Below, piece after piece: positions 1-64,000 of a stretch of DNA of 64,000 bases. Both the position numbers and the translations under genes were made by a program. Within the stretch, counting starts at the first letter, position 1, and the number at the start of each line of letters is the position of its first letter. Below the pieces are notes generated by a model. The model had not been told where the DNA came from and ran no database searches. It saw nothing but the letters and a program-made list of their open reading frames with translations. The stretch comes from Squalus acanthias (taxonomy: Eukaryota), in NCBI GenBank assembly GCA_030390025.1, contig JASTWF010000031.1, positions 4,712,001 to 4,776,000 of the forward strand. Direction: 5' to 3'.

Positions 1-2131
1 AGAAAGACGTGTCTGCTCGTCGAGTATTGTGAAATAATCCAGTGCTGAAACATTTTTGGATAGGGAAGTTTTCAACTGACAGCGCAAGCCCTTTACAGTG
101 AATATAAAACCTAATCAGAAACCACGGCTCAACTGATGAACTTCGATCAGATTTTAGCAATATTTCTACAGTGTACATGGAAACTTTTTTGGGGGAAAAA
201 AGGAGTAGCAACTCCTCCTGATGAGTGAAAAAAGGAACAGGCCGGCTGTTTGTGCACTGCAAGAGGCAGAGTTCCTGAGGTGCCGTTCTCGGATAAAGCT
301 ATGATTCCTGGCAAGTATGTCACCACCTCTGTCTGACTCTTCTGGCACGCACACAACATGCCACAGGGGCAGACTGTTAATCAGCGCACTTGAGATGGTT
401 TACAACAGTATAATTAAATGATGATATCAAGTCTGAGTTTCAGGGTGGACTGTAGGTGTGAGACAGTAATTTAAAGAAAATTACTGCTCCGAGTAATCAA
501 AGACTAAACTGCAAGAAACAATGAATTACAGTCAACCCCTTCATCTCTGATTAAACAGCCACGTGCAGGCAATGTGCTTTACAAAGCCAACGGGGTTATT
601 TATTTTTTTAATGAATTTGCCTCTCCCTTCCCAACTTTACATTTTTGTTTAGCTGACTCTGTGTTATGAGCCATTCCCAGGCTGTACATACTGTGGCTGT
701 GCAAGAGCAGCCTGGGATGACTCATTTACCAATTTCCCCACCCTGTGGGGACGGATGAAACCTCCATTAGATTCCTCCGCTGCGGGCAGGATTTGTTACT
801 TAAACCTGTTCCCTACAATTGTTACCATAGTCACTACGACAAGTTATCCAGCTGAAGGGCAGATTTGACCAGATCCCTTACGTAAATATAATTGAAGCAT
901 TGGCATGCAGGCAACACAAGCATTAACAGAATATGTTTGAAACCGTAATGCCTGATGTTGATGTTCCAATATGAGATGGCTCTACCTAAACACACTGTAG
1001 CTGACAGTTTCTTTTAGGTTTGATATGTCTTTTAATTACTGGAGAATATAGGTTACAAGTAAGTGCTCAAATGCAGTTTATCCGATAAGAATGTGTGCAT
1101 TTTAGTAGGATCTTTTTGTATGTTGCCTACAAACCAAATTGATTTGTTATGTGTTGGTCTGGTAGAATCACTTTTCTGAGTTCCATCACACGGAATTGAC
1201 AACTTTTCATGCCACAATCTCACTTTCCATGTTTAGTATTCACCATACCTTTTCCATGCTTCATATCTTACGGGAATCCTGACAATCTTGTACGTTTCCA
1301 GTATTCACTGGTTCTTAGTGAACTATTCTGCAGTGATGCAAGCACTCACACGGTCATTCCAAAGGGAGCCATTCATTCAGCTGTAAGCAACTTTGGAAAC
1401 TACGGGCACTAACAGAAACGCAAAGCCAATTTATAAATAAAGCACATTATCAACACACGGGAGTTCAGTGAGCTTGCTGTAGCCTTGCCAAACTGGCTTA
1501 CTAGTTTCTGAAATCGGCTCGATTCAAATTTACGTTCAGAGATATCTTTAGAAAAATAGAACTGTCAGTTCCTCTAAATGCACTGATCTCGTATGATTAG
1601 AGTAGGTAATTGTGCTGAAAATTAGAATCCAGAGTAGAAACTATCTTTCTCCACAAAGCTCTTCCTTAAACGTCAATAACAAAATATGTCTTTCCAGTGT
1701 AGCCTAGGTTAGAGGGCGATTAATATGAGATTATAGGAACTGGTTGTCTGAGCACAAGAAAAGGTAAAATCAATGCAGTGATTCGGATCCTAGCACTGGC
1801 AGAGTAAATGTGTTATGTTGCTGACCGGATCACACCACACACATGAAATGCCCACAACCCAAGAGATAAATACCTCACCTGGACTTGTTAACATAATGGT
1901 AACTGTAACCTAACCACATTGGTCAGTAGCCCATTTTTGGGAAATAACCTTTTTGAGTTGTGTTTAGTCAGGCAACTAATTCCACTGTTTTGGCTCCCAC
2001 CCAGTCAAACATTCAAGAAGTATTCGTTCCTAGTTTGAATCTTCTTATGTTACTTTGGTCCTAGTAAATGTTTAATTTGAGGGAATATGTGTGCAATGAG
2101 AACGGAAATGAGTTTTTGGTCATTCGCTTCT

Positions 2132-2148
2132 ACACACACACACACACA

Positions 2149-2188
<40 letters not shown>
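2132..2188. repeat. (CA)n microsatellite with one interruption
   Basis: Direct reading. Confidence 0.95.
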
Positions 2189-2190
<2 letters not shown>

Positions 2191-2548
2191 TTTTCTTCAG
2201 AAGAAAGGAAAATACAATTCCAGGCCACAGAATTTCCATACATTCTGTTAATGCTGCTCCGCAGACAATACGTTCAAACATGCCCTTGCATAGGATGTGA
2301 ATGGAGCTGTTTTTCCACCCAGATAGTTTTCTTTCTATCGCCTGGGCTGACCAGCCAGAATTGGCAAATTCATCCCGTGGCAAGCCTGAGGCCAGAGGTC
2401 AGTCAAGAATAGGATTTGAACTCTGGCCTCCCAGTTCTATCACTTTAGCACTGTAAATACTTACAGGCTCATTTTACTTAGGAGAGAAAAGACCTTCATC
2501 CCTTCTTGCCAAGATCCCAGAGGTGAACGAACAGTATTTGGGAAGCTA

Positions 2549-2713
2549 ATACAAAAAGAAAATACTGCAGATGTTGGAAATCTGAAATAAAAACAGAAAA
2601 TGCTGGAGACACTCAGCAGGTCAGGCAGCATCTGTGAAGAGAGAAACTTCTCTCTCTTCACAGATGCTGCCTGACCTGCTGAGTGGCTCCAGCATTTTCT
2701 GTTTTTATTTCAG
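2549..2713 (-). mobile_element. Short Penelope-like fold-back insertion (family A), no ribozyme retained
   Basis: Arms 2582-2644 and 2651-2713, 6-nt loop AACTTC, unpaired 33-nt tail 2549-2581, 17-nt TSD CAGTATTTGGGAAGCTA at 2532-2548 and 2711-2727. Penelope assignment rests on architecture and recalled similarity to shark repeats. Confidence 0.7.
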
Positions 2714-4164
2714 TATTTGGGAAGCTACCCAGTTTACCATTAGCCTACTTTTGAGAACATTCAAACTGAGGTCCCAGAAGTGAGAAGACAGGGCTTAGTA
2801 TGCCAGACAGTCAGAGAGAGGTGACCCTTATACCCTCTGTTTGGGCTGAATTCAAACTAAGGTTGCAGAGATGACCGTAGTGCTTTAACCCACTGTATTT
2901 CTGCCATGAGACAGAAGAAAAACTATCCTGAGAAGGAGAAAGAGCTTCATTTCCATCCCACTTTTAAGTGAGTGTAACTCTAAGTGTACAGTAAATGTTT
3001 GGACGTGGGGGGGGGGGGGGGGGGCGGGGGGGGAGGGGGGGATGTGCAGCAATGGCTGGTAACATTTTATTAGTCAGCATTGCAAAAACTCTAAGATTTT
3101 TTAAATGTTTCTGCTTTTGGTTGAAAGGTGTTGCTGCTGGGTTTCCAACATGCACTAGCTGTGAAAGATATGCCTCTTTCTCTGAGTTATTGACCAAACT
3201 TCTCTATTCTTTCCTTTTATTAGAATGAACTAACACTAAACCTGGCTGCTTCACAGAGTGGCAGACACATACATCAATCACCAGGTATGTCATAAAGATG
3301 GAAAATAACTCCTAACAACACATACATAAGTGTGATTAACGATTTGTGAGAAGACAGTTCTCTAATAATACAACGTCTGTGAATTTCTCGTGTTAAACTT
3401 CGCTGATTCGAAGATAAGTTTTGACCCTCTGTGTGATTTTTTAAAAATGAACAATTTGCAAACAGACCTGTAAAGGGGAGATCGCTCTGTTAGGTACTGC
3501 AGAATCAAAAAACCATAGAAGTTTACAGCATTCAGTCCATCATGTCTGTGCCAGCTCTTTACTGGCACAATCCAAAAGTAATCCCATTGCCCTGTATCCT
3601 CCTCTGCTTCAAGTGTCTATCCACTTTTACAATTCTTCCTTGATCTGATCTCTTAACCATTAAAGTCACACTAGCCTAAAAAGTGTTGTTGTGATATTAG
3701 TGGATGAATGCTGAATGTGTTTGTATGACAGTCCTCTGTCTGCCATTTTAGCGCAGGCATTGACCTCTTATTTGAAATGAGTTAGCATCTCCACTGAAAT
3801 AGTGGACAAAGATAATCAGATCAACAAGCTCAAGAGTCCACCTACTAATATCACAAGCAGTCATTTAAAGGCCTGTCGCCTTCATAAAAAGAGTTTTTTT
3901 TATTTGGGGAAACAGGAGTGCCAGAAGACCCATGTGTCACTTCATCATAATGGCCTTGTGCCCCAGCAGCGAGATATATTTCAACACAATTTGCCTCACT
4001 GCATCAAGACAGGAAATTGTTCACCAAACAATTTTCAATGAAGGTGCTGCCCCTTTAAAGTAAAAGTAATTGTTCTGCTACCCCTATAGTAATTGGGTTT
4101 ATTCACCAAAACAAAGGTTAATATTTCCTTCATAGGTAGGATGAAATGAACAGCACAAGTAGAA

Positions 4165-5503
4165 GGGAAAATTTTAACTCCTAGGCGAGAGGCCCAGCCG
4201 GGAGAGGCGAGAGGGAGGCCCAGCCGGGAGAGGCGAGAGGGAGGCCCAGCCGGGAGAGGCGAGAGGGAGGCCCAGCCGGGAGAGGTGGAGGGAGGCCCGG
4301 CCGGGAGAGGCGGGAGGGAGGCCCGGCCGGGAGAGGCGGGAGGGAGGCCCGGCCGGGAGAGGCGGGAGGGAGGCCCGGCCGGGAGAGGCCGGAGGGAAGC
4401 CCGGCTGGGAGAGGCGGGAGGGAGGCCCGGCCGGGAGAGGTGGGAGGGAGGCCCGGCCGAGAGAGGCGGGAGGGAGGCCCGGCCGGGAGAGGTGGGAGGG
4501 AGGCCCGGCCGGGAGAGGCGGGAGGGAGGCCCGGCCGAGAGAGGCGGGAGGGAGGCCCGGCCGGGAGAGGTGGAGGGAGGCCCGGCCGGGAGAGGCGGGA
4601 GGGAGGCCCGGCCAGGGGAGGTGTGAGGGAGGCCCGGCCAGGAGAGGCGGGAGGGAGGCCCGGCCGGGAGAGGCGGGAGGGAGGCCCGGCTGGGAGAGGT
4701 GAGAGGGAGGCCCGGCCGGGAGAGGCGGGAGGGAGGCCCGGCCGGGAGAGGTGGAGGGAGGCCCGGCCGGGAGAGGCCGGAGGGAGGCCCGGCCGGGAGA
4801 GGTGGAGGGAGGCCCAGCCGGGAGAGGTGGGAGGGAGGCCCGGCCGGGAGAGGCGGGAGGGAGGCCCGGCCAGGGGAGGTGGGAGGGAGGCCCGGCCGGG
4901 AGAGGCGGGAGGGAGGCCCGGCCGGGAGAGGTGGAGGGAGGCCCTGCCGGGAGAGGCGAGCAGGAGGCCTGGTCAATTCTAACAGCCAGGCTTGGTTTAC
5001 GTCCCGCCAGCCAGCTACTCACCCAAAAACGGGCGCAAAAAGGCAGCTGGCAGTTGAAGATCGAACGGGCACTCAGGTAATTCATGGGGTGGGCGGTTTT
5101 GGCGGGGTCTCTGGGGTGGGAAGGGGATACAATGCAGGGCAGTAGAGGCCCAGACTTTCCTCGTCAGGCCCGGAGGAGCACACTCCTGCTCTCCCTGGCC
5201 CCACAAAGGCAAGTTTCAAACTTACCTTGCAGGACCTCGTCTTGATTCAGGCCAGGTTTCACTGAGCAGGGCAGCCACGGTGGGAGCCCCACTCAGTCCA
5301 CAGTTCAAAAGTCATTGGGGGTCCTGTGTACGTCATAGGACCCCGATTTGCATAAACGTATGCAGAGTCCGCCTGGTTTAGGCGGGTGCCTTGGCCTCAG
5401 AGAAAATTGCGACAGGTTGGAAATGGGGCGGGAAATTGACCCATTCCATTCTAACCCCAGCTCCTCCTGGTTTATGCCGGGCTGAGGGAATGAAAATTCC
5501 CCC
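4165..5503. mobile_element. GC-rich non-autonomous DNA-transposon-like element containing an expanded minisatellite
   Basis: Ends GGGAAAATTTT...AAAATTCCCCC. Internal motifs (TGTACGTCATAGGACCCC..TTTGCAT; GGCCCCACAAA...CTTACCTT) are shared with the element at about 43980-44545. Confidence 0.55.
4183..4960. repeat. GC-rich minisatellite, about 30 copies of a 25-27 nt unit (GGGAGGCCCGGCCGGGAGAGGCGGGA)
   Basis: Direct reading; accounts for all the long low-complexity ORFs at 4035-5145. Confidence 0.97.
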
Positions 5504-6286
5504 TCTCGTCACTACACTGTGCCTGCTTTGAGATCGAGTTTGAGTGCACAGAACTTTACATATGCACAGCAGGCCACGGTAGTTTTACTGTTTATTCCAA
5601 TCATGTCTGTAGTGTGGGTGGCCTCGCTGGAGATGTATTCTGCACGTGCCTTCGACTGTGTGCTTATTGGGTACCAATTTAACCAACCTCAGCTGTCGCT
5701 CTATGGATTTGCAGCAGGCTCTCACAGAATGGAAAATTCTGAAAGTCAGACACACCAGATTCACTCACTTCACCAGTTCTGCCTGAACAAGGTTCCTCCT
5801 CGCACTACACATTTTTAACTCTAGCACAGGATTCCATTCTGCACTTAACGCTCTAAGTTAACAACACACGGAATATAAACCCTACATATATAGCAGGCTG
5901 GATGCTCACTTTTCCAAATGGGACTTCACATCTGTTTGCGACGACAGTTGAGGGTAGTGTGTTAGCACATTCCCAGAGTTCCACCTTTGAACTCTGTGCT
6001 TTGTATTTAAGTAGCTGGAAATGGCAGTATGGGCAGCAGAGTGTCATCATTCACTGATCACAACCTCTGCACAATCCCTCCGTCTGACACTGCAGAGCCA
6101 CTCACTCACTCTTCACCTCGCACCTGCTTGTTCTTCTATTGCCGCTCATCTTCAAACAGCTGCTTTCTTCTCCATTGCCACTTACCCCCTCACTCCTACC
6201 CCCCTCCCCCCCCACCCCCCCGCCAAAAACAAACTACCTACCACCACTCAGCCGCTTGACCCTGTTCTCCTTCAGCTGGGTAGGTA

Positions 6287-6675
6287 AGAACAATAAGAGA
6301 TAGGAGCAGGAGTAGGCCATTCGGCCCTTCGAGCCTGCTCCGCCATTCAATAAGATCATGGCTGATCTTCAACCTCAACTCCACTTTCCTGCATTATCCC
6401 CATATCCCTTGATTCCCTTAGTATCCAAAAATCTATCGATCTCTGTCTTGATCATACTCAACGATTGAGCATCCACAGCCCTCTGGGGTAGAGAATTCAG
6501 CCTTTGAGTGAAGAAATTTCTCCTCATCTCAGTCCTAAATGGCCGACCCCTTATTCTAAGACTGTGACCCCTAATTCTAGACTCCCCAGCCAGGGGAAAC
6601 ATCCTCCCAGCATCTACCCTGTCAAGCCCTGTAAGAATTTTATACGTTTCAATGAGATCACCTCTCGTTCTTCTA
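6287..6675 (-). mobile_element. CR1/HER1-type LINE 3' fragment
   Basis: ORF2 C-terminus (MFPLAGESRIRGHSLRIRG...RRNFFTQR) plus the 3' UTR motif GGGCCGAATGGCCTACTCCTGCTCCT on the minus strand. Confidence 0.9.
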
Positions 6676-7179
6676 AGCAGGTAGATGGGCAGTGCTGGAG
6701 CTGATTTCTATGCAATTGCAAAAAAAAAGCTCTCCACATGTTCAGTTGACAGGATGTATCTAAGTTTGTTTGGCAAAGTAAATAATTTAATGGAACTGGA
6801 GTCTTATCAACACCATCTACAGTCATTATTCTGAGTAACCACACAAAGTAACTAATGTGGGCAGGAGCTAGCCTCACCTTCAGCCCACGCTGACTTTCAT
6901 TTTTATTTTCTGATGGGTTTCATTTTATTTGATTTTGTTCCAGGTAGCCTTTCAGATACAATTGGAATAAAACTGCGAAATCAGATAGTAACCAAAGTTT
7001 AGAGTTAGAGAATCGATTTTCCGGGATACTGTAAATCTGGAGCAGCCTCGAATAAAACTGTCCACTTGCCAGTTCGTGGTACAAAACCACGATACATTGA
7101 CTTTGGCCGCACTCATTTACATCCTTTGCGGTGAGTATTTTTTTTTATAAAGGTATGTTCCCAGTACCATCTCAAATAT

Positions 7180-7617
7180 CAGCCTGTTTACCATAGTGGT
7201 AGCACTCGCCTCTGAGTCAGAAGGTCGTGGGTTCAATTCTCACTCCAGAGACTTTAGCAAAAAAAATCTAGGCTGACCTTCCAAGACAGTACTGAGGGAG
7301 TGCTGCACTGTCTTTTGGATGCGGTGCCGTCTTTCGGATGAGACATTAAATCGAGGCCCCGTCTGCCCTCTCAGGTGGATGTAAAATATCCCACAGCACT
7401 TTTTCAAAGAAGAGCAGGGGAGTTCTCCCCAGCGTCCTGGCCAACATTTATCCCTCAACCAACATCATTAAAACAGATTATCCGGTCATTATCTCATTGC
7501 TGTTTGTTGGAGCTTGCTGTGCGCAAATTGGCGTTTCCTACATTACAGCAGTGACTACACTTCAAAAGTACTTCACTGGATGTAAAGCGCTTTAGGATTT
7601 CCTGAGGTCATGAAAGG
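7180..7617 (+). mobile_element. tRNA-headed Deu-domain SINE (SacSINE1-like), cut by the assembly gap
   Basis: tRNA-like head with B box GGTTCAATT, central block GAGGCCCCGTCTGCCCTCTCAGGTGGA...CCTGGCCAACATTTATCCCTCAACC, L2-like tail. Homologous to copies at 11.3 and 30.1 kb. Confidence 0.8.
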
Positions 7618-7800
7618 NNNNNNNNNNNNNNNNNNNNNNNNNNNNNNNNNNNNNNNNNNNNNNNNNNNNNNNNNNNNNNNNNNNNNNNNNNNNNNNNNNN
7701 NNNNNNNNNNNNNNNNNNNNNNNNNNNNNNNNNNNNNNNNNNNNNNNNNNNNNNNNNNNNNNNNNNNNNNNNNNNNNNNNNNNNNNNNNNNNNNNNNNNN
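7618..7800. other. Assembly gap (183 N)
   Basis: Run of N. Confidence 1.
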
Positions 7801-8574
7801 TATTACCTATACCAAGGCAGAGCAGTGTTGCATGAGGTCAAGCAGGGCAATCAGATCCAAACTATTGGTGCTATTGGCTTTCAGCATTGTTGACTTGCTG
7901 AAAATAGCTCCGATGATATGAAAATATGCTCAGCTCATGATATTTAACTGCCCTGTAACCATGTTCAGACCTCAAATGTGTAAAGGGCCCTGATAAAGGG
8001 TGCATGTGCCTTTGGAGGTACTGCTTTACTCCAAGCTGAGAAGAAAGCACAAGTAGTAACAGCAATTGGATCTAATCAAAATATCGGAGAAGGAACCCTG
8101 AAATCGGATTTGTAGAATATGGCTCAAATGGTGCGACGTTTTAATTCCTGTCTCGATAGGAGTAGAGTGTAATGTAATCGCTGTTATGAGTTGCAAGGTA
8201 TGTGGCTTTCTGGCCTGTTTCATAATAAGACCACTGTCCTGTGCCAAAATACCCTGCCTGTTCTTTGAATTTCCATAACTGCACACTGTTTTTATTTTTG
8301 CTTTGGGGATAATATTTAAAACTTCTCTCCCCCAGTTAAAATGTAATCAATACAGGCTAGAAATTATTTTTGGCAGTATTAGCGGACAGTGCATCTGCAT
8401 GATATTCCTCTGTCCACCATCTTAAAGTATCTGTTGACCTATTTAAAACAAGCAGGTTCACATCTCTGTTAAAATAATGAACAGAGAAATGCCACATAAA
8501 TATCTTAATTGTTTGTCCACTCGGTTGGCAATAATTATTTCTAGCTTTTATCTTTTTCAAACCAAAGCACAAAA

Positions 8575-9630
8575 TCACAAGATACACAAAGATGAGGAAG
8601 GCCATTTGGCCTATTGAAGCTCATCTATCCAGAAAGACTCCCTATCATAGCATCCAACTGTTTCTTAAAAGATTCCAGGGTTTTCCACTTTACTGCCCAA
8701 CACAGAAGTCCATTCCATGTGTTGACCACTCTTTGCAGGAAAAGGAAATTCCTAAGTGAATCAAGGGATATGGGGATAGTGCAGCAAGGTGGAGTTGAGG
8801 TAGAAGATCAGCCATGATCTTATTGAATGGCGGAGCAGGTTTGAAGGGCTGAATGGCCTACTCCTGCTCCTATTTCTTATGTTCTTATAGAAACATAGAA
8901 ACATGGAGCAGAAGTAGGCCATTCGGCCCGTCGAGCCTGCTCCACCATTCAATACGATCATGGCTGATCATCCAAATCCAGTACCCTGTCCCTGCTTTCT
9001 CACACAGAATCCCCATTGAGCCTGCACCGACACATATCCCACCCTATCCCCGTAACCCCACGTATTTAATTCCCCCTAACATATCCCATCCTATCCCCAT
9101 AACCCCACATATTTAATCCCCCCCTAACACTAAGGGTCAATTTATCATAGCCAAATCAACCTAACCCACACATTTTTGGACTGTGGGAGGAAACCGGAGC
9201 ACCCGGAGGAAACCCACGCAGACACGGGGAGAATGTGCAAACTCCACACAGACAGTCACCCAAGGCCAGATTCGAACCCGGGTCCCTGGTGCTGTGAGGC
9301 ACCAGTGCTAACCACTATGCCACCATGTTGCTCTATGTTCCTAACTGGTTTGAATTTGTGTCCCCTTGTCCTAATGTCATGCTTTAGTTTGAACTATTTT
9401 TTTCCATACCATTTATTATCTTATATACCTTTAAGGTCACTTCCTTTAAAGTCTAAAATGCCCAAGTTTCTCCTGTCTTTCCTCATGACTCAGTCCTGTG
9501 ACACTGGAGATCAGTCTCCGGACTCTTCTCTGTATTGCCTCCAGCACTTAATTGTCTCCCTGTCTCGGTGACCAGAACTGTATGCAAATACACAAGGTGT
9601 GATTGGAGCAGAGCACTATACAGTTCCAGA
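8575..9630. mobile_element. Nested repeat cluster: old CR1-like fragment (-) interrupted by tail-to-tail CR1 3' ends (about 8760-8995) and an HE1-type SINE
   Basis: CR1 tail motifs in both orientations meet near 8885; degenerate CR1 ORF2-like sequence resumes at about 9335-9625. Confidence 0.65.
9110..9328 (-). mobile_element. HE1-type V-SINE of sharks and rays
   Basis: V-domain GGACTGTGGGAGGAAACCGGAGCACCCGGAGGAAACCCACGCAGACACGGGGAGAATGTGCAAACTCCACACAGAC and a tRNA head (B box GGTTCGAATC on the minus strand). Confidence 0.88.
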
Positions 9631-10879
9631 AAACTTTGTTGTTGTTTGGAGACAGATCGGGTCAGGCTAGGAGTACAGACAAGGAAAACATTCCACTTGG
9701 TCCTCTCTCTTTGGAGGATTTTATTGTGAGACTTTAATGTGTGCTCTTTTCCTCTCTCCCCCCCCAAACCCTTCAGATTTTGTTTCCTTTATTTCCTATT
9801 GGAGCTACTTGCTGTCAGGACAGTGAATGGTCCGATGATCCATATACAGCTCACTTCTCCATGACCACTGTTCTGTGAGCAGTTGACAAGAAGCTTTGTC
9901 AATTTTCATCTCCCTCTTAGGATCTGATCTATCAACCTGGTTAAGAAAACTCACTTGGAACAGTGGCAGAGAGATTCAAATAACAGGCAACCTACGAATT
10001 TTAATCAACATCCAGTTAATATGAAAGCAGGTGTTCCGTGTTAAGGACCACGTCAGAGGCCATTTATTTGATTTTCTTTGTTCCCATTTCCATGAAATTA
10101 GAAGCCACGTTACAATACTTTGTGATTTTTATGTTCATAATGTTACAAAAAAAAGGTTGAATGGGATGAATCTGGCAGCACTCTGCCTCCTCACAAAGGT
10201 GTGCCTCAGTGTGTTTTCTTTGGTTTATAGGAAAAGATTTTTCCTTTTTCTATTTTGGGTTTGTATTGCTCCACTAAAGGAATGCTGTGTGTTTGTTTTT
10301 TTTACGTAAAAAGGAATTGGTCTGATCTCCACCTTCTATTCTAATTGTTTTGACTGGAAGCGCACTAAAGTGGGTGTGTTTGTCGTTAAGTAAAAATGCA
10401 TGCGTGGGAGTATGTTACTGGCAGTATGAGAACAGCAGCATGGACAGGGCATGAGTCGTCAAGCAAGCATTCCATCACAAATATATCTCGAGATCAACAG
10501 TCGCACTGTCCCATTAAGTCTATTAATGCTGCTTAGCTTATCCCTTCAGGAAATTTTGAATTTTATAATTGTGAAGAGGTATTTGCATCATGGGTACTGA
10601 GCCTTCATAAGAGCCTGTACATGAAGACAGGCTAAAGGCGGGGATTATATAATAACTAACCACCAGTAGTCGTTAGGTCTCTTACATTACGACTACTTTT
10701 CAGCTTCGTTCGAAATATGCAGTGATGTGTTGCATGCACACTGATGTCGTCTGTGTCATTAAAGCATCACAGCACTTGCAAATGACATCATAAATATGCA
10801 GCACAAGTGGCAATGGCATGTAATTTGTCCAGCAATATGCAAAAACCAAGAATTTATTCTATCAGGTCCAAAATGATGG

Positions 10880-11111
10880 CAAATCCTCTTTAAGCTGCGC
10901 GCACTGCAGCTGTACAAGTTGGTTATAAAATAGTCTTAGGTCAGAAGCAATGTTCCCGCGAATTGTTTTTTGGGTGCGCGGCCCCTTTAACAGGCTGCGT
11001 GACTCATTCAAATTATCGCGTATGCGCGGTTTTTGCCTTTTAAAAGCCGGAGAGCGGCCTGCGCGGGACCTCCAGACCACTGCGCGGCCACGCAGCTTAA
11101 CGGGAGCATTG
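10880..11111. mobile_element. Possible hAT-like MITE
   Basis: CpG-rich patch bounded by imperfect inverted ends CAAATCCTCTTTAAGCTGCGCG / CACGCAGCTTAACGGGAGCATTG. No 8-bp TSD seen. Confidence 0.4.
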
Positions 11112-11305
11112 GTCAGGAGTGGTTTATTATTTGGGAGACTGCAGATTCCAAGTTGTATCCTTGGATTAGGAGGAGGTAAACAAGATGCTTCTACTTTGAG
11201 TTCTAGATTACCAAACTAAATGGAAGGAGCTGATTTTGTTGACATTCTCTGGTTGGATGAGACACCTGTTCATCTACACTGCCTGGGTCGTACACCCTCA
11301 GTTTA

Positions 11306-11766
11306 AAAAGAAAGAAAGACTTGCATTTATATAGCGCCTTTCATGACCACCGGACGTCCCAAAGCGCTTTACAGGGAATGAAGTACTTTTTGAAGTGTAG
11401 GCACTGTTGTAATGTAGGAAACACGGCAACCAATTTGCGCACAGCAAGCACCCACAAACAGCAATGTGATAATGACCAGATAATCTGTTTTTAGAGGGAT
11501 AAATATTGGCTAGAACACCGGGGATAACACCCCTGCTCTTCTTCGAAATAGAGCCATGAGATCTTTTATGTCCACCTGAGAGAGCAGATGGGGCCTCGGT
11601 TTAACATCTCATCCCAAAGACGGCATCTCCGACAGTGCAGCACACCCTCAGCACTGCAGGGGAGTGTCAGCCTAGATTTTTGTGCTCAAGTCTCTGGAGT
11701 GGGACTTGAACCCACAACCTTCTGACTCAGAGGAGAGAGTGCTACCCACTGAGCCACAGCTGACAC
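11306..11766 (-). mobile_element. Full-length Deu-domain SINE (SacSINE1-like)
   Basis: Reverse complement of the 7180 copy, with intact tail GGCGCTATATAAATGCAAGTCTTTCTTTC. Confidence 0.85.
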
Positions 11767-12076
11767 ACCTTATGTCTCAGTTTTGACATCACTTTTTATA
11801 CGATTTGTCATTTTCACAAAGACATTTATGAAAATACTTTGCTAATTTCTAGATGGAAATTCCAATTTAAAACAAAGGGAGACAATTTCCTTCTGTTGAT
11901 TCATTTAAATGAAAAATCCATGTCAGTACAAAAGAGAAAAAAAACCTCTTTCATTCCTAAAGTGTTTTGTTTTAATGTGCTAAAATGCAGCTTTCTGCAG
12001 TGTGCACAAATGACTATGCCTCGATATAACAGAAACAATCAATAATATGATGAGTTATTTTGTTTTGAGCTGCAAA

Positions 12077-12501
12077 ATCATAGAATCATAGAATGGTTAC
12101 AGCGCAGAAGGAGGCCATTCGGCCCGTCGAGCCCATGCCGGCTCTCTGCAAGAGCACTTCAGCTGGTCCCACTCCCTGGCCCTTTCCCCGTAGCCCTGTA
12201 AAAAAATTTCCTTCAGGTACTTATCCAATTCCCTTTTGAAAGCCACAATTGAATCTGCCTCCACCACCCTTTCAGGCAGTGCATTCCAGATCCTAACCAC
12301 ATGCTGACGAAAAAAGTTTCCCCTCATGTCGCCTTTGGTTCTTTTGCCAATCACCTTAAATCTGTGTCCTCTGGTTTTCGACCCTTCCGCCAATGGGAAC
12401 AGTTTCTCTCTATCTACTCTGTCTAGACCCCTCATGATTTTGAACACCTCTATCAAATCTCCTCTCAACCTTCTCTGCTCTAAGGAGAACAACCCCAGCT
12501 T
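12077..12501 (-). mobile_element. CR1-type LINE 3' fragment
   Basis: FSLEQRRLRGDLIEVFKIMRGLDRVDREKLFP...VVRIWNALP and an ATTCTATG tail repeat. Confidence 0.93.
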
Positions 12502-13278
12502 TGTGACATTGAGGTATTATTCAAGTGCTGGCTACATACCTTTGAACAAATACATTGCAAAGTGTCACTGTAATGCAGTAAGTCCCTCTATGTAATATGA
12601 ACGCAAGGTTATATTAGATGGTGCATTATAATGAAGTTGTTTTGTGTCCTCTCTTTAATAATCAGAGAACCATAAATGATATATGTTATACCAGAACTGA
12701 CAACATAGCTGTGATATAATGAGGTTGTTTTTCCACCAGGGAGTCATCAATAATGTGTGATATAGTGCGGATGTATATCGGAGAGCCGGAACAATGGGTT
12801 TACTGTGCATAATTTCAGTGATGCATTGTGCCGTTGTTCAGTTCAGTAACTGCTGTTCTGAAGTATGATAAAGACAATGCACTGTAGGGGGCACTGCACT
12901 GCTTTCAGCACCTGCTGTACCTAACTGAAGCGTTTTACAACTACTGCCCAGAGTTCAGTTCTGGACTTATCTGAAGTGTTTTTTTACACAGACTCTACAA
13001 AGATGGATCAAATGCTGTCACAAGAAGCCAATGTAAATCTGAGCATGGATTAAATTATGCTGAAAACAGTGAACTTGGGTAACGGCAGACAGCTTGAACT
13101 CGAGGCACCACTGCAGTCAGTACATGAATGTCAAAAATTTCTCATGACCATAACAAATAAGAAGTGTTTATAATAGCTTATGACCATGCTCCCTCTCTAT
13201 ACTAATGCGATTGGTTTAATGATGAAGCATTGTATGGAAACAGAGTTGTTCCCCAAAGTGCTTTCATGTTCCACTCAC

Positions 13279-13452
13279 TCTGCATCTGTGTTTGGGTTTG
13301 TGGGCTGAAGTGGGTGGGCACACCCAGAGGTCGCGGACTGGGCGTTGATGGACCAACCCTCATAGCTGTCTGACGGTACCGTTCCAACTCGCTCAGGCGG
13401 TCCGAGAAAAGTGTGCCAGGTTTTGTCTGGTCTTCGAGCTTTTGTCTGTGCC
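13279..13452 (-). CDS. runx3: RUNX3-like coding exon 4 (NLS and start of the Pro/Ser/Thr-rich region)
   Basis: cttttattgcag|GG CAC AGA CAA AAG...ATG CAG A|gtgagt; 174 nt; (R)[68 protein letters not shown] and PSTPSPR are RUNX3-like. Phase 1-1, in frame with exon 3 across a 35,170-nt intron. Confidence 0.93.
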
Positions 13453-14369
13453 CTGCAATAAAAGATAATATATTAAATTAAAATATTTTAGTCTCTTCAC
13501 TTTTCCCTCACGTTCAGCCACACTTCTGTTTGCCTCTACCACCTACCCTTCCAACAACTTTGAACCTGTTGTTGTACAAATTTTTGCGAAGGGAAGTAGG
13601 TATCTTTATAATTGGCTTGAGAGGGGAGTTGGAGGGAGGAAGGTAAATCCAGATCCTGACCTATCCCACAGTGCAGTAGAAATTAAAGCCAGATGCAAGG
13701 CAGATATTTTGTTGTCCAAATTCAAACAAAATATACCCACCTTGCATTGTATCTAATGTCTTTTGGAAGGGAACTGGCTCCTATTGCAATACGTGACAAG
13801 TGTTATCTGCCTAGTCTTTTCATTCAAGATGGCTACTTCGCTATACCCGTCCTTTTCTATAGCATTGTCTGTGGTCGGATGGAGAACCAGTCTAGTGCAG
13901 CATTAACAAACAACTCCACCTGCTGGTCCAGTAGAGAAATTACAAAAACGTACACAATGGAGGCTGGCAAAACCCCATGGCCATCTGTGAGACGGGTGCT
14001 TCCAGAACTGCCTCCCTTGTTTTGAACTGATTGACGTTTCATAACCTTGTTGTGTTGTGAGTACTTCAGGAGTGGCATGTTCATTATGCTGCACACTGCC
14101 ACAAATCCTGCCTGAGATTGACACAACCTGTCTATATCTGATGAGCCCTACTGAATATCATTGACTTCTTAAAGTAAAATCCATGAAACTTGATAAATTC
14201 AATCGGCAAAATGGCGATTTAGATATCCTCCTAAGAAGCATTTGCTCCATTTATTCAGTTTCAAAACTGAATCAGAACTACGAGCTTTATTTCTGCTCCG
14301 AAAGAAAATTATATCTAGTTTCTTAAACACCATGAATTAAGCAATTTTTCTATTTCATAACTGTCACCA

Positions 14370-14490
14370 ACATAGAAACATAGAACATAGAAAAATAGGA
14401 GCAGGAATAGGCCATTCGGCCCTTCGAGCCATTCAATATAATCATGGCTGATCCTCTATCTCAATACCATATTCCCGCTCTCTCCCCAAC
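14370..14490 (-). mobile_element. CR1/HER1 3' tail remnant
   Basis: CATAGAAACATAGAA...GGCCATTCGGCCCTTCGAGCC...ATCATGGCTGATC. Confidence 0.75.
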
Positions 14491-15569
14491 ACAAATACGC
14501 TGTCATCTGTACACATGTTAAATGAAGGAAAAGGTTGTGCAATAGGCCAGTGCTGGGAGGGGTCAAACTGATTTTTGTTTTGTTCCAGTTCCAGATAAAA
14601 ACGTTCTGAGATATCTCTCTCTCGAGGAGTGATAATAGAGACACAAGCTGCTGTCGCTAAATCCCATTGCTAAAATTTTCAGCAAACTTTGATCTAGTGA
14701 CACATATAATCCGAAACATTTATCCCATCTTTTCCAGGTTTCCACGGCTTTTCTTCGGAAGTTACAGCGCTTGAGCAGGAGAACAACACAGTAGTCCACC
14801 TCCATGATACCTAGCAAGCCGCAGGTAGCTGTTGTGGTTTAGCACTGGTTCTCCAGCTTTGAAAAGCTTCCCACAAAGCCTAGCCCAGTAGGCCCCAGGG
14901 TAAGTTGGCACTACAGCACTAGCTACCAGACATACAAATGAGATTTGCACACTTTGGAGCTTACCTAGCCGGCAGTGTGAATGTGAGGAATGGAGATTTA
15001 TCTAAAGTTATCAATTTGCTACTAACTTGTTCTTAGTGCCTAGGTTTATTTTAATTATCGGTCTGCCTGCGAGCAGTGGGTAATGTATTGATTTGGATTT
15101 GGACTTTTATTTATTTGTTTCTTCCTGGGATGTTCATGACACGGTTAAGGACACATTAGCTGCTCATGCCTTGTTGCCCTGAGAAGGCCTTCTCATCAGA
15201 TGGTGGTAGTGAGCCTTCTGTTTCATTGCAATTGTTTTTACAACTGATTGGCTTGCTAGCCCACTTTGGAGCCAATTGTGTAATGGGAGACTGGAATCAT
15301 AGATAGGCCAGACTGGGGAGTGATGGTAGGCTCTCTCCCTGGGGAAGGGCCAGTTGGGTTTTTACAACAATCTGGCAGTTTTCATTCTCGCTAATTTATA
15401 AATTTATTGAATTCAATTTCACAACGTGCCACGATGAGATGTGAACTCAGGGCCACTGGGATGCTTGTCCAGTGGCAGAACCACTACGCTACCAACTTTT
15501 TACCTAACCACCAGCTTCTGAACTGATGATCTAAGACTTCTATCAAGTTATTTCCACCACTGGGACTCT

Positions 15570-15737
15570 GGGGCTGATGTTCTGAGTTTGTGCTGTCGGT
15601 GGGGGGGGGGGGGGGGAAGCCTAACTTTCCGACCGTGCACGCTGGGAAATCGTCGGTACGCTGCCCACGATTCACTGCTGTGCATGGCCAGTGGGCCAGG
15701 AACCCCACCAGCAGCGCAAGCTCAGAAAATGAACCCC
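15570..15737. mobile_element. Small palindromic MITE (PIF/Harbinger-like ends)
   Basis: About 35-bp imperfect TIRs GGGGCTGATGTTCTGAGTTTGTGCTG / CAGCGCAAGCTCAGAAAATGAACCCC; flanks TCT and TAT. Confidence 0.6.
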
Positions 15738-17629
15738 TATATCCAAAGCTTCATTGTTTGCCTCTGTCTGCGACCACAGCCTTGCCTGTCTGACCGAACC
15801 TCTCAGCTCAATAAACAATCTCTCCCAACCTGTGTCGTGCAAGATACCTGTGAATAGTGTGCAGACAGCCACTTCAGCTCAATTCAATATGCCATAATCG
15901 TCTCTTTCTCCCCCTGATTTTGCTGGAAGTGCTGAGGAAAGGTTTCAAAGTCAAGTGTGCTTTCAATGTCTTTCAGCTCATTGTAAACCTTTTCAGTCTG
16001 CCTCTCTCTCCTGTGTCAGCACATTCTTCAACCACCCATAAGTCCATAGTGCGATAACATTAAACACCATGCACTATGATAAGCTCTCTATTTGACTAAC
16101 AACGTCCTCAGATTCAGCAGTACACTCGCTAGTTTTCCATCGATGCTCAGAGCTCGATTTTCGTGGCTCACGAGCAATATGCAGTTGGCAGTATAACTTT
16201 GGCTTGTAGGCTGCTCGAAGCAGGTACAGCTCTTAAAGCAGCACCTGTCGTAAAATTCAACATTTCTTAGAGCTTCATAAATAAACTGGATCTTAAAAGG
16301 GCTGGATCTTTTTAGTTATTGTTATCCTGTTGCTATACTACTGCATACAGTAAGTTGTCATTCAATTTTTATTTTGGACCCAGTGTGCAATGATGTCGAG
16401 TTTTGAACATGTTTTAGTAGCAGACAAACGTTTACAGCAGGATCAGAGCTGACAAAAGCCAGGTCTTATCTGTCCGTAGCTGAGAGATGAAAAGCGACAA
16501 AAATCTCTTTGAAAATTCTTATATTGTAAATGTGCCCAGTTGCTGCAATAAAAAGTCTCACCAACAGCCTTTAAGCAATCTACTTGAAAGTCTCTGTACT
16601 TTCCTGCCCATCCTACTGGTTATGAGATTAAGCAGCAGAACGACTGAAGGAATGTGTTAATTGCTAATTAATGTGCAGAGGGATCAGTTTGGGCCTGAGA
16701 TGAAATTAAGTACTTACAACTAATCCTAACTTGAAATGCTTAATAAATTGGCAATTAAGGCAAAGTTTCAATTCCGAATTGGCTCAGTTAATAATGATTT
16801 AAAACATCTATCAATTTAAGGAAAAATATTTCTTGTAAGAGGCAACAAAGCTCCGTAAATCAAGAGTTCATAAAGTTTATAGCTAAATACATAGATTAAA
16901 TAGGTTAATTCATCATCCAACTCATTGTTATTTGTGGGATGTTATGAGTACAAGATGGTTGCAGCATTTGCCCACATAACAGTCACTGCACTTCAAAGTA
17001 ATTCATTGTGTGAAGTGCTTTGATACTTTCCAACATGACAAGATACTATATAAATGCAAGTATTATTAATAATCATATGTTAAAAAGCCGGCAGCATTCG
17101 ATTTCCTGAATAGAGTCTCTGTTTTTTATTTATCTTCTGATGTCTCAGTGTGCACACTTCACTTTAGCCTGAACCGTATTTTTGAAATTTAAACTGTATT
17201 TCATTTTCTACCACCTAGCGACAGGTTGTCTGGTTGCCAGAATGTACAGCGAGTGCAACTCCACAGCAGCGGCTGCTTTGAGAAAGCTGGTGCTTTTTTG
17301 CTCATTTTGAGCTGGTGACAATTCCAGTACTACAGACACAGTCTTTGACAGGAACCATTTAACACAAAAACAAGCAACGGAAAGTACAGGCAGGCAGCCC
17401 AATCCCCAAATTAACCCATTAACAAATAACTGTGTTACAACCTAGTAATAAGGTCATATTTGGGTTTTTATATTCAAGATTTTGTTTCATTCTGGGAAAA
17501 TTAGGCTTCAGCAGGGTAAGTGACAATTATGTTTATATATATTGACCTTCGAAAAAACAATAAAAACATGGTTAACCATTGAAAATGCACACTGAAGTGG
17601 ACGGTCATGGACAGTCAGTAGTTGCCATG

Positions 17630-18560
17630 GGAATAAGGTCAAAAATGGGGATGTTCGCTGATGACTGCACAGTGTTCAGTGCCCTTCACAACTCCTCAGA
17701 TAATGAAGCAGTCCATGCCTGCATGCAACAAGACCTGGACGACGTTCAGGCTTGGGCTGATAAGTGGCAGGTAATATTCGCGCCGCAGAAGTGCCAGGCA
17801 ATGACTATCTCCAACAAACGAGAGTCTAACCACCGTCCCTTGACATTCAATGGCATTACCATCGCCGAATTCCCCACCATCAACATCCTGGGTGTCACCA
17901 TTGACCATAAACTTAACTGGACCAGCCACATAAATACTGTGGCAACAAGAGCAGGTCAGAGGCTAGGTATTCTGTGGCTAGTGTCACACCTCCTGACTCC
18001 CCAAAGCCTTTCCACCAACTACCAGGCACAAGTAAGGAGTGTGATGGAATACTCTCCACTTGTCTGGATGAGTGCAGCTCCAACAACACTAAAGAAGCTC
18101 GACACCATCCAGGACAAAGCAGCCCGCTTGATTGGCACCCCATCCACCACCTTAAACATTCACTCCCTCTACCACCGACGTACCGTGTCTACAGTGTGTA
18201 CCATCTACAAGATGCACTGCAGCAACTCACCAAGGCTTCTTCGGCAGCACCTCCCAAACCCGCGACCTCTTCCATCTAGAAGGACAAGGGCAGCAGGCGC
18301 ATGGGAACACCACCACCTCCAAGTTCCCCTCCAAGTCACACACCATCCTGACTTAGAAGTATATCGCCGATCCTTTATCATCGCTGGGTCAAAATCCTGG
18401 AACTCCCTACCTAACAGCACTGTGGGAGTACCTTCACCACACTGACTGCAGCGGTTCAAGAAGGCAGCTCACCACCATCTTCTCAAGGGCAATTAGGGGT
18501 GGGAAATAAATGCTGGCCTTGCCAGCGACGTCCACATCCCATAAACGAATAAAAAAAAAA
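17630..18560 (+). mobile_element. 5'-truncated CR1-group LINE (distinct from HER1): RT C-terminal half and 3' UTR
   Basis: ORF with MFADDCTVF, DLDDVQAWADKWQVIFAPQKC, LGVTIDHKLNWTSHI and RSVMEYSPLVW; A-rich tail. A related 3' remnant lies at about 43015-43203. Confidence 0.9.
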
Positions 18561-20319
18561 TGTGTTGGGCTAAACACATATCAAATCTACAACCGGGACC
18601 ATCATTTGAACTCATTTGGCTTCCCTGGACAATGTTAATTGGCTCTTAGCTCGGGCTGTAATCCTGGAAAACTCTACAGAGAAATACACCGAGCAAGACA
18701 AATCATTCCAAAGAGGGGCACCTCTTTCAGGCTGGTCATCCCAGCAGCACTGACACCAACTGTCTAACCTTCCAGAGAGGAGGTGGAATAGCAGTAAGAC
18801 AGTGTGGGAGCTCCAAAACAGAGGAGCACCTGACATATGGATAATAAAGGGAAATGGTTCCACCTGGTAGGGATATATTAATGCTGCTCTCCCAGGTGAG
18901 CGACACAGGGTGACCCACCCACCAACTCTCCCTCCCTCCGTCTGGTGGGGAAGTGCCTTGTGTCTATTATATTTCTACACCTAATGGTCTAGCTGAGATT
19001 GGGTCATGATCCTGTGGAAAGTTGCAGCACTCCAGGCCATGCTAGCTATGTCGCCAATCAAATGCCCACAACATTGCCGCCACGTGTCCCTGCTCCAGAC
19101 ACACTGCGGTTTTAACAAAATGATAAAACTTCTGAAGATCCAACGACAGTTGCTATTTGGTCCATTATTGGTAGAAATTTGCATTTTTTTTTTACTATAT
19201 TGCCTGACAAGGAGGCATTTGTGTTCCGTACCACTTGTATTCCAGTGAGCAGAACCTCTCCCCCCATGATAAAAAAAAAACACTGAACTAACTTTTGGTT
19301 CCCCAATCTAAAATAGAAGGGAGCTCAGTTCTGACACATGCCTGCATTTCCAGTGCTTAAGAGGATTAACTTCACCTAAAATAGGGATGAGGTAATATTT
19401 GTAAAGCAGCAACATGCTGTATATACTCATCAGTCAGAAAAAGTAGACAAAGGGGTTTTCTGATTCATATTGCCAAAATTTAACTGATATGCTAACAGTT
19501 ACACCCTTGCATTTCACAGTTTTCATACCTCTGCACCATTAGTGCTTTGGTTTTTATTTTAATTCAGGAAATTTTTCAGTTAAAACTCCGTTTTAAAGAA
19601 AACTCCAAACACAGATGCCCATCTTATAATTGAACACACGCAAAAGCCACAAGACCCAGCATAAACAGCCAGAGAAATATTTAGGAGGGAACAGACTCTT
19701 CTAGTGACTAACAGAGGCAGTCACAGATAGATTATTATTCACATGTTTGAAGTTGGCTTGCTTGCGCCATTTGGAAAGGGATCCAGTCACGCCAAGTCTT
19801 TGCCTTGGCTGTACTCTGTGCTGCTTAAACACTGCAGCTACTGTCTACTCCCCACAACGTTCCAAATGTCAACTTTTAAAAAAGAAACCCGCCCAAAGCC
19901 AAAGTGTCTGTGCTTCACTCAGAGATTTTTTTTTTTTTTTACCAGCCTTAACAAATATAGGGCAAGAAAAAAAAGAATCATTCCAACACTACAATAATTC
20001 ATATTGCTTAAGGTTATATTACACTTGTGATGAATTGGCTGCCTCTAAAGGCGCAAAGAAAATATCCATTTAAAGGGAAATAGGCTGGCTGGCATCCAGT
20101 TGGCAGAAGGATGTCAGCTGCTGAAGTCTGTGAGATTTGGACTGCCTTTAGTCAGAACAGTGGGAGAAATGTTCATTAAAGGCCTGATGTTGATTATGTG
20201 GAGGTAAAGTTTCCAGAAGTCCAGAGCTACACAGAAGGCAAAGGCAGTCGGAAGCATAATAGTCAGTTTTATAACGCACCGATTACATTCTGTCCTGTTG
20301 AAAGTAATGAAAGTCTGTG

Positions 20320-21015
20320 GCGGCCAGATGAACTATTTATAACATCGGCGTAATACTTTCTCTCATACCGAGGAAAAAGGAACCTGCATCGAGCAGCTGA
20401 ATTGCTAATAACACACTGTTATGCTCTTATAACCTACCCATTACACGCTTCCCCTTAATACTGTCACTGCAAGCAATAGCAACATGGGTGAGCTGCTTAA
20501 CTGTTTACAAACCACATGTTACACTGTTATAACACACCTGTCTCACTGCAAGCAACAGGAATAAATGCTGACCAGGTGAACTATTTAGAAAATGCATGTT
20601 CCACTCGAAACACACCTGTAATGCTCTCTCATTCTGAGCAACATGAACATGAGACAAACACCTGAACATTTATAACAGATCCATCACACTCTCTCTCGTG
20701 CTGTTATAACACACTTGTAATACTCTCTCATCGCAGCTAAGAGGATTGTGCACTCAGCAACTGAACAATTACCGTTTATAACACACACGTTACACCCCGA
20801 TAAGTCATTTGTAACACGTTCTCATTGTGAGCAACACAACCATGAACGGAGCAGTTTCGAGCACACCCATTGTGTTTTTACAAAACACCTTACACTCATT
20901 CTGTAAGCGGAATTAACATGTGCCGAGCAGCCAAATAGTTGAGGAAACACCCATTACTCTCTTTCTCTTAATGTCAACAACAGAAGCATGTGCTGAGCAG
21001 TGGAACTATTAATAA
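20320..21015. repeat. Highly degenerate tandem array, about 8-9 units of 65-100 nt
   Basis: Recurrent, ordered motifs GAGCAGnTGAACTATTTATAAC, ATAACACACCTGTAA and CTCTCTCATTGTGAGCAACA. Confidence 0.6.
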
Positions 21016-21315
21016 TGAGGGCTAGACATTTAGCAGATGTCGACGCACTGGGCACCTGCATCACGTTGGAGGGCACCTGGGATACAGGATGTGCTTGATG
21101 TCTCTCCAAGTCTCTCTCCTACCCAATGTCCAATCCAACCGAGATGTGCCAGTAGAAAAAAAAAGGCTTCTGCTCTCCGGCTAATATTAAATGAGATTGT
21201 GGGAATGCGACTCAGAGACCAAACAGACTTGTTACCACAATAGAGAATAGACTGGTTTCAGATTGTAAGGTATCTCCTACTAACAACATTTCTAAAACCC
21301 TTCTCAATGTGAGAA

Positions 21316-21735
21316 ACAACTTATATTTAGATAGCGCCTTTAACGTAGCAAAACATCCCAAGGCACTTCACAGGAGCGTTATCAAACAAAATTTGACACC
21401 GAGCCACATAAGGAGAAATTAGGGCAGATGACGAAAAGCTTGGTCAAAGAGAGGTTTTAAGCTGTGTTTAAAGGAGGAAAGAGAGGTAGAGAGGCAGAGA
21501 GGTTTAGGAAGGGAGTTCCAGAGCTTAGGGCCTTGACAGCTGAAGGCACGATTGCCAATGGTGGAGTGATTAAAATCAGGGATGCTCAAGAGGGCAGAAT
21601 TGGAGGAGCGCAGATATCTCGGCAGGTTCTAGGGCTTGAGGAGATTACAGAGATAGGGAGGGGCGAGGCCATGGAGAGATTTGAAAACAAGAATGAGAAT
21701 TTAAAATCGAAGCGTTGCTTAACTGGGAGCCAGAG
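21316..21735 (-). mobile_element. L2-type LINE 3' fragment
   Basis: Reverse complement of the 41355-41960 element (TAAAGGCGCTAT.TAAATA.AAGTTGTT tail). Confidence 0.85.
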
Positions 21736-23109
21736 CAGGCCTATTTTACCCCTGCACATTTGAAGGGGGTACTTGCAAACCCAAGTGGAATCAGGCAAAA
21801 TGGAGGCATAAAAGGGCACTGCTTCTTTAAGCTGACACTTGGGGAAAAAAACAGCAGATTTTATTTTAAAATGAAACATTTCCAGTTGTTCCCAGTATTA
21901 TTATTGTAGAGATCACTTTAGCCTGTAAGAAAACATACGTTATTTCCAACACCTCTCTCGTTTGGTGCAGATTTGTGTTTGGCAAGATTGATTTTAGAAA
22001 TTTAAATACCACCAATGCATTCAAATTCATTTATCTCTGAAACTTACACAGGGCATGGGACATTGGCAGCACAGATATGAGATGCAAGAGTGGGGTTAGG
22101 TCAGAGCAAAAGGAGGGATCAGAGGTAAAGCAATAGGAAGGAGAAAGATCCAGAGAATGGAGTGGGCAAGTGCGGAAAACAACATAACATTTTGCAGAAA
22201 TTCTCTCAGTGAATCAAACTGTGAAGTTCAGTTTCTGTCTCCTGTTTCTATACCAGTGATGTGTGTGAATTATAACCCCTAGGTGGCACAGGCCACATTT
22301 GGACCCTTGAATTTAATTCAGAAGAAAAGCTTTAATAAACAACGGTGCCACCTGTTTATTAATTTGGACAGGTAGAATATGCACTCAGTTATACAAAACT
22401 TGTGAAGCACTCGCTGAAAGGCATGCGCGCAAAAAAATACTAACATTGAGCCTTGTTTAAAATGTTCCTCATTATGGTCTTTCTTATTGTGATCAACTTG
22501 AGGAAGTGCTGAGCAACTGGACTCTTTATGACAGGTGGGCGTGTCCAGCAGGCAGCATGGCTCTTCCTCTTAGGTGACCGATATTTTCTATTCCTTTACA
22601 TGTGACGGGGTCTGGCTGCCCAGTGGTCTTTCAGATTCTCACCTATGCAGTGGTGCCCTTCCTTTTCTGAAGGCAAAACAAATCCCGATAGATTTATGGT
22701 GAAGAATTATTTTTGGAAAAAGTCTGAGGTACCCATTAATGGCAATTTTTTTTAAAATTGAAAACAGTTACTAGATTAAAAATAGATGATTTTTAGAAAC
22801 ACTGGAGTGCTACAGATGAAAATGTCACTGAAAGGAACACAGTTTTGGGGACGTCGCTGCATTTTACAAGCACTCACGAGTTACACAACCACATCTGTGT
22901 ACTGGGTCCATAACTGTTCCCTACCACTTCTGTAATCAAAAGACTTATCAGTTCAGTTCGAGGTAGTTCTTATTGCTGTTCCTGCATCCCCTTATCCCTG
23001 GGTGAAAAGGTTTCTGCATATTTTCCCTTCCTCCTTTCTTTTTCACTGCTTAGATCCCCCCTTTACCGTTTTTTTCACAGCACCTGGAAGCATTAACTCC
23101 TTGATGCGA

Positions 23110-23450
23110 TATAGATCCGCCTGATACCTTTCCCCAAATGGCCATTCTTCACCTGTGAACCCAAAGACTGGGCATTAGCAGCATATTTGACTGTGGGGGC
23201 ACCACATCAAACCGAACTCTGTCCTCACTCGACATCCACACGTGCTTTTCCAGCAGGGCAGAATGAATCGTAATGAGAAGCAAGCTGATTTCCCCCTCCC
23301 TAACCAAGGGGTACTGTGGGCAATTAAATCACCCCTATCACCAACCTAGCTGAGATCAGCGAACTCAGCACAGACCTGGGATTGAAACTGGGATTTTTCA
23401 GATCTCTGTGGCTTAAGTGCTCACTGGATAAACTCACTAAACCATTGGGG
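23110..23450 (-). mobile_element. Old tRNA-derived SINE-like repeat, family not identified
   Basis: Head and body motifs (CCCAG.TT.AATCCC, GCTGATCTCA) shared in inverted orientation with about 42965-43400. Confidence 0.5.
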
Positions 23451-23575
23451 GAATTAGGTCTTTGTATCTTTTAATTATTTATGTGAGGTGATTTCCAACC
23501 TGGCGTCCTTTATAGCGCGTTAATGAAACAATGTGCCGAAAATACTTTTATTAGATCATAAAAATTTAATGCGTT

Positions 23576-23577
<2 letters not shown>

Positions 23578-23612
<35 letters not shown>
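23578..23612. repeat. (CA)n microsatellite
   Basis: Direct reading. Confidence 0.95.
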
Positions 23613-23614
<2 letters not shown>

Positions 23615-23639
23615 ATGTTAAAATGAGCATTGAACTATT

Positions 23640-24406
23640 GGCCCAGAATTTGCTGGAGTGGGGCATTGCACAGCATGTCCCATTACTTAGACTTCTTCCC
23701 CTCACCCTTCAGCCCCAAAAAATTTACGCTTCGCTTCAAATTGCTGGATGTGCGAGCTGATAACGGCACAGCGAAGGCAACGGGACATCTGGGACCTTAG
23801 TGACCGACGGGACCAACAATCTATCTCCTTAACCAATGAGATTTAAGGATTGAGAAAGAAACAGAGGAACGATGGAGAAGGAAATTGGGTGAATTAGGAG
23901 TCAAATTAGGTACAGAAAGAGAAATAGAGCGAAAGAAAAATTGGATTAAGAGAGAGAGATAGAAAAAAATGAAACAGAAAGGAAAAGTAAGAAAAACATT
24001 AAAAAATATTAAATTTTTAAAATCTCAAGATCAATTTACTAACTGCAGGACTGAGCCTCCACAGTTTCAATTGTTCCCTTTCTGGGCTGGAGACGTTGAG
24101 CGGCATTGCAGGAACATAAATCTCGTCATTAAAAAGGGTATTTACGCTGCTAAGTACCAACCAAACGCCGAGTTTAATGGACAATTAATGGACAAATGCA
24201 GCAATTTCTTGAAACTCGCGGGGAGGTTGAGGGCGAGCTGCTGTTGCCGCGAGGCTAACGTTGGAGCGGCGCAAATCATCCAGCAACTTGTGGCGATTTG
24301 CAGTGCACTGGGTATCTCTTCCTCGCCACAAATTGCTGGACGATTTACACACTAATAACGGTGTGCGCATTAAACTCACCGTTACTTTGCCAGAAATTTC
24401 TGGTCC
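23640..24406. mobile_element. Non-autonomous DNA transposon, PIF/Harbinger-like
   Basis: ATT|GGCCCAGAATTT...AAATTTCTGGTCC|ATT: short TIRs with a perfect 3-bp TSD; CpG-rich subterminal regions. Confidence 0.7.
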
Positions 24407-25753
24407 ATTAATAATAAGAATTCATCTAGTCATTTATAATCTACCTATCCTATGTGCTTAGGAGACAGGAATATATTGGAAACATATGACTACTGGCTGC
24501 ACTCTAATGCCACTAGCTCAGCCAGCGATCAATTGTAATATGACCCAATTGCCAACGTACAGTTGCTGATGCCAAACGAATTCTAAAATTAAATATAAAA
24601 ATGCCCTTCCATAGGGAGGTATCTGGATGCAAGTCTAGAATAACATTTAAGCTCTCCTGCCACCCATGGGAAAATTATGGTGGTCATGATCAAGCCACTT
24701 GTTGAAATGCAGCAATGAGAAGAACAATGTGCAAGACCAATCCCAGCCTGCAAAAGTGCGCCTCCTACTGGCTAGCCACAGATCACCACTGTGATAGACC
24801 AGGAAGAAACCCATGGCACAGATTCCCCTATCTCTATTTTATCAATATAAGTATGATCAGTGCTGCTCTTAAATTTCCTCACTTCTTCCCATCAAGCTGC
24901 AAGTACAAGCTCCCACAAGCTCCTCCTCTGCGTCACTGTTGAATCAGACTCGCTGCACTGTATGCTTCTCTGACTTATTGCCAGGATGCAGATTCCCTTA
25001 CCGCCCTCAGTCTTTCCCTCCTCCCTGCAATCGTCAGGCTTTCAAAACTCAAGTTTGGCGTCAGCTAATCACTAGTTCTTGATTTACCTCAGCCTCTACC
25101 TTTTTCAACCGTGCACTATATGGGCCTTGGCTTTTTCTCCTAGGTCTATCAGTAAAAAGAATTCGAAGTCAAGAAGGAAGTGGTGGGAGTGGAAGGCAGC
25201 AGTGGAGAACCTTTTTTAAAAAAGGGAAACAGCAGGAGAGATATGAAAATGAGTAAGAATTGATTGGCCATCCCATAATATACTTGCCTCAGGGAACCAT
25301 CAGGGTATCTGTTTGACGGCTTTCTGCCAGCTCATGTGAACAGCAGCATATTTATTCACTCTGAGGTAATAAAGGCTCTTCACTACAGGCAACTAGGTAT
25401 GATTGATGAATCTCCCATGATACAAATCCCTTCTGTTCAGATTCACTACTGTATATCTAAAGACACTAATAAAAACTGCAGTGTAAATAAAGTTGACCAA
25501 AGATACACCTGTAAAATAAAATTCCAGCTGACGGGTTTCTTCCTGTTGTTTGTCCGTGAGCAGAGCAAACAAGTTAGCAAGGAATGCAGGAATGAGGTTT
25601 CTTTTTCAACTAGGATCTGGCCTACAGCCAACTGGCGTGCCACAGCCGACTGCTTTGGCCGGTAAACAGTGCAGATTTATTTGTGGAGGTGACAAAGCAT
25701 AACTAGAATTGAAAAAGTTAAAATAATTTAAAATCCTCAACATGTTGCAGTGC

Positions 25754-26110
25754 GTAGAGTTTACAGCACAGAGACAGGCCATTCAGCCCCACAGATCTAT
25801 GCCAGGTGCTTATGCTCCACACGAACCTCCTCTCAAGTGACTTCATCTCACTCTATCAACATATCCTTCTATTCCTTTCTCCCTCGTGTGTTTATCCAGC
25901 TTCCCCTTCAATGCATCTATGCTATTCGCCTCAACCACTCCCAGCGGTAGCGAGTTCCACATTCTCACCACTCTCCGGGTAAAGAAGTTTCTCCTGAATT
26001 GCTCATTGGATTTATCAGTGACTATCTTGTATTTATGGCTCCTAGTTTTGGACTCCCCCACAAGTGGAAACATCCTCTCTACGTCCACCCTATCGAACCC
26101 CTTCAGAATC
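25754..26110 (-). mobile_element. CR1-type LINE 3' fragment
   Basis: DVERMFPLVGESKTRSHKYKIV...RRNFFTRRVVRMWNSLP; same subgroup as the 3' end of the 34.9-37.9 kb element. Confidence 0.9.
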
Positions 26111-27436
26111 TGAAAGTAGTCCGGGCTCTTGTTGCAAATATAAACTGTTGCTTAATATTTGAAACGATACATGAAATGTGGAGATGGGGAGAGGTTTCTT
26201 TTCTTCCCTGCGGGCCTGGAAAGAGACTGTAAAATGTCGTTACTTTTGGCCACGCTTCTTCCCATTCTGACGACCCATTCCTCCTCCATCCTCCAACTGG
26301 TTCTAAAGCACAGCAGCAGAACACTTTTCCCCCAACCGGGCAGTTCGAATTCTATCACTGCATCTCCCTTGCTGCATTTGAGAGCACATTTCATTGAATT
26401 TCAGCCAAGCTATTAGATGGCGCTCGATGTCACAGTAAAGGCAGATAGACAGCCCTGCCCGGTGTTGCAATTTCATGGCACACCTCGGCTTGGCACACAG
26501 TCCCAGAAGCCTACCTGTGAACCAATCTATTTTCAGTCGTACAGATCAACCAGGCCTGGTACAAAAATACATTGGCATTCTTGCATGCAACTGAGGGATT
26601 TAGAATGTCTCTGATTACATCGAGAGTCTTTTGGATGCATCTTCAAACAGCACAAGCAAATGTATCAGCAATACTTCATTATATTGACCAAGCCGAGGTG
26701 TGCCATGAAAATGCAACACCAGGCAGGGCTGTCTATCTGCCTTTACTGTGACATTGAGCTCCATCTAATAGCTTGGCTGAAATTCAATGAAATCTGCTCT
26801 CAAATGCAGTTTTGCGAATCTGATATGTATTTGGAAAGTTTGGCTGCACCTATCGCTTCACCCTGTGCAAACACTGATAACTGGAAAAGCAAACTGGTGC
26901 AGCCACAGAGATAATAATTCCCAATCTCACTGTTATTGTTTATATATATATAAATATATATCAATAAAAACGATATCCAATATGATCACAACCAGTGCTT
27001 AGTCATTGGTACATTTACATGTGCTGTAAAAAGTCTGGTCTGATAAGATCTGGGACACATGAACATAATATAAATACTTGAGCCTAGGTCCTGTGACTGT
27101 CTTCTATTGTCTTTCACCTTGCTGAATGGTCATGTTGTATCTTTGATTGTGGTAATAACCCTCTTGGTTGAAGAAGGCGGTCTGGAACTGAATGGTTTCT
27201 GAAGTGGAAGTAAAGGGTGGAGAAGGGAAAAATCACATTTTACTCGCATTTCCTGCACCCCAACCCTCACCCCCAATCTCTCGCTGTACAAATATATGCC
27301 CGAGCTCCCCTGCTTGTTATGTAAGTGCTGTAAACTGTCAAATTAATAAAAGATCTATCACCATAGCCTTAAAGTCACTGCTGCCAGTCATGTTTACAGA
27401 TAAATAGTGGGGGAGATTTACCAGGCTAATCCTTTA

Positions 27437-27522
27437 GGAACATAGGAACAGGACTCAGCCATTCAGCCCCTCGAGCCTGTACCGCCATTCAATTTGATCA
27501 TGGCTGATCTGTACCTTAACTT
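27437..27522 (-). mobile_element. CR1 3' tail remnant
   Basis: GGAACATAGGAACAGG...CCATTCAGCCCCTCGAGCCTG...GATCATGGCTGATCTGTA. Confidence 0.75.
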
Positions 27523-27569
27523 TCTGGATGTCAGTAGCATTCATGCACTGAAATAAAATTAAAAATAAG

Positions 27570-27900
27570 GGAACTGGGTGGGCTGGACAATGGATTTTCA
27601 CCTCTAGGACAGGGGTTCAAATTAAACCCAGACCAGTGGGATGATAGTCTCCTTTGTATGCTGGTTGTAAGGTCCATGTGTGAAATGAGTGCGGGCAGTT
27701 TCAGTCAGGTTCCTAGTGTGCATGGGTCTACAGCACTGAGCTGTACTCATTTGGAGTTCATGGGATATGTCACTCGGACAGCCATAAAGATGGTTGGTGT
27801 GTGAAGTGGAGAAAGTGCCACACTGATGCAGCAGAGGGTGCTCTTCTAGGAGTATGGCAAAGCAGAGGGAACTTTACTCTGTATCTGTGCCACAGCTGAC
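27570..27900 (+). mobile_element. Degenerate LF-SINE-like element
   Basis: Head motif TTTCACCTCTAGG...GGTTCAAAT...CCCAG resembles the LF-SINE tRNA head as I recall it; boundaries approximate. Confidence 0.35.
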
Positions 27901-29167
27901 ACTGGCTGCCTGAAATGGAGGGTGTTCTGTTACTCAGCACTAACTGAGTTGGGATATTCTGTGCTTCTGGATGTTGCTCTGATTCTACTTATTACATGCA
28001 CACATGAAGCAGCTGTGCATTTTCAAAGCATTCAGTAGCTAAAGGGTTAAGGTTGTCGGGCCTTGATTAGTTTCTCGCCAGTGTTAAGGAATCAAACAGG
28101 TTAAACCTTGGAATCCAGTGAACCATGCTAATCAGGGCTAAAAGGAGGGAGATAATCAATTTGTTCTAATAACTAAATACCAAAGAAATGCTTCTTTCCA
28201 TTGTGCGACTGACCAGTTACACACTCACAAAAAGTACAGCAGCAAATAGCCAGTGATGTACAAGCTTGTCTTTTATCCACAGTTATGAACATTCAGATAC
28301 TGGCCAAAAGACCAGCACTACTACGCAACCTGCTCTTGGCTGTAAATAGAATTTTACTTGACGCCTACAGTCTAGACATTATTTATGTGCATCAGGTCTC
28401 GTGTAATGAAGACTCCCCAAGTTGACTAGCTACCCTGGTATTTGCGTTGAAATAAAGTACAACAATAAAACTGGTTCCTCGCGTCTACGAATTGTTTACT
28501 TTGTCGACATGCAGCGCACAGAAGCAAGCAGTGAAAATAAAAGCATGCACTGACTGGTGAATGCAGGGGCTGGATGTACTAAGAATTAAAGAGGAGTGTC
28601 AGAGCTCAAACTGTAATCTGAATTCAAAGAAGAAACTGATGACTGGAGACAGTACTTTGAATTAAAGGGGAGTGCCAGAGTTGAACCTGTGTTCTGAAGT
28701 AAAGGTGAGGGCACGTTGACTCTCATCTCAAAGTCGGCTCCTTCATGTTAGAGGATTTGACGTTAACACTTAGGGATGAAGATAAATCTTCTGAAATTAA
28801 GATTTCACAGAAACTTTTGTGTGTCTTTCACTTTTCTTTCCCCCTCCTCTGATTGAGTTTAGTGAACTGTAAAAGTGGCAATTACACCAAAATATCGCCA
28901 CTTCTGGGCTGCAGATTGGATCGCTCTACTGAATGGTTGGGCAGTGATTCCCTGTACTGAGTACCTCAGCTCAGGTGGCATAGCGTCTTCCCCTGAGGAG
29001 GGGGTGGGGAGAATGGGATGGCAAGACAAATCCGCATCACTCTGACATAGCTACTAGCAGAAGGTTTAATGTTAAGATGGCAGAAGTCAGTTGCCTGCAC
29101 ATTCTCTCATGAACAGTATGTGTACTTACAGAGCTCTCAGTATAAAGCGCAGGTGGCAGTCAGTAAG

Positions 29168-29427
29168 CCTTGTGCTACTCTCTCCGTATGAAAGCTGTGT
29201 GACCTGGGTGGGTGGCTTTCAGTAGGCACTGTGTATGCCCTATGCTACTCTCTCCGTATGAAAGCTGTGTGACCGGGTGGGTGGCTTTCAGTAGGCACTG
29301 TGTATGCCCTATGCTACTCTCTCCGTATGAAAGCTGTGTGCCCTGGGTGGGTGGCTTTCAGTAGGCACTGTGTATGCCCTATGCTACTCTCTCCGTATGA
29401 AAGCTGTGTGACCGGGTGGGTGGCTTT
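29168..29427. repeat. Tandem repeat, about 3.7 near-identical copies of a 69-70 nt unit
   Basis: TGCTACTCTCTCCGTATGAAAGCTGTGTG starts at 29173, 29243, 29312 and 29382. Confidence 0.97.
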
Positions 29428-30128
29428 TTTTGTATGAGCTGTGTGTGTCCTGGCTCAATCAGTATGAAAGGCCTGTGCCAGTCAGAGGAAGTATATGGAG
29501 TCAGGAATGAAACAAGTTACAAAATGCAGGAGAAAATGTTTAAAAAAAAATGTTTTTTAATTCTTTATTTCTTCACGGTTAACTATTATTATCTAATTGA
29601 TTAATTCAGTGGGGGCTGATGGGCCCTTTCAGATTGTAAGGTATCTCCTTATATTCAGTTAAGCCACCTTGGCAAAATAAATAGATGTTATTTTATTAAG
29701 ACAAAGTATTTTAAAGTAAAATGAGAAGAAATGGACAAATCTTATGTACATTTCTTCTTTTGCATTTTCTTTCAATGAAGACAAGATTTGAAAATAAACC
29801 CTGCCCCTACCCCCCTATTTAAAACATTTTCTTTAGCCACAATGTGTGAGTGAGGGAATGTTTCAGCAAAACAACTCTCATTCACAGTGACATCATCTGT
29901 TTTGTTGGGAAAAACAAGCTTTACTAGCATGACTGTAGAGGCTTTTGCCTTCAGGCATATCTTTCAACTTTACCAGTAAAAGTTGATTTTACATTGGGAA
30001 TCTGGGTTAGTGCTTGCACAATTTGATTAGCCCTGCTTCTTGTAGTGGCGTGATGCTAGATTTTGCACTGCTTTGCACAACGGAGGTGTGTAAAATAATT
30101 TTTTTTAAATCTCAATGAATGTTTTAAT

Positions 30129-30556
30129 CAGCCTGGTCAGCTTGGCTCTGAGCCTGAAGGTTGTGGGTTCAAGCCTCACTCCAGGACTTGAGTGCATAAT
30201 CAGGGCCGACACTCCAGTTGCGGTACTGAGTGAGGGAGTGATGCATTGTCGGAGGTGAGATGTTAAACTGAGGCCCGATTTGCCCGCGGAAGTGTACATA
30301 AAAGATCTCATGGCACTATTTAAAGAGCAGGGAGTTCTCCTGGGGTACCGGCCAACATTCCTCCCTCACCCAACACCACCCAAACAGATTATCTGTTCAT
30401 TCATTCATTCGCTGCTTGTAGGACTTTGCTGAGTGCAAATTGGCTCCTACGTATGTCTACACAACAGCAGTGCTACACTCGAAAAAAAAATGTTGGGTGT
30501 AAAGCACTTTGCTGCTTCCTAAGGATGAGGTGCTATATAAATACAATTCTTTCTTT
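30129..30556 (+). mobile_element. Older Deu-domain SINE copy
   Basis: Same head, Deu block and tail order as the 7180 and 11306 copies, but more diverged. Confidence 0.78.
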
Positions 30557-33500
30557 AAATCAGAAATCTGTGACATTTCCCTGGCAAAGCAGCCATTGTG
30601 CTGGGGAGAAATATCCGTCTAAAGCATGAGCCCCATAACATCTGCTGCACCAGTCACACCATATAACATGGTTCATGTCCTCAGTATAAGGCAGTAGCTT
30701 ATACACCGATACAGCATTTCACATTTTTACTGCAGTAACTATTATAAAAAGAGTGGCTGTGACCTGTACGTGGTTAAGACTTATAACCTGGAATGTAATG
30801 GAAATTGACCCCAGCATGTGTTCTATTTATATTTTTACAAATTCTTGGCTGTAAATCTTTTAAGTCTTTGCTGAACTTTCAATTTGATGGGGAGTTTAGG
30901 AATAATGCCAATAAAAACCTCTTTATTTAGTTTTAATAAATGCACAATAGACTTGCTACCAGAGGTAGTCCAGGTTTTTGCTGGTACTGGCCTCTCCAAA
31001 GTGTGGCTTCGTGAAATGTTAGCATGGTGCAAAAGACTGACGTTAACTCTTGTTGCTACACTGCTGTTGAACTGCAGTAGGGCAGCATTGGATGGGCTGG
31101 TGGCATTGCAGCAAGTGCAACAGAAGTCTCGCCATGTAACAATGTAGATTAATACCACAGATGCAGCTACACCAGGGATTTTGTGATTACTGGACGTTTT
31201 CGATGCATTCACACTCCAACTGTAAGGTTGCTGTGAAGCAGTTTGGCTCTTGCACCAATGCTGCAGTTTACAGTGTAAATGTAGAAAGAATCTGAGTGAG
31301 ACTCTCTGGAGGAGTCACTTAGGGCCTTGTCACCTGATCTACACTCCAAGCACTTTCCGCTTCACATGAACACTAAGCTTGTGGAGTGTGAATGCATCCT
31401 ATAAGTCACGAGGCAAAGCTTCGGTGCTGCCTTTTGACAAAGAAATAACATTGTTAGAGACAACACAAACTGACTAAAGGGAACTTTTTTCAGCATCTGC
31501 CATTATAAAGCTTAACAGCACTCCATAGCACAAACCGTGGAATGGATCACTGAAGTATAATTAGCATTATTGTATCAAGAATCGCCAAGGGTGGTGGTAA
31601 ACCACTTCATTAAATTCAACATTTTGCACAGAGTTGTTCATGTAAAAATGCCCTTTTTTTGTAAACATGTTATAAATATAGTTTACAATGGAAGTACTAA
31701 GATAAGGTATCTCATTAATTGGGCCAATATTTCAGTTAAACTAGTAGTGTTCATTCGTGATTGGGTATCACTTGTTTGGTTTATTTCCCCATATGCATTT
31801 CATTATGTATTGTAACCAGTAAAATCTGTTATTGCCCACAGCTGCACACATCTGAAGTTGATGTCATTTAACTAAGGGTGGAGTTTGCTTGGCCAAATAA
31901 GAAGCCCTCAAAGCCTCAGTCATGCTTCCAGCCTTGCCTCCATACACCATCAAATACAAACATAGTTCTTTGAACTGCATGCAAGTACAACGCAAAGAAA
32001 TTAGATCAGAAGGGAAACAGGTTCCTCAGCTTTTTTTTTTAACGTTCAAAACAAACAGATAAAAAAATATGGAGAAATAAGATAAACTTAACCAAAAATG
32101 GTGATGCATTTAATCCTATAATCACAGATTTCCTTTGGTATTACTTGTGGGTAGGGTAGCCTGAGGCCTTGATCATGGTTGTGACCTGGTCTGCCCCATT
32201 ACGGTCACTGTTCAAATAAGGTGTCTAAATAGACAAAGCCAGCTAGTTGGAGCTGTTGGTAAACTCCTGGGATCAATCAGAGGGTAATTGTCAGATCTTG
32301 TAAATGTCTGGCTCCAGGTTAGAAGAACTCAACATGAAACGAGTTGGCGTTCTTTCTCTCTTTTTCTAAGGTCAGTTTGCATCTGTAACAAAGTGTGACA
32401 TCTGGAGTGTAATGGATGCGCGCTAGTCAAGACTCATAAAAAGAGAGATTATAAACCCCAGTAGGCCTGCTATGAGTACAGACTTAGTTTCTATAATGTT
32501 GGTCCAAAGAATTGGAGCATCTGCCTCCAAACCACAAGGTCAAATGGGATGGGAGAAGGGGAACATTCCACTATCCAGTCTCCAAGTTTAGTCCACAATG
32601 ACATAATTTCCCCATTTACTTCTTATTCCTTGCGCCAAGTTGATTGTGGAATGTAAATTTTAAAAATCTGGATTGAAATAGAATTAGTAACCGTAGTTTT
32701 TTGGGCTCCTATACTCCATCAATACAGTGTTTGCAATAATTCACAGGGATCTTTCTTTCATTGGTATGATTGCTCAGACTAAATTACCACTAACCTGTCA
32801 ATCAAGTGTGTATTTATTATATGTGTTTCAGGCCGTGCAGTACAGGGACACAGGTGACAGGCTCCCTCACATCTGCCACTCTACTTGAAGATAGGGTGGC
32901 AGGAAGTGAGATTGGCTGGGTTGGTGTAAATACTAAATTAAGATATTTATGCCATCACAAAAAAGCAGACCCAAATAAATCATCTTGAAAACATGCTCAA
33001 ACCCAACTAAATGATCACAAAAATGAATGCTCACCCACTAAGTGATGGTCAAAGTGGTCAAATAGTGAGTTTACCTCTGACCTTTTCTCTCTCTCTCTCA
33101 CACTCGAAGAACATTTGGTATCTACTTGCAGATTCCCTACAAAAGCACAGCTAAGATCAAGAATGCACCATGTGGTGAATAATGGTACGATTCCAGATAC
33201 TGCCTGTTGAATGAAATGCCTATACAGTGATCTTTGGGAATATATGTACACATTAAGATGAAGAATACCTCTGTGAACATTGAAACTTTGGTCGGTGAGA
33301 CAAAATAATAGATGTAGTGGAGACTTACTCTTGATATTCTGAAAAATAACACTGAGATACCCTCTCCTCTATTGAAGAGACAAGGTTCTCCATCATCTCT
33401 CCATTGTCTCTCCATCCCATTCTGATTGGATTTTAACCCAGCTCTCTGAGGTGACAGTATACTGCTCTAACAGAGGCAATGCAAATCTGAAGTGGTTTAT

Positions 33501-33837
33501 TCTGATAAATTCAAATATGGACTAATTTAGAATACTTCACATTTGGATGTGCCCAGCCCTTTAAAAAAAATGGCAACCTGCAAGTGCACAATTTACTGGT
33601 ATGTTTTTCTCTCTCTAAATATGATTTTATTTCTTGCACCAGGATAGATATTAGCAGCTAATGGGAAATGGCTGTTTAAAAGGTAAGCAGTGTTTTTATT
33701 CGCGGGTGTTTTAATGCCATAAGTCCATTTTTAAAATTGTTGTTTGGTAGGTATGTACCTAGTTTTGTTGGGTTTTCAGCAGTTGTGATTTAGTTGGTTC
33801 TGCATTTACTTTAGGCTGTCCTTATTAAAACACTAAA

Positions 33838-34105
33838 GGGCTGGATTTTGTCTTGGGGTCGGGTTGGGGTCGTGTAATCCGCATTTCGTGTTTCCCCCCC
33901 GACTCCAGATTAATGTGGATGCCTGATGCAATTTTCACTTAATTGGGCAATTGAGTTGGAGCATGTGGGAACCCATGAACTAATTAGTGTTTTCAGTCTG
34001 AAAGCCGCCTCTGATGATGTCATCATTGCTGACTGGCTAGTCTCAGAGACTGTTGGTGAGAGAGGACCTGCCTGGCTTTTGATGTGAGTGTGGGGGGGAG
34101 GAGGG

Positions 34106-34137
<32 letters not shown>

Positions 34138-34563
34138 TTGCCAAGTAAGTCCTCCCAGGCAGTCTCTGAAGACATTCAATGCAGCAGCATCAGAGGCAAT
34201 GTTCACCTTCATCACATCTCCATTGTAATAGTGGACTTGCAGCCGATAGTCAGCTATCCACTTGTGCTCCCGCCAGGTTTCACTGGAGTGTTTCACACCA
34301 GGCGTGCTTCACATCAAAAGAGGGTTAAACTAGCTACAGCGTTTCAAAATGGCATTACAGAGCCAATTTAGAGCTTGTTAAGGGCTTTAATGGCCTCTCC
34401 CGCCTCTTGGAGGCGGGACGGAATCGGGAACCCCGCGACTGATTATGTCAAAATTGCGTGGAGGCGGGATGGAGTCGGGATAGGGTCGGAAACCCCAAAC
34501 CCGCAAATTTAACCCCCCACACGCCTCCAAACCCGACTCCATGGGTCATTCAAAATCCAGCCC
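33838..34563. mobile_element. Non-autonomous DNA transposon, PIF/Harbinger-like
   Basis: Perfect 13-bp TIRs GGGCTGGATTTTG / CAAAATCCAGCCC; flanks AAA and TAA. Confidence 0.75.
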
Positions 34564-36626
34564 TAACAATCTGATGCTGATAGCTGTCAAGTGCAAAGTG
34601 CAGTTGACAAGACTCACATTATAATATGGGCTGTGCCTCTCACTCTGTCCATTAGAAGAGAGCAGTACACACAGACGTATTTACATCTATGCACAGAGCT
34701 GCTGTACCCTCGTGGCTGTTCTATTTAATGACAGGAGAGTGTGGCTGGTAAAGTCCGCTTCCTTACAAAGAAAGACTTGCATTTATATAGCTCCTTACTA
34801 CATCTTATAAATGTCTCAAACCATCACGCAATGAATTACTATATAGTGATCTTTCTTATGTAGGCAGATGTGGCAGTCATCTTATTCACAGCAAGATTCC
34901 ACCAACAATAATGCCATGGCTAAAAGAAAAGAACAAACTAAACAATAATGAGACTCCATGGATGAATAAAGCCATAAGGGAACAATTGAGGGTAAGGAAA
35001 GCGGCATACATTAAGTGCACAGACAAGCAGGGGAGTGCATGATAAGAGAGAATACGAAAAGATTAGGAAAGAAGTCAAAAAAACAATTAGGGAGGCAAAG
35101 AGGAATGATGAAATTGAATTATCAAGGAACATAAAACAAAATAGTAAAATGTTTTATAGGCACATCAATAAAAAAAGGAAGGTTGGGATGGGAATAGGGC
35201 CATTAAGGGATAGTCAGGATAATACCACAGGTAACAATAGAGAGATGGCAGAAATATTAAATAATTATTTTGCTTCAGTATTTACCGGGGAGATAGAACA
35301 GGTGGACATAACATTGGATGATGAGATTAGTAATGAGATAAGTGTATTTAAAATTTAAAAAGGGGAGATATTAAATAAATTAATCAAACTCAAAGAGGAT
35401 AAAACCCCTGGTCTGGATGGATTGCATCCACGCATTTTAAAAGAATCTAGGGAAGAGATAGCAGAGGCATTACTACGCATATTTAATAATTCGTTAGAAA
35501 AAGGTATAGTGCCAGAGGACTGGCAGATAGCTAACGTAATACCGATATTTAAGAAGGGGGATAGAATATGTCCAGGGAATTATAGACCAGTCAGCTTAAC
35601 ATCGGTGGTAGGAAAAATAATGGAATCCCTACTAAAGGAGAAAATAGAAGAACATCTAGAAACCAAAAATATAATAATGAATAGTCAACATGGATTTCAA
35701 AAGGGAAAGTCTTGCTTGACCAACCTTATTGAATTTTTTGAAGAGGTAACAGAGAGAGTAGACAATGGTAATGCAGTAGATGTAATTTATCTGGGTTTTC
35801 AAAAGGCCTTCGATAAGGTACCTCATAATAGACTGATGAACAAGGTCAGAGAATGCAGAGTCAGGGGACAAGTAACAGAATGGATTGCTGGCTGGCATCA
35901 GGACAGAAAGCAGAGAGTAGGAGTAAAGGGTAACTATTCACAGTGGCAGAAGGTGGGCAGTGGTGTTCCACAAGGATCAGTGCTGGGACCACTGTTCACA
36001 ATTTACATTAACAATTTAGACTTAGGAATCAAAAACACAATTTCTAAATTTGCGGATGACACCAAATTGGGCGGGATAGTCAATACTGAGGAGGACTGCA
36101 ACAAGTTACAGGAGGACATTAATAAACTTGCAGAATGGGCATATAATTGGCAAATGAAGTTCAACACAGATGTATGTGAGGTATTACATTTTGGTAGCAA
36201 GAATAGGGAGATCACTTATCACTTGGAGGGTGTGAGTCTAGGTGGGGTAGAGGAACAAAGGGATCTAAGAGTACAAATACACAAATCATTAAAGTTGCGA
36301 CACAGGTTAGCAACGCCATAAAAAATGCAAACCAAGCACTAGGGTTTATTTCTAGAGGGATAGAACTGAAAAGTAGGGAAGTTATGCTAAATCTGTATCG
36401 AACCTTGGTTAGATCACACTTAGAGTACTGCGTACAGTTCTGGTCACCATGTTATAAAAAGGATATAGAGGCACTGGAGAGGGTGCAGAGAGGATTTACA
36501 AGGATGATACCAGAAATGTGAGGGTATACATATCAGGAAAGGATGAACAGGCTGAGTCTCTTTTCTCTTGAAAAAAAATGAGAAGTCGCACAACACCAGG
36601 TTATAGTCCAACAGATTTATTTAATT

Positions 36627-36664
36627 TTACAAGCTTTCGGAGCTGTCGCTCCTTCGTCAGGTAA
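36627..36664 (-). ncRNA. Minimal type-I hammerhead ribozyme, mirror copy (sense to runx3 pre-mRNA)
   Basis: Exact reverse complement of 37393-37430. Confidence 0.85.
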
Positions 36665-37392
36665 GTTAGCAATGAGAGAATCTCCCAGAATTCACAATTT
36701 AAACCCAGACAAAATCTATTCACATTATTCGCTACAACAAAGAGCACAGCCAAGACAATGAGATGTGTCCCAGGGGGTCCAACGTGTCAAACCACCTGCT
36801 GGCTGCATATCCTGTCAATTTGTGTTCTTGTGTTAGCCTTTTTAAAAAAAAAAAAACACCTGGAAAGACCGGCCATGATGTCAAGTCACGTTCTGTATCG
36901 TGACATGAACCCAATATCGCGATTGAGGCCATCCTCATGAGTGCGGAACTTGGCTATCAGTTTCTGCTCTATGATTTTGCGCTGTCGTGTATCTCGAAGG
37001 CCGCCTTGGAGAACGCTTACCCGCGTTACTGCGGGTAAGCGTTCTCCAAGGCGGCCTTCGAGATACACGACAGCGCAAAATCATAGAGCAGAAACTGATA
37101 GCCAAGTTCCGCACTCATGAGGATGGCCTCAATCGCGATATTGGGTTCATGTCACGATACAGAACGTGACTTGACATCATGGCCGGTCTTTCCAGGTGTT
37201 TTTTATTTTTTTTAAAAAGGCTAACACAAGAACACAAATTGACAGGATATGCAGCCAGCAGGTGGTTTGACACGTTGGACCCCCTGGGACACATCTCATT
37301 GTCTTGGCTGTGCTCTTTGTTGTAGCGAATAATGTGAATAGATTTTGTCTGGGTTTAAATTGTGAATTCTGGGAGATTCTCTCATTGCTAAC

Positions 37393-37430
37393 TTACCTGA
37401 CGAAGGAGCGACAGCTCCGAAAGCTTGTAA
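37393..37430 (+). ncRNA. Minimal type-I hammerhead ribozyme (Penelope-associated)
   Basis: UUAC-CUGACGA-A-GGAGC(GACA)GCUCC-GAAA-GCUU-GUAA: core CUGANGA and GAAA, 5-bp stem II, stem I UUAC/GUAA, palindromic AGCU in place of stem III. Predicted cut after 37426. Confidence 0.85.
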
Positions 37431-38294
37431 AATTAAATAAATCTGTTGGACTATAACCTGGTGTTGTGCGACTTCTCATTTTTGTCCACCCCAGTCCAAC
37501 GCCGGCATCTCCACATCATGACCTCTCTTGAAAAAAGGCTGTGGGGTGACCTAATAGAGGTCTTTAAAATTATGAAAAATTTTGATAGCGTGGATACAGA
37601 GAGAATGTTTCCACTTGTGGGGAAGAGCATAACTAAAGGCCATCAATATAAGATAGTCACCAAGAAATCCAATAGGGAATTCAGAAGAAACTTCTTTACC
37701 CAAAGAGTGGTGAGAATGTGGAACTCGCTACCACAGGGAGTGGTTGAAGCGAATAGTATGGATGCATTTAAGTGGAGGCTGGACAAGCATATGAGGGAAA
37801 AGGGAATAGAGGGTTATGCTGATAGATTTAGATGAGGAAAGACGGGAGGAGGCTCGAGTGGAGCATAAACGCCGGCATGGACTGGTTGGGCCGAATGGCC
37901 TGTTCCTGTGCTGTATATCCGATGTAATCCTATGTAAATAGTTAATCAGATTTTAGTACTGTTAATTTAAGGAGAAATATTAGCCAGGACAATAGGAAGA
38001 CTTCCTGCTCTTCTTCAAATAGACTCCATTCTAAGTTTATAAAGTGCCCAGAGATCCAACAGATTCGTTACAACGGTTTTTAGTTCTGGCTTCACATCAA
38101 TTTGGAGCTGTTTGTCATTTTACGAGAAGCCCAAGTAGTACGAGAGGCCTTTTGGAGGGGGTGTCACATCATTTTGCTTTAGTGTACTCAGGACGGTGTC
38201 AGATTGGGGCTGGATTCCTTAGCTATACTGCCAATTTCACATCAATGTACACCTTAAATTGTTTTGCATTACCATGAAAGTGGCAGTATAACTG

Positions 38295-38470
38295 GAGTTT
38301 AGTTTGATTAGTGCTTAAGAAATGGTTTAGTTGGTTTTCTGTTTTTGTAATGGTTAAGTTGGAGTTCTGATTGTTTAATTGATGGTTTAGTTGGGTTTCT
38401 GTTTGTGTTAATGATGGTGAGTTGAGGTTCTGTTTGTGTGGTTTAGTTGGTTTTGTGTTCATTTGTCTGA
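38295..38470. repeat. Degenerate G/T-rich tandem repeat, unit about 27-33 nt (ATGGTTTAGTTGGTTTTCTGTTTG)
   Basis: Five to six imperfect copies read directly. Confidence 0.7.
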
Positions 38471-39297
38471 TAGTTGGGTATGTGTCCATATTTTCTGATG
38501 TGCTGACACATGGTTGGGGTACAGGAATGCATCTATTTCCCCTGAAATCCTACTGCGGAAGATACATCTACATCTGTGTAGGTGATGTATGTGAGTCCCT
38601 GATGGTCTGTAATCAAATTCCATGGTCTCACCATTGGCTTCTTGTTGAAACGTCAAATTGACAGAATCCAAATTTTGCCCCCCCCCAGCCCCCACTTGTC
38701 ACTTTGAATATAAAGTTCAAATTTATCCAGATTCTCACCACTAATTACCACACATTTCACCATGGTCCTCATTAGAGAAAGAACTCACATTCCAAAAATG
38801 AATTAATTGAAAAATGAGCAGGTAACAATGGTGCATATTATGTATGAAAACATTGAACAAATTACCAGTGATTATTTTTTTTTACGTATCATGCATTATT
38901 GGAAAATAGATACAAAACCCAGATGTATGCAGCATGAGAACTTACTTTACAAAAATGTTAGGACTGTGTGTTATATGAGTATGCATTGTACAGCAAAAGT
39001 TATGGATGTGAATTAACTGCACTGCGTCACTCAGGCCTTCCGCCAAAAATATCAGCAAATAAACTTTTAAAGAAACTGTCAGAGCAGGTTTGGTGTTGGA
39101 GTGGGTTTGATGACAACTGTTTTACTGCCTTAAGCATAGTTTTTGATCAGGTGATCTTTTAAGTACAAAGGAGACATGCAGGTTTATTGGGCTCTGTATT
39201 TACATATGTGTAATATGTAATAAATCAGAGCAGACACATATGCAAATCATATATAAACACATTGCAAACATAAACGCATCATTGTTCAGTCCCAATT

Positions 39298-39700
39298 AGG
39301 ACATAGAAACAGGAATCGGCCATTCAGCCCCTCGAGCCTGTTCCGCCATTCAATTAGATCATGGCTGATCTGTATCTTAACTCCATCTACCCGCCTTGGT
39401 TCCGTAACCCTTAATACCCTTGCCTAACAAAAATCTATCAATCTCAGTTTTGAAATTTTCAATTGACCTAGCCTCGACAGCTTTTTGGGGGGCTAGAGTT
39501 CCAGATTTCCACTACCCTTTGTGTAAAGATGTGCTCTGACATCACCCCTGAATGGACCAGCTCTAATTTTAAGGTTGTGACCCCTTGTTCTGGACGCTTG
39601 GACCAGAGGAAATAGTTTATCTCTATTTACCTTATCAAATTCTTCAATCATCGTAAACAATTCTATTAGCTCACCCCTCAATCTTCTATATTCAAGGGAC
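39298..39700 (-). mobile_element. CR1-type LINE 3' fragment
   Basis: SLEYRRLRGELIELF...LFPL...RTRGHNLKIR plus CR1 tail. Confidence 0.88.
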
Positions 39701-40998
39701 AGTGATGGTCTGGCCATTCTTGAGTTACACCAGTTTGACTATATCCAACCTTTATTGTCAACTCAGCCAGCTGCTTAGATAATAGCTAACTGGTGCAGAA
39801 ATACCATGAAGCCCTCAAAGGGTTCATTTTCATTTTACTTTAATTTCTATTTTTATTTCTGGTTCATATCCAGTTTCATCAATGCTGCAACAGTGAGAGG
39901 TCACCAGGAAGTGCTTAATCTCCAAGACTAGGTTCAGGCCTATGAGTATGCAAAGCTTTGTGCAGCGTGCAACCGCTGACATTCTCTCTTGTACAACAGC
40001 TGAAAATAATATTTTAACACCAGAGAACAGGAGTTTACACAACTGGAGGATGCTTTCCTTTGTATACTGTCATCTCATTAACAGGCCACACTGTAATTGT
40101 GCAGTGTGTATTTAAGTGTGCAAAAGTTACTACAGTGCTCAAAGGGTTAAGTAGCTTTCTACCACAGCTTTGTACTTCAGTGTTAAAAAAAAACCTAGCA
40201 GGCGCGGTTTCTTAACGGAAAAACATAGATGATAATCATCTCCTCAAAGCGACGTGTTACATTCGGAGTAACATTTCTTTATATCTGTGTGTTACGTGCT
40301 TAACCCTTTTACTACGAGGTGTGATTGGCAACTTTCACAAATACTCTCACGCTTTGCTCTGTCACACGCTTGAGCAGTGTTTTACTTTTAAATATACAGT
40401 TTTAAGAATTAATAGAACTGGAGAAATATTTTTTTTTTAAATCACAAAATATTTCTTAGCCACTAAATAAACTAGAAGAAAAAGTTAACTTGTCCTTTTA
40501 CATTCTGCAGCTGCACTTCAGTGCTCTTCGAGTTCTTTTTAAAACTCTTCTGAAAGCTGAAGTTGAGCATTATCTTGCATCATATGCTTTACCAGCAAGG
40601 GGCCATTTATTTTTTCCTGTTTTAAAAATTGACACTTGCGTCAGTAAACGAGCTTGTGCAATTGACAGTACAGATGGATCTTTTAATTTTAATTCATGCC
40701 TTGTAGGATAGGGATTGGTCTTTGTGGGTCCCCACCAAATGACACAATGCAGCAAAAGCATCATTTTGCTCAGGCAATATAGTCATCACTGAGCCGAAGG
40801 TGGTCATTATTGACCCAGAACTGCTGTTGTCCTCAACATTTAAAGAAAATGATGTTATCCTTGTGTTTGCCAGTTCACAGTTCTCAGCACCAATACCTCT
40901 ATTTTGTTGTGATGCGGAGATGCTGGTGTTGGACTGGGGTGGACAAAAATGAGAAGTCGCACAACACCAGGTTATAGTCCAACAGATTTATTTAAAAT

Positions 40999-41034
40999 TA
41001 CAAGCTTTCGGAGCTGTTGCCCCTTCGTCAGGTA
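40999..41034 (-). ncRNA. Minimal hammerhead ribozyme, mirror copy (sense to runx3 pre-mRNA)
   Basis: Reverse complement of 41055-41090. Confidence 0.78.
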
Positions 41035-41054
41035 GAGTTACAATAGAGTAACTC

Positions 41055-41090
41055 TACCTGACGAAGGGGCAACAGCTCCGAAAGCTTGTA
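41055..41090 (+). ncRNA. Minimal hammerhead ribozyme (Penelope-associated)
   Basis: UAC-CUGACGA-A-GGGGC(AACA)GCUCC-GAAA-GCUU-GUA; stem II kept through a G-U pair, stem I only 3 bp. Confidence 0.78.
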
Positions 41091-41354
41091 ATTTTAAATA
41101 AACCTGTTGGACTATAACCTGGTGTTGTGCGACTTCTATTTTGTTGGGTTTAGCACAGTGTTTTAAACTTGTTGACTGCCACTCATTTAGAACTCCCTCA
41201 GTGGTCTAATATCAAGTAACCGAATGCAAGCAAACCTGGGTAGAGTATTCAGTTATTGGTTTGGTTGATGGGGAATAATTAAATGCATTATTAGTCTTGG
41301 AATGTTTCATGAAAGACTGGTGCAGCTCGCCACATGCACTAGATTGATTATAAT

Positions 41355-41962
41355 TTCCACCTCCGTAATATCGCCGGTCTCCGCCCTTGCCTCAGCTCAT
41401 CCGCCGCTGAAACCCTATTCCAACGCACTCCTGCTGGCCTCCCACATTCCCCCCTGCGTAAACTTGAGGTGATCCAAAACTCAGCTGCCCGTGTCCTAAC
41501 TCGCACCAGGTCCCGTTCACCATCACCCCTGTGCTCGCTGACCTACATTGGCCTCGATTTCAAAATTCTCATCCTTGTTTTCAAATCCCTCCATGGCCTC
41601 GCCCCTCCCTATCTCTGTAATCTCCTTCAGCCCAACAATCCCCCGAGATATCTGCGCTCCTCTAATTCTGCCCTCTTGAGGATCCCTGATTATAATCGCT
41701 CAACCATTGGTGGCCGTGCCTTCTGTTGCCTAGACCCTATGCTCTGGAATTCCCTGCCTAAACCTCTTCGCCTCTCTACCTCTCTTTCCTCCTTTTAGAT
41801 GCTCCTTAAAACCTACCTCTTTGACCAAGCCTTTGGTCACCTGCCCTAATTTCTCCTTATGTGGTTCGGTGTCAAATTTTTTTTTTGTCTTATAATACTC
41901 CTGTGCAGCGCCTTGGGATGTTTTACTATGTTAAAGGCGCTATATAAATACAAGTTGTTGCT
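41355..41962 (+). mobile_element. L2-type LINE 3' fragment
   Basis: IQNSAARVLTRT...FKILILVFKSLHGLAPPYL...GGRAF...LWNSLP and tail AAGGCGCTATATAAATACAAGTTGTTG. Confidence 0.9.
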
Positions 41963-43979
41963 GTTGTCATTTTGCTGCATAACCAGCATATTAACTCACT
42001 AACATTCTCTCCTACTAGTAACCATCTTGAAAACAGTACAATTTCAAAGGTATGTAGCATTCTACAAATGAATGGTATATGGAGCATACCCATAATGTGG
42101 TTTGCAACAGCATAATCAGGAGTAGTTCTGAAATGGATCACTCAGGCTGACAACCACCTTCATGCCTAAACTTAAAACTATTATCACTATTATGGTCAGC
42201 CTATGTGGGATTTTTCCTCCCTCTGTTTATAATTTTCTGCGCTCCCTTGAATATGTTCCTTCTAATTGTCCTGCACTTTGTCTACAAATGTGAAATGGAT
42301 AATAAACGGCACCAGAGACAAGTGAACTTCAGAGCTGCCAAAAGACAGGGCAGTGAGACAGGCGGGTGAGCAATAGTGGGTATTACAATAGTGGAAGTGG
42401 GTGGTGTTATCAGTTTGATTGCTTGAAATGGCAACACTTTCATCTAATTTGCTATTGCCCTGCCCTCTTGCAAGGAGCTGGTGTTTTGCAACCATCTTAC
42501 CAATTCAGCCTGAAATCAGTGCACCCGATTTGCTTGCACTCTCACTTCAACCTGTGCAGAGACCAAGGACAACATACATGGGGAGCTCCCTCAGTAGTAT
42601 GAATCTGTTCACAAAAGCTTTATTGAAAAAAAACTCACTTTAAGATCATGCAACAGCCACTTTTTCAAAAAACAGGAATATCCTCAATTGGTCAGCTGTA
42701 CGAGGAAAGATATTGTTGGCATCAATAATTTACTTCCCTTTAATGCACTTTTAAAAATGCTGATTTCTTTTTATGATGGAAGTACATTTATTTGCAATAA
42801 TTTCTCATTTAAAATATTTGGACGGTGAAATAAATGCTTCCACAAACTAAACATATTAAAAGTAATTGCACTGCCCTGTTAAACCCTGATGGAAGCGATA
42901 ACTTTTTAGCCAAGAAATGTTATGTTTGGGTCATCATTTTCCAGAAAGATGAAGATACAAAGTGCTCCCATGATGGCTCAGTGAGCGATCACTGAGTACC
43001 TGAGCCATTCAGTCAAATGACACGCACCATCCTGACTTGGACATCTGTTCCTTCAAGGTCGCTGGGTCAGGGTTCTGGAATTCCCTACCTAACACTATTG
43101 TGGGAGTGCCATCACCACAAGGGCTTCGGGCACCAGTAGGGATGGGCAATTAATGCGGCCTTTCCAGCGTTGCCCACATCCCAAGAACCAATTTTTAAAA
43201 AAACGGTCCCAGGTTTAATCCCTTATCTTTACTACGTGAGCTGATCTCACCTGGGGGCATTGGTGAGGATTATCAGCCAGAGCTGACATGCGCAAATGTG
43301 GATGCCAGGTGAGGGCAGAAGCTGGTCATGCTGCAAATAGCCTGCTGACACTCACTATCAGGGCTAAAACATGAACAATGGTTCACCAGAGGGAGACCAA
43401 TACCCAGCAAGAAGTCAATACATTGAGGAGAGGAAGGAAAATGAGGAGAAACTGACAGGGGTAAAAAGAAGCCAAGCAACCAAGACGTTTTGAGGCCTAT
43501 TTAACCATTCATGCAGTGTATTCAACAAAAACAGCAAAAACTCTCACCATGGCAGGCTCCATTATTTACAGTGAGATGACACTGTCAAAATCTACTGCTA
43601 TCATACGGTAAATTCTGGCAAAAACATGGCTATGTTTAGTGGGATGGGTTTTAAAATCTGAATAATTAGGAATATTTTATGTGTGGGATTTTGTATTGAA
43701 GTCCTGTCTTTTAATCATAAGTTCTAACAGGAGTAAATAGAATGCATTTTTAGACCTGGATATGAATTATATTTATCTTTCTATTTTATTGACACTACAA
43801 TGGTCATTGTTCCTCTAAACGTTCCTCTCTTACTCCTTAGCTCTAAATATCATATCCTGAATACAGTTCGATGAAGTAAGGCGGGAGGAGGCACCCATGG
43901 AGCATAGAAACACGCCTCCTTCTGTGCTGTAAATGCTATGTGCTCTCCCTCCTCTTGTATTCTTATTGTGTTGGAATCT

Positions 43980-44545
43980 GGGGGTAGATTTTTCCTCCGT
44001 GCAGTTTTTGGGCGCTTAGCCGGCAGAGCGAGCTAACCGGCCTGCCCATAATGTCGATGGGGCACCCGGTCTATTTTGAAGGCCAGGCCGGGCCTCATTA
44101 ACGTAGGACTGGCAGGTTGCAGGTGAAAAATGGGGGGCGGGGGGGGGGAGACCCATTGCAGCAGTGGCTCGGGTTGTTTTTGTGGAGCTCGGGGAAGCAT
44201 TTCTTCTCCTCCCGGCCCCACAAAAATAATTTAAGTCTTACCTTCTGGGCTCCTCTTCCGCCGGACCACCAGCTGAGACTGCGTGGAACGTGCAATGGCG
44301 CACGCCCCATTGGTTGAGTCCTAAAAAGGCAACCGTGGTCCGATGTACGTCATAGGACCCCAGTTTGCATCTTAACAGAGCCTACCACCTGACTCGGGCG
44401 AGCTCTCTGGCCACCCAGCAAGCCCTAGGGAAGATTGCGTTGACCACATCGTCAGCAGGAATCGGACGCCATGTCATTCCCCACCATTTTAGGAGCACTA
44501 CCACCCCACTTGCACCCAGCAGATGGCCTCACAATCTCCGCCTAG
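43980..44545. mobile_element. GC-rich non-autonomous DNA-transposon-like element related to 4165-5503
   Basis: Starts GGGGTAGATTTT; shares the internal TGTACGTCATAGGACCCC motif; right end degenerate. Confidence 0.55.
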
Positions 44546-44804
44546 ACTCACTGCACAATCTCCTACTCCAGCTCATACCTCGAGGCTGAAGAACTGTGGA
44601 ACTTCTTACCTGCCTTAGTCTTCCCTTCCTCTTACAATCTGCGGGCATTTGAAACCCAAGCTTGGTGTCATTGAATCACTACTTCTCGTTTTACTTCATC
44701 TTCTCTCTCCTACTCTTTCCATGTCTGATGGGTTCCTGAACTATGGGCCTTGGACTTTCACCTGAGGCTTCTCGATTCAAAGTAAAGCCGAATAGGCAGG
44801 CTTT

Positions 44805-44961
44805 GGTCGAGAAATTTGTCTCGGGAGGTGGTGCAAAACAGGCATTATTGGACCGGCCGCCCGTTATACACAATGGAACTGAATATCGGGCGTTGCGTAT
44901 AACGGGCAGCTGATCCAATACCGCCCGTTTTGCGCCACCGCCCAAGATTAATTTCTAGGCC
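44805..44961. mobile_element. 157-bp hairpin MITE with 3-bp TSD
   Basis: TTT|GGTCGAGAAATT...AATTTCTAGGCC|TTT; about 69-bp imperfect inverted arms. Confidence 0.8.
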
Positions 44962-45993
44962 TTTATGTTAGAATAACTGCACTTTATCAAAAGCTAAATA
45001 AATGTACTCTGAAGCAATAGATGAAAGAGTTAATGCATTTACAACAAAGCTAGATAATGGAAATTTAAATGGCATTCTTGTCTTGTTCCTGGCTGTTGTA
45101 GGAGCCAAGCCCGTCCCAAAGTTCCCCACTGCGGCAATAACATACCCCTTTAACAAATGTCACTGGCCCTTTGGACAACTGGTTCTCTTTCATCTTTCAA
45201 GCAGCTTTGCGTTGCCAGCCATTCAAACTTGGGGCTAATTTTAAAGAGTTAAGTGCTGCTCCCAGATGTAGTTGGGCCTGCTCTGAAACGTTCTTATCCT
45301 CGCATAAGACACCAAATACACGTCAGTCAGTCTGATGGTTTTCTTGTGTTTCTTTTCCGTAGCTGGAACTTAGTCACACAGACTGCACCTTCTTACTTGA
45401 ATATGCCCATTCATAGAAACCGCGTGTTAAATAATTAATGCTAATTGCAGAGTTGATCTTCAGTGGCAATTAGTTAGGAATGAACACCTGCCATATAGTT
45501 ACAATGTTGTTTATTTAATATCATATGTGAAAATGCGTTGTGCTGCCTGGACAACGCAACAAGTCATTCCGTATTTCTCAAATATTCCACAATAGAACAG
45601 AGGAAATTTCAATTTTATTTTAAATCCTAAGGCATTAACTATTATTTTCATTGGGCAGCCAAGCAATAATTCACTTGGGTTAATCAAGTCCCTTCCATCG
45701 AATTATCACATCACAGTCACCAGCCACAACCAGCACTGAGCACTGTCTAGGCTCTACGTTCCCACCACAACTGAAAACCATGGAATAAACAGAATTTCTT
45801 GTCTGCGCCAAGCATTCTTCCATCCACGTGAAAAGCGAGGCATTTCATAAATCTCACATAGCACTGGCACTCATGAAAAAAGCATCTTCCGAACTTCCTC
45901 CGTGTTGGTAAGGAGGTTTGCTTTTCCTAAACTCTGCCTCTCATCCCTTCCTAAATGACCTGATTTTTAAAAAATTATTATTATGGAGTCATA

Positions 45994-46750
45994 CGGGAAA
46001 AATTCAGTTGGTTTGTGCCTCCCATTAGCGCCTTAAGAGGGCGCTAATGGGGCGCAAAGCAACTAGCGCCCGGGTGCGGCGCCGCCCACGCCTCCCGCGA
46101 AATTCAGCGGGAGGTTAGCGGCGGTGCTAACCGGTAGCGCCCTGTGGTGCTGTGCTGCCGGCGATGACGTCATCGCCGTGCGCAGCGCCCCGCTCACGCT
46201 CCGGCCGCGATCTTCGGTAGCGCCCCTTGACTTACCGCCGGACGCTATGTCCGACGGGGTCAGGGGGGCCTACCTGCGGCCGGGGCGGCGCTAGTTAAAG
46301 GGGAGGTGGCGGGCGGCCATTTATGTTGCTGGCCGCCTGCCAGCACCTGCCTCTGTTGCTGTCCCCAGCCCCCGTGAAGCCCCCCCTGCGAAGTGCCGAC
46401 TGCGCTCCAAGAGCCTGGCACTTCTCTTGAGTGCCGGGCTCTTTTGCCGGCACTCCCGATCCCCGGGGGCCCAGCTGGGCTCCGGTTCGCGCTGCGCAAG
46501 GCCCCTCCCCTTTAAGAAGGGGAGGAAGGCCTGCAATACCGCGGTGCGACGTGCCGCAGCGATGTAGCGCCACGATATTGACTCGCAGTGCCCCAAGAGG
46601 GATGCGGGGTGCTTCCAGTAGCGCCCCGCTTCCCTCTTGGGGCGCAACCACTCAATTTCCGGCGCAGGGGCGCTAATTTTTATGGGGAACTAAAAGTAGC
46701 ACCCCGGCAAAGTTAGCACCCCAAAGGGGGCGCGACTCAATTTTTCCCCC
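45994..46750. mobile_element. Very GC/CpG-rich non-autonomous DNA transposon
   Basis: TIRs GGGAAAAATTCAGTTG / CGACTCAATTTTTCCC; many TAGCGCCC subterminal repeats. Confidence 0.72.
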
Positions 46751-47258
46751 ATAGAGTCATAGAGTTATACAGCACAGAAAGAGGCCCTTCGGCCCATCGT
46801 ATCTGCACCGGCCATCAAGCCCTGTCTATTCTAATCCCATTTTCCAGCACTTGGTCCATAGCCTTGTATGCTATGGCGTTTCAAGTGCTCATCTAAATGC
46901 TTCTTGAATGTTGTGAGGGTTCCTGCCTCTACCACCCTTTCAGGCAGTGAGTTCCAGATTCCAATCACCCTCTGGGTGAAAAAGATTTTCCTCAAATCCC
47001 CTCTAAACCTCCTGCCCCTTATCTTGAAACTATGCCCCCTAGTTATTGACCCCTCTACTAAGGGGAAAAGTTTCTTTCTATCTACCCTATCTATGTCCCT
47101 CATAATTTTGTACACCTCAATCAGGTCCCCCCTCAGCCTTCTCTGCTCTAAGGAAAACAACCCCAGCCTGTCCAGTCTCTCTTCATAGCTGAAGCGCTCC
47201 AGCCCAGGTAACATCCTGGTGAATCTCCTCTGCACCCTCTCCAATGCAATCACATCCT
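46751..47258 (-). mobile_element. CR1-type LINE 3' fragment
   Basis: ALERVQRRFTRMLPGL...YEERLDRLGLFSLEQRRLRGDLIEVYKIM. Confidence 0.94.
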
Positions 47259-48509
47259 GGACTGGATATTTTACTTGCAGTTTTCAGGTCTTTCTCGTGA
47301 GTGACACATGACAAGTTGAAGTGATGCAGCATATCCACGGTGCCCTATTCTATTTATTCGATCCGGTTTAAAGTCACCCTGCGCCTAGCTCACTGAGTGG
47401 GTAACATGTGACCATTTCCAGATGTTTGCCACTGGGCCTTCTTCTGCTGCAGCAAATAATCAAATCAGGCACGGCAACAAAAAATAATGATCACAAACGG
47501 CAGAGTGGCCAGCCGCAAGGTTATTTTTTTCAATGTTTAAAGTTTAGGTACTTACCTTCAGGAAAAAAAAAATAATATTTTGAATGCGATCAATTAAAAA
47601 ATTCCTCATTTTTGTTTGTAGTGGAGATTGTACTCCCAGCTTGGTCACTAATGGTGCTGACCTCTGCTCTTGGTTGTCAGTTCCTGATTCTTTGATCAGT
47701 AGGAACTACCAATGAAGAGGGGACCTCAGCATAGTTAGCAAATAAACTGCATGGTTCCACACTTCAGTCTCTGTTGCACGAGAAGTACAACATTCCTGTG
47801 ACCCAGCATATCTGAAATATGATTTCAAATTTTTTTTTATTCCATCTTTAGATCCGAAAAGCTGGCTGAAAAGCACAACAGCTTTAAATGTCCGAACATA
47901 AAGATTAAGTGTTGGGGTCACCTCAACCAGCACAGCAACAGTCAGGACAATCGCTTGCATGGATCCAAGCTGGCTAAGCCCAAGAAAATCTTCCATTTTA
48001 TCTGCTTCTATTTACTTATTGATAATAAGGGAACAACAACAAGCAAATTATTCAACTCGAGAAGTTGACTATTTAAAATGTTCATCCTACTGTCAAGGAG
48101 CAAAACAACCATTCAATATCACACTTGTTCTGATTACAATCATGACTTAACATCAGTACCTCACATGTACAGCATGTTGGTTAGTGCATTGAATTTCCAG
48201 ATGTAATTCCTCTTTAACTATTAAATATCCATAGCTTCAAATCCCCCATAACTGTTAAAAATACTGAAATAATACTTCAGGGATCAGTTGCATTTTTCGC
48301 ATTGAATCTGCCCATTCATGGGTTAAATGCTGTAATTAACTAATGCTGATTATAACCTCTGATTTGAAATGACTGCTAATCCTGCATGAACACTTTCCAT
48401 GTTATCTTTATGCCATGTATTTAAGTTTTCAGTGTAAATATATAATAATTGATATCACTGTACAGCACAACTCAGCAATCCCATTTCAAGCGGTGAATAA
48501 ACCTATTCA

Positions 48510-48755
<246 letters not shown>

Positions 48756-49964
48756 TTATTTTGCCATGTTTCTGCCAGACACGTCAAGCATTGCAGACTG
48801 GGGAAGGAACGGGAACAGGAAGGGGGACAACATTCCCTAGCCTGTTGATGCAGAGTGGCTTAGTCGCCCACTGATGATTTTTTTTTGGAAAATCACAGAA
48901 AACTGAAGTCTATTATGAAATAAACCCTGATGGATATAATCGGTCTGTTACATTAGGGATGGATTTCATTAGTTCCAGGCTACACCTCTATGGGAGTATC
49001 TTTTGCGAGCGAAGAACTAATGAACTCACCTTATCTCAACTTGCTCCAAAAATACCTCTTGGCTACTCGTGCCTTAGCACTAGTAACGGTCTTCAAGACC
49101 TTTGTTTCCAAAGCTCCCCAATGTCCTCGGCAGAAACATGATTTGTAGAAGTGAATAGTTACTTTAGGTTTTTTTTTTAAAAGGGGGGGAAGCAATGGAA
49201 TAACATGATTAACTATGAAGCTTATTTTTGTCAAATACATTTTTCCGAGGTTCCCCTACACCCGCTCTCCCCCCCCACCCCCCCCCCACCCCCGAGTTGT
49301 CCCCTATCAGTAAGGTGGGATCTTTCTGGGCAGCAGTTGTCTCATGGCCACCATCACTACTACTCCACGATCCGTCATTTGGAGGTGGGATTCAAACAGG
49401 GCAACTTGGGTTCTGCGAGTTCTTTTTGTGCTCCCATGAGGGGGATGCCCACAGTAGGACAGTAGGCCTCAACCGCCTCAGCAGTGACATGCAAGAAGTC
49501 ACAAGCTGAGAGCGGTGGGCGGGAAATGCAGGCAGTCTTAGGAGTGAGCTTAAATCTTCTGGCCAGGCTCAAGCATTCGCCCACATTGAGGTTGCAACCA
49601 CCATTTATATCGGGTTAATTTGTCACTGCCGTTCAGGATTGTCTATTCACTGCATGAGACAATTCCCTATTTTCTCATACAGATGTCATTCATATTAGTT
49701 TAACAGGGCTGTGCAGTCCATCATAGGATGATACATACTCCAGTATTCTGAAAGGGAGTGCGCTTTAATCAAATATATTTTGCTGAGGATTTTGGTTGTG
49801 TGGGTTTCTTCTGCACCAAAAATAATTTATCCAAACATTCTGATTTATTAAGATAATATTATAGATAAAACACATCAATAAATTCATCTTATTCCTCTTC
49901 ATACAGCTCAGCACTCCATCTTCACTGAGTATTGACCCTGGTGGTATTGTAGCACAGAAAGGAT

Positions 49965-51112
49965 GGCTTGGAGTTTCCGCTCGATTGCGGTGGGTTTTTC
50001 GGCACAATTCGGCCGAAATTGGCGTACCCGGCGTAAGGTTGAGAGGAGATTTGATAGAGGCTTTCAACATCATGAGGGGTCTGGACAGAGTAGATAGAGA
50101 GAAACTGTTCCCATTAGCGGAAGGGTCGAGAACCAGAGGACACAGATTTAAGGTGATTGGCAGAAGAACCAAAGGCGACATGAGGAAAAACTTTTTTACG
50201 CAGCGAGTGGTTAGGATCTGGAATGCACTGCCTGAAAGGGTGGTGGAGGCAGACTCAATCGTGGCTTTCAAAAGGGAATTGGATAAGTACCTGAAGGAAA
50301 AAAATTTGCATGGCTATGGGGAAAGGGCGGAGGAGTGGGACTAGCTGAAGTGCTCTTGCATAGAGCCGGCACAGGCTCAACAGGCCTCCTTCTGTGCAGT
50401 AACCATTCTATGATTCTATGAACTGGCGCAAAAGATCGCGGAATTTTAAGCGCAATTTGCGTTCAGTGCAACTCGAGTTTCCGTGATCTTTTGCGCTAGT
50501 TTTAAAAACATTGCACTGCAAGCAGGCCCCGGCCACAAATTGGTCATGCCCCCAGGGTGAATTAGTCACCATTGGAGTTTCCGCTAATTACGCTCATTTG
50601 TAGGCCTTCAAGGAGGCTTTAAAAATTAAGCTGGATCTTTATGTGCAAGGACACTAACAGGTATGTTTTAAAAGCTTTTAAATGTGATTTATGTTTTAAT
50701 TTACTAAGAAACTGACTAACGTACCGCAATATAACTAGAAAATATATTTTTTTTTAAAGTGAATTTCGGTCATTTAAAATCGGGTCACTCAGAGGTGGTG
50801 GATCGACACTGTGGTTAAAAATGCTTATTTTTTTGTGATAAACCTATTTTCAGCTGTTTTAATCAAACTTTAACAAGTTATCATTTTTAAATATACGAAG
50901 GAAAACTTTTTAAAGTCTAATTTTTAAAAAGTTACGTTTTAAAACGCTGCCCGATTGCGCTGGTTCACGGCAGATTTTGCAATCGGTGATATGCAAATGA
51001 GTTTGATCGGAAAGTCGGCGGGGGAAAAAAAACACTTTTCAAAACAGGCGCAATTTTGGGCGCAATTTGCGCCGAAATCGGCAATTACGCCCTAAGCGGA
51101 AACTCTACCCCC
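49965..51112. mobile_element. Non-autonomous DNA transposon with a nested CR1 fragment
   Basis: Inverted ends GAGTTTCCGCT / AGCGGAAACTC(TACCCC); subterminal GCGCAATTTGCG repeats; interrupted at 50036-50420. Confidence 0.65.
50036..50420 (+). mobile_element. CR1-type LINE 3' fragment, same subfamily as 12077-12501
   Basis: RLRGDLIEAFNIMRGLDRVDREKLFPLAEGSRTRGHRFKVIG...; ATTCTATG tail. Confidence 0.93.
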
Positions 51113-52804
51113 ATGTGTGTAATTTTCAAGCTGCACAGGAAATCTAATTACTCAAAGAGTGGATATCATGAAACAATAAATATCATCTTGTATCTTTTAA
51201 ACTAGAGAAGCAATGTATTGAAAGCTGACAGACATGATTGGAAGATAAGAGGGTATAATCCCATAAACCATTCTTGTGCTATAGAACGAGAAAGAATCAG
51301 CTGACCGTTCCTATATAGGGCATCTGGAGGTGAGGGCGCAGTCCTCAACCCCACTTAACTCTTACAGCTGATAAACTTTTGTTATCCCCGAGAAACAAGA
51401 ATATCTTCCCTTGTTTCATTTCCCCAAAACTCTAATCTCCAAAGGTCAAGAAGTTAAGTGGATAATCGCTAAAGAACAGAAATTGGAAACACAAAACCTA
51501 AACATTTTAAAGCCCAGAAAGACTCATTGTTGTGTTGTGACTGCAGCTGGGAACAGTAACCACAATATTTCAACCACTGGGATGAAATCAACTTCAGTTA
51601 GGCCATCACAAATTTTGATTCTGTAAAATTTCACACTGGCAAAATTAAATACATTTTTGAAACGGTTGCTACTGGATAAAAAAGTACACACCGCAGGTAA
51701 AGTCTCACTGTTCAACCCGAGTCTGCAGAGTGTGAGGCCACAGCAACGATACAGCTTTTCAGTGACCCTATACCAGCCCAGCTTATCTACTATTCAACCA
51801 TATTCTGATTTTCTTTCTTTTGTTTTGGCATCCCACTTAATGCTACATTATGCAAATTTATAGATTTACCAGATAACAAGCGAGAATGAAAATGTTAGTA
51901 TAAATACAGGCGTTCCCATTTTCATGATATTTAAAGGACTGTTTCTTAAAAGTTTCAAATTTAAATTTTGGTGTGGGTACTTGACTCTTATAGAGGTGAC
52001 ATGGTGCTCAACCCAGTCCTGTGATGTGGTTCACTGCATACTACTGTTATGGGACATTCTTGTGGTTCATTGTGGCCTGTGAGAAGTAGAATCAAACTGG
52101 CTGTGAGTTGACATTCACTTTATTAATAGATTTACCGACTCAATTCCTACTCACTGATCAGGAATATGCATATAACCAGATTAGGAGGGAAATACTAGTC
52201 CGGGCATTCCTTTGCAACATTTCGTAATGTTGCTATCTTTTTCCCAGTTTTTTTCACATTAACAACAGCAGATGTTAGAACGCAATGTTCGAACAGAGCC
52301 CGTCAGACGTCAGTATCGGACGTCAGTAGGACAATCAGTGGGCGTGAGTATAATTATAGGTAAACCTGGTACAGTTTGACCTGATTGAAGTGAAATTGTC
52401 CTGCATGTTACATTGTTCCTTTTAAGTAAAAATATTGACAATAAAATTGATGCCTAAGAAAATGTTCCACCAACAGGAATCATTCTTTGTACTCCTGAAT
52501 TATTGCCAGCTTTCTCTTTTAACTATAAACAGCACAACACCTCGTGAGACTTTACTGTGGCCTTTGCTGTATTCTGGTAGACGCTGTGAAAAGGTTCTTC
52601 AAATGTAATTGCAGGTAACATGGACTGTAACTGTAAACAAGGGCTAGGCGAGGGGGGGCAACCATTCACGTGACAGAAATGTACAGTTAAACTATGGCAT
52701 CAAATTTAATAAATACAAATAGTATGGACTGATAGAGTTTGGCACCTTTTCCATTTTCAATTTTATTACCAGAAATATTCACTCATCAGTTTATATACGT
52801 GTAC

Positions 52805-53907
52805 TGAACTGACTGAAGTGCCATCAAGCTTGTGTTAAGTTGTGGTAAACAGGGGTTCCACTCAACAGGAACTGGCTTCTATTTCTGATACAATGTAAGA
52901 AGCGTCATATATCGTCATCAGCCAAAACCCACAGAAAATGGGTCACTCGAGTGTTTAAGTAATTATCCCAGGATTCACATTAACTAAAACATCTTGGAGG
53001 AGTCCTATTTATTACACAATAAATATGATAGGTTCTAAGTAGACAGATTTTGTTAAAAATATAAAGTTTATGTCTGCAAGAGTGGGTACGTCTTAACATA
53101 GCAGGTTGTGGTGTAGTGCCTCTTAACATGCTGTGTTTACGACAGATAACTGCATTCTGGCAGGATGATGCTTTTTGTAAGGCTATTATGAACATTAACT
53201 TATTGAGGTTGACTATTGAAGTAGTAATAGAATAGTAAGGCCATTGAACAAACAACATTAATCCCAATATTAAAAACTGTTCCACAATACTAGGTGGATG
53301 TAACATAATTGGCATCTGGATAGATTTTATATTGATGCAATTTTTACATAAAAAATAATGATGTGCAACTGCATCTTCATTTACAGATTATTTTTGAAAG
53401 AACAAAGTTCAGGAAAAACAATACTTTTTTTTTTAAACTGTCAAAACTGCCAAAAAGCAGAAACAATCCCTGCATTTTCTATTTGAAAGCTTTCTGAAAG
53501 TTTTTTCTTCTAACTTCAACTTTCCAAAATAATACCCACTTTTGAGCCAAGAAATCAAGTACTATATTTACAAATAATTTTAATTGCGGAAACTGTGCCA
53601 TGTCAAGTTCAGTTGATTGCTCAAAATGTCCAACTGTGTATAATTGTATGGTGTATAATTGCAGGTTAGGTGTTTTTTATACAGTGTTCACCTGGAGTTT
53701 TTGTTTTTCCAAGTTACTAGTTGTTTCACATTTTTATGTTCAAACACTGCAATTATATAAGTAAGTAAAGTATTTTCCATATTTGCCTAAATCTGTTTTA
53801 CTGTTTTGGAATGGAATAAAAAAAACTATTGCAACCATTAAAAGGCATGAGTGGAACTCCTCTTTACCACAACTTAACACAAGCTTGATGGCACTTCAAT
53901 CAGTTCA
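52805..53907. repeat. 60-bp inverted repeat pair (52805-52864 and 53848-53907), 3 mismatches, 983-nt spacer
   Basis: TGAACTGACTGAAGTGCCATCAAGCTTGTGTTAAGTTGTGGTAAACAGGGGTTCCACTCA and its near reverse complement. Confidence 0.92.
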
Positions 53908-53950
53908 ATTATTGCCAACTCATTAAAACTGAATCTCCTTTATGGTTTCC

Positions 53951-53951
<1 letters not shown>

Positions 53952-53976
<25 letters not shown>
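53952..53976. repeat. (AT)n microsatellite
   Basis: Direct reading. Confidence 0.9.
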
Positions 53977-53982
<6 letters not shown>

Positions 53983-56220
53983 TTACTCTCTACAGATACA
54001 ATGGTGAGATTTGGAATTGTAAAGCCGAATAAGCAAAACACAGTGAAAAGGGCCACTGCCTCTATTACATTATATATTTTTTTTTAATCAACCACAATCA
54101 ATATGTACTTCCACAGATTCCAGCCACTGACCTATTCTTGCACACAAACTTGCATTTAGTTAGAACAAAATTACCTTAAAGGTGTAATTCTACAGCACCT
54201 CCTGTAAATGGAAAGACTGTTGAAATTATTTTCCAGCATTTTGGCTGTAAAATATATCTGGTGACTGAATCTAAAGCATTTTTCAATGATCATTAAAGGC
54301 TTTTTTTAAAAAATAATGATCAGACCATTAAACTATCCAAGTAAATTTTAAAATTGTCCTATTGTGGATAAATTCTTCCCAGTTTTCAGAATTAAACTGC
54401 AATCATGAAGCATTGGAAACCCTAATTACGAGGAAACAAAAATCAGAATCTAACCTGGGGTTGCATTAACTTCTTTTTATGTGATGGCAAAAATGAAGAT
54501 TGTAGTACAATCGGTAACATTTTAAACCTGTGTGGCACTTTGTGGATGAAATGCTGATAAACAACAGATGTAGTTCAACAGAAATATTCTAAAATATGTC
54601 CCAATAATTAAGAAGCAGAAGCAACATCCAGGCTCAGGTTCACAGTTACCAGAGTATAGTGTAATAGAAGTATTTACATCAGAACAATTGGCTAGTGAAA
54701 GAGTAATGTCGACACAGAGCTCTGAAGGATACTGTCTCCTAACAATGAGGCATGCAGTTAATAAAACATTCCTGCTTAATTATTTTCTAAACTATATTCA
54801 CGACTTAAATCACATGCCAATTTTCTTTTCGTAATAATCTTCATTGTTTTTGCTTTCCTAAATGGCCTTTGCTGCAAAATGATCAAATCTTGCTCAGGAG
54901 CAGATAAATGTGCATGGCAGCAGATTGAAGATATCTTTAAGACACCCAAAAGTATGTGCCTTCAGAGGTTTGGATCTGTAAAGTTTGAATGACATATTTA
55001 TACTTGCGGCAGTTTATATTATTTAAGAACATCTGTTTTGGTTGTGAGCGCTAATTTATTATAAGTGGTTGCTCAAAGAGGTAATTATGAATGATCACTC
55101 TTGACCATTTGGAGTGCAAAAAAAAATAATATATGGTGCAAAATGTAACCAGAGATTAATTTCTGAATGAATAAATTGTAGCATTTGCTGACAATGATGT
55201 TAAAGATAAGTATGACCGTTGTTTTATTTTAAATTGGCCTTTACCATCATACAGTTGCTGTCAGGTCCACCTTGCTGTTTTGACCTATTCTGTACTTATT
55301 CCCTTGCAAGTTGGGTTGTCAATGTTATTGCTCCTTGTTTTGTTGCTCGTGCATGATTGAATGATTTTGTTGAGAAAAATATATAATTCTAACGGACAAT
55401 GGGGCCGTTTAGAGAAGATCAAGGAGTCCTCTAACGGAAAGACGGCAAGGATCTTACGGATCCAACAAACATTTAAAGGAAAACTGAAAGATCCGCCCAG
55501 GGTTGAGTGGGTTTTGTTCAAAGCGGATTTTTTAAAAACATACTTATTAATAACGGCTCAATCAATCATCATTTTCTCCCCCAACACTATATTAAAAAAT
55601 CATCAGTTTTCTCTGTAATTATCATTAAGTTCAGCAGGGCAAGCTGACACAAAGTCGCAGAAGGAACCCTTCCCCATCCGACAAGTGGATAGACATCTCA
55701 CAAAATCTGCAAAGCAGGAGAGAATCAAGAGCAAAAGAGAAAATGCCAAAAGACCGAGTAAGCAATCTGAGTTTACATTAAAAATGAGAGCGGGACCAGA
55801 GGCTCAAAATTCAGAAAGAGCCTGACTCTGTTTTCTGATCAATTTAACTGGCGGAGAAAAAAATACAAAGATCGACAAAGCAGTCAAATAACAATCGATT
55901 TCAAATCGAATGGGCTTTGTTTGAGGGTGGGAACATTGATATATGTTTTTTAAGTCAGAACAAATAGGGATTTTGAGAGGCATTTGCAATTGGATACGAA
56001 AACATAAATTTCTTGTAATTCGTGCAAAAGTGATCTAATGTTAATTTCAAGTTATTTAAAAACTACAAATGAAAGCATTTAAGACTGCTGAAAGAGTTAA
56101 AAGGAGAACAGTGTGAGGGGGGAAAAGACTTGTCTGAACCTTGGGTTGTCACAGCCCTCCGAACAAGAGAATGGATTCCGTGCGATCAAATTGATTGTGA
56201 ATTGCGGTATGAAATGATTA

Positions 56221-56772
<552 letters not shown>

Positions 56773-58100
56773 TTACAAAAAGAGTGATATCAATTTATAT
56801 TCGGTGCATTAATGAGTGTGTGTGTGTATATCTGTAAGAGTAAAACGCAATTTATTTGACAGTTTATGTTTGAACAAGGACATCAGTTTCAAGGAAAAGA
56901 ACTGGAATCTTGTCCATGGATTTCAAGCCTATTTGAGGCACTACTGGATTTCAGTGAATTAGTTTGAATTTGAATGCAACAACTCCGGCGTCAGTCTATC
57001 CCTTTGAATTGTGCGAAAACTTCATCTAAAGAATTATTTTTCCGCCTTTCGTGCAGCTCCCGGATTGGGTTTTCCATCAGTCATTGCTGTGATATTAAGA
57101 GGTGTATCAGCGTTCCCATGGCATTGCTATCTAGAGTCAGTATTTTTTGTTTTAACTAACTGAATGTTAGCGTGATTATGATTGGTGAAAACCTGCATAA
57201 ACCGTTTGAGCTTGACTGAAACTTTACATCTAGGCGTTCTGCACCATTTGAAGGCTGAATTAATTTCGATTTGTCTCTTATGTATTGCAAAGAAGGATTT
57301 GATTTTCTCTTTTAAAGTCTTAGTCGATATTAGATATCTGAAAATTCTGATGCGCCGAATTTGTGCATTAAAGAAGGTAATTTCTGTGCTGGTTATACAC
57401 ATGCTGAAATTTACCCTTTTTCCCTCATCTGCCATGATGGTATTTATTAACACCGCAGAGAGCGACTGGGCCCACTTTCTGACTATAGGAGTTGGTGGGA
57501 CATCCTACTCAGTCCTGGGGCTGGGGATTAGAGACAGTGCAGTGTGGCACAAAGAATGTTCCAATCATTTTGTAATGTTTTCTTAAATCTAAAATGAGAA
57601 AAAAAATCCAACATGTATTTTCTTAAAATGATGCCGTGGACCTTATGACCGCCAATTTGTGTGGCTTGGGCGCATTCAGTACAGGTTATACTATGTTACC
57701 AGGAGAGAATTCTCACAGCTCCCGCACCAGTCCAGATCCTGCATTCATTCATATGCTTATGTATAAATTATATTCGTACTCGACAAGCAGTGGGCACATT
57801 ATGTTCCTGCACTACGTGTAGGTGTTGTAATCCAATTATATACTCTTACATTGCCAAAATGTTGCGTTTCCATTAGATTAGTAATAATTTATTTATTACA
57901 GAAGAATAATTTAACAAAAATCTACATTTTCATTGTCAGGAGTACAACCTAATTGAATCTATTTGCATAGACGGTGTAAACATATAAAGTAAATTTATGC
58001 TTATTTTGTTACATTTAAAGTTGCACTACAAGGTTTTTTAAAACCTCGCATGTTTTAATTGCACATTGTCGCTTACGGTCTTGTCATTATTGTATTCCTA

Positions 58101-58538
<438 letters not shown>

Positions 58539-59199
58539 TCAAACAGTGGGTGCGGTTAAATAACCCTCCGTCTTTTTTTTTTAATTTGGGGAAAGTCTTT
58601 TCGCTCAAAAGCCAAGTTTAAAAAAAACTGAAGTTCTAGGATCAACTTTTTTGTTTGTCAACTCAATCGCGTTTCAGATCGTCAATCGCAATGTCCTTTC
58701 AGTTCCAGATACTCTCAACTTGCTTCCTTCCTAGTTATTGAGATACTGAATAGTCCATTCCTCCTGCCCATAGATCACTCAGAAGTATGAGGATCCGCGT
58801 TGGGTGCCAAGAGTCTATTTTTTTTTGCTGCAGTCGACCTCAGATTCAGCAAGCTCTTCAAGCCAAGAGTTCTGCAACTTCAAAGCGCCTGAGCACCATT
58901 TCCCCCCATGTAGCTCGCAGTGATCATATCGTGAAGCCTTCACTTCTAACTCCACACGCCGAGCCAAGCCAGAGAGGCGACGATCACTTTCAATATCACT
59001 GCAGCCCCCGTCAACGTCTATCATTCAGCAGATCTGGCCACCTCCAAACGCGCAGCGGTGCAAGCGTTTTCAAAAACACAAAATGCAAAAAAAAAAAAGT
59101 ATTTTTTTACAGTATTCCTAAGGTTGCAGTCTGCTAGGCGAATCTCCACATCAATTACTGAAATCCTTGGGTTTCTTTCAGAAAGTTTGCTTGCTTGCT

Positions 59200-59410
59200 G
59201 ATGAAAGCAGGGAAGTGCTCTGAGCTGCCAATATACAGCCTCCGTCACCTAACCTGAGAGGAGTTGGCAGTGAGTGACAGCGCTCTGAGCCAGTCACCTC
59301 TTGCAATGTTGCGCTCCAAACTCTTGCAGCCAATGAGCGCAGGTCTCGCCCTGCAGAAGGTTGAGCAGCCCTTGGGTCCCGCCCCCGACGTTTGAGCCCA
59401 GCCTCATTCA
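59200..59410 (-). promoter_or_regulatory. Candidate proximal (P2) core promoter of runx3
   Basis: Locally GC-richer block 0.75-0.9 kb upstream of the P2 ATG, with CCAAT at 59228-59232 and 59330-59334 and GC box CCCGCCCC at 59378-59385 (plus-strand reading). The TSS itself cannot be placed from sequence. Confidence 0.6.
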
Positions 59411-62400
59411 GATGCTTGTGCATTTTTTGCGTTTTATTAATATGTTTACATAGCTGACATAGCTCAACAGAAAAATACAAACAGTACTTTCCTCGGGTAA
59501 AGACTGACAAGCCAGTACTGTTTAGAATGGGATTTGTTTGTTTTATAACGAAAAGCTAACATCAGTATGACTACAACAACTGGGGGAACAGGAACTGAAG
59601 GGACAGTTCAGGCAGGGAGGATAGGCAACACAAAATATGCGTAGAATTATCTGTACAATGTAAGGATCTCTGTGAACATAGAAGATCAGATGGAATGCAT
59701 GCATGTGTACTCTGTTATATACAATTATATAAATATTATAAATGGTAGAAAGCTATTGTTTATGATTATACTTGGTGCTACATGTGTGTTTACAGAAACA
59801 GGTCGTTATGTCATTTACATGAGGTGTATATATAACCCGAGCTTATATATTATAAATATGAATATAGACGGGTTTGGATAGAATCGTTCCAGTATAGGTT
59901 TTTTTCTCCCTTTGGGGGGATATTTTGTATGCACGTCATTATATATTTTTTCTAGCATAATTGAAATGATTATGGGTGTAACTTTAATAATGACACAGCC
60001 GCCCACTCCATTAGTGAAGGGGATCATTAAGGTGTCATCATTACAACCAGGCGACGACAAGCGAAACTATATGGATTTAATACAGGGGGGAGAATCAGGA
60101 GTTAGACAATCTCAAGCATCCTTCCAGGACTGTGGTAGCAAGAGCATTGTACTTACAGTCCGTTCAGGAAACAAACACAGACCACGGTGCATGGCGCCCT
60201 GAATTAATTTGCATGTATGAGATTCGACTCTTTTGTGATTTCTTCTGTATAATAATATCATGCAAAAACCATCACAAGTTCTGCACTGTGCGCTGCTTTA
60301 CTGATTAAATAACATATTACCCACTGTCACGAATACATTTTGGAAGCAAGTGTGATAGAAACTCGTGTCTTGCTTCTGTAGAAGAACAGTAATCCGATTT
60401 TCCTCCCGTTTAAATAACCTTTTGAGGTTTAATTTTATTTGGTCACCTGCAGAATCAGTTTGTATACATAGGATTCCTCTTACAAGAAAAAATAGCATCT
60501 ATACCGCATTATACGTCCCCAATCAAGTCTGATAAAGTATATATAATCGACATACTGTAGTCAGAATTCTACAAGTAAAGGAGAATTCTGTTCAATTTCT
60601 GCAAAATTGTAATCAGGAAATCAAAGGGTTTGTTTTTACTGCAGATTTTGATTAAATTATAGATATATATTTAGAAAGTTCGGGGACTGAAATATCCCAT
60701 CCAAATTTCTCTTTTAAAACGAAGAATTTAAATTCCAGTTATTTAAATGGTGAAACTGATCAGCAAAAGGAAAAATAAATATTTTCCTTCCGATTTTTTT
60801 CATAGACTGTCTAATAAAGCGAGTGAAATTGATGCTGTTCAGTTACATTATTTCAGGTCGCAGTGATGCTGTAAGACTAGAATTAATCTTTGAAGACAAC
60901 ACATTTCATTCTGTTTAATAGACTAGTTCCGAATGCCTGTTTGCAGTGAATATCCACTGTGGTTTTTTTTCCTCCAAATTACCATCTAACAAGGACATCC
61001 TGACCCTTTAAACCGATATTGGGGTTTCAAAGTATGTGGCTCCTTGTTTGAAATGACAGGTAGGGTTGTAGAATGGTGACAGATTGTTTGTTAAGTGCGG
61101 TGTAAGACCTGTCAATAACCCTCGCCATAAAATACCCACAAGAATTTGCCATAAGCCGCTTCTTGTCAAGATTCTCTCTCTCTCTCTCAGCCACAGCTGC
61201 GCAGGGCAATGCAGTGAAATCTGTAGAGTTACTGGCGCTGAGACTAGAAAGCAACTGGTGACCGTTGCCATTCTTCATATACTGCGCGTACTTGCCGAGA
61301 TCTGATTCTGTTTTCATCTGCTTATTGGAATGCGAGTTACTACAGGAAGCACTGGCTTCAACACGGTTTTTTTTTTTAACTAGTGCTTTTCTGAAGATTA
61401 CAAAATATGAAACCTAAGCCATTATTCATGACCATTTTGAAATCACAGACGCCGCATTTGTTCCGTTTTCCCAGTAGTATTTACCACACAAAAAGTCAGC
61501 TCCTGGCGGTTACTGTCAAAGGGCGAGATTCTCACTCTCCGGTAGGGCTGTTCAGACTGTTGGTTTTCAGGGGCAAACGGAAGCGTCAGTCTGTCATCAA
61601 ACACTGTGTATATCCACTCTTTTCTAAGACCTCCCTCGATAGTTTCTTTTACCAACTATGTACTCCTTATTAGAGAATTCCAATACAAGATAGCCAACGA
61701 AATATCTAAAAAGAGGGTGAGCCAGTTGCAGCGAGCCCGCGGGACAAGAGGTCCTTTCATGTCTCACTATCTCTATCTTTAGTTGACTACATGTTGGATT
61801 TCCATAGGACCATTATACAGCCATCCCATACCTCCTGATTCAGCAATAAAAAGTGATGCACATTTATTTAACGAAAACATGTTTTCCTGCTGGAATTCAT
61901 TGACACCGATGGATGTCAATATTTCAAAGTTGTGAAACTAACACCTCAAATCAATTTCGAGCAGCTTTCACTCAAGGTCCCTAAAAATCCGATCTAGTCG
62001 CCCCTTTGATTTTAAAGAGACTGAACTGGATGTCGATTTATGATCATCCCACAATGCATCTGATAATGCAGCCTGTTCATTAATTTTTTCTTGTCCAGAA
62101 ATATGATTTGAGTTTAAGAATAAATGTATTAAAACAGTCACAGGAATGATCGAATGGGGAGTTATTCCGTACAACTCTACTTTGTCGATTTCTAAAAGGT
62201 CGATGCATTTCAGCAGCTCCCTGTTTTTTAACCTCTTCCCAAACCATCCAAACATATCACGCTGTCAGGAATAACATATTTTCCCCGTTACTATTTAACA
62301 AATCTGTGCTTTAGGCTCGACGATCAATTAGGTCTTTTACAAAATCATTCTATTCTGAATAAACTCGCCACAGGTCATTTGGTGAATCTGAAAGCGAGAT

Positions 62401-62917
62401 ATATTTCTTCTTTTTCCAATTTTCTTCAACACTGTGCCCCGGGGTGCAGGTTGAAATGAACGCCAGGGTCTGTGGGGTGTATCACGGTGTCGCTTTCACC
62501 CAGCATCGCTCAGTTTCATGGGAGCAGCTCTCTGATTGAGGACAGGTAAACCGGGGTTCAGTCCAACAATAAATGCATCTCTCACAATAACAAATCTTTT
62601 GTATTTTGCACTTGTTTCTTTTAATTCAGAAATTAGAGTCAGTAATCTTTTAGCGTTTTAACAAGTAAGGCAACACTTCTTTGAAATTGTCTCAAATTAT
62701 AAATGCATTTTATTATTCCTAAATTGAGATCCTGATGCAGCCGTAATTATAAAAAAAAAGCTTCCCCCCTTGAAATATTCAATTTGAAATTACTTTCAAC
62801 AGAATAATACAGTTGGATCAGTTAGTCTGCATAAGGACGTGGCTCTGTACAGGAGATTTTTCCTAAATGGGATGTTACCCTTTGGTTTAGAATTGTTGGC
62901 CTCTAGTGACACCATGT

Positions 62918-62934
62918 TGCCGCTAGTTGGCGCC
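62918..62934 (+). promoter_or_regulatory. Candidate CTCF site upstream of P2
   Basis: TGCCGCTAGTTGGCGCC resembles the CTCF core; matched by eye, not scored. Confidence 0.35.
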
Positions 62935-64000
62935 TTCGTTGTACACATTGGCGCAAACACTCTGCAAAGCTGCACAGCGCCCTGAGAATTGAGTTTATAA
63001 ACTCGCCCAACTCCGACCGCTCCGAGAGTGACATTACTGTATTTGATACAAATGTAACTACCGATGTAAATATCGGGTAAAAAAACATGTTTTAAAACAG
63101 TCGTCATAATTCTTGAGCATTGCAATCCTGAGTGAGTTTATGTAGATGAAATACAGCGGGATTCACACATTTCGTATGTTTTAGTTGTATTTTTTTTTAC
63201 CTGTGTGTGTGAAATCTGTAAGTCTTTGCGACTGCCCCGTCTTATGTAAGCGATGTGATGGTGATCTCAGCGTCCTGCATCACAAGTGTGGAAATATTGG
63301 AAATATCTCTGTGTGTGTCAGTGCAAGTGAATGAGAATGGCTCACACTCCATCACTTATCATTTAAGGCTTCATCGGTATGCGTTGGTTGCTGGTTCATC
63401 GTGTGTGTGGGGTATCGAATCGTGTTCAATATAGTACAGAAAAAATCAAACCAATTCTTCTCATAATAACAATTTTAAATATAGCAATTTGGTTTTTATA
63501 AATTGTTCCTTTACACTAAAGAGTTGCCATGCATCAACTATTATGCAAGATTCCCTGGAACTTATAACAGTAATAATAGAAATAAAAAGGCAAAAGAATA
63601 CGCAACCTCCACATCCGGACAGCAGTGGGACAAGCATTTTGGAGTTAAATTTAATCTAGGAGCGAGTGGTGGGATAGAGGAATTTTTTGTGTTTGTAGCT
63701 CTCCACATGCTGAATTCCCTGTATCCCAACTATGGTGTTGAGCAGAGGCGGGTGATTCTTCAGTGAGAGTTTTGGGACATTGGAGGAGCGGCTCGTCCTC
63801 CACACGTTGACTGGTTTTAGGGCAGTAACGGCAGAGGCCTTGGATTAGATCTCTTTTTGCCTTTTCAAAGAAAAAAAGAGTATTAACCAAGAAAAAAAAT
63901 AAAGTGCATATTCTGCAAAAGGAAAATTTTATGAATTGAAATTCAACAACCTCGCCAGAATAAGTTACTCAAAAATAAAACCAGAATGTTACTGCTTCAC

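What the first reader, a model, noticed from the sequence alone, without database searches (positions are those of the whole stretch)
2532..41146. Three Penelope-like insertions share one geometry: 6-nt loop, 3-nt arm/TSD overlap, 33-42 nt tail
Seen: three separate insertions from two unrelated sequence families (2549-2713, 36574-37523, 40910-41137) have arms of 63, about 451 and 90 bp. Each has a 6-nt loop (AACTTC, GTTACT, AATAGA), an unpaired tail on one side only (33, 40, 42 nt) and a TSD (17, 13, 12 nt). In each, the free end of the inverted arm overlaps the TSD by 3 nt (CAG, AAA, TCT). Known: Penelope-like elements often carry inverted pseudo-LTRs and a short 3' extension. Inference: the constant loop and overlap suggest a stereotyped reaction in which truncated first-strand cDNA snaps back, self-primes a copy that stops short of the tail, and joins the target by 3-nt microhomology. 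I do not know of this rule being described, but n=3 and the AAA overlap sits in a homopolymer.
Basis: partly seen in the sequence, partly recalled or inferred. Interest (0 to 1): 0.75.

Follow-up and report, generated by a model that had tools for sequence, protein, structure and literature searches.

The report
Three hairpin-shaped Penelope retroelement insertions
Three short insertions of Penelope-like jumping genes in a shark-type genome are each laid down as a back-to-back double copy with a 6-base gap, a layout already described for this class, and the matching gap and 3-base overlap are likely common outcomes of a loose reaction rather than a fixed rule.

Summary
B and C belong to a Neptune-type Penelope-like family (GIY-YIG C-terminus, hammerhead core). 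A is assigned by architecture only. The layout, the 30-40 nt tail and self-priming are published.

The fixed rule is not supported. B's overlap is undetermined (3-5 nt, homopolymer). A and C pair over 7 and 8 nt with one gap. B's loop is 2 family plus 4 non-family bases, while C's is mostly family sequence. Three head-to-head junctions inferred from predicted proteins of relatives have spacers of about 480, 330 and 2 nt; none has 6.

What stands: microhomology at the inverted arm's outer end in 3 of 3 (chance about 1e-4 to 6e-4), little or none at the tail end, and short loops. Best model (inferred): both target strands prime at two internal sites that bracket the tail, and a cDNA snap-back bridges them. 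The genome-wide test could not be run.

The parts
2532..2548 (.). A: target-site duplication, tail-side copy (17 nt)
2549..2581 (-). A: unpaired 33-nt tail (3' end of the element; sense inferred to be the minus strand)
   Evidence: orientation by analogy with B
2582..2644 (-). A: direct arm, 63 bp
2645..2650 (.). A: 6-nt loop
2651..2713 (+). A: inverted arm; its last 3 nt are shared with the TSD (7-nt pairing with one gap)
2711..2727 (.). A: target-site duplication, arm-side copy
36564..36576 (.). B: target-site duplication, arm-side copy (13 nt; ends in an A-run, so the overlap is 3-5 nt)
36574..37024 (-). B: inverted arm, 451 bp
37025..37030 (.). B: 6-nt loop; the last 2 nt match the family, the first 4 do not
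   Evidence: table 7 (26 and 20 contigs at 37029 in X1 and X5)
37031..37483 (+). B: direct arm, 453 bp
37029..37166 (+). B: C-terminal 46 codons of a GIY-YIG endonuclease, 91% identical to P0002 (RT + Cys-rich linker + GIY-YIG)
37397..37422 (+). B: hammerhead-like core (CUGANGA, stem II, GAAA); mirror copy at 36635-36660 on the minus strand
   Evidence: motif scan; no Rfam hammerhead match
37473..37483 (+). Predicted 11-nt single-stranded RNA loop that holds the outer arm ends of both B (37483) and C (37476 equivalent)
   Evidence: prediction only, whole-segment z-score -0.69
37484..37523 (+). B: unpaired 40-nt tail
37524..37536 (.). B: target-site duplication, tail-side copy
36400..37720 (+). 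Host LINE remnant interrupted by B; its reading frame continues across the reconstructed empty site
   Evidence: CR1/L2-type label is recalled, from no call
40898..40909 (.). C: target-site duplication, tail-side copy (12 nt)
40910..40951 (-). C: unpaired 42-nt tail
40952..41041 (-). C: direct arm, 90 bp, with hammerhead-like core at 41006-41031
41042..41047 (.). C: 6-nt loop; 3 nt certainly family-derived, 5 of 6 if one inserted base is allowed
41048..41137 (+). C: inverted arm; 3 nt shared with the TSD (8-nt pairing with one gap)
41135..41146 (.). C: target-site duplication, arm-side copy

Best explanation
These are three 5'-truncated insertions with the layout TSD, inverted arm, short loop, direct arm, tail, TSD, of which B and C are Penelope-like (Neptune-type) and A is likely so, and each was likely made by priming from both cut target strands, with the two cDNAs likely joined through a snap-back of the first. 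Shown: the anatomy, the family of B and C, microhomology at the arm-side junction, and recurring family ends near 37476-37483 and 37517-37523. Inferred steps: (1) the GIY-YIG domain nicks both strands 12-17 nt apart, leaving 3' overhangs; (2) one overhang primes RT at the tail end with little or no pairing; (3) the other anneals over 3-8 nt, imperfectly, to the U-rich site 33-42 nt upstream and is extended, which fixes the outer end of the inverted arm; (4) the truncated first cDNA folds back on a 1-2 bp closure, sometimes with added bases, and is copied until it meets the second cDNA, giving equal arms and a short loop. Loops of a few nt and overlaps of 2-5 nt would be common values, not constants. 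Without step 4 the two cDNAs would join directly and give asymmetric inversions.
For: Arm-side overlap of 3 nt or more in 3 of 3, chance 1e-4 to 6e-4; extended pairing of 7 nt (A, P=0.031) and 8 nt (C, P=0.014) given an exact 3. Tail-side junction: 0 nt in C (alignment), 0-1 nt in B (inferred from the family continuation in proteins). PMC11167929 (parts 1-2 of the text read): both strands are cut and extended in vitro, two RT start sites bracket the tail, and genomic ends fall on them. PMC8557442 (passages): the tail occurs at either end. PMC2912911 (passages): about 70% of twin-primed L1 5' junctions have 2-5 bp. Family ends recur: loose ends behind 37476 in 158 contigs (X22) and 27 (X19), behind 37520 in 25 (X19), and another copy ends at 37483 in both X1 and X5. 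The B and C arm ends lie in a predicted 11-nt RNA loop. The family-derived loop bases continue the tail-bearing arm in 2 of 2 testable cases. cDNA snap-back before 5' joining is seen with R2 (PMC11371274, passages). Asymmetric head-to-head junctions occur in P0009 and P0019.
Against: No sequence feature here separates this hybrid from a pure snap-back that stops or is nicked at the tail boundary. PMC11167929 reports priming without homology, which does not predict the arm-side pairing. In A the arm end falls in a predicted stem, not a loop, and the B/C fold is no more stable than shuffles (z -0.69 and -0.36). The loose ends at 37476 partly reflect subfamily sequence differences at 37477-37480 (table 3). 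The 2-nt spacer inferred for P0023 is too short for a comfortable snap-back. The protein-derived junctions are single short contigs and could be misassemblies. n=3.
Confidence: 0.45

Rival explanations
1. Pure snap-back: the first cDNA folds back, is copied towards its origin, stops or is nicked by the endonuclease at the tail boundary, and is joined to the target overhang by microhomology.
For: Equal arms and short loops in 3 of 3; loop bases belong to the direct arm in B and C; self-priming proposed in PMC3846280; tail ascribed to EN-mediated resolution in PMC8557442; ATT, the cut motif preferred in vitro in PMC11167929, lies at the arm/tail boundary in both families (printout); R2 snap-backs.
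Against: It needs a separate reason why copying ends where RT is known to start (PMC11167929). Asymmetric junctions with a tail on the inverted piece (P0009) are simpler with two primed cDNAs.
Confidence: 0.3
2. Twin priming alone: two RT molecules copy one RNA to the same break and the two cDNA ends are end-joined, with no hairpin intermediate.
For: Both strands are extended in vitro and a dimer is predicted (PMC11167929); the 2-nt spacer inferred for P0023; non-family bases in B's loop.
Against: It needs both cDNAs to end within about 6 nt in 3 of 3 cases at unrelated positions (451 and 90 nt from the arm end in one family).
Confidence: 0.12
3. A fixed geometry: the enzyme measures a 6-nt loop and a 3-nt overlap in every symmetric insertion.
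For: 6, 6, 6 and exact 3, 3, 3 across two families; P(three equal loops) 0.001-0.04 depending on the null.
Against: B's loop is mostly non-family sequence and C's mostly family sequence; overlaps are 3-5, 7 and 8 on a less strict reading; 0 of 3 outside junctions have 6 nt; the rotifer Pen2a junction is described with a 15-bp overlap and a 37-bp shortfall (PMC3846280).
Confidence: 0.08
4. Assembly or library fold-back artefact.
For: No contig across any centre was listed.
Against: Each palindrome sits between a perfect 12-17 nt TSD; the arms differ by 1 substitution (A, C) or a 2-nt indel (B); the host LINE frame continues across B's empty site; five runs of two samples hold 79-87% of sampled words of 36900-41300.
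Confidence: 0.03

Closest known systems
Neptune-clade Penelope-like elements (PLEs with a Cys-rich RT-EN linker; definition read in PMC3846280)
   Same: B's 46 residues are 91% identical to P0002, which has an RT domain, a Cys-rich stretch and a GIY-YIG-type motif; hammerhead-like core; 5' truncation; TSD.
   Different: Only 3' remnants are present in the window; no tree was built; A has no coding or hammerhead remnant.
Pen2a_Av and related Penelope copies of Adineta vaga (PMC3846280, parts 1-4 of 5 read)
   Same: [quoted passage not shown]
   Different: That paper argues for an antisense template, gives no loop-length table, and its junctions (15-bp overlap; 18- and 38-bp palindromes) are not described as a 6-nt loop.
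PAc, Poseidon-type PLE of Anolis carolinensis (PMC11167929, parts 1-2 of 4 read; two supplementary PDFs gave almost no text)
   Same: 30-40 bp tail between two RT start sites; both target strands cut and extended; start in a stem-loop; hammerhead in the pLTR.
   Different: A different clade; priming reported as non-homologous; the parts read do not address how inverted arms or their centre form.
5'-inverted L1 made by twin priming (PMC2912911, passages)
   Same: TSD-flanked inversion with microhomology at the 5' junction, 2-5 bp in about 70%.
   Different: In L1 the inverted piece is a separate 5' segment of the RNA. Here it duplicates the direct arm and starts at a recurring site.
cDNA snap-back 5' junctions of R2-mediated insertions (PMC11371274, passages)
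   Same: The cDNA 3' end primes copying of itself before joining the upstream target.
   Different: R2 is site-specific and has no tail; the passages read report no fixed stop site or loop length.

Membership tests
EN+ Penelope-like elements (B, C) | C-terminal GIY-YIG endonuclease joined to a PLE-type RT | tested here: met
   B 37029-37166 matches the C-terminus of P0002 (91%) and P0004 (82%); Pfam RVT_1 in P0002 and GIY-YIG in P0004. The 46-aa piece alone has no Pfam hit. C is linked to B by DNA (93%).
EN+ Penelope-like elements (B, C) | Hammerhead motif in the pLTR | tested here: inconclusive
   CUGANGA, 5-bp stem II and GAAA in all four arms; no Rfam hammerhead model matched at E<=1; cleavage untested.
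EN+ Penelope-like elements (A, B, C) | Inverted 5'-truncated copy, 30-40 nt tail at one end, TSD | tested here: met
   tails of 33, 40 and 42 nt
EN+ Penelope-like elements (A) | Link to a PLE ORF or hammerhead | tested here: inconclusive
   The remnant is too short; no protein homologue and no usable DNA hit in the collections. The assignment rests on architecture and recall.
Neptune clade | [quoted passage not shown] | tested here: met
   Read by eye in P0002, the closest long relative; this region is not in the window.
Neptune clade | RT phylogeny | not tested
   No tree was built.
Proposed 6-nt loop / 3-nt overlap rule | Mode at 6 and 3 across genomic copies | not testable with these tools
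   No genome held; one search listed no strand-change joint; indirect sample 0 of 3 at 6 nt.
MITE / TIR DNA transposon | Terminal inverted repeats at both ends and a short fixed TSD | tested here: not met
   One end carries an unpaired 33-42 nt tail; TSDs are 12-17 nt and variable.

The most novel reading that the evidence does not exclude
Symmetric Penelope-like insertions in this genome have a sharp loop mode near 6 nt across unrelated families, set by the RT active site during cDNA snap-back, and the second target strand primes by imperfect 3-8 nt pairing in an exposed U-rich RNA loop. Together these would be a sequence-level signature of the unsolved second half of PLE integration, readable from many genomic copies.
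Probability: 0.2. Interest if true: 0.6.

Novelty: new member of a known kind. Interest (0 to 1): 0.3.

Why it matters
How Penelope-like elements form their inverted ends is still open: PMC11167929 leaves the steps after first priming unvalidated, and PMC8557442 calls for this work. Young hairpin copies in a high-copy shark family allow a cheap genome-wide test: loop length, which arm owns the loop, and pairing at each junction separate snap-back, twin priming and the hybrid. The three copies here point to that test but do not settle it, and the architecture itself is known.

Tried and rejected
Whole-genome census: no genome held. DNA patterns of both families: 0 hits in metagenome and viral contigs and 1 hit in genome contigs, a bacterial assembly, taken as chance and not followed up; P0002 found no relative in viral contigs. 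Read laying on B's direct arm: 15232, 11778, 2475 and 8182 contigs laid, but only 2 joints passed the 1% floor, neither a strand change. Table 5c gave 10 rows (8 distinct joints) with no strand stated; if read as inversion centres their spacers would be about 21-410 nt, but they may be tandem joints, so they are not used. 24 of 614 loose ends and 32 of 38046 pieces were shown. Summed depth was not used as copy number. Protein searches with translations across A's centre and B's antisense arm (one unrelated repeat protein) found nothing useful. Rfam returned only miRNA-precursor models matching the hairpin shape, all below their gathering scores. Other inverted pairs in the window (8803-8972, 26372-26809, 44810-44956, 52805-53907) have no flanking repeat above 7 nt and no similarity to A, B or C, so they were excluded. 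Weak A-like hits at 19403 and 28615 were judged chance. Seven literature searches and the passages read showed no table of PLE loop length or arm/TSD overlap; subscription papers such as Evgen'ev and Arkhipova 2005 and Arkhipova 2006 were not seen, and the supplementary figures of PMC11167929 could not be read as text.
Full report
Observation. An exhaustive palindrome scan found 8 rows at score 18 or more in the window, of which three are near-perfect: 2582-2644/2651-2713, the centre at 37024/37031 and 40952-41041/41048-41137, each with a 6-nt loop. Gapped alignment gives arms of 63, 451/453 and 90 bp, with one substitution in A, one in C and a 2-nt homopolymer indel in B. TSDs of 17, 13 and 12 nt, tails of 33, 40 and 42 nt and exact overlaps of 3 nt are as reported. 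A shares no sequence with B or C, and no other copy of either family lies in the window.

Identity. B's direct arm encodes 46 residues that match 14 of 19 candidate proteins, among them P0002 (643 aa, 91%), named from a shark. P0002 carries Pfam RVT_1, and the relative P0004 carries GIY-YIG. A Cys-rich stretch between the two domains fits the Neptune definition in PMC3846280. A hammerhead-like core lies in all four arms of B and C, though Rfam matched no hammerhead. The sense strand therefore reads TSD, inverted arm, loop, direct arm, tail, TSD, with the tail at the 3' end. A has the same layout but no testable coding or ribozyme remnant. B interrupts a LINE whose frame continues across the reconstructed empty site, which argues against an artefact, as do the TSDs. 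No contig across a centre was listed, so read-level proof is missing.

The overlap. An overlap of 3 nt or more at all three arm-side junctions is unlikely by chance (1e-4 to 6e-4), so microhomology there is real. Its length is not constant. With one gap the target end pairs over 7 nt in A and 8 nt in C, more than expected given an exact 3 (P=0.031 and 0.014; B 4 nt, P=0.67). In B the overlap lies in an A-run, and the empty site lacks 3 nt against 3 of 4 aligned paralogues, so 3-5 nt are all possible. B and C, one family, end their inverted arms 7 nt apart and their tails 5 nt apart. Both arm ends fall in a predicted 11-nt U-rich RNA loop at 37473-37483, but the fold is no stronger than shuffles and A's end lies in a stem. 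At the tail-side junction C shows no overlap and B 0-1 nt (inferred). For 5'-inverted L1, about 70% of the equivalent junctions have 2-5 bp (PMC2912911, passages), so 3 nt is an ordinary value.

The loop. Three equal loops have a chance of 0.04 if hairpin loops fall evenly in 4-8 nt, 0.016 for 3-10 and 0.001 for 0-30. Contigs from runs X1 and X5 give the family sequence upstream of B's centre (26 and 20 contigs, agreement 0.74): only the last 2 loop bases continue it, and 4 do not read through as family sequence. C's loop matches the family at 3 bases, or 5 of 6 with one inserted base, on a weaker consensus (16 contigs, agreement 0.59). The same length was thus reached in different ways. In both, the family-derived bases continue the tail-bearing arm, as a snap-back of the first cDNA requires; A could not be tested.

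Outside evidence. Of 39 proteins compared with B in six frames, 14 came from ENA or JGI contigs, assumed unspliced. Three of the 14 read antisense and then sense through a head-to-head junction: P0009 (spacer about 480 nt in B coordinates), P0019 (about 330 nt) and P0023 (2 nt by back-translation). None has 6 nt. This sample is tiny, comes from related subfamilies and short contigs, and is biased against long symmetric palindromes, so it shows that the geometry is not universal but does not give the distribution. One search shows recurring family ends: loose ends behind 37476 in 158 contigs of X22 and 27 of X19, behind 37520 in 25 of X19, and a second copy ending at 37483 in X1 and X5.

Mechanism. 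PMC3846280 (parts 1-4 read) describes inverted pLTRs, a 31-bp tail and palindromes at the inverted junction, and interprets them as self-priming. PMC8557442 (passages) ascribes the tail, found at either end, to endonuclease resolution. PMC11167929 (parts 1-2 read) shows both strands cut and extended and two RT start sites bracketing the tail. R2 cDNAs snap back before 5' joining (PMC11371274, passages), and small-hairpin inverted duplications with 2-bp homology occur at L1 breaks (10.1101/2024.12.14.628481, passages). I favour a hybrid (0.45): both overhangs prime at the two sites, the second by imperfect pairing, and a snap-back of the first cDNA bridges to the second. Pure snap-back with a stop or nick at the tail boundary remains close (0.3). 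All mechanistic steps are inferred.

Verdict. The catch is accurate, but the architecture and the self-priming idea are in print. Seven searches showed no published table of loop or overlap lengths for PLEs, so the question is open, but the fixed 6/3 rule is not supported by what could be tested. Earlier notes on this genome report similar hairpin copies without lengths; they are unchecked leads.

Noticed in passing
window 26372-26493 / 26688-26809: 122-nt inverted repeat, 96% complementary, 194-nt spacer, no flanking direct repeat above 6 nt; may be a local inverted duplication.
   Followed up: partly
window 52805-52864 / 53848-53907: 60-nt inverted repeat, 95% complementary, 983 nt apart, no clear TSD.
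   Followed up: partly
window 8803-8972: Two repeat ends joined in opposite orientation, about 84% alike, 8-nt gap; looks like two LINE 3' ends (label recalled), not a PLE hairpin.
   Followed up: partly
window 44810-44956, 46006-46064, 46574-46659, 24273-24346: Degenerate GC-rich imperfect palindromes, 75-79% where aligned.
   Followed up: no
window 4001-6000: GC 0.61 with strong skews and long open frames on both strands, probably a simple or tandem repeat.
   Followed up: no
window 7618-7800: Assembly gap of 183 N.
   Followed up: no
window 37025-37039: Part of B's loop is complementary to bases 37035-37038 of the direct arm, as a templated insertion or an aborted first snap-back would leave; not proven.
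   Followed up: partly
P0001, P0011, P0013, P0034: Shark gene models named XRCC5, FAM210B, FAM204A and a divergent kinase end in or contain this element's coding sequence; probably annotation chimeras or exonised copies.
   Followed up: no

Follow-up and report, generated by a model that had tools for sequence, protein, structure and literature searches.

A probable fold-back Penelope-like insertion in a shark runx3 intron, with hammerhead motifs probably buried in its own hairpin

Penelope-like elements that carry an endonuclease and minimal hammerhead motifs are the closest described systems to the locus reported here. For PAc, the lizard element, both strands are reported to be cut and extended and two start sites bound the tail, while its hammerhead cleaves only together with the element's protein (PMC11167929). 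In the account of PMC4209133, a single minimal hammerhead motif shows no cleavage and dimers show little. A CX2-5CxxC linker between the reverse transcriptase and the endonuclease is described for Neptune and Nematis and as absent from Penelope and Poseidon (PMC8557442); the same source calls the making of inverted copies and tails by Penelope-like elements undefined. For head-to-head palindromes, the explanation put forward in PMC3846280 is self-priming on an antisense template, not cDNA fold-back.

The window (the whole 64,000-nucleotide stretch of Squalus acanthias DNA that was analysed) contains a long palindrome in an intron of runx3, the parts of which are listed in Table 1. It is probably a young, 5′-truncated Penelope-like insertion, in which the mirror arm was likely made by fold-back of the cDNA and the hammerheads are predicted to be buried, so that they would probably not cut runx3 RNA. 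Alignment of the two arms gives 451 matches over 451 bases, with no mismatches and two gap columns, which represent a 2-nt indel in an A-tract. A near-perfect palindrome with arms of about 451 bp and a 6-nt loop had been reported in a preliminary description of this DNA, and is present; the end given there, 37523, is too far for the palindrome itself, because positions 37484-37523 are a tail found on one arm. The loop bases CT (37029-37030) carry on the family sequence and GTTA does not, since family contigs end loose before 37029 with different sequence upstream (26 contigs of X1 and 20 of X5). The final three A's of the left duplication copy also match the element end.

Table 1. Positions of the features discussed, counted from the first nucleotide of the window
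Feature	Position	Strand	Basis or remark
Third palindrome, same build, unrelated sequence	2549..2713	-	palindrome scan
runx3 81-nt exon downstream of host intron	27118..27198	-	protein comparison
Host LINE upstream part, degenerate ORF2, antisense to runx3	34996..36576	+	ORFs, RVT_1; start approximate
Target-site duplication, left copy, 13 nt	36564..36576	+	longest exact flanking direct repeat
Left arm, inverted tail-less copy of element 3′ end	36574..37024	-	arm-to-arm alignment
Minimal hammerhead, runx3 pre-mRNA sense	36627..36664	-	descriptor scan; core from 36660; predicted cut after 36631
Loop GTTACT, 6 nt	37025..37030	.	between arms
Last GIY-YIG endonuclease codons	37029..37169	+	93% over 44 aa to P0002 599-642; mirror at 36886-37023 on -
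Right arm, sense element 3′ end (ORF end, 3′ UTR / pseudo-LTR)	37031..37483	+	alignment, family-protein match
Minimal hammerhead, right arm	37393..37430	+	descriptor scan; predicted cut after 37426
Tail, 40 nt, 70% A+C, right arm only	37484..37523	+	repeat/flank comparison
Target-site duplication, right copy, 13 nt	37524..37536	+	longest exact flanking direct repeat
Host LINE 3′ part	37524..37937	+	frame resumption, contig depth; end approximate
Element 2, second fold-back insertion, same Penelope-like family	40910..41137	-	palindrome and descriptor scan
runx3 exon upstream of host intron, Runt domain end	48623..48728	-	100% over 35 aa to P0017; GT donor

Assembly is known to produce long perfect palindromes as artefacts, and one arm could have been mirrored by a fold-back chimeric read. 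Among the contigs listed from the four sequencing runs, none bridges the whole locus or crosses either outer junction, and one of them is different at the loop. Such a read would have mirrored the flank too, but here the flanks differ, and the host LINE is collinear across the 13-nt duplication. The tail is on one arm only, an indel distinguishes the two arms, a like build is seen in two shorter palindromes, and the loop is covered by contigs in two samples from two studies (base 37028, in both DNA-marked runs of organism A, at depths of 71 and 175). An artefact is thus extremely improbable.

Each arm codes for 43-44 residues that are 93% identical to the C-terminus of P0002, a family protein with reverse transcriptase and GIY-YIG domains that is not in the window. 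Of 21 candidates, 16 are homologs of this endonuclease end, and all the named ones are from sharks. P0002 matches RVT_1 (E 5e-9), has ADKG (the DKG motif) and YIDD motifs, and also carries a CX4CxxC linker and a CCHH motif. The CCHH pattern occurs in six of the seven homologs examined, the exception being a Ku80 isoform with the end only. The CX2-5CxxC linker is present in three of the seven (P0002, P0006 and P0009); of the other four, two begin past the linker, one is a chimera and one has the last Cys changed. From these sequence comparisons, the arms are identified as the 3′ end of a Penelope-like element whose family protein has a linker of the Neptune/Nematis type. The 45-aa piece in the window has no Pfam match by itself. 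The whole RT-endonuclease ORF is absent from the window, where tblastn of P0002 matches residues 599-642 only, twice, and an autonomous full-length copy (pLTR-ORF-pLTR) is ruled out on this ground. The anatomy is of the Penelope type, with a 40-nt tail at one end, a head-to-head 5′-truncated copy and a 13-nt duplication; the tail agrees with those of PMC8557442 and PMC11167929, where a length of 30-40 nt is typical. The proposals of a GIY-YIG-like ORF end in each arm and of a Penelope-like origin are therefore borne out, the latter by the endonuclease-end match, the tail, the inverted copy and the target duplication.

In MITEs and fold-back DNA transposons, which come from a transposase element, the target duplication directly borders terminal inverted repeats that are symmetric. 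This class was rejected, because the 40-nt tail makes the ends asymmetric and the arms come from an RT-endonuclease ORF. A non-LTR retrozyme was also rejected: these are described as non-coding hammerhead units in head-to-tail tandem (bioRxiv 10.64898/2026.07.22.740005), whereas here the orientation is head-to-head and the arms include codons of an endonuclease. In X1 the contig depth summed across the arm exceeds that of the unique flank by about 4 to 5 orders of magnitude, a figure which is not a copy number. A 24-nt pseudo-LTR pattern had no matches in viral contigs and none in metagenome contigs.

The location inside runx3 is confirmed by an exon at 13283-13453, which is 100% identical to a catshark protein named runx3; the best 6 of 48 protein matches are chondrichthyan runx3 or runx3-like. 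The host intron begins at 48622. The 81-nt exon on its other side, found in two of the five chondrichthyan runx3 proteins compared, is likely a cassette exon. The insertion lies mid-way in this 21-kb intron, with the nearest splice sites 9-11 kb away, and is likely to be neutral or near-neutral. As one of very many copies and at this distance from splice sites, the locus by itself is of little weight.

The insertion interrupts a LINE, putatively a CR1. Its upstream part contains ORFs at 34996-35358, 35359-36321 and 36207-36521, and its reverse transcriptase matches Pfam RVT_1 with E 7e-29. The reading frame ends in RLSLFSLEK on the left and continues as SLEKRLWGDLIEVF on the right, so the LINE does resume beyond the duplication as had been proposed. 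Past about 37935 the contig depth drops toward single-copy level. In organism B, 36 contigs of the LINE family run on before 37524 with sequence resembling the left flank of the window.

A hammerhead descriptor found four cores in the 64-kb window (37397+, 36660-, 41058+ and 41031-) and none in any of 100 dinucleotide-block shuffles. The motif at 37393-37430 consists of stem I (TTAC/GTAA), the core CTGACGA with one extra A, stem II (GGAGC/GCTCC) with a 4-nt loop, GAAA, a palindromic AAGCTT and a CTT triplet. It has the features of a minimal type I hammerhead: the core boxes, an extra base before stem II, G10.1-C11.1, a palindromic 15.2-16.2 and an NUH triplet. Of the 12 family indel rows listed, four are located at 37410-37414, within loop II or adjoining it. 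None of the 11 Rfam matches at E<=1 in 30000-44000, and none of the 3 at E<=10 in 37370-37460, is to a hammerhead family. The miRNA-like Rfam scores on the hairpins were all below the gathering score, and were rejected as generic hairpin matches. An intact core in each arm agrees with the preliminary description, on opposite strands and with no Rfam match, as do the end of the CUU triplet at 37426 and the placing of minimal hammerheads in a Penelope-like terminal repeat, the cores lying in the pseudo-LTR of both arms.

The palindrome had been treated as exceptional, but the window holds two more of equal build and the form is published (PMC8557442, PMC3846280, PMC4209133, as far as these accounts go). 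Element 2 has a tail at about 40910-40951, arms at 40952-41041 and 41048-41137 with one mismatch, the loop AATAGA, and a 12-nt duplication (40898-40909 and 41135-41146); its hammerheads are 41031- and 41058+, and its stem II is preserved through an A-U to G-U change. Both of its arms have five common differences from the first palindrome (element 1) over 86 nt. In the third palindrome, with limits set by eye, a tail at about 2549-2581 is followed by arms at 2582-2644 and 2651-2713 (one mismatch) around a 6-nt loop, with a 17-nt duplication at 2532-2548 and 2711-2727; it has no second copy within the 64-kb window. All three have a 6-nt loop, arms whose ends lie no more than 6 nt apart, and a 3-nt target microhomology at the tail-less end; in both palindromes that could be checked, the family-like loop bases are on the tail-bearing strand. 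None of the 15 contig joints listed, of 203, changes strand. One contig of X1 is without loop base 37028. Some copy or allele may thus have a loop of 5 nt, in which case the constant length of 6 nt (n=3) would be in doubt.

The proposed route to such a structure starts from work on the lizard element in vitro. In the old LINE, the RT-endonuclease would make a nick in each strand, with a spacing of about 10-13 nt, and cDNA would be primed from the right-hand nick at the RNA tail end. The element copy ends at 37029, within the endonuclease codons. At this point about 4 bases foreign to the family may have been added to the cDNA end, which would then have snapped back across the 6-nt loop and copied itself. 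The left-hand target end would then have annealed via the 3-nt microhomology at a second, tail-less start site, and repair would have filled in the palindrome.

That both arms had one template is supported by the 0 differences in 451 in element 1 and by the five changes in which the arms of element 2 agree. The same observations bear on an unlikely alternative, twin priming without fold-back, in which each target nick primes its own cDNA, one per start site, and the two are joined head-to-head. This would account for the tail at one end and the 3-nt microhomology at the other, and the lizard protein is reported to cut and extend both strands, with two start sites and a predicted dimer (PMC11167929). 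Separate RNAs of a diverse family would be expected to give differing arms and unequal truncation, but the arms differ at none of 451 bases, those of element 2 share their changes, and the ends are no more than 6 nt apart in 3/3. The sole compatible variant is double copying of one RNA molecule, which a single locus cannot tell from fold-back. Identical arms are also predicted if the hairpin already existed in the template, either as a self-primed antisense or palindromic RNA or as a palindromic source transposed as a unit, and self-priming on an antisense template has been proposed for head-to-head palindromes (PMC3846280). This is distinctly improbable: elements 1 and 2 turn about 355 nt apart along the element and have different loops, so a new turn at each insertion fits better than one palindromic source.

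With cDNA fold-back, the arms were likely identical at birth, so youth accounts for their identity. At 0.26%, the divergence between the window and the organism A runs, 0 substitutions in 451 have P 0.31, in keeping with variation inside the species. Of the two options that had been offered, young or homogenised, youth therefore suffices and homogenisation is not needed. Of the 10 arm rows listed, none has a window base opposed by 90% or more of the family depth (maximum 89%), while 4 of the 19 rows listed for the LINE 3′ part exceed 93% (X1), and this contrast hints at youth. Over 572 nt, the orthologous flank in organism B shows 12 differences, together with one 17-nt insertion. At 90% likeness, no organism B contig covers 37235-37384 and none joins across the site; such a pattern would agree with insertion later than the separation of the species, although a contig gap is no proof. 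An older palindrome, with arms kept identical by arm-to-arm conversion, would also explain arms that match save for the A-tract indel, and both arms carry minority family bases (at 37142, 84-89% differ in X1 and X5). These shared bases are explicable as subfamily variants, the lack of substitutions is expected of a young fold-back, and the two shorter palindromes each retain one unrepaired mismatch. We therefore give conversion very little credence.

On each strand element 1 has one hammerhead only, whose helix III is just the palindromic AAGCUU, and the antisense arm is transcribed before this motif. For the ribozyme to fold within the full transcript of element 1 costs 66.5 kcal/mol, versus 0.8 in a single arm, and the penalty for element 2 is 70.9 kcal/mol (equilibrium values, which ignore proteins). 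Pair probabilities for stems I and II print as 0 in the full transcript; in the single arm they are 0.50-0.63 and 0.92-0.93. With such a folding cost, the hammerheads are likely locked in the hairpin, each predicted to be duplexed with the arm ahead of it and left with no dimer partner, and cleavage of runx3 pre-mRNA is unlikely. By computation there is one motif per strand in each element, and no free motif with a partner on the same strand. An RNA started within an arm would have its hammerhead free of its antisense copy.

The self-cleavage site proposed for runx3 pre-mRNA is thus not upheld, with one dimer-requiring motif per strand and this penalty from the antisense arm ahead of it. That a hammerhead cuts this RNA and alters runx3 expression is very unlikely. 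The core bases are all intact, a single arm folds stems I and II, and the minus strand has two same-sense hammerheads (41031 and 36660), 4.4 kb apart, between which AAGCUU pairing is possible in principle (cofold of two isolated motifs); but both follow their own antisense arm, at the penalties given. PMC4209133 found no activity for a single minimal motif, 8 of 9 Xenopus dimers likewise showed none, and the lizard RNA reads described in PMC11167929 have no starts or ends at the cut site.

What the intron would carry is a 450-bp hairpin that is a candidate ADAR substrate, spliced out and likely near-neutral. Editing is plausible by analogy with PMC5625713, which describes heavy editing of short-looped repeats that fold on themselves (frog Harbinger), cites lizard Penelope as massively edited and counts 200,171 unique hyper-edited sites in elephant shark brain. 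Among the 24 runs listed there is none on record as RNA that contains the sequence, a count with no bearing on expression. X18, which is guessed to be RNA, covers the family arms and not the unique intron flank, and is uninformative for the runx3 locus. Its A>G plus T>C changes against G>A plus C>T number 21 vs 27, a share no different from the 30 vs 52 in the DNA run X1 (Fisher P 0.46).

As a class, palindromes of this kind are useful: their junctions record the inverted-copy and tail step, the initial identity of the arms lets each serve as its own clock, and they may be substrates of ADAR. It is conceivable, though rather doubtful, that whole-insertion palindromes are routine and stereotyped products of Penelope-like retrotransposition in sharks, with a snap-back over a loop of about 6 nt, capture of the second target end by a 3-nt microhomology at the tail-less start site and an antisense arm always ahead of the hammerhead, which disarms the ribozyme, and that those in introns rank among the main sources of perfect dsRNA for ADAR. 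If so, the reported heavy editing of lizard Penelope might have this origin too, and the junctions of thousands of such copies, taken together, would reveal how the second-strand step proceeds. In the literature covered, no paper beyond PMC3846280 treats whole-insertion or shark Penelope palindromes, although figures of such copies may be in print elsewhere.

The locus resembles the endonuclease-bearing Penelope-like insertions of PMC8557442 and PMC3846280, as far as these are described, in being 5′-truncated, with a head-to-head inverted copy, a tail at one end, a duplication and a junction palindrome; it differs in that the palindrome is the entire insertion, whereas theirs are 18-38 bp within longer units. 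Its hammerheads share with those of PMC4209133 the extra base between 9 and 10.1, the G10.1-C11.1 pair, the palindromic 15.2-16.2, a 4-bp helix I and opposite-strand pairs about 100-700 bp apart, with a helix II of 5 bp compared to 7-8 bp in Schistosoma; burial by an inverted arm, and sharks, are absent from that account as covered here. Among ADAR-edited repeats, the palindromic ones of PMC5625713 are similarly self-folding with a short loop. The L1-associated inverted duplications of bioRxiv 10.1101/2024.12.14.628481 are alike in that synthesis of an inverted duplicate, at a site of retrotransposition, is primed by a small hairpin that has about 2 bp of microhomology; there the host flank is duplicated in a rare rearrangement, whereas here the element's own copy is duplicated, with a clean target duplication, and recurrently. 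As in PAc, a Poseidon element of Anolis carolinensis (PMC11167929), two RT start sites bound an AC-rich tail downstream of the hammerhead, and the target is AT-rich. Unlike Poseidon, the shark family protein has the CX2-5CxxC linker; the tail-less ends have a 3-nt target microhomology, while PAc starts without homology; and fold-back products, which we infer here, are absent from the PAc account as far as it was covered.

As had been proposed from the sequence alone, the insertion at 36574-37523 (element 1) is a near-perfect palindrome nested in a LINE within runx3, and each of its arms carries the end of a GIY-YIG-like ORF and an intact hammerhead core. The two arms of about 451 nt, separated by a 6-nt loop, align with 451 matches, no mismatches and one 2-nt indel within an A-tract, and the tail is 70% A+C.

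Features of the runx3 locus and of the palindromic insertions
Feature	Position	Strand	Remarks
Runx exons	about 58478, 56565, 48728, 27198, 13453	-	
Host intron of element 1	48622-27199		21.4 kb
runx3 81-nt exon	27118-27198	-	in-frame, after Runt domain
Element 1, left arm	36574-37024		paired with right arm
Element 1, loop	between the arms		GTTACT
Element 1, right arm	37031-37483		paired with left arm
Element 1, tail	37484-37523		40 nt; extends right arm only, no equivalent on left
Direct repeat TCTCTTGAAAAAA	36564 and 37524		13 nt; bounds element 1
Element 2	40910-41137		same family as element 1; tail, 90-nt arms (1 mismatch), 6-nt loop, 12-nt duplication
Element 3	2549-2713		sequence unrelated to element 1; tail, 63-nt arms (1 mismatch), 6-nt loop, 17-nt duplication

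The runx3 assignment rests on the exon at 13283-13453, which is 100% identical to a Scyliorhinus torazame protein named runx3, the best 6 of 48 matches all being chondrichthyan runx3 or runx3-like. The homologs make a shark the likely source of the window. The intron donor is 11.1 kb away from element 1 and the next acceptor 9.4 kb away. The 81-nt exon at that acceptor is present in two of the five runx3 proteins compared (Scyliorhinus and Cetorhinus isoforms) and absent from the Pristis, Heterodontus and Callorhinchus proteins; it is likely to be a cassette exon of sharks.

The host LINE, which we take to be a CR1, is degenerate and lies on the + strand (RVT_1 match, E 7e-29). Its frame reads RLSLFSLEK to the left of the insert and continues as SLEKRLWGDLIEVF to the right. 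In organism B, 36 LINE-family contigs extend leftward past 37524 with sequence resembling the left flank of the window, which supports the boundary of the duplication. At 37534, some LINE-family contigs in all four sequencing runs used (X1, X5, X6 and X18) have three additional bases (AAG), and the host LINE of the window is therefore one codon short inside the right-hand duplication.

In each arm the first 44 codons match residues 599-642 of P0002 at 93% identity. This Heptranchias protein of 643 aa has a reverse transcriptase domain (E 5e-9), a DKG motif, a CX4CxxC linker and a GIY-YIG motif with CCHH. On these motifs, element 1 is classed as an endonuclease-bearing Penelope-like element of Neptune/Nematis type, by the definitions in PMC8557442. 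The family reaches very high abundance in organism A, where summed contig depth in X1 is ~0.4-5 million over the arm vs 13 on unique flank, a ratio that is not a copy number. Predicted shark isoforms of Ku80 (XRCC5), FAM204A and FAM210B (P0001, P0014 and P0015) match the endonuclease end, and are either exonised copies or annotation errors. Just 5' of the hammerhead, at 37354-37387 (+) and mirrored in the left arm, TTTAAAT stands ~30 nt ahead of an initiator-like CTCATT; this could be a putative pseudo-LTR promoter of weak consensus, firing outward from both arms.

A BLAST search of the window with element 1 matched only elements 1 and 2, so that both family copies in the window (2/2) are palindromic. 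In element 2 the turn comes 16 nt 5' of the hammerhead core on either side. Element 3 is likely to be a copy of another Penelope-like family. Further inverted pairs, inspected by eye at 26372-26809, 44810-44956, 46574-46659 and 52805-53907, comprise 122-nt arms with 194 between them, two GC-rich, imperfect palindromes and 60-nt arms (the arms of the pair at 52805-53907 are 1 kb apart), and are likely DNA-transposon derivatives. Two short, oppositely oriented repeat copies at 8752-8972, also seen by eye, form an imperfect 170-nt palindrome (8803-8972), and related pieces occur at 6285, 14380, 27434 and 39296. A GC-rich tandem array (4035-5163) has long repetitive ORFs in several frames, and an assembly gap of 183 N (7618-7800) is distant from element 1.

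That the palindrome is an artefact of assembly is argued against by the one-sided tail, by flanks that are distinct yet collinear, and by the target duplication and two sister palindromes in the window. No contig listed from the four runs spans 36985-38484, a stretch that takes in 40 nt of left arm, the loop and the whole right arm and ends 961 nt past the tail. Loop base 37028 is covered at depth 70.9 in X1, possibly the same sample as the source of the window, and at 174.5 in X5, a different sample from another study; depth there is 0 in both X6 and X18, and one X1 contig (depth 30) lacks the base. The palindrome is taken as confirmed in the window, with partial support from contigs at the loop.

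The preliminary description considered the arms either young or homogenised. The absence of substitutions bounds arm divergence at 0.66% (95%). The window differs by 0.26% from two organism A runs (3 differences in 1172 nt), at which rate 0/451 has P 0.31, and by 2.1% from organism B (P 7e-5). Among the positions listed, 4 of 19 in the 3' part of the LINE have >93% of X1 family depth unlike the window, against none of 10 above 89% in the arm (X1 or X5). Youth therefore suffices, as these figures hint, and homogenisation of the arms is not needed.

The hammerhead motif has all core bases, an additional base ahead of stem II and the pair G10.1-C11.1, and its helix III is shrunk to palindromic AAGCUU, traits that PMC4209133 gives for minimal hammerheads. 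A descriptor search found four cores in the window, all within elements 1 and 2, and none in 100 shuffles; Rfam gives the element 1 motif no score. Among the family differences listed, 4 of 12 indels fall at 37410-37414, in or beside loop II, and no substitution falls within 37393-37430, a hint that the family retains the structure.

The proposal that this motif cleaves runx3 pre-mRNA fares less well. Two motifs of the same sense do lie 4.4 kb from each other on the runx3 strand, and an RNA initiated inside an arm would avoid the hairpin. However, the head-to-head layout gives each strand one motif with its antisense copy upstream (indices 960-989 and 194-223 in the minus-strand transcript). 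In that transcript stems I and II have a predicted pair probability of 0, and making them form takes 66.5 kcal/mol, vs 0.8 in a single arm; for element 2 the penalty is 70.9. These energies leave out proteins and kinetics. PMC4209133 reports no cleavage by a single minimal motif, bioRxiv 10.64898/2026.07.22.740005 cleavage of 1/9 Xenopus dimers, and PMC11167929 a lizard motif that is protein-dependent and leaves no RNA ends in vivo. Folding thus predicts a buried motif and argues against self-cleavage. Of the 910 nt in the palindrome's minus-strand transcript, 256 are A. Given that the brain of the elephant shark has 200,171 hyper-edited sites, and that palindromic Harbinger repeats of a frog and Penelope of a lizard are heavily edited (PMC5625713), ADAR editing of the hairpin is plausible by analogy.

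One template underlies both arms: they differ at 0/451 bases in element 1, and in element 2 the four substitutions and one inserted base relative to element 1 are common to both arms (86 nt). Family contigs part from the window before 37029 and carry normal upstream codons (26 in X1, 20 in X5), so that the tail-bearing cDNA enters the loop by 2 nt and 4 loop nt are non-family. The loop of element 2, together with the base that follows it (AATAGAG), looks like the continuation of the family sequence, AATGAGAG, on the strand with the tail, and one G-C pair closes the loop. At the tail-less end, 3 nt are common to target and element in 3/3 palindromes; for element 1 this overlap sits in an A-run, so a chance match is likelier there. 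Between elements 1 and 2, the position of the tail-less end differs by at most 7 nt. In the simplest account, synthesis would be primed at the tail end and stop early, the cDNA would snap back on itself, and the other target end would be captured at the second start site. Self-annealing of small hairpins at L1 sites (bioRxiv 10.1101/2024.12.14.628481) is a precedent for snap-back. Alternatively, both arms may have been copied from one RNA molecule, without snap-back. Class-wide junction statistics of palindromic copies could test second-strand synthesis by Penelope-like elements.

Outside supplements and most subscription papers, our literature search turned up no account of a palindrome that makes up a whole insertion, nor of a case in sharks. 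The form of element 1 (inverted copy, tail and duplication) is nevertheless known from print. PMC8557442 describes 5'-truncated copies beside an inverted copy, with a 30-40 nt tail on one end. PMC3846280 describes palindromes where inverted copies meet, finds the head-to-head arrangement most often, gives duplications of 8-10 bp and puts forward self-priming as the origin. The minimal hammerheads of PMC4209133 come in pairs on opposite strands, with spacings of about 100-700 bp; the spacing between the cores of element 1 is 737 bp. The lizard element of PMC11167929 cuts and extends both strands from two start sites that bound an AC-rich tail, which the tail of element 1 resembles in composition.
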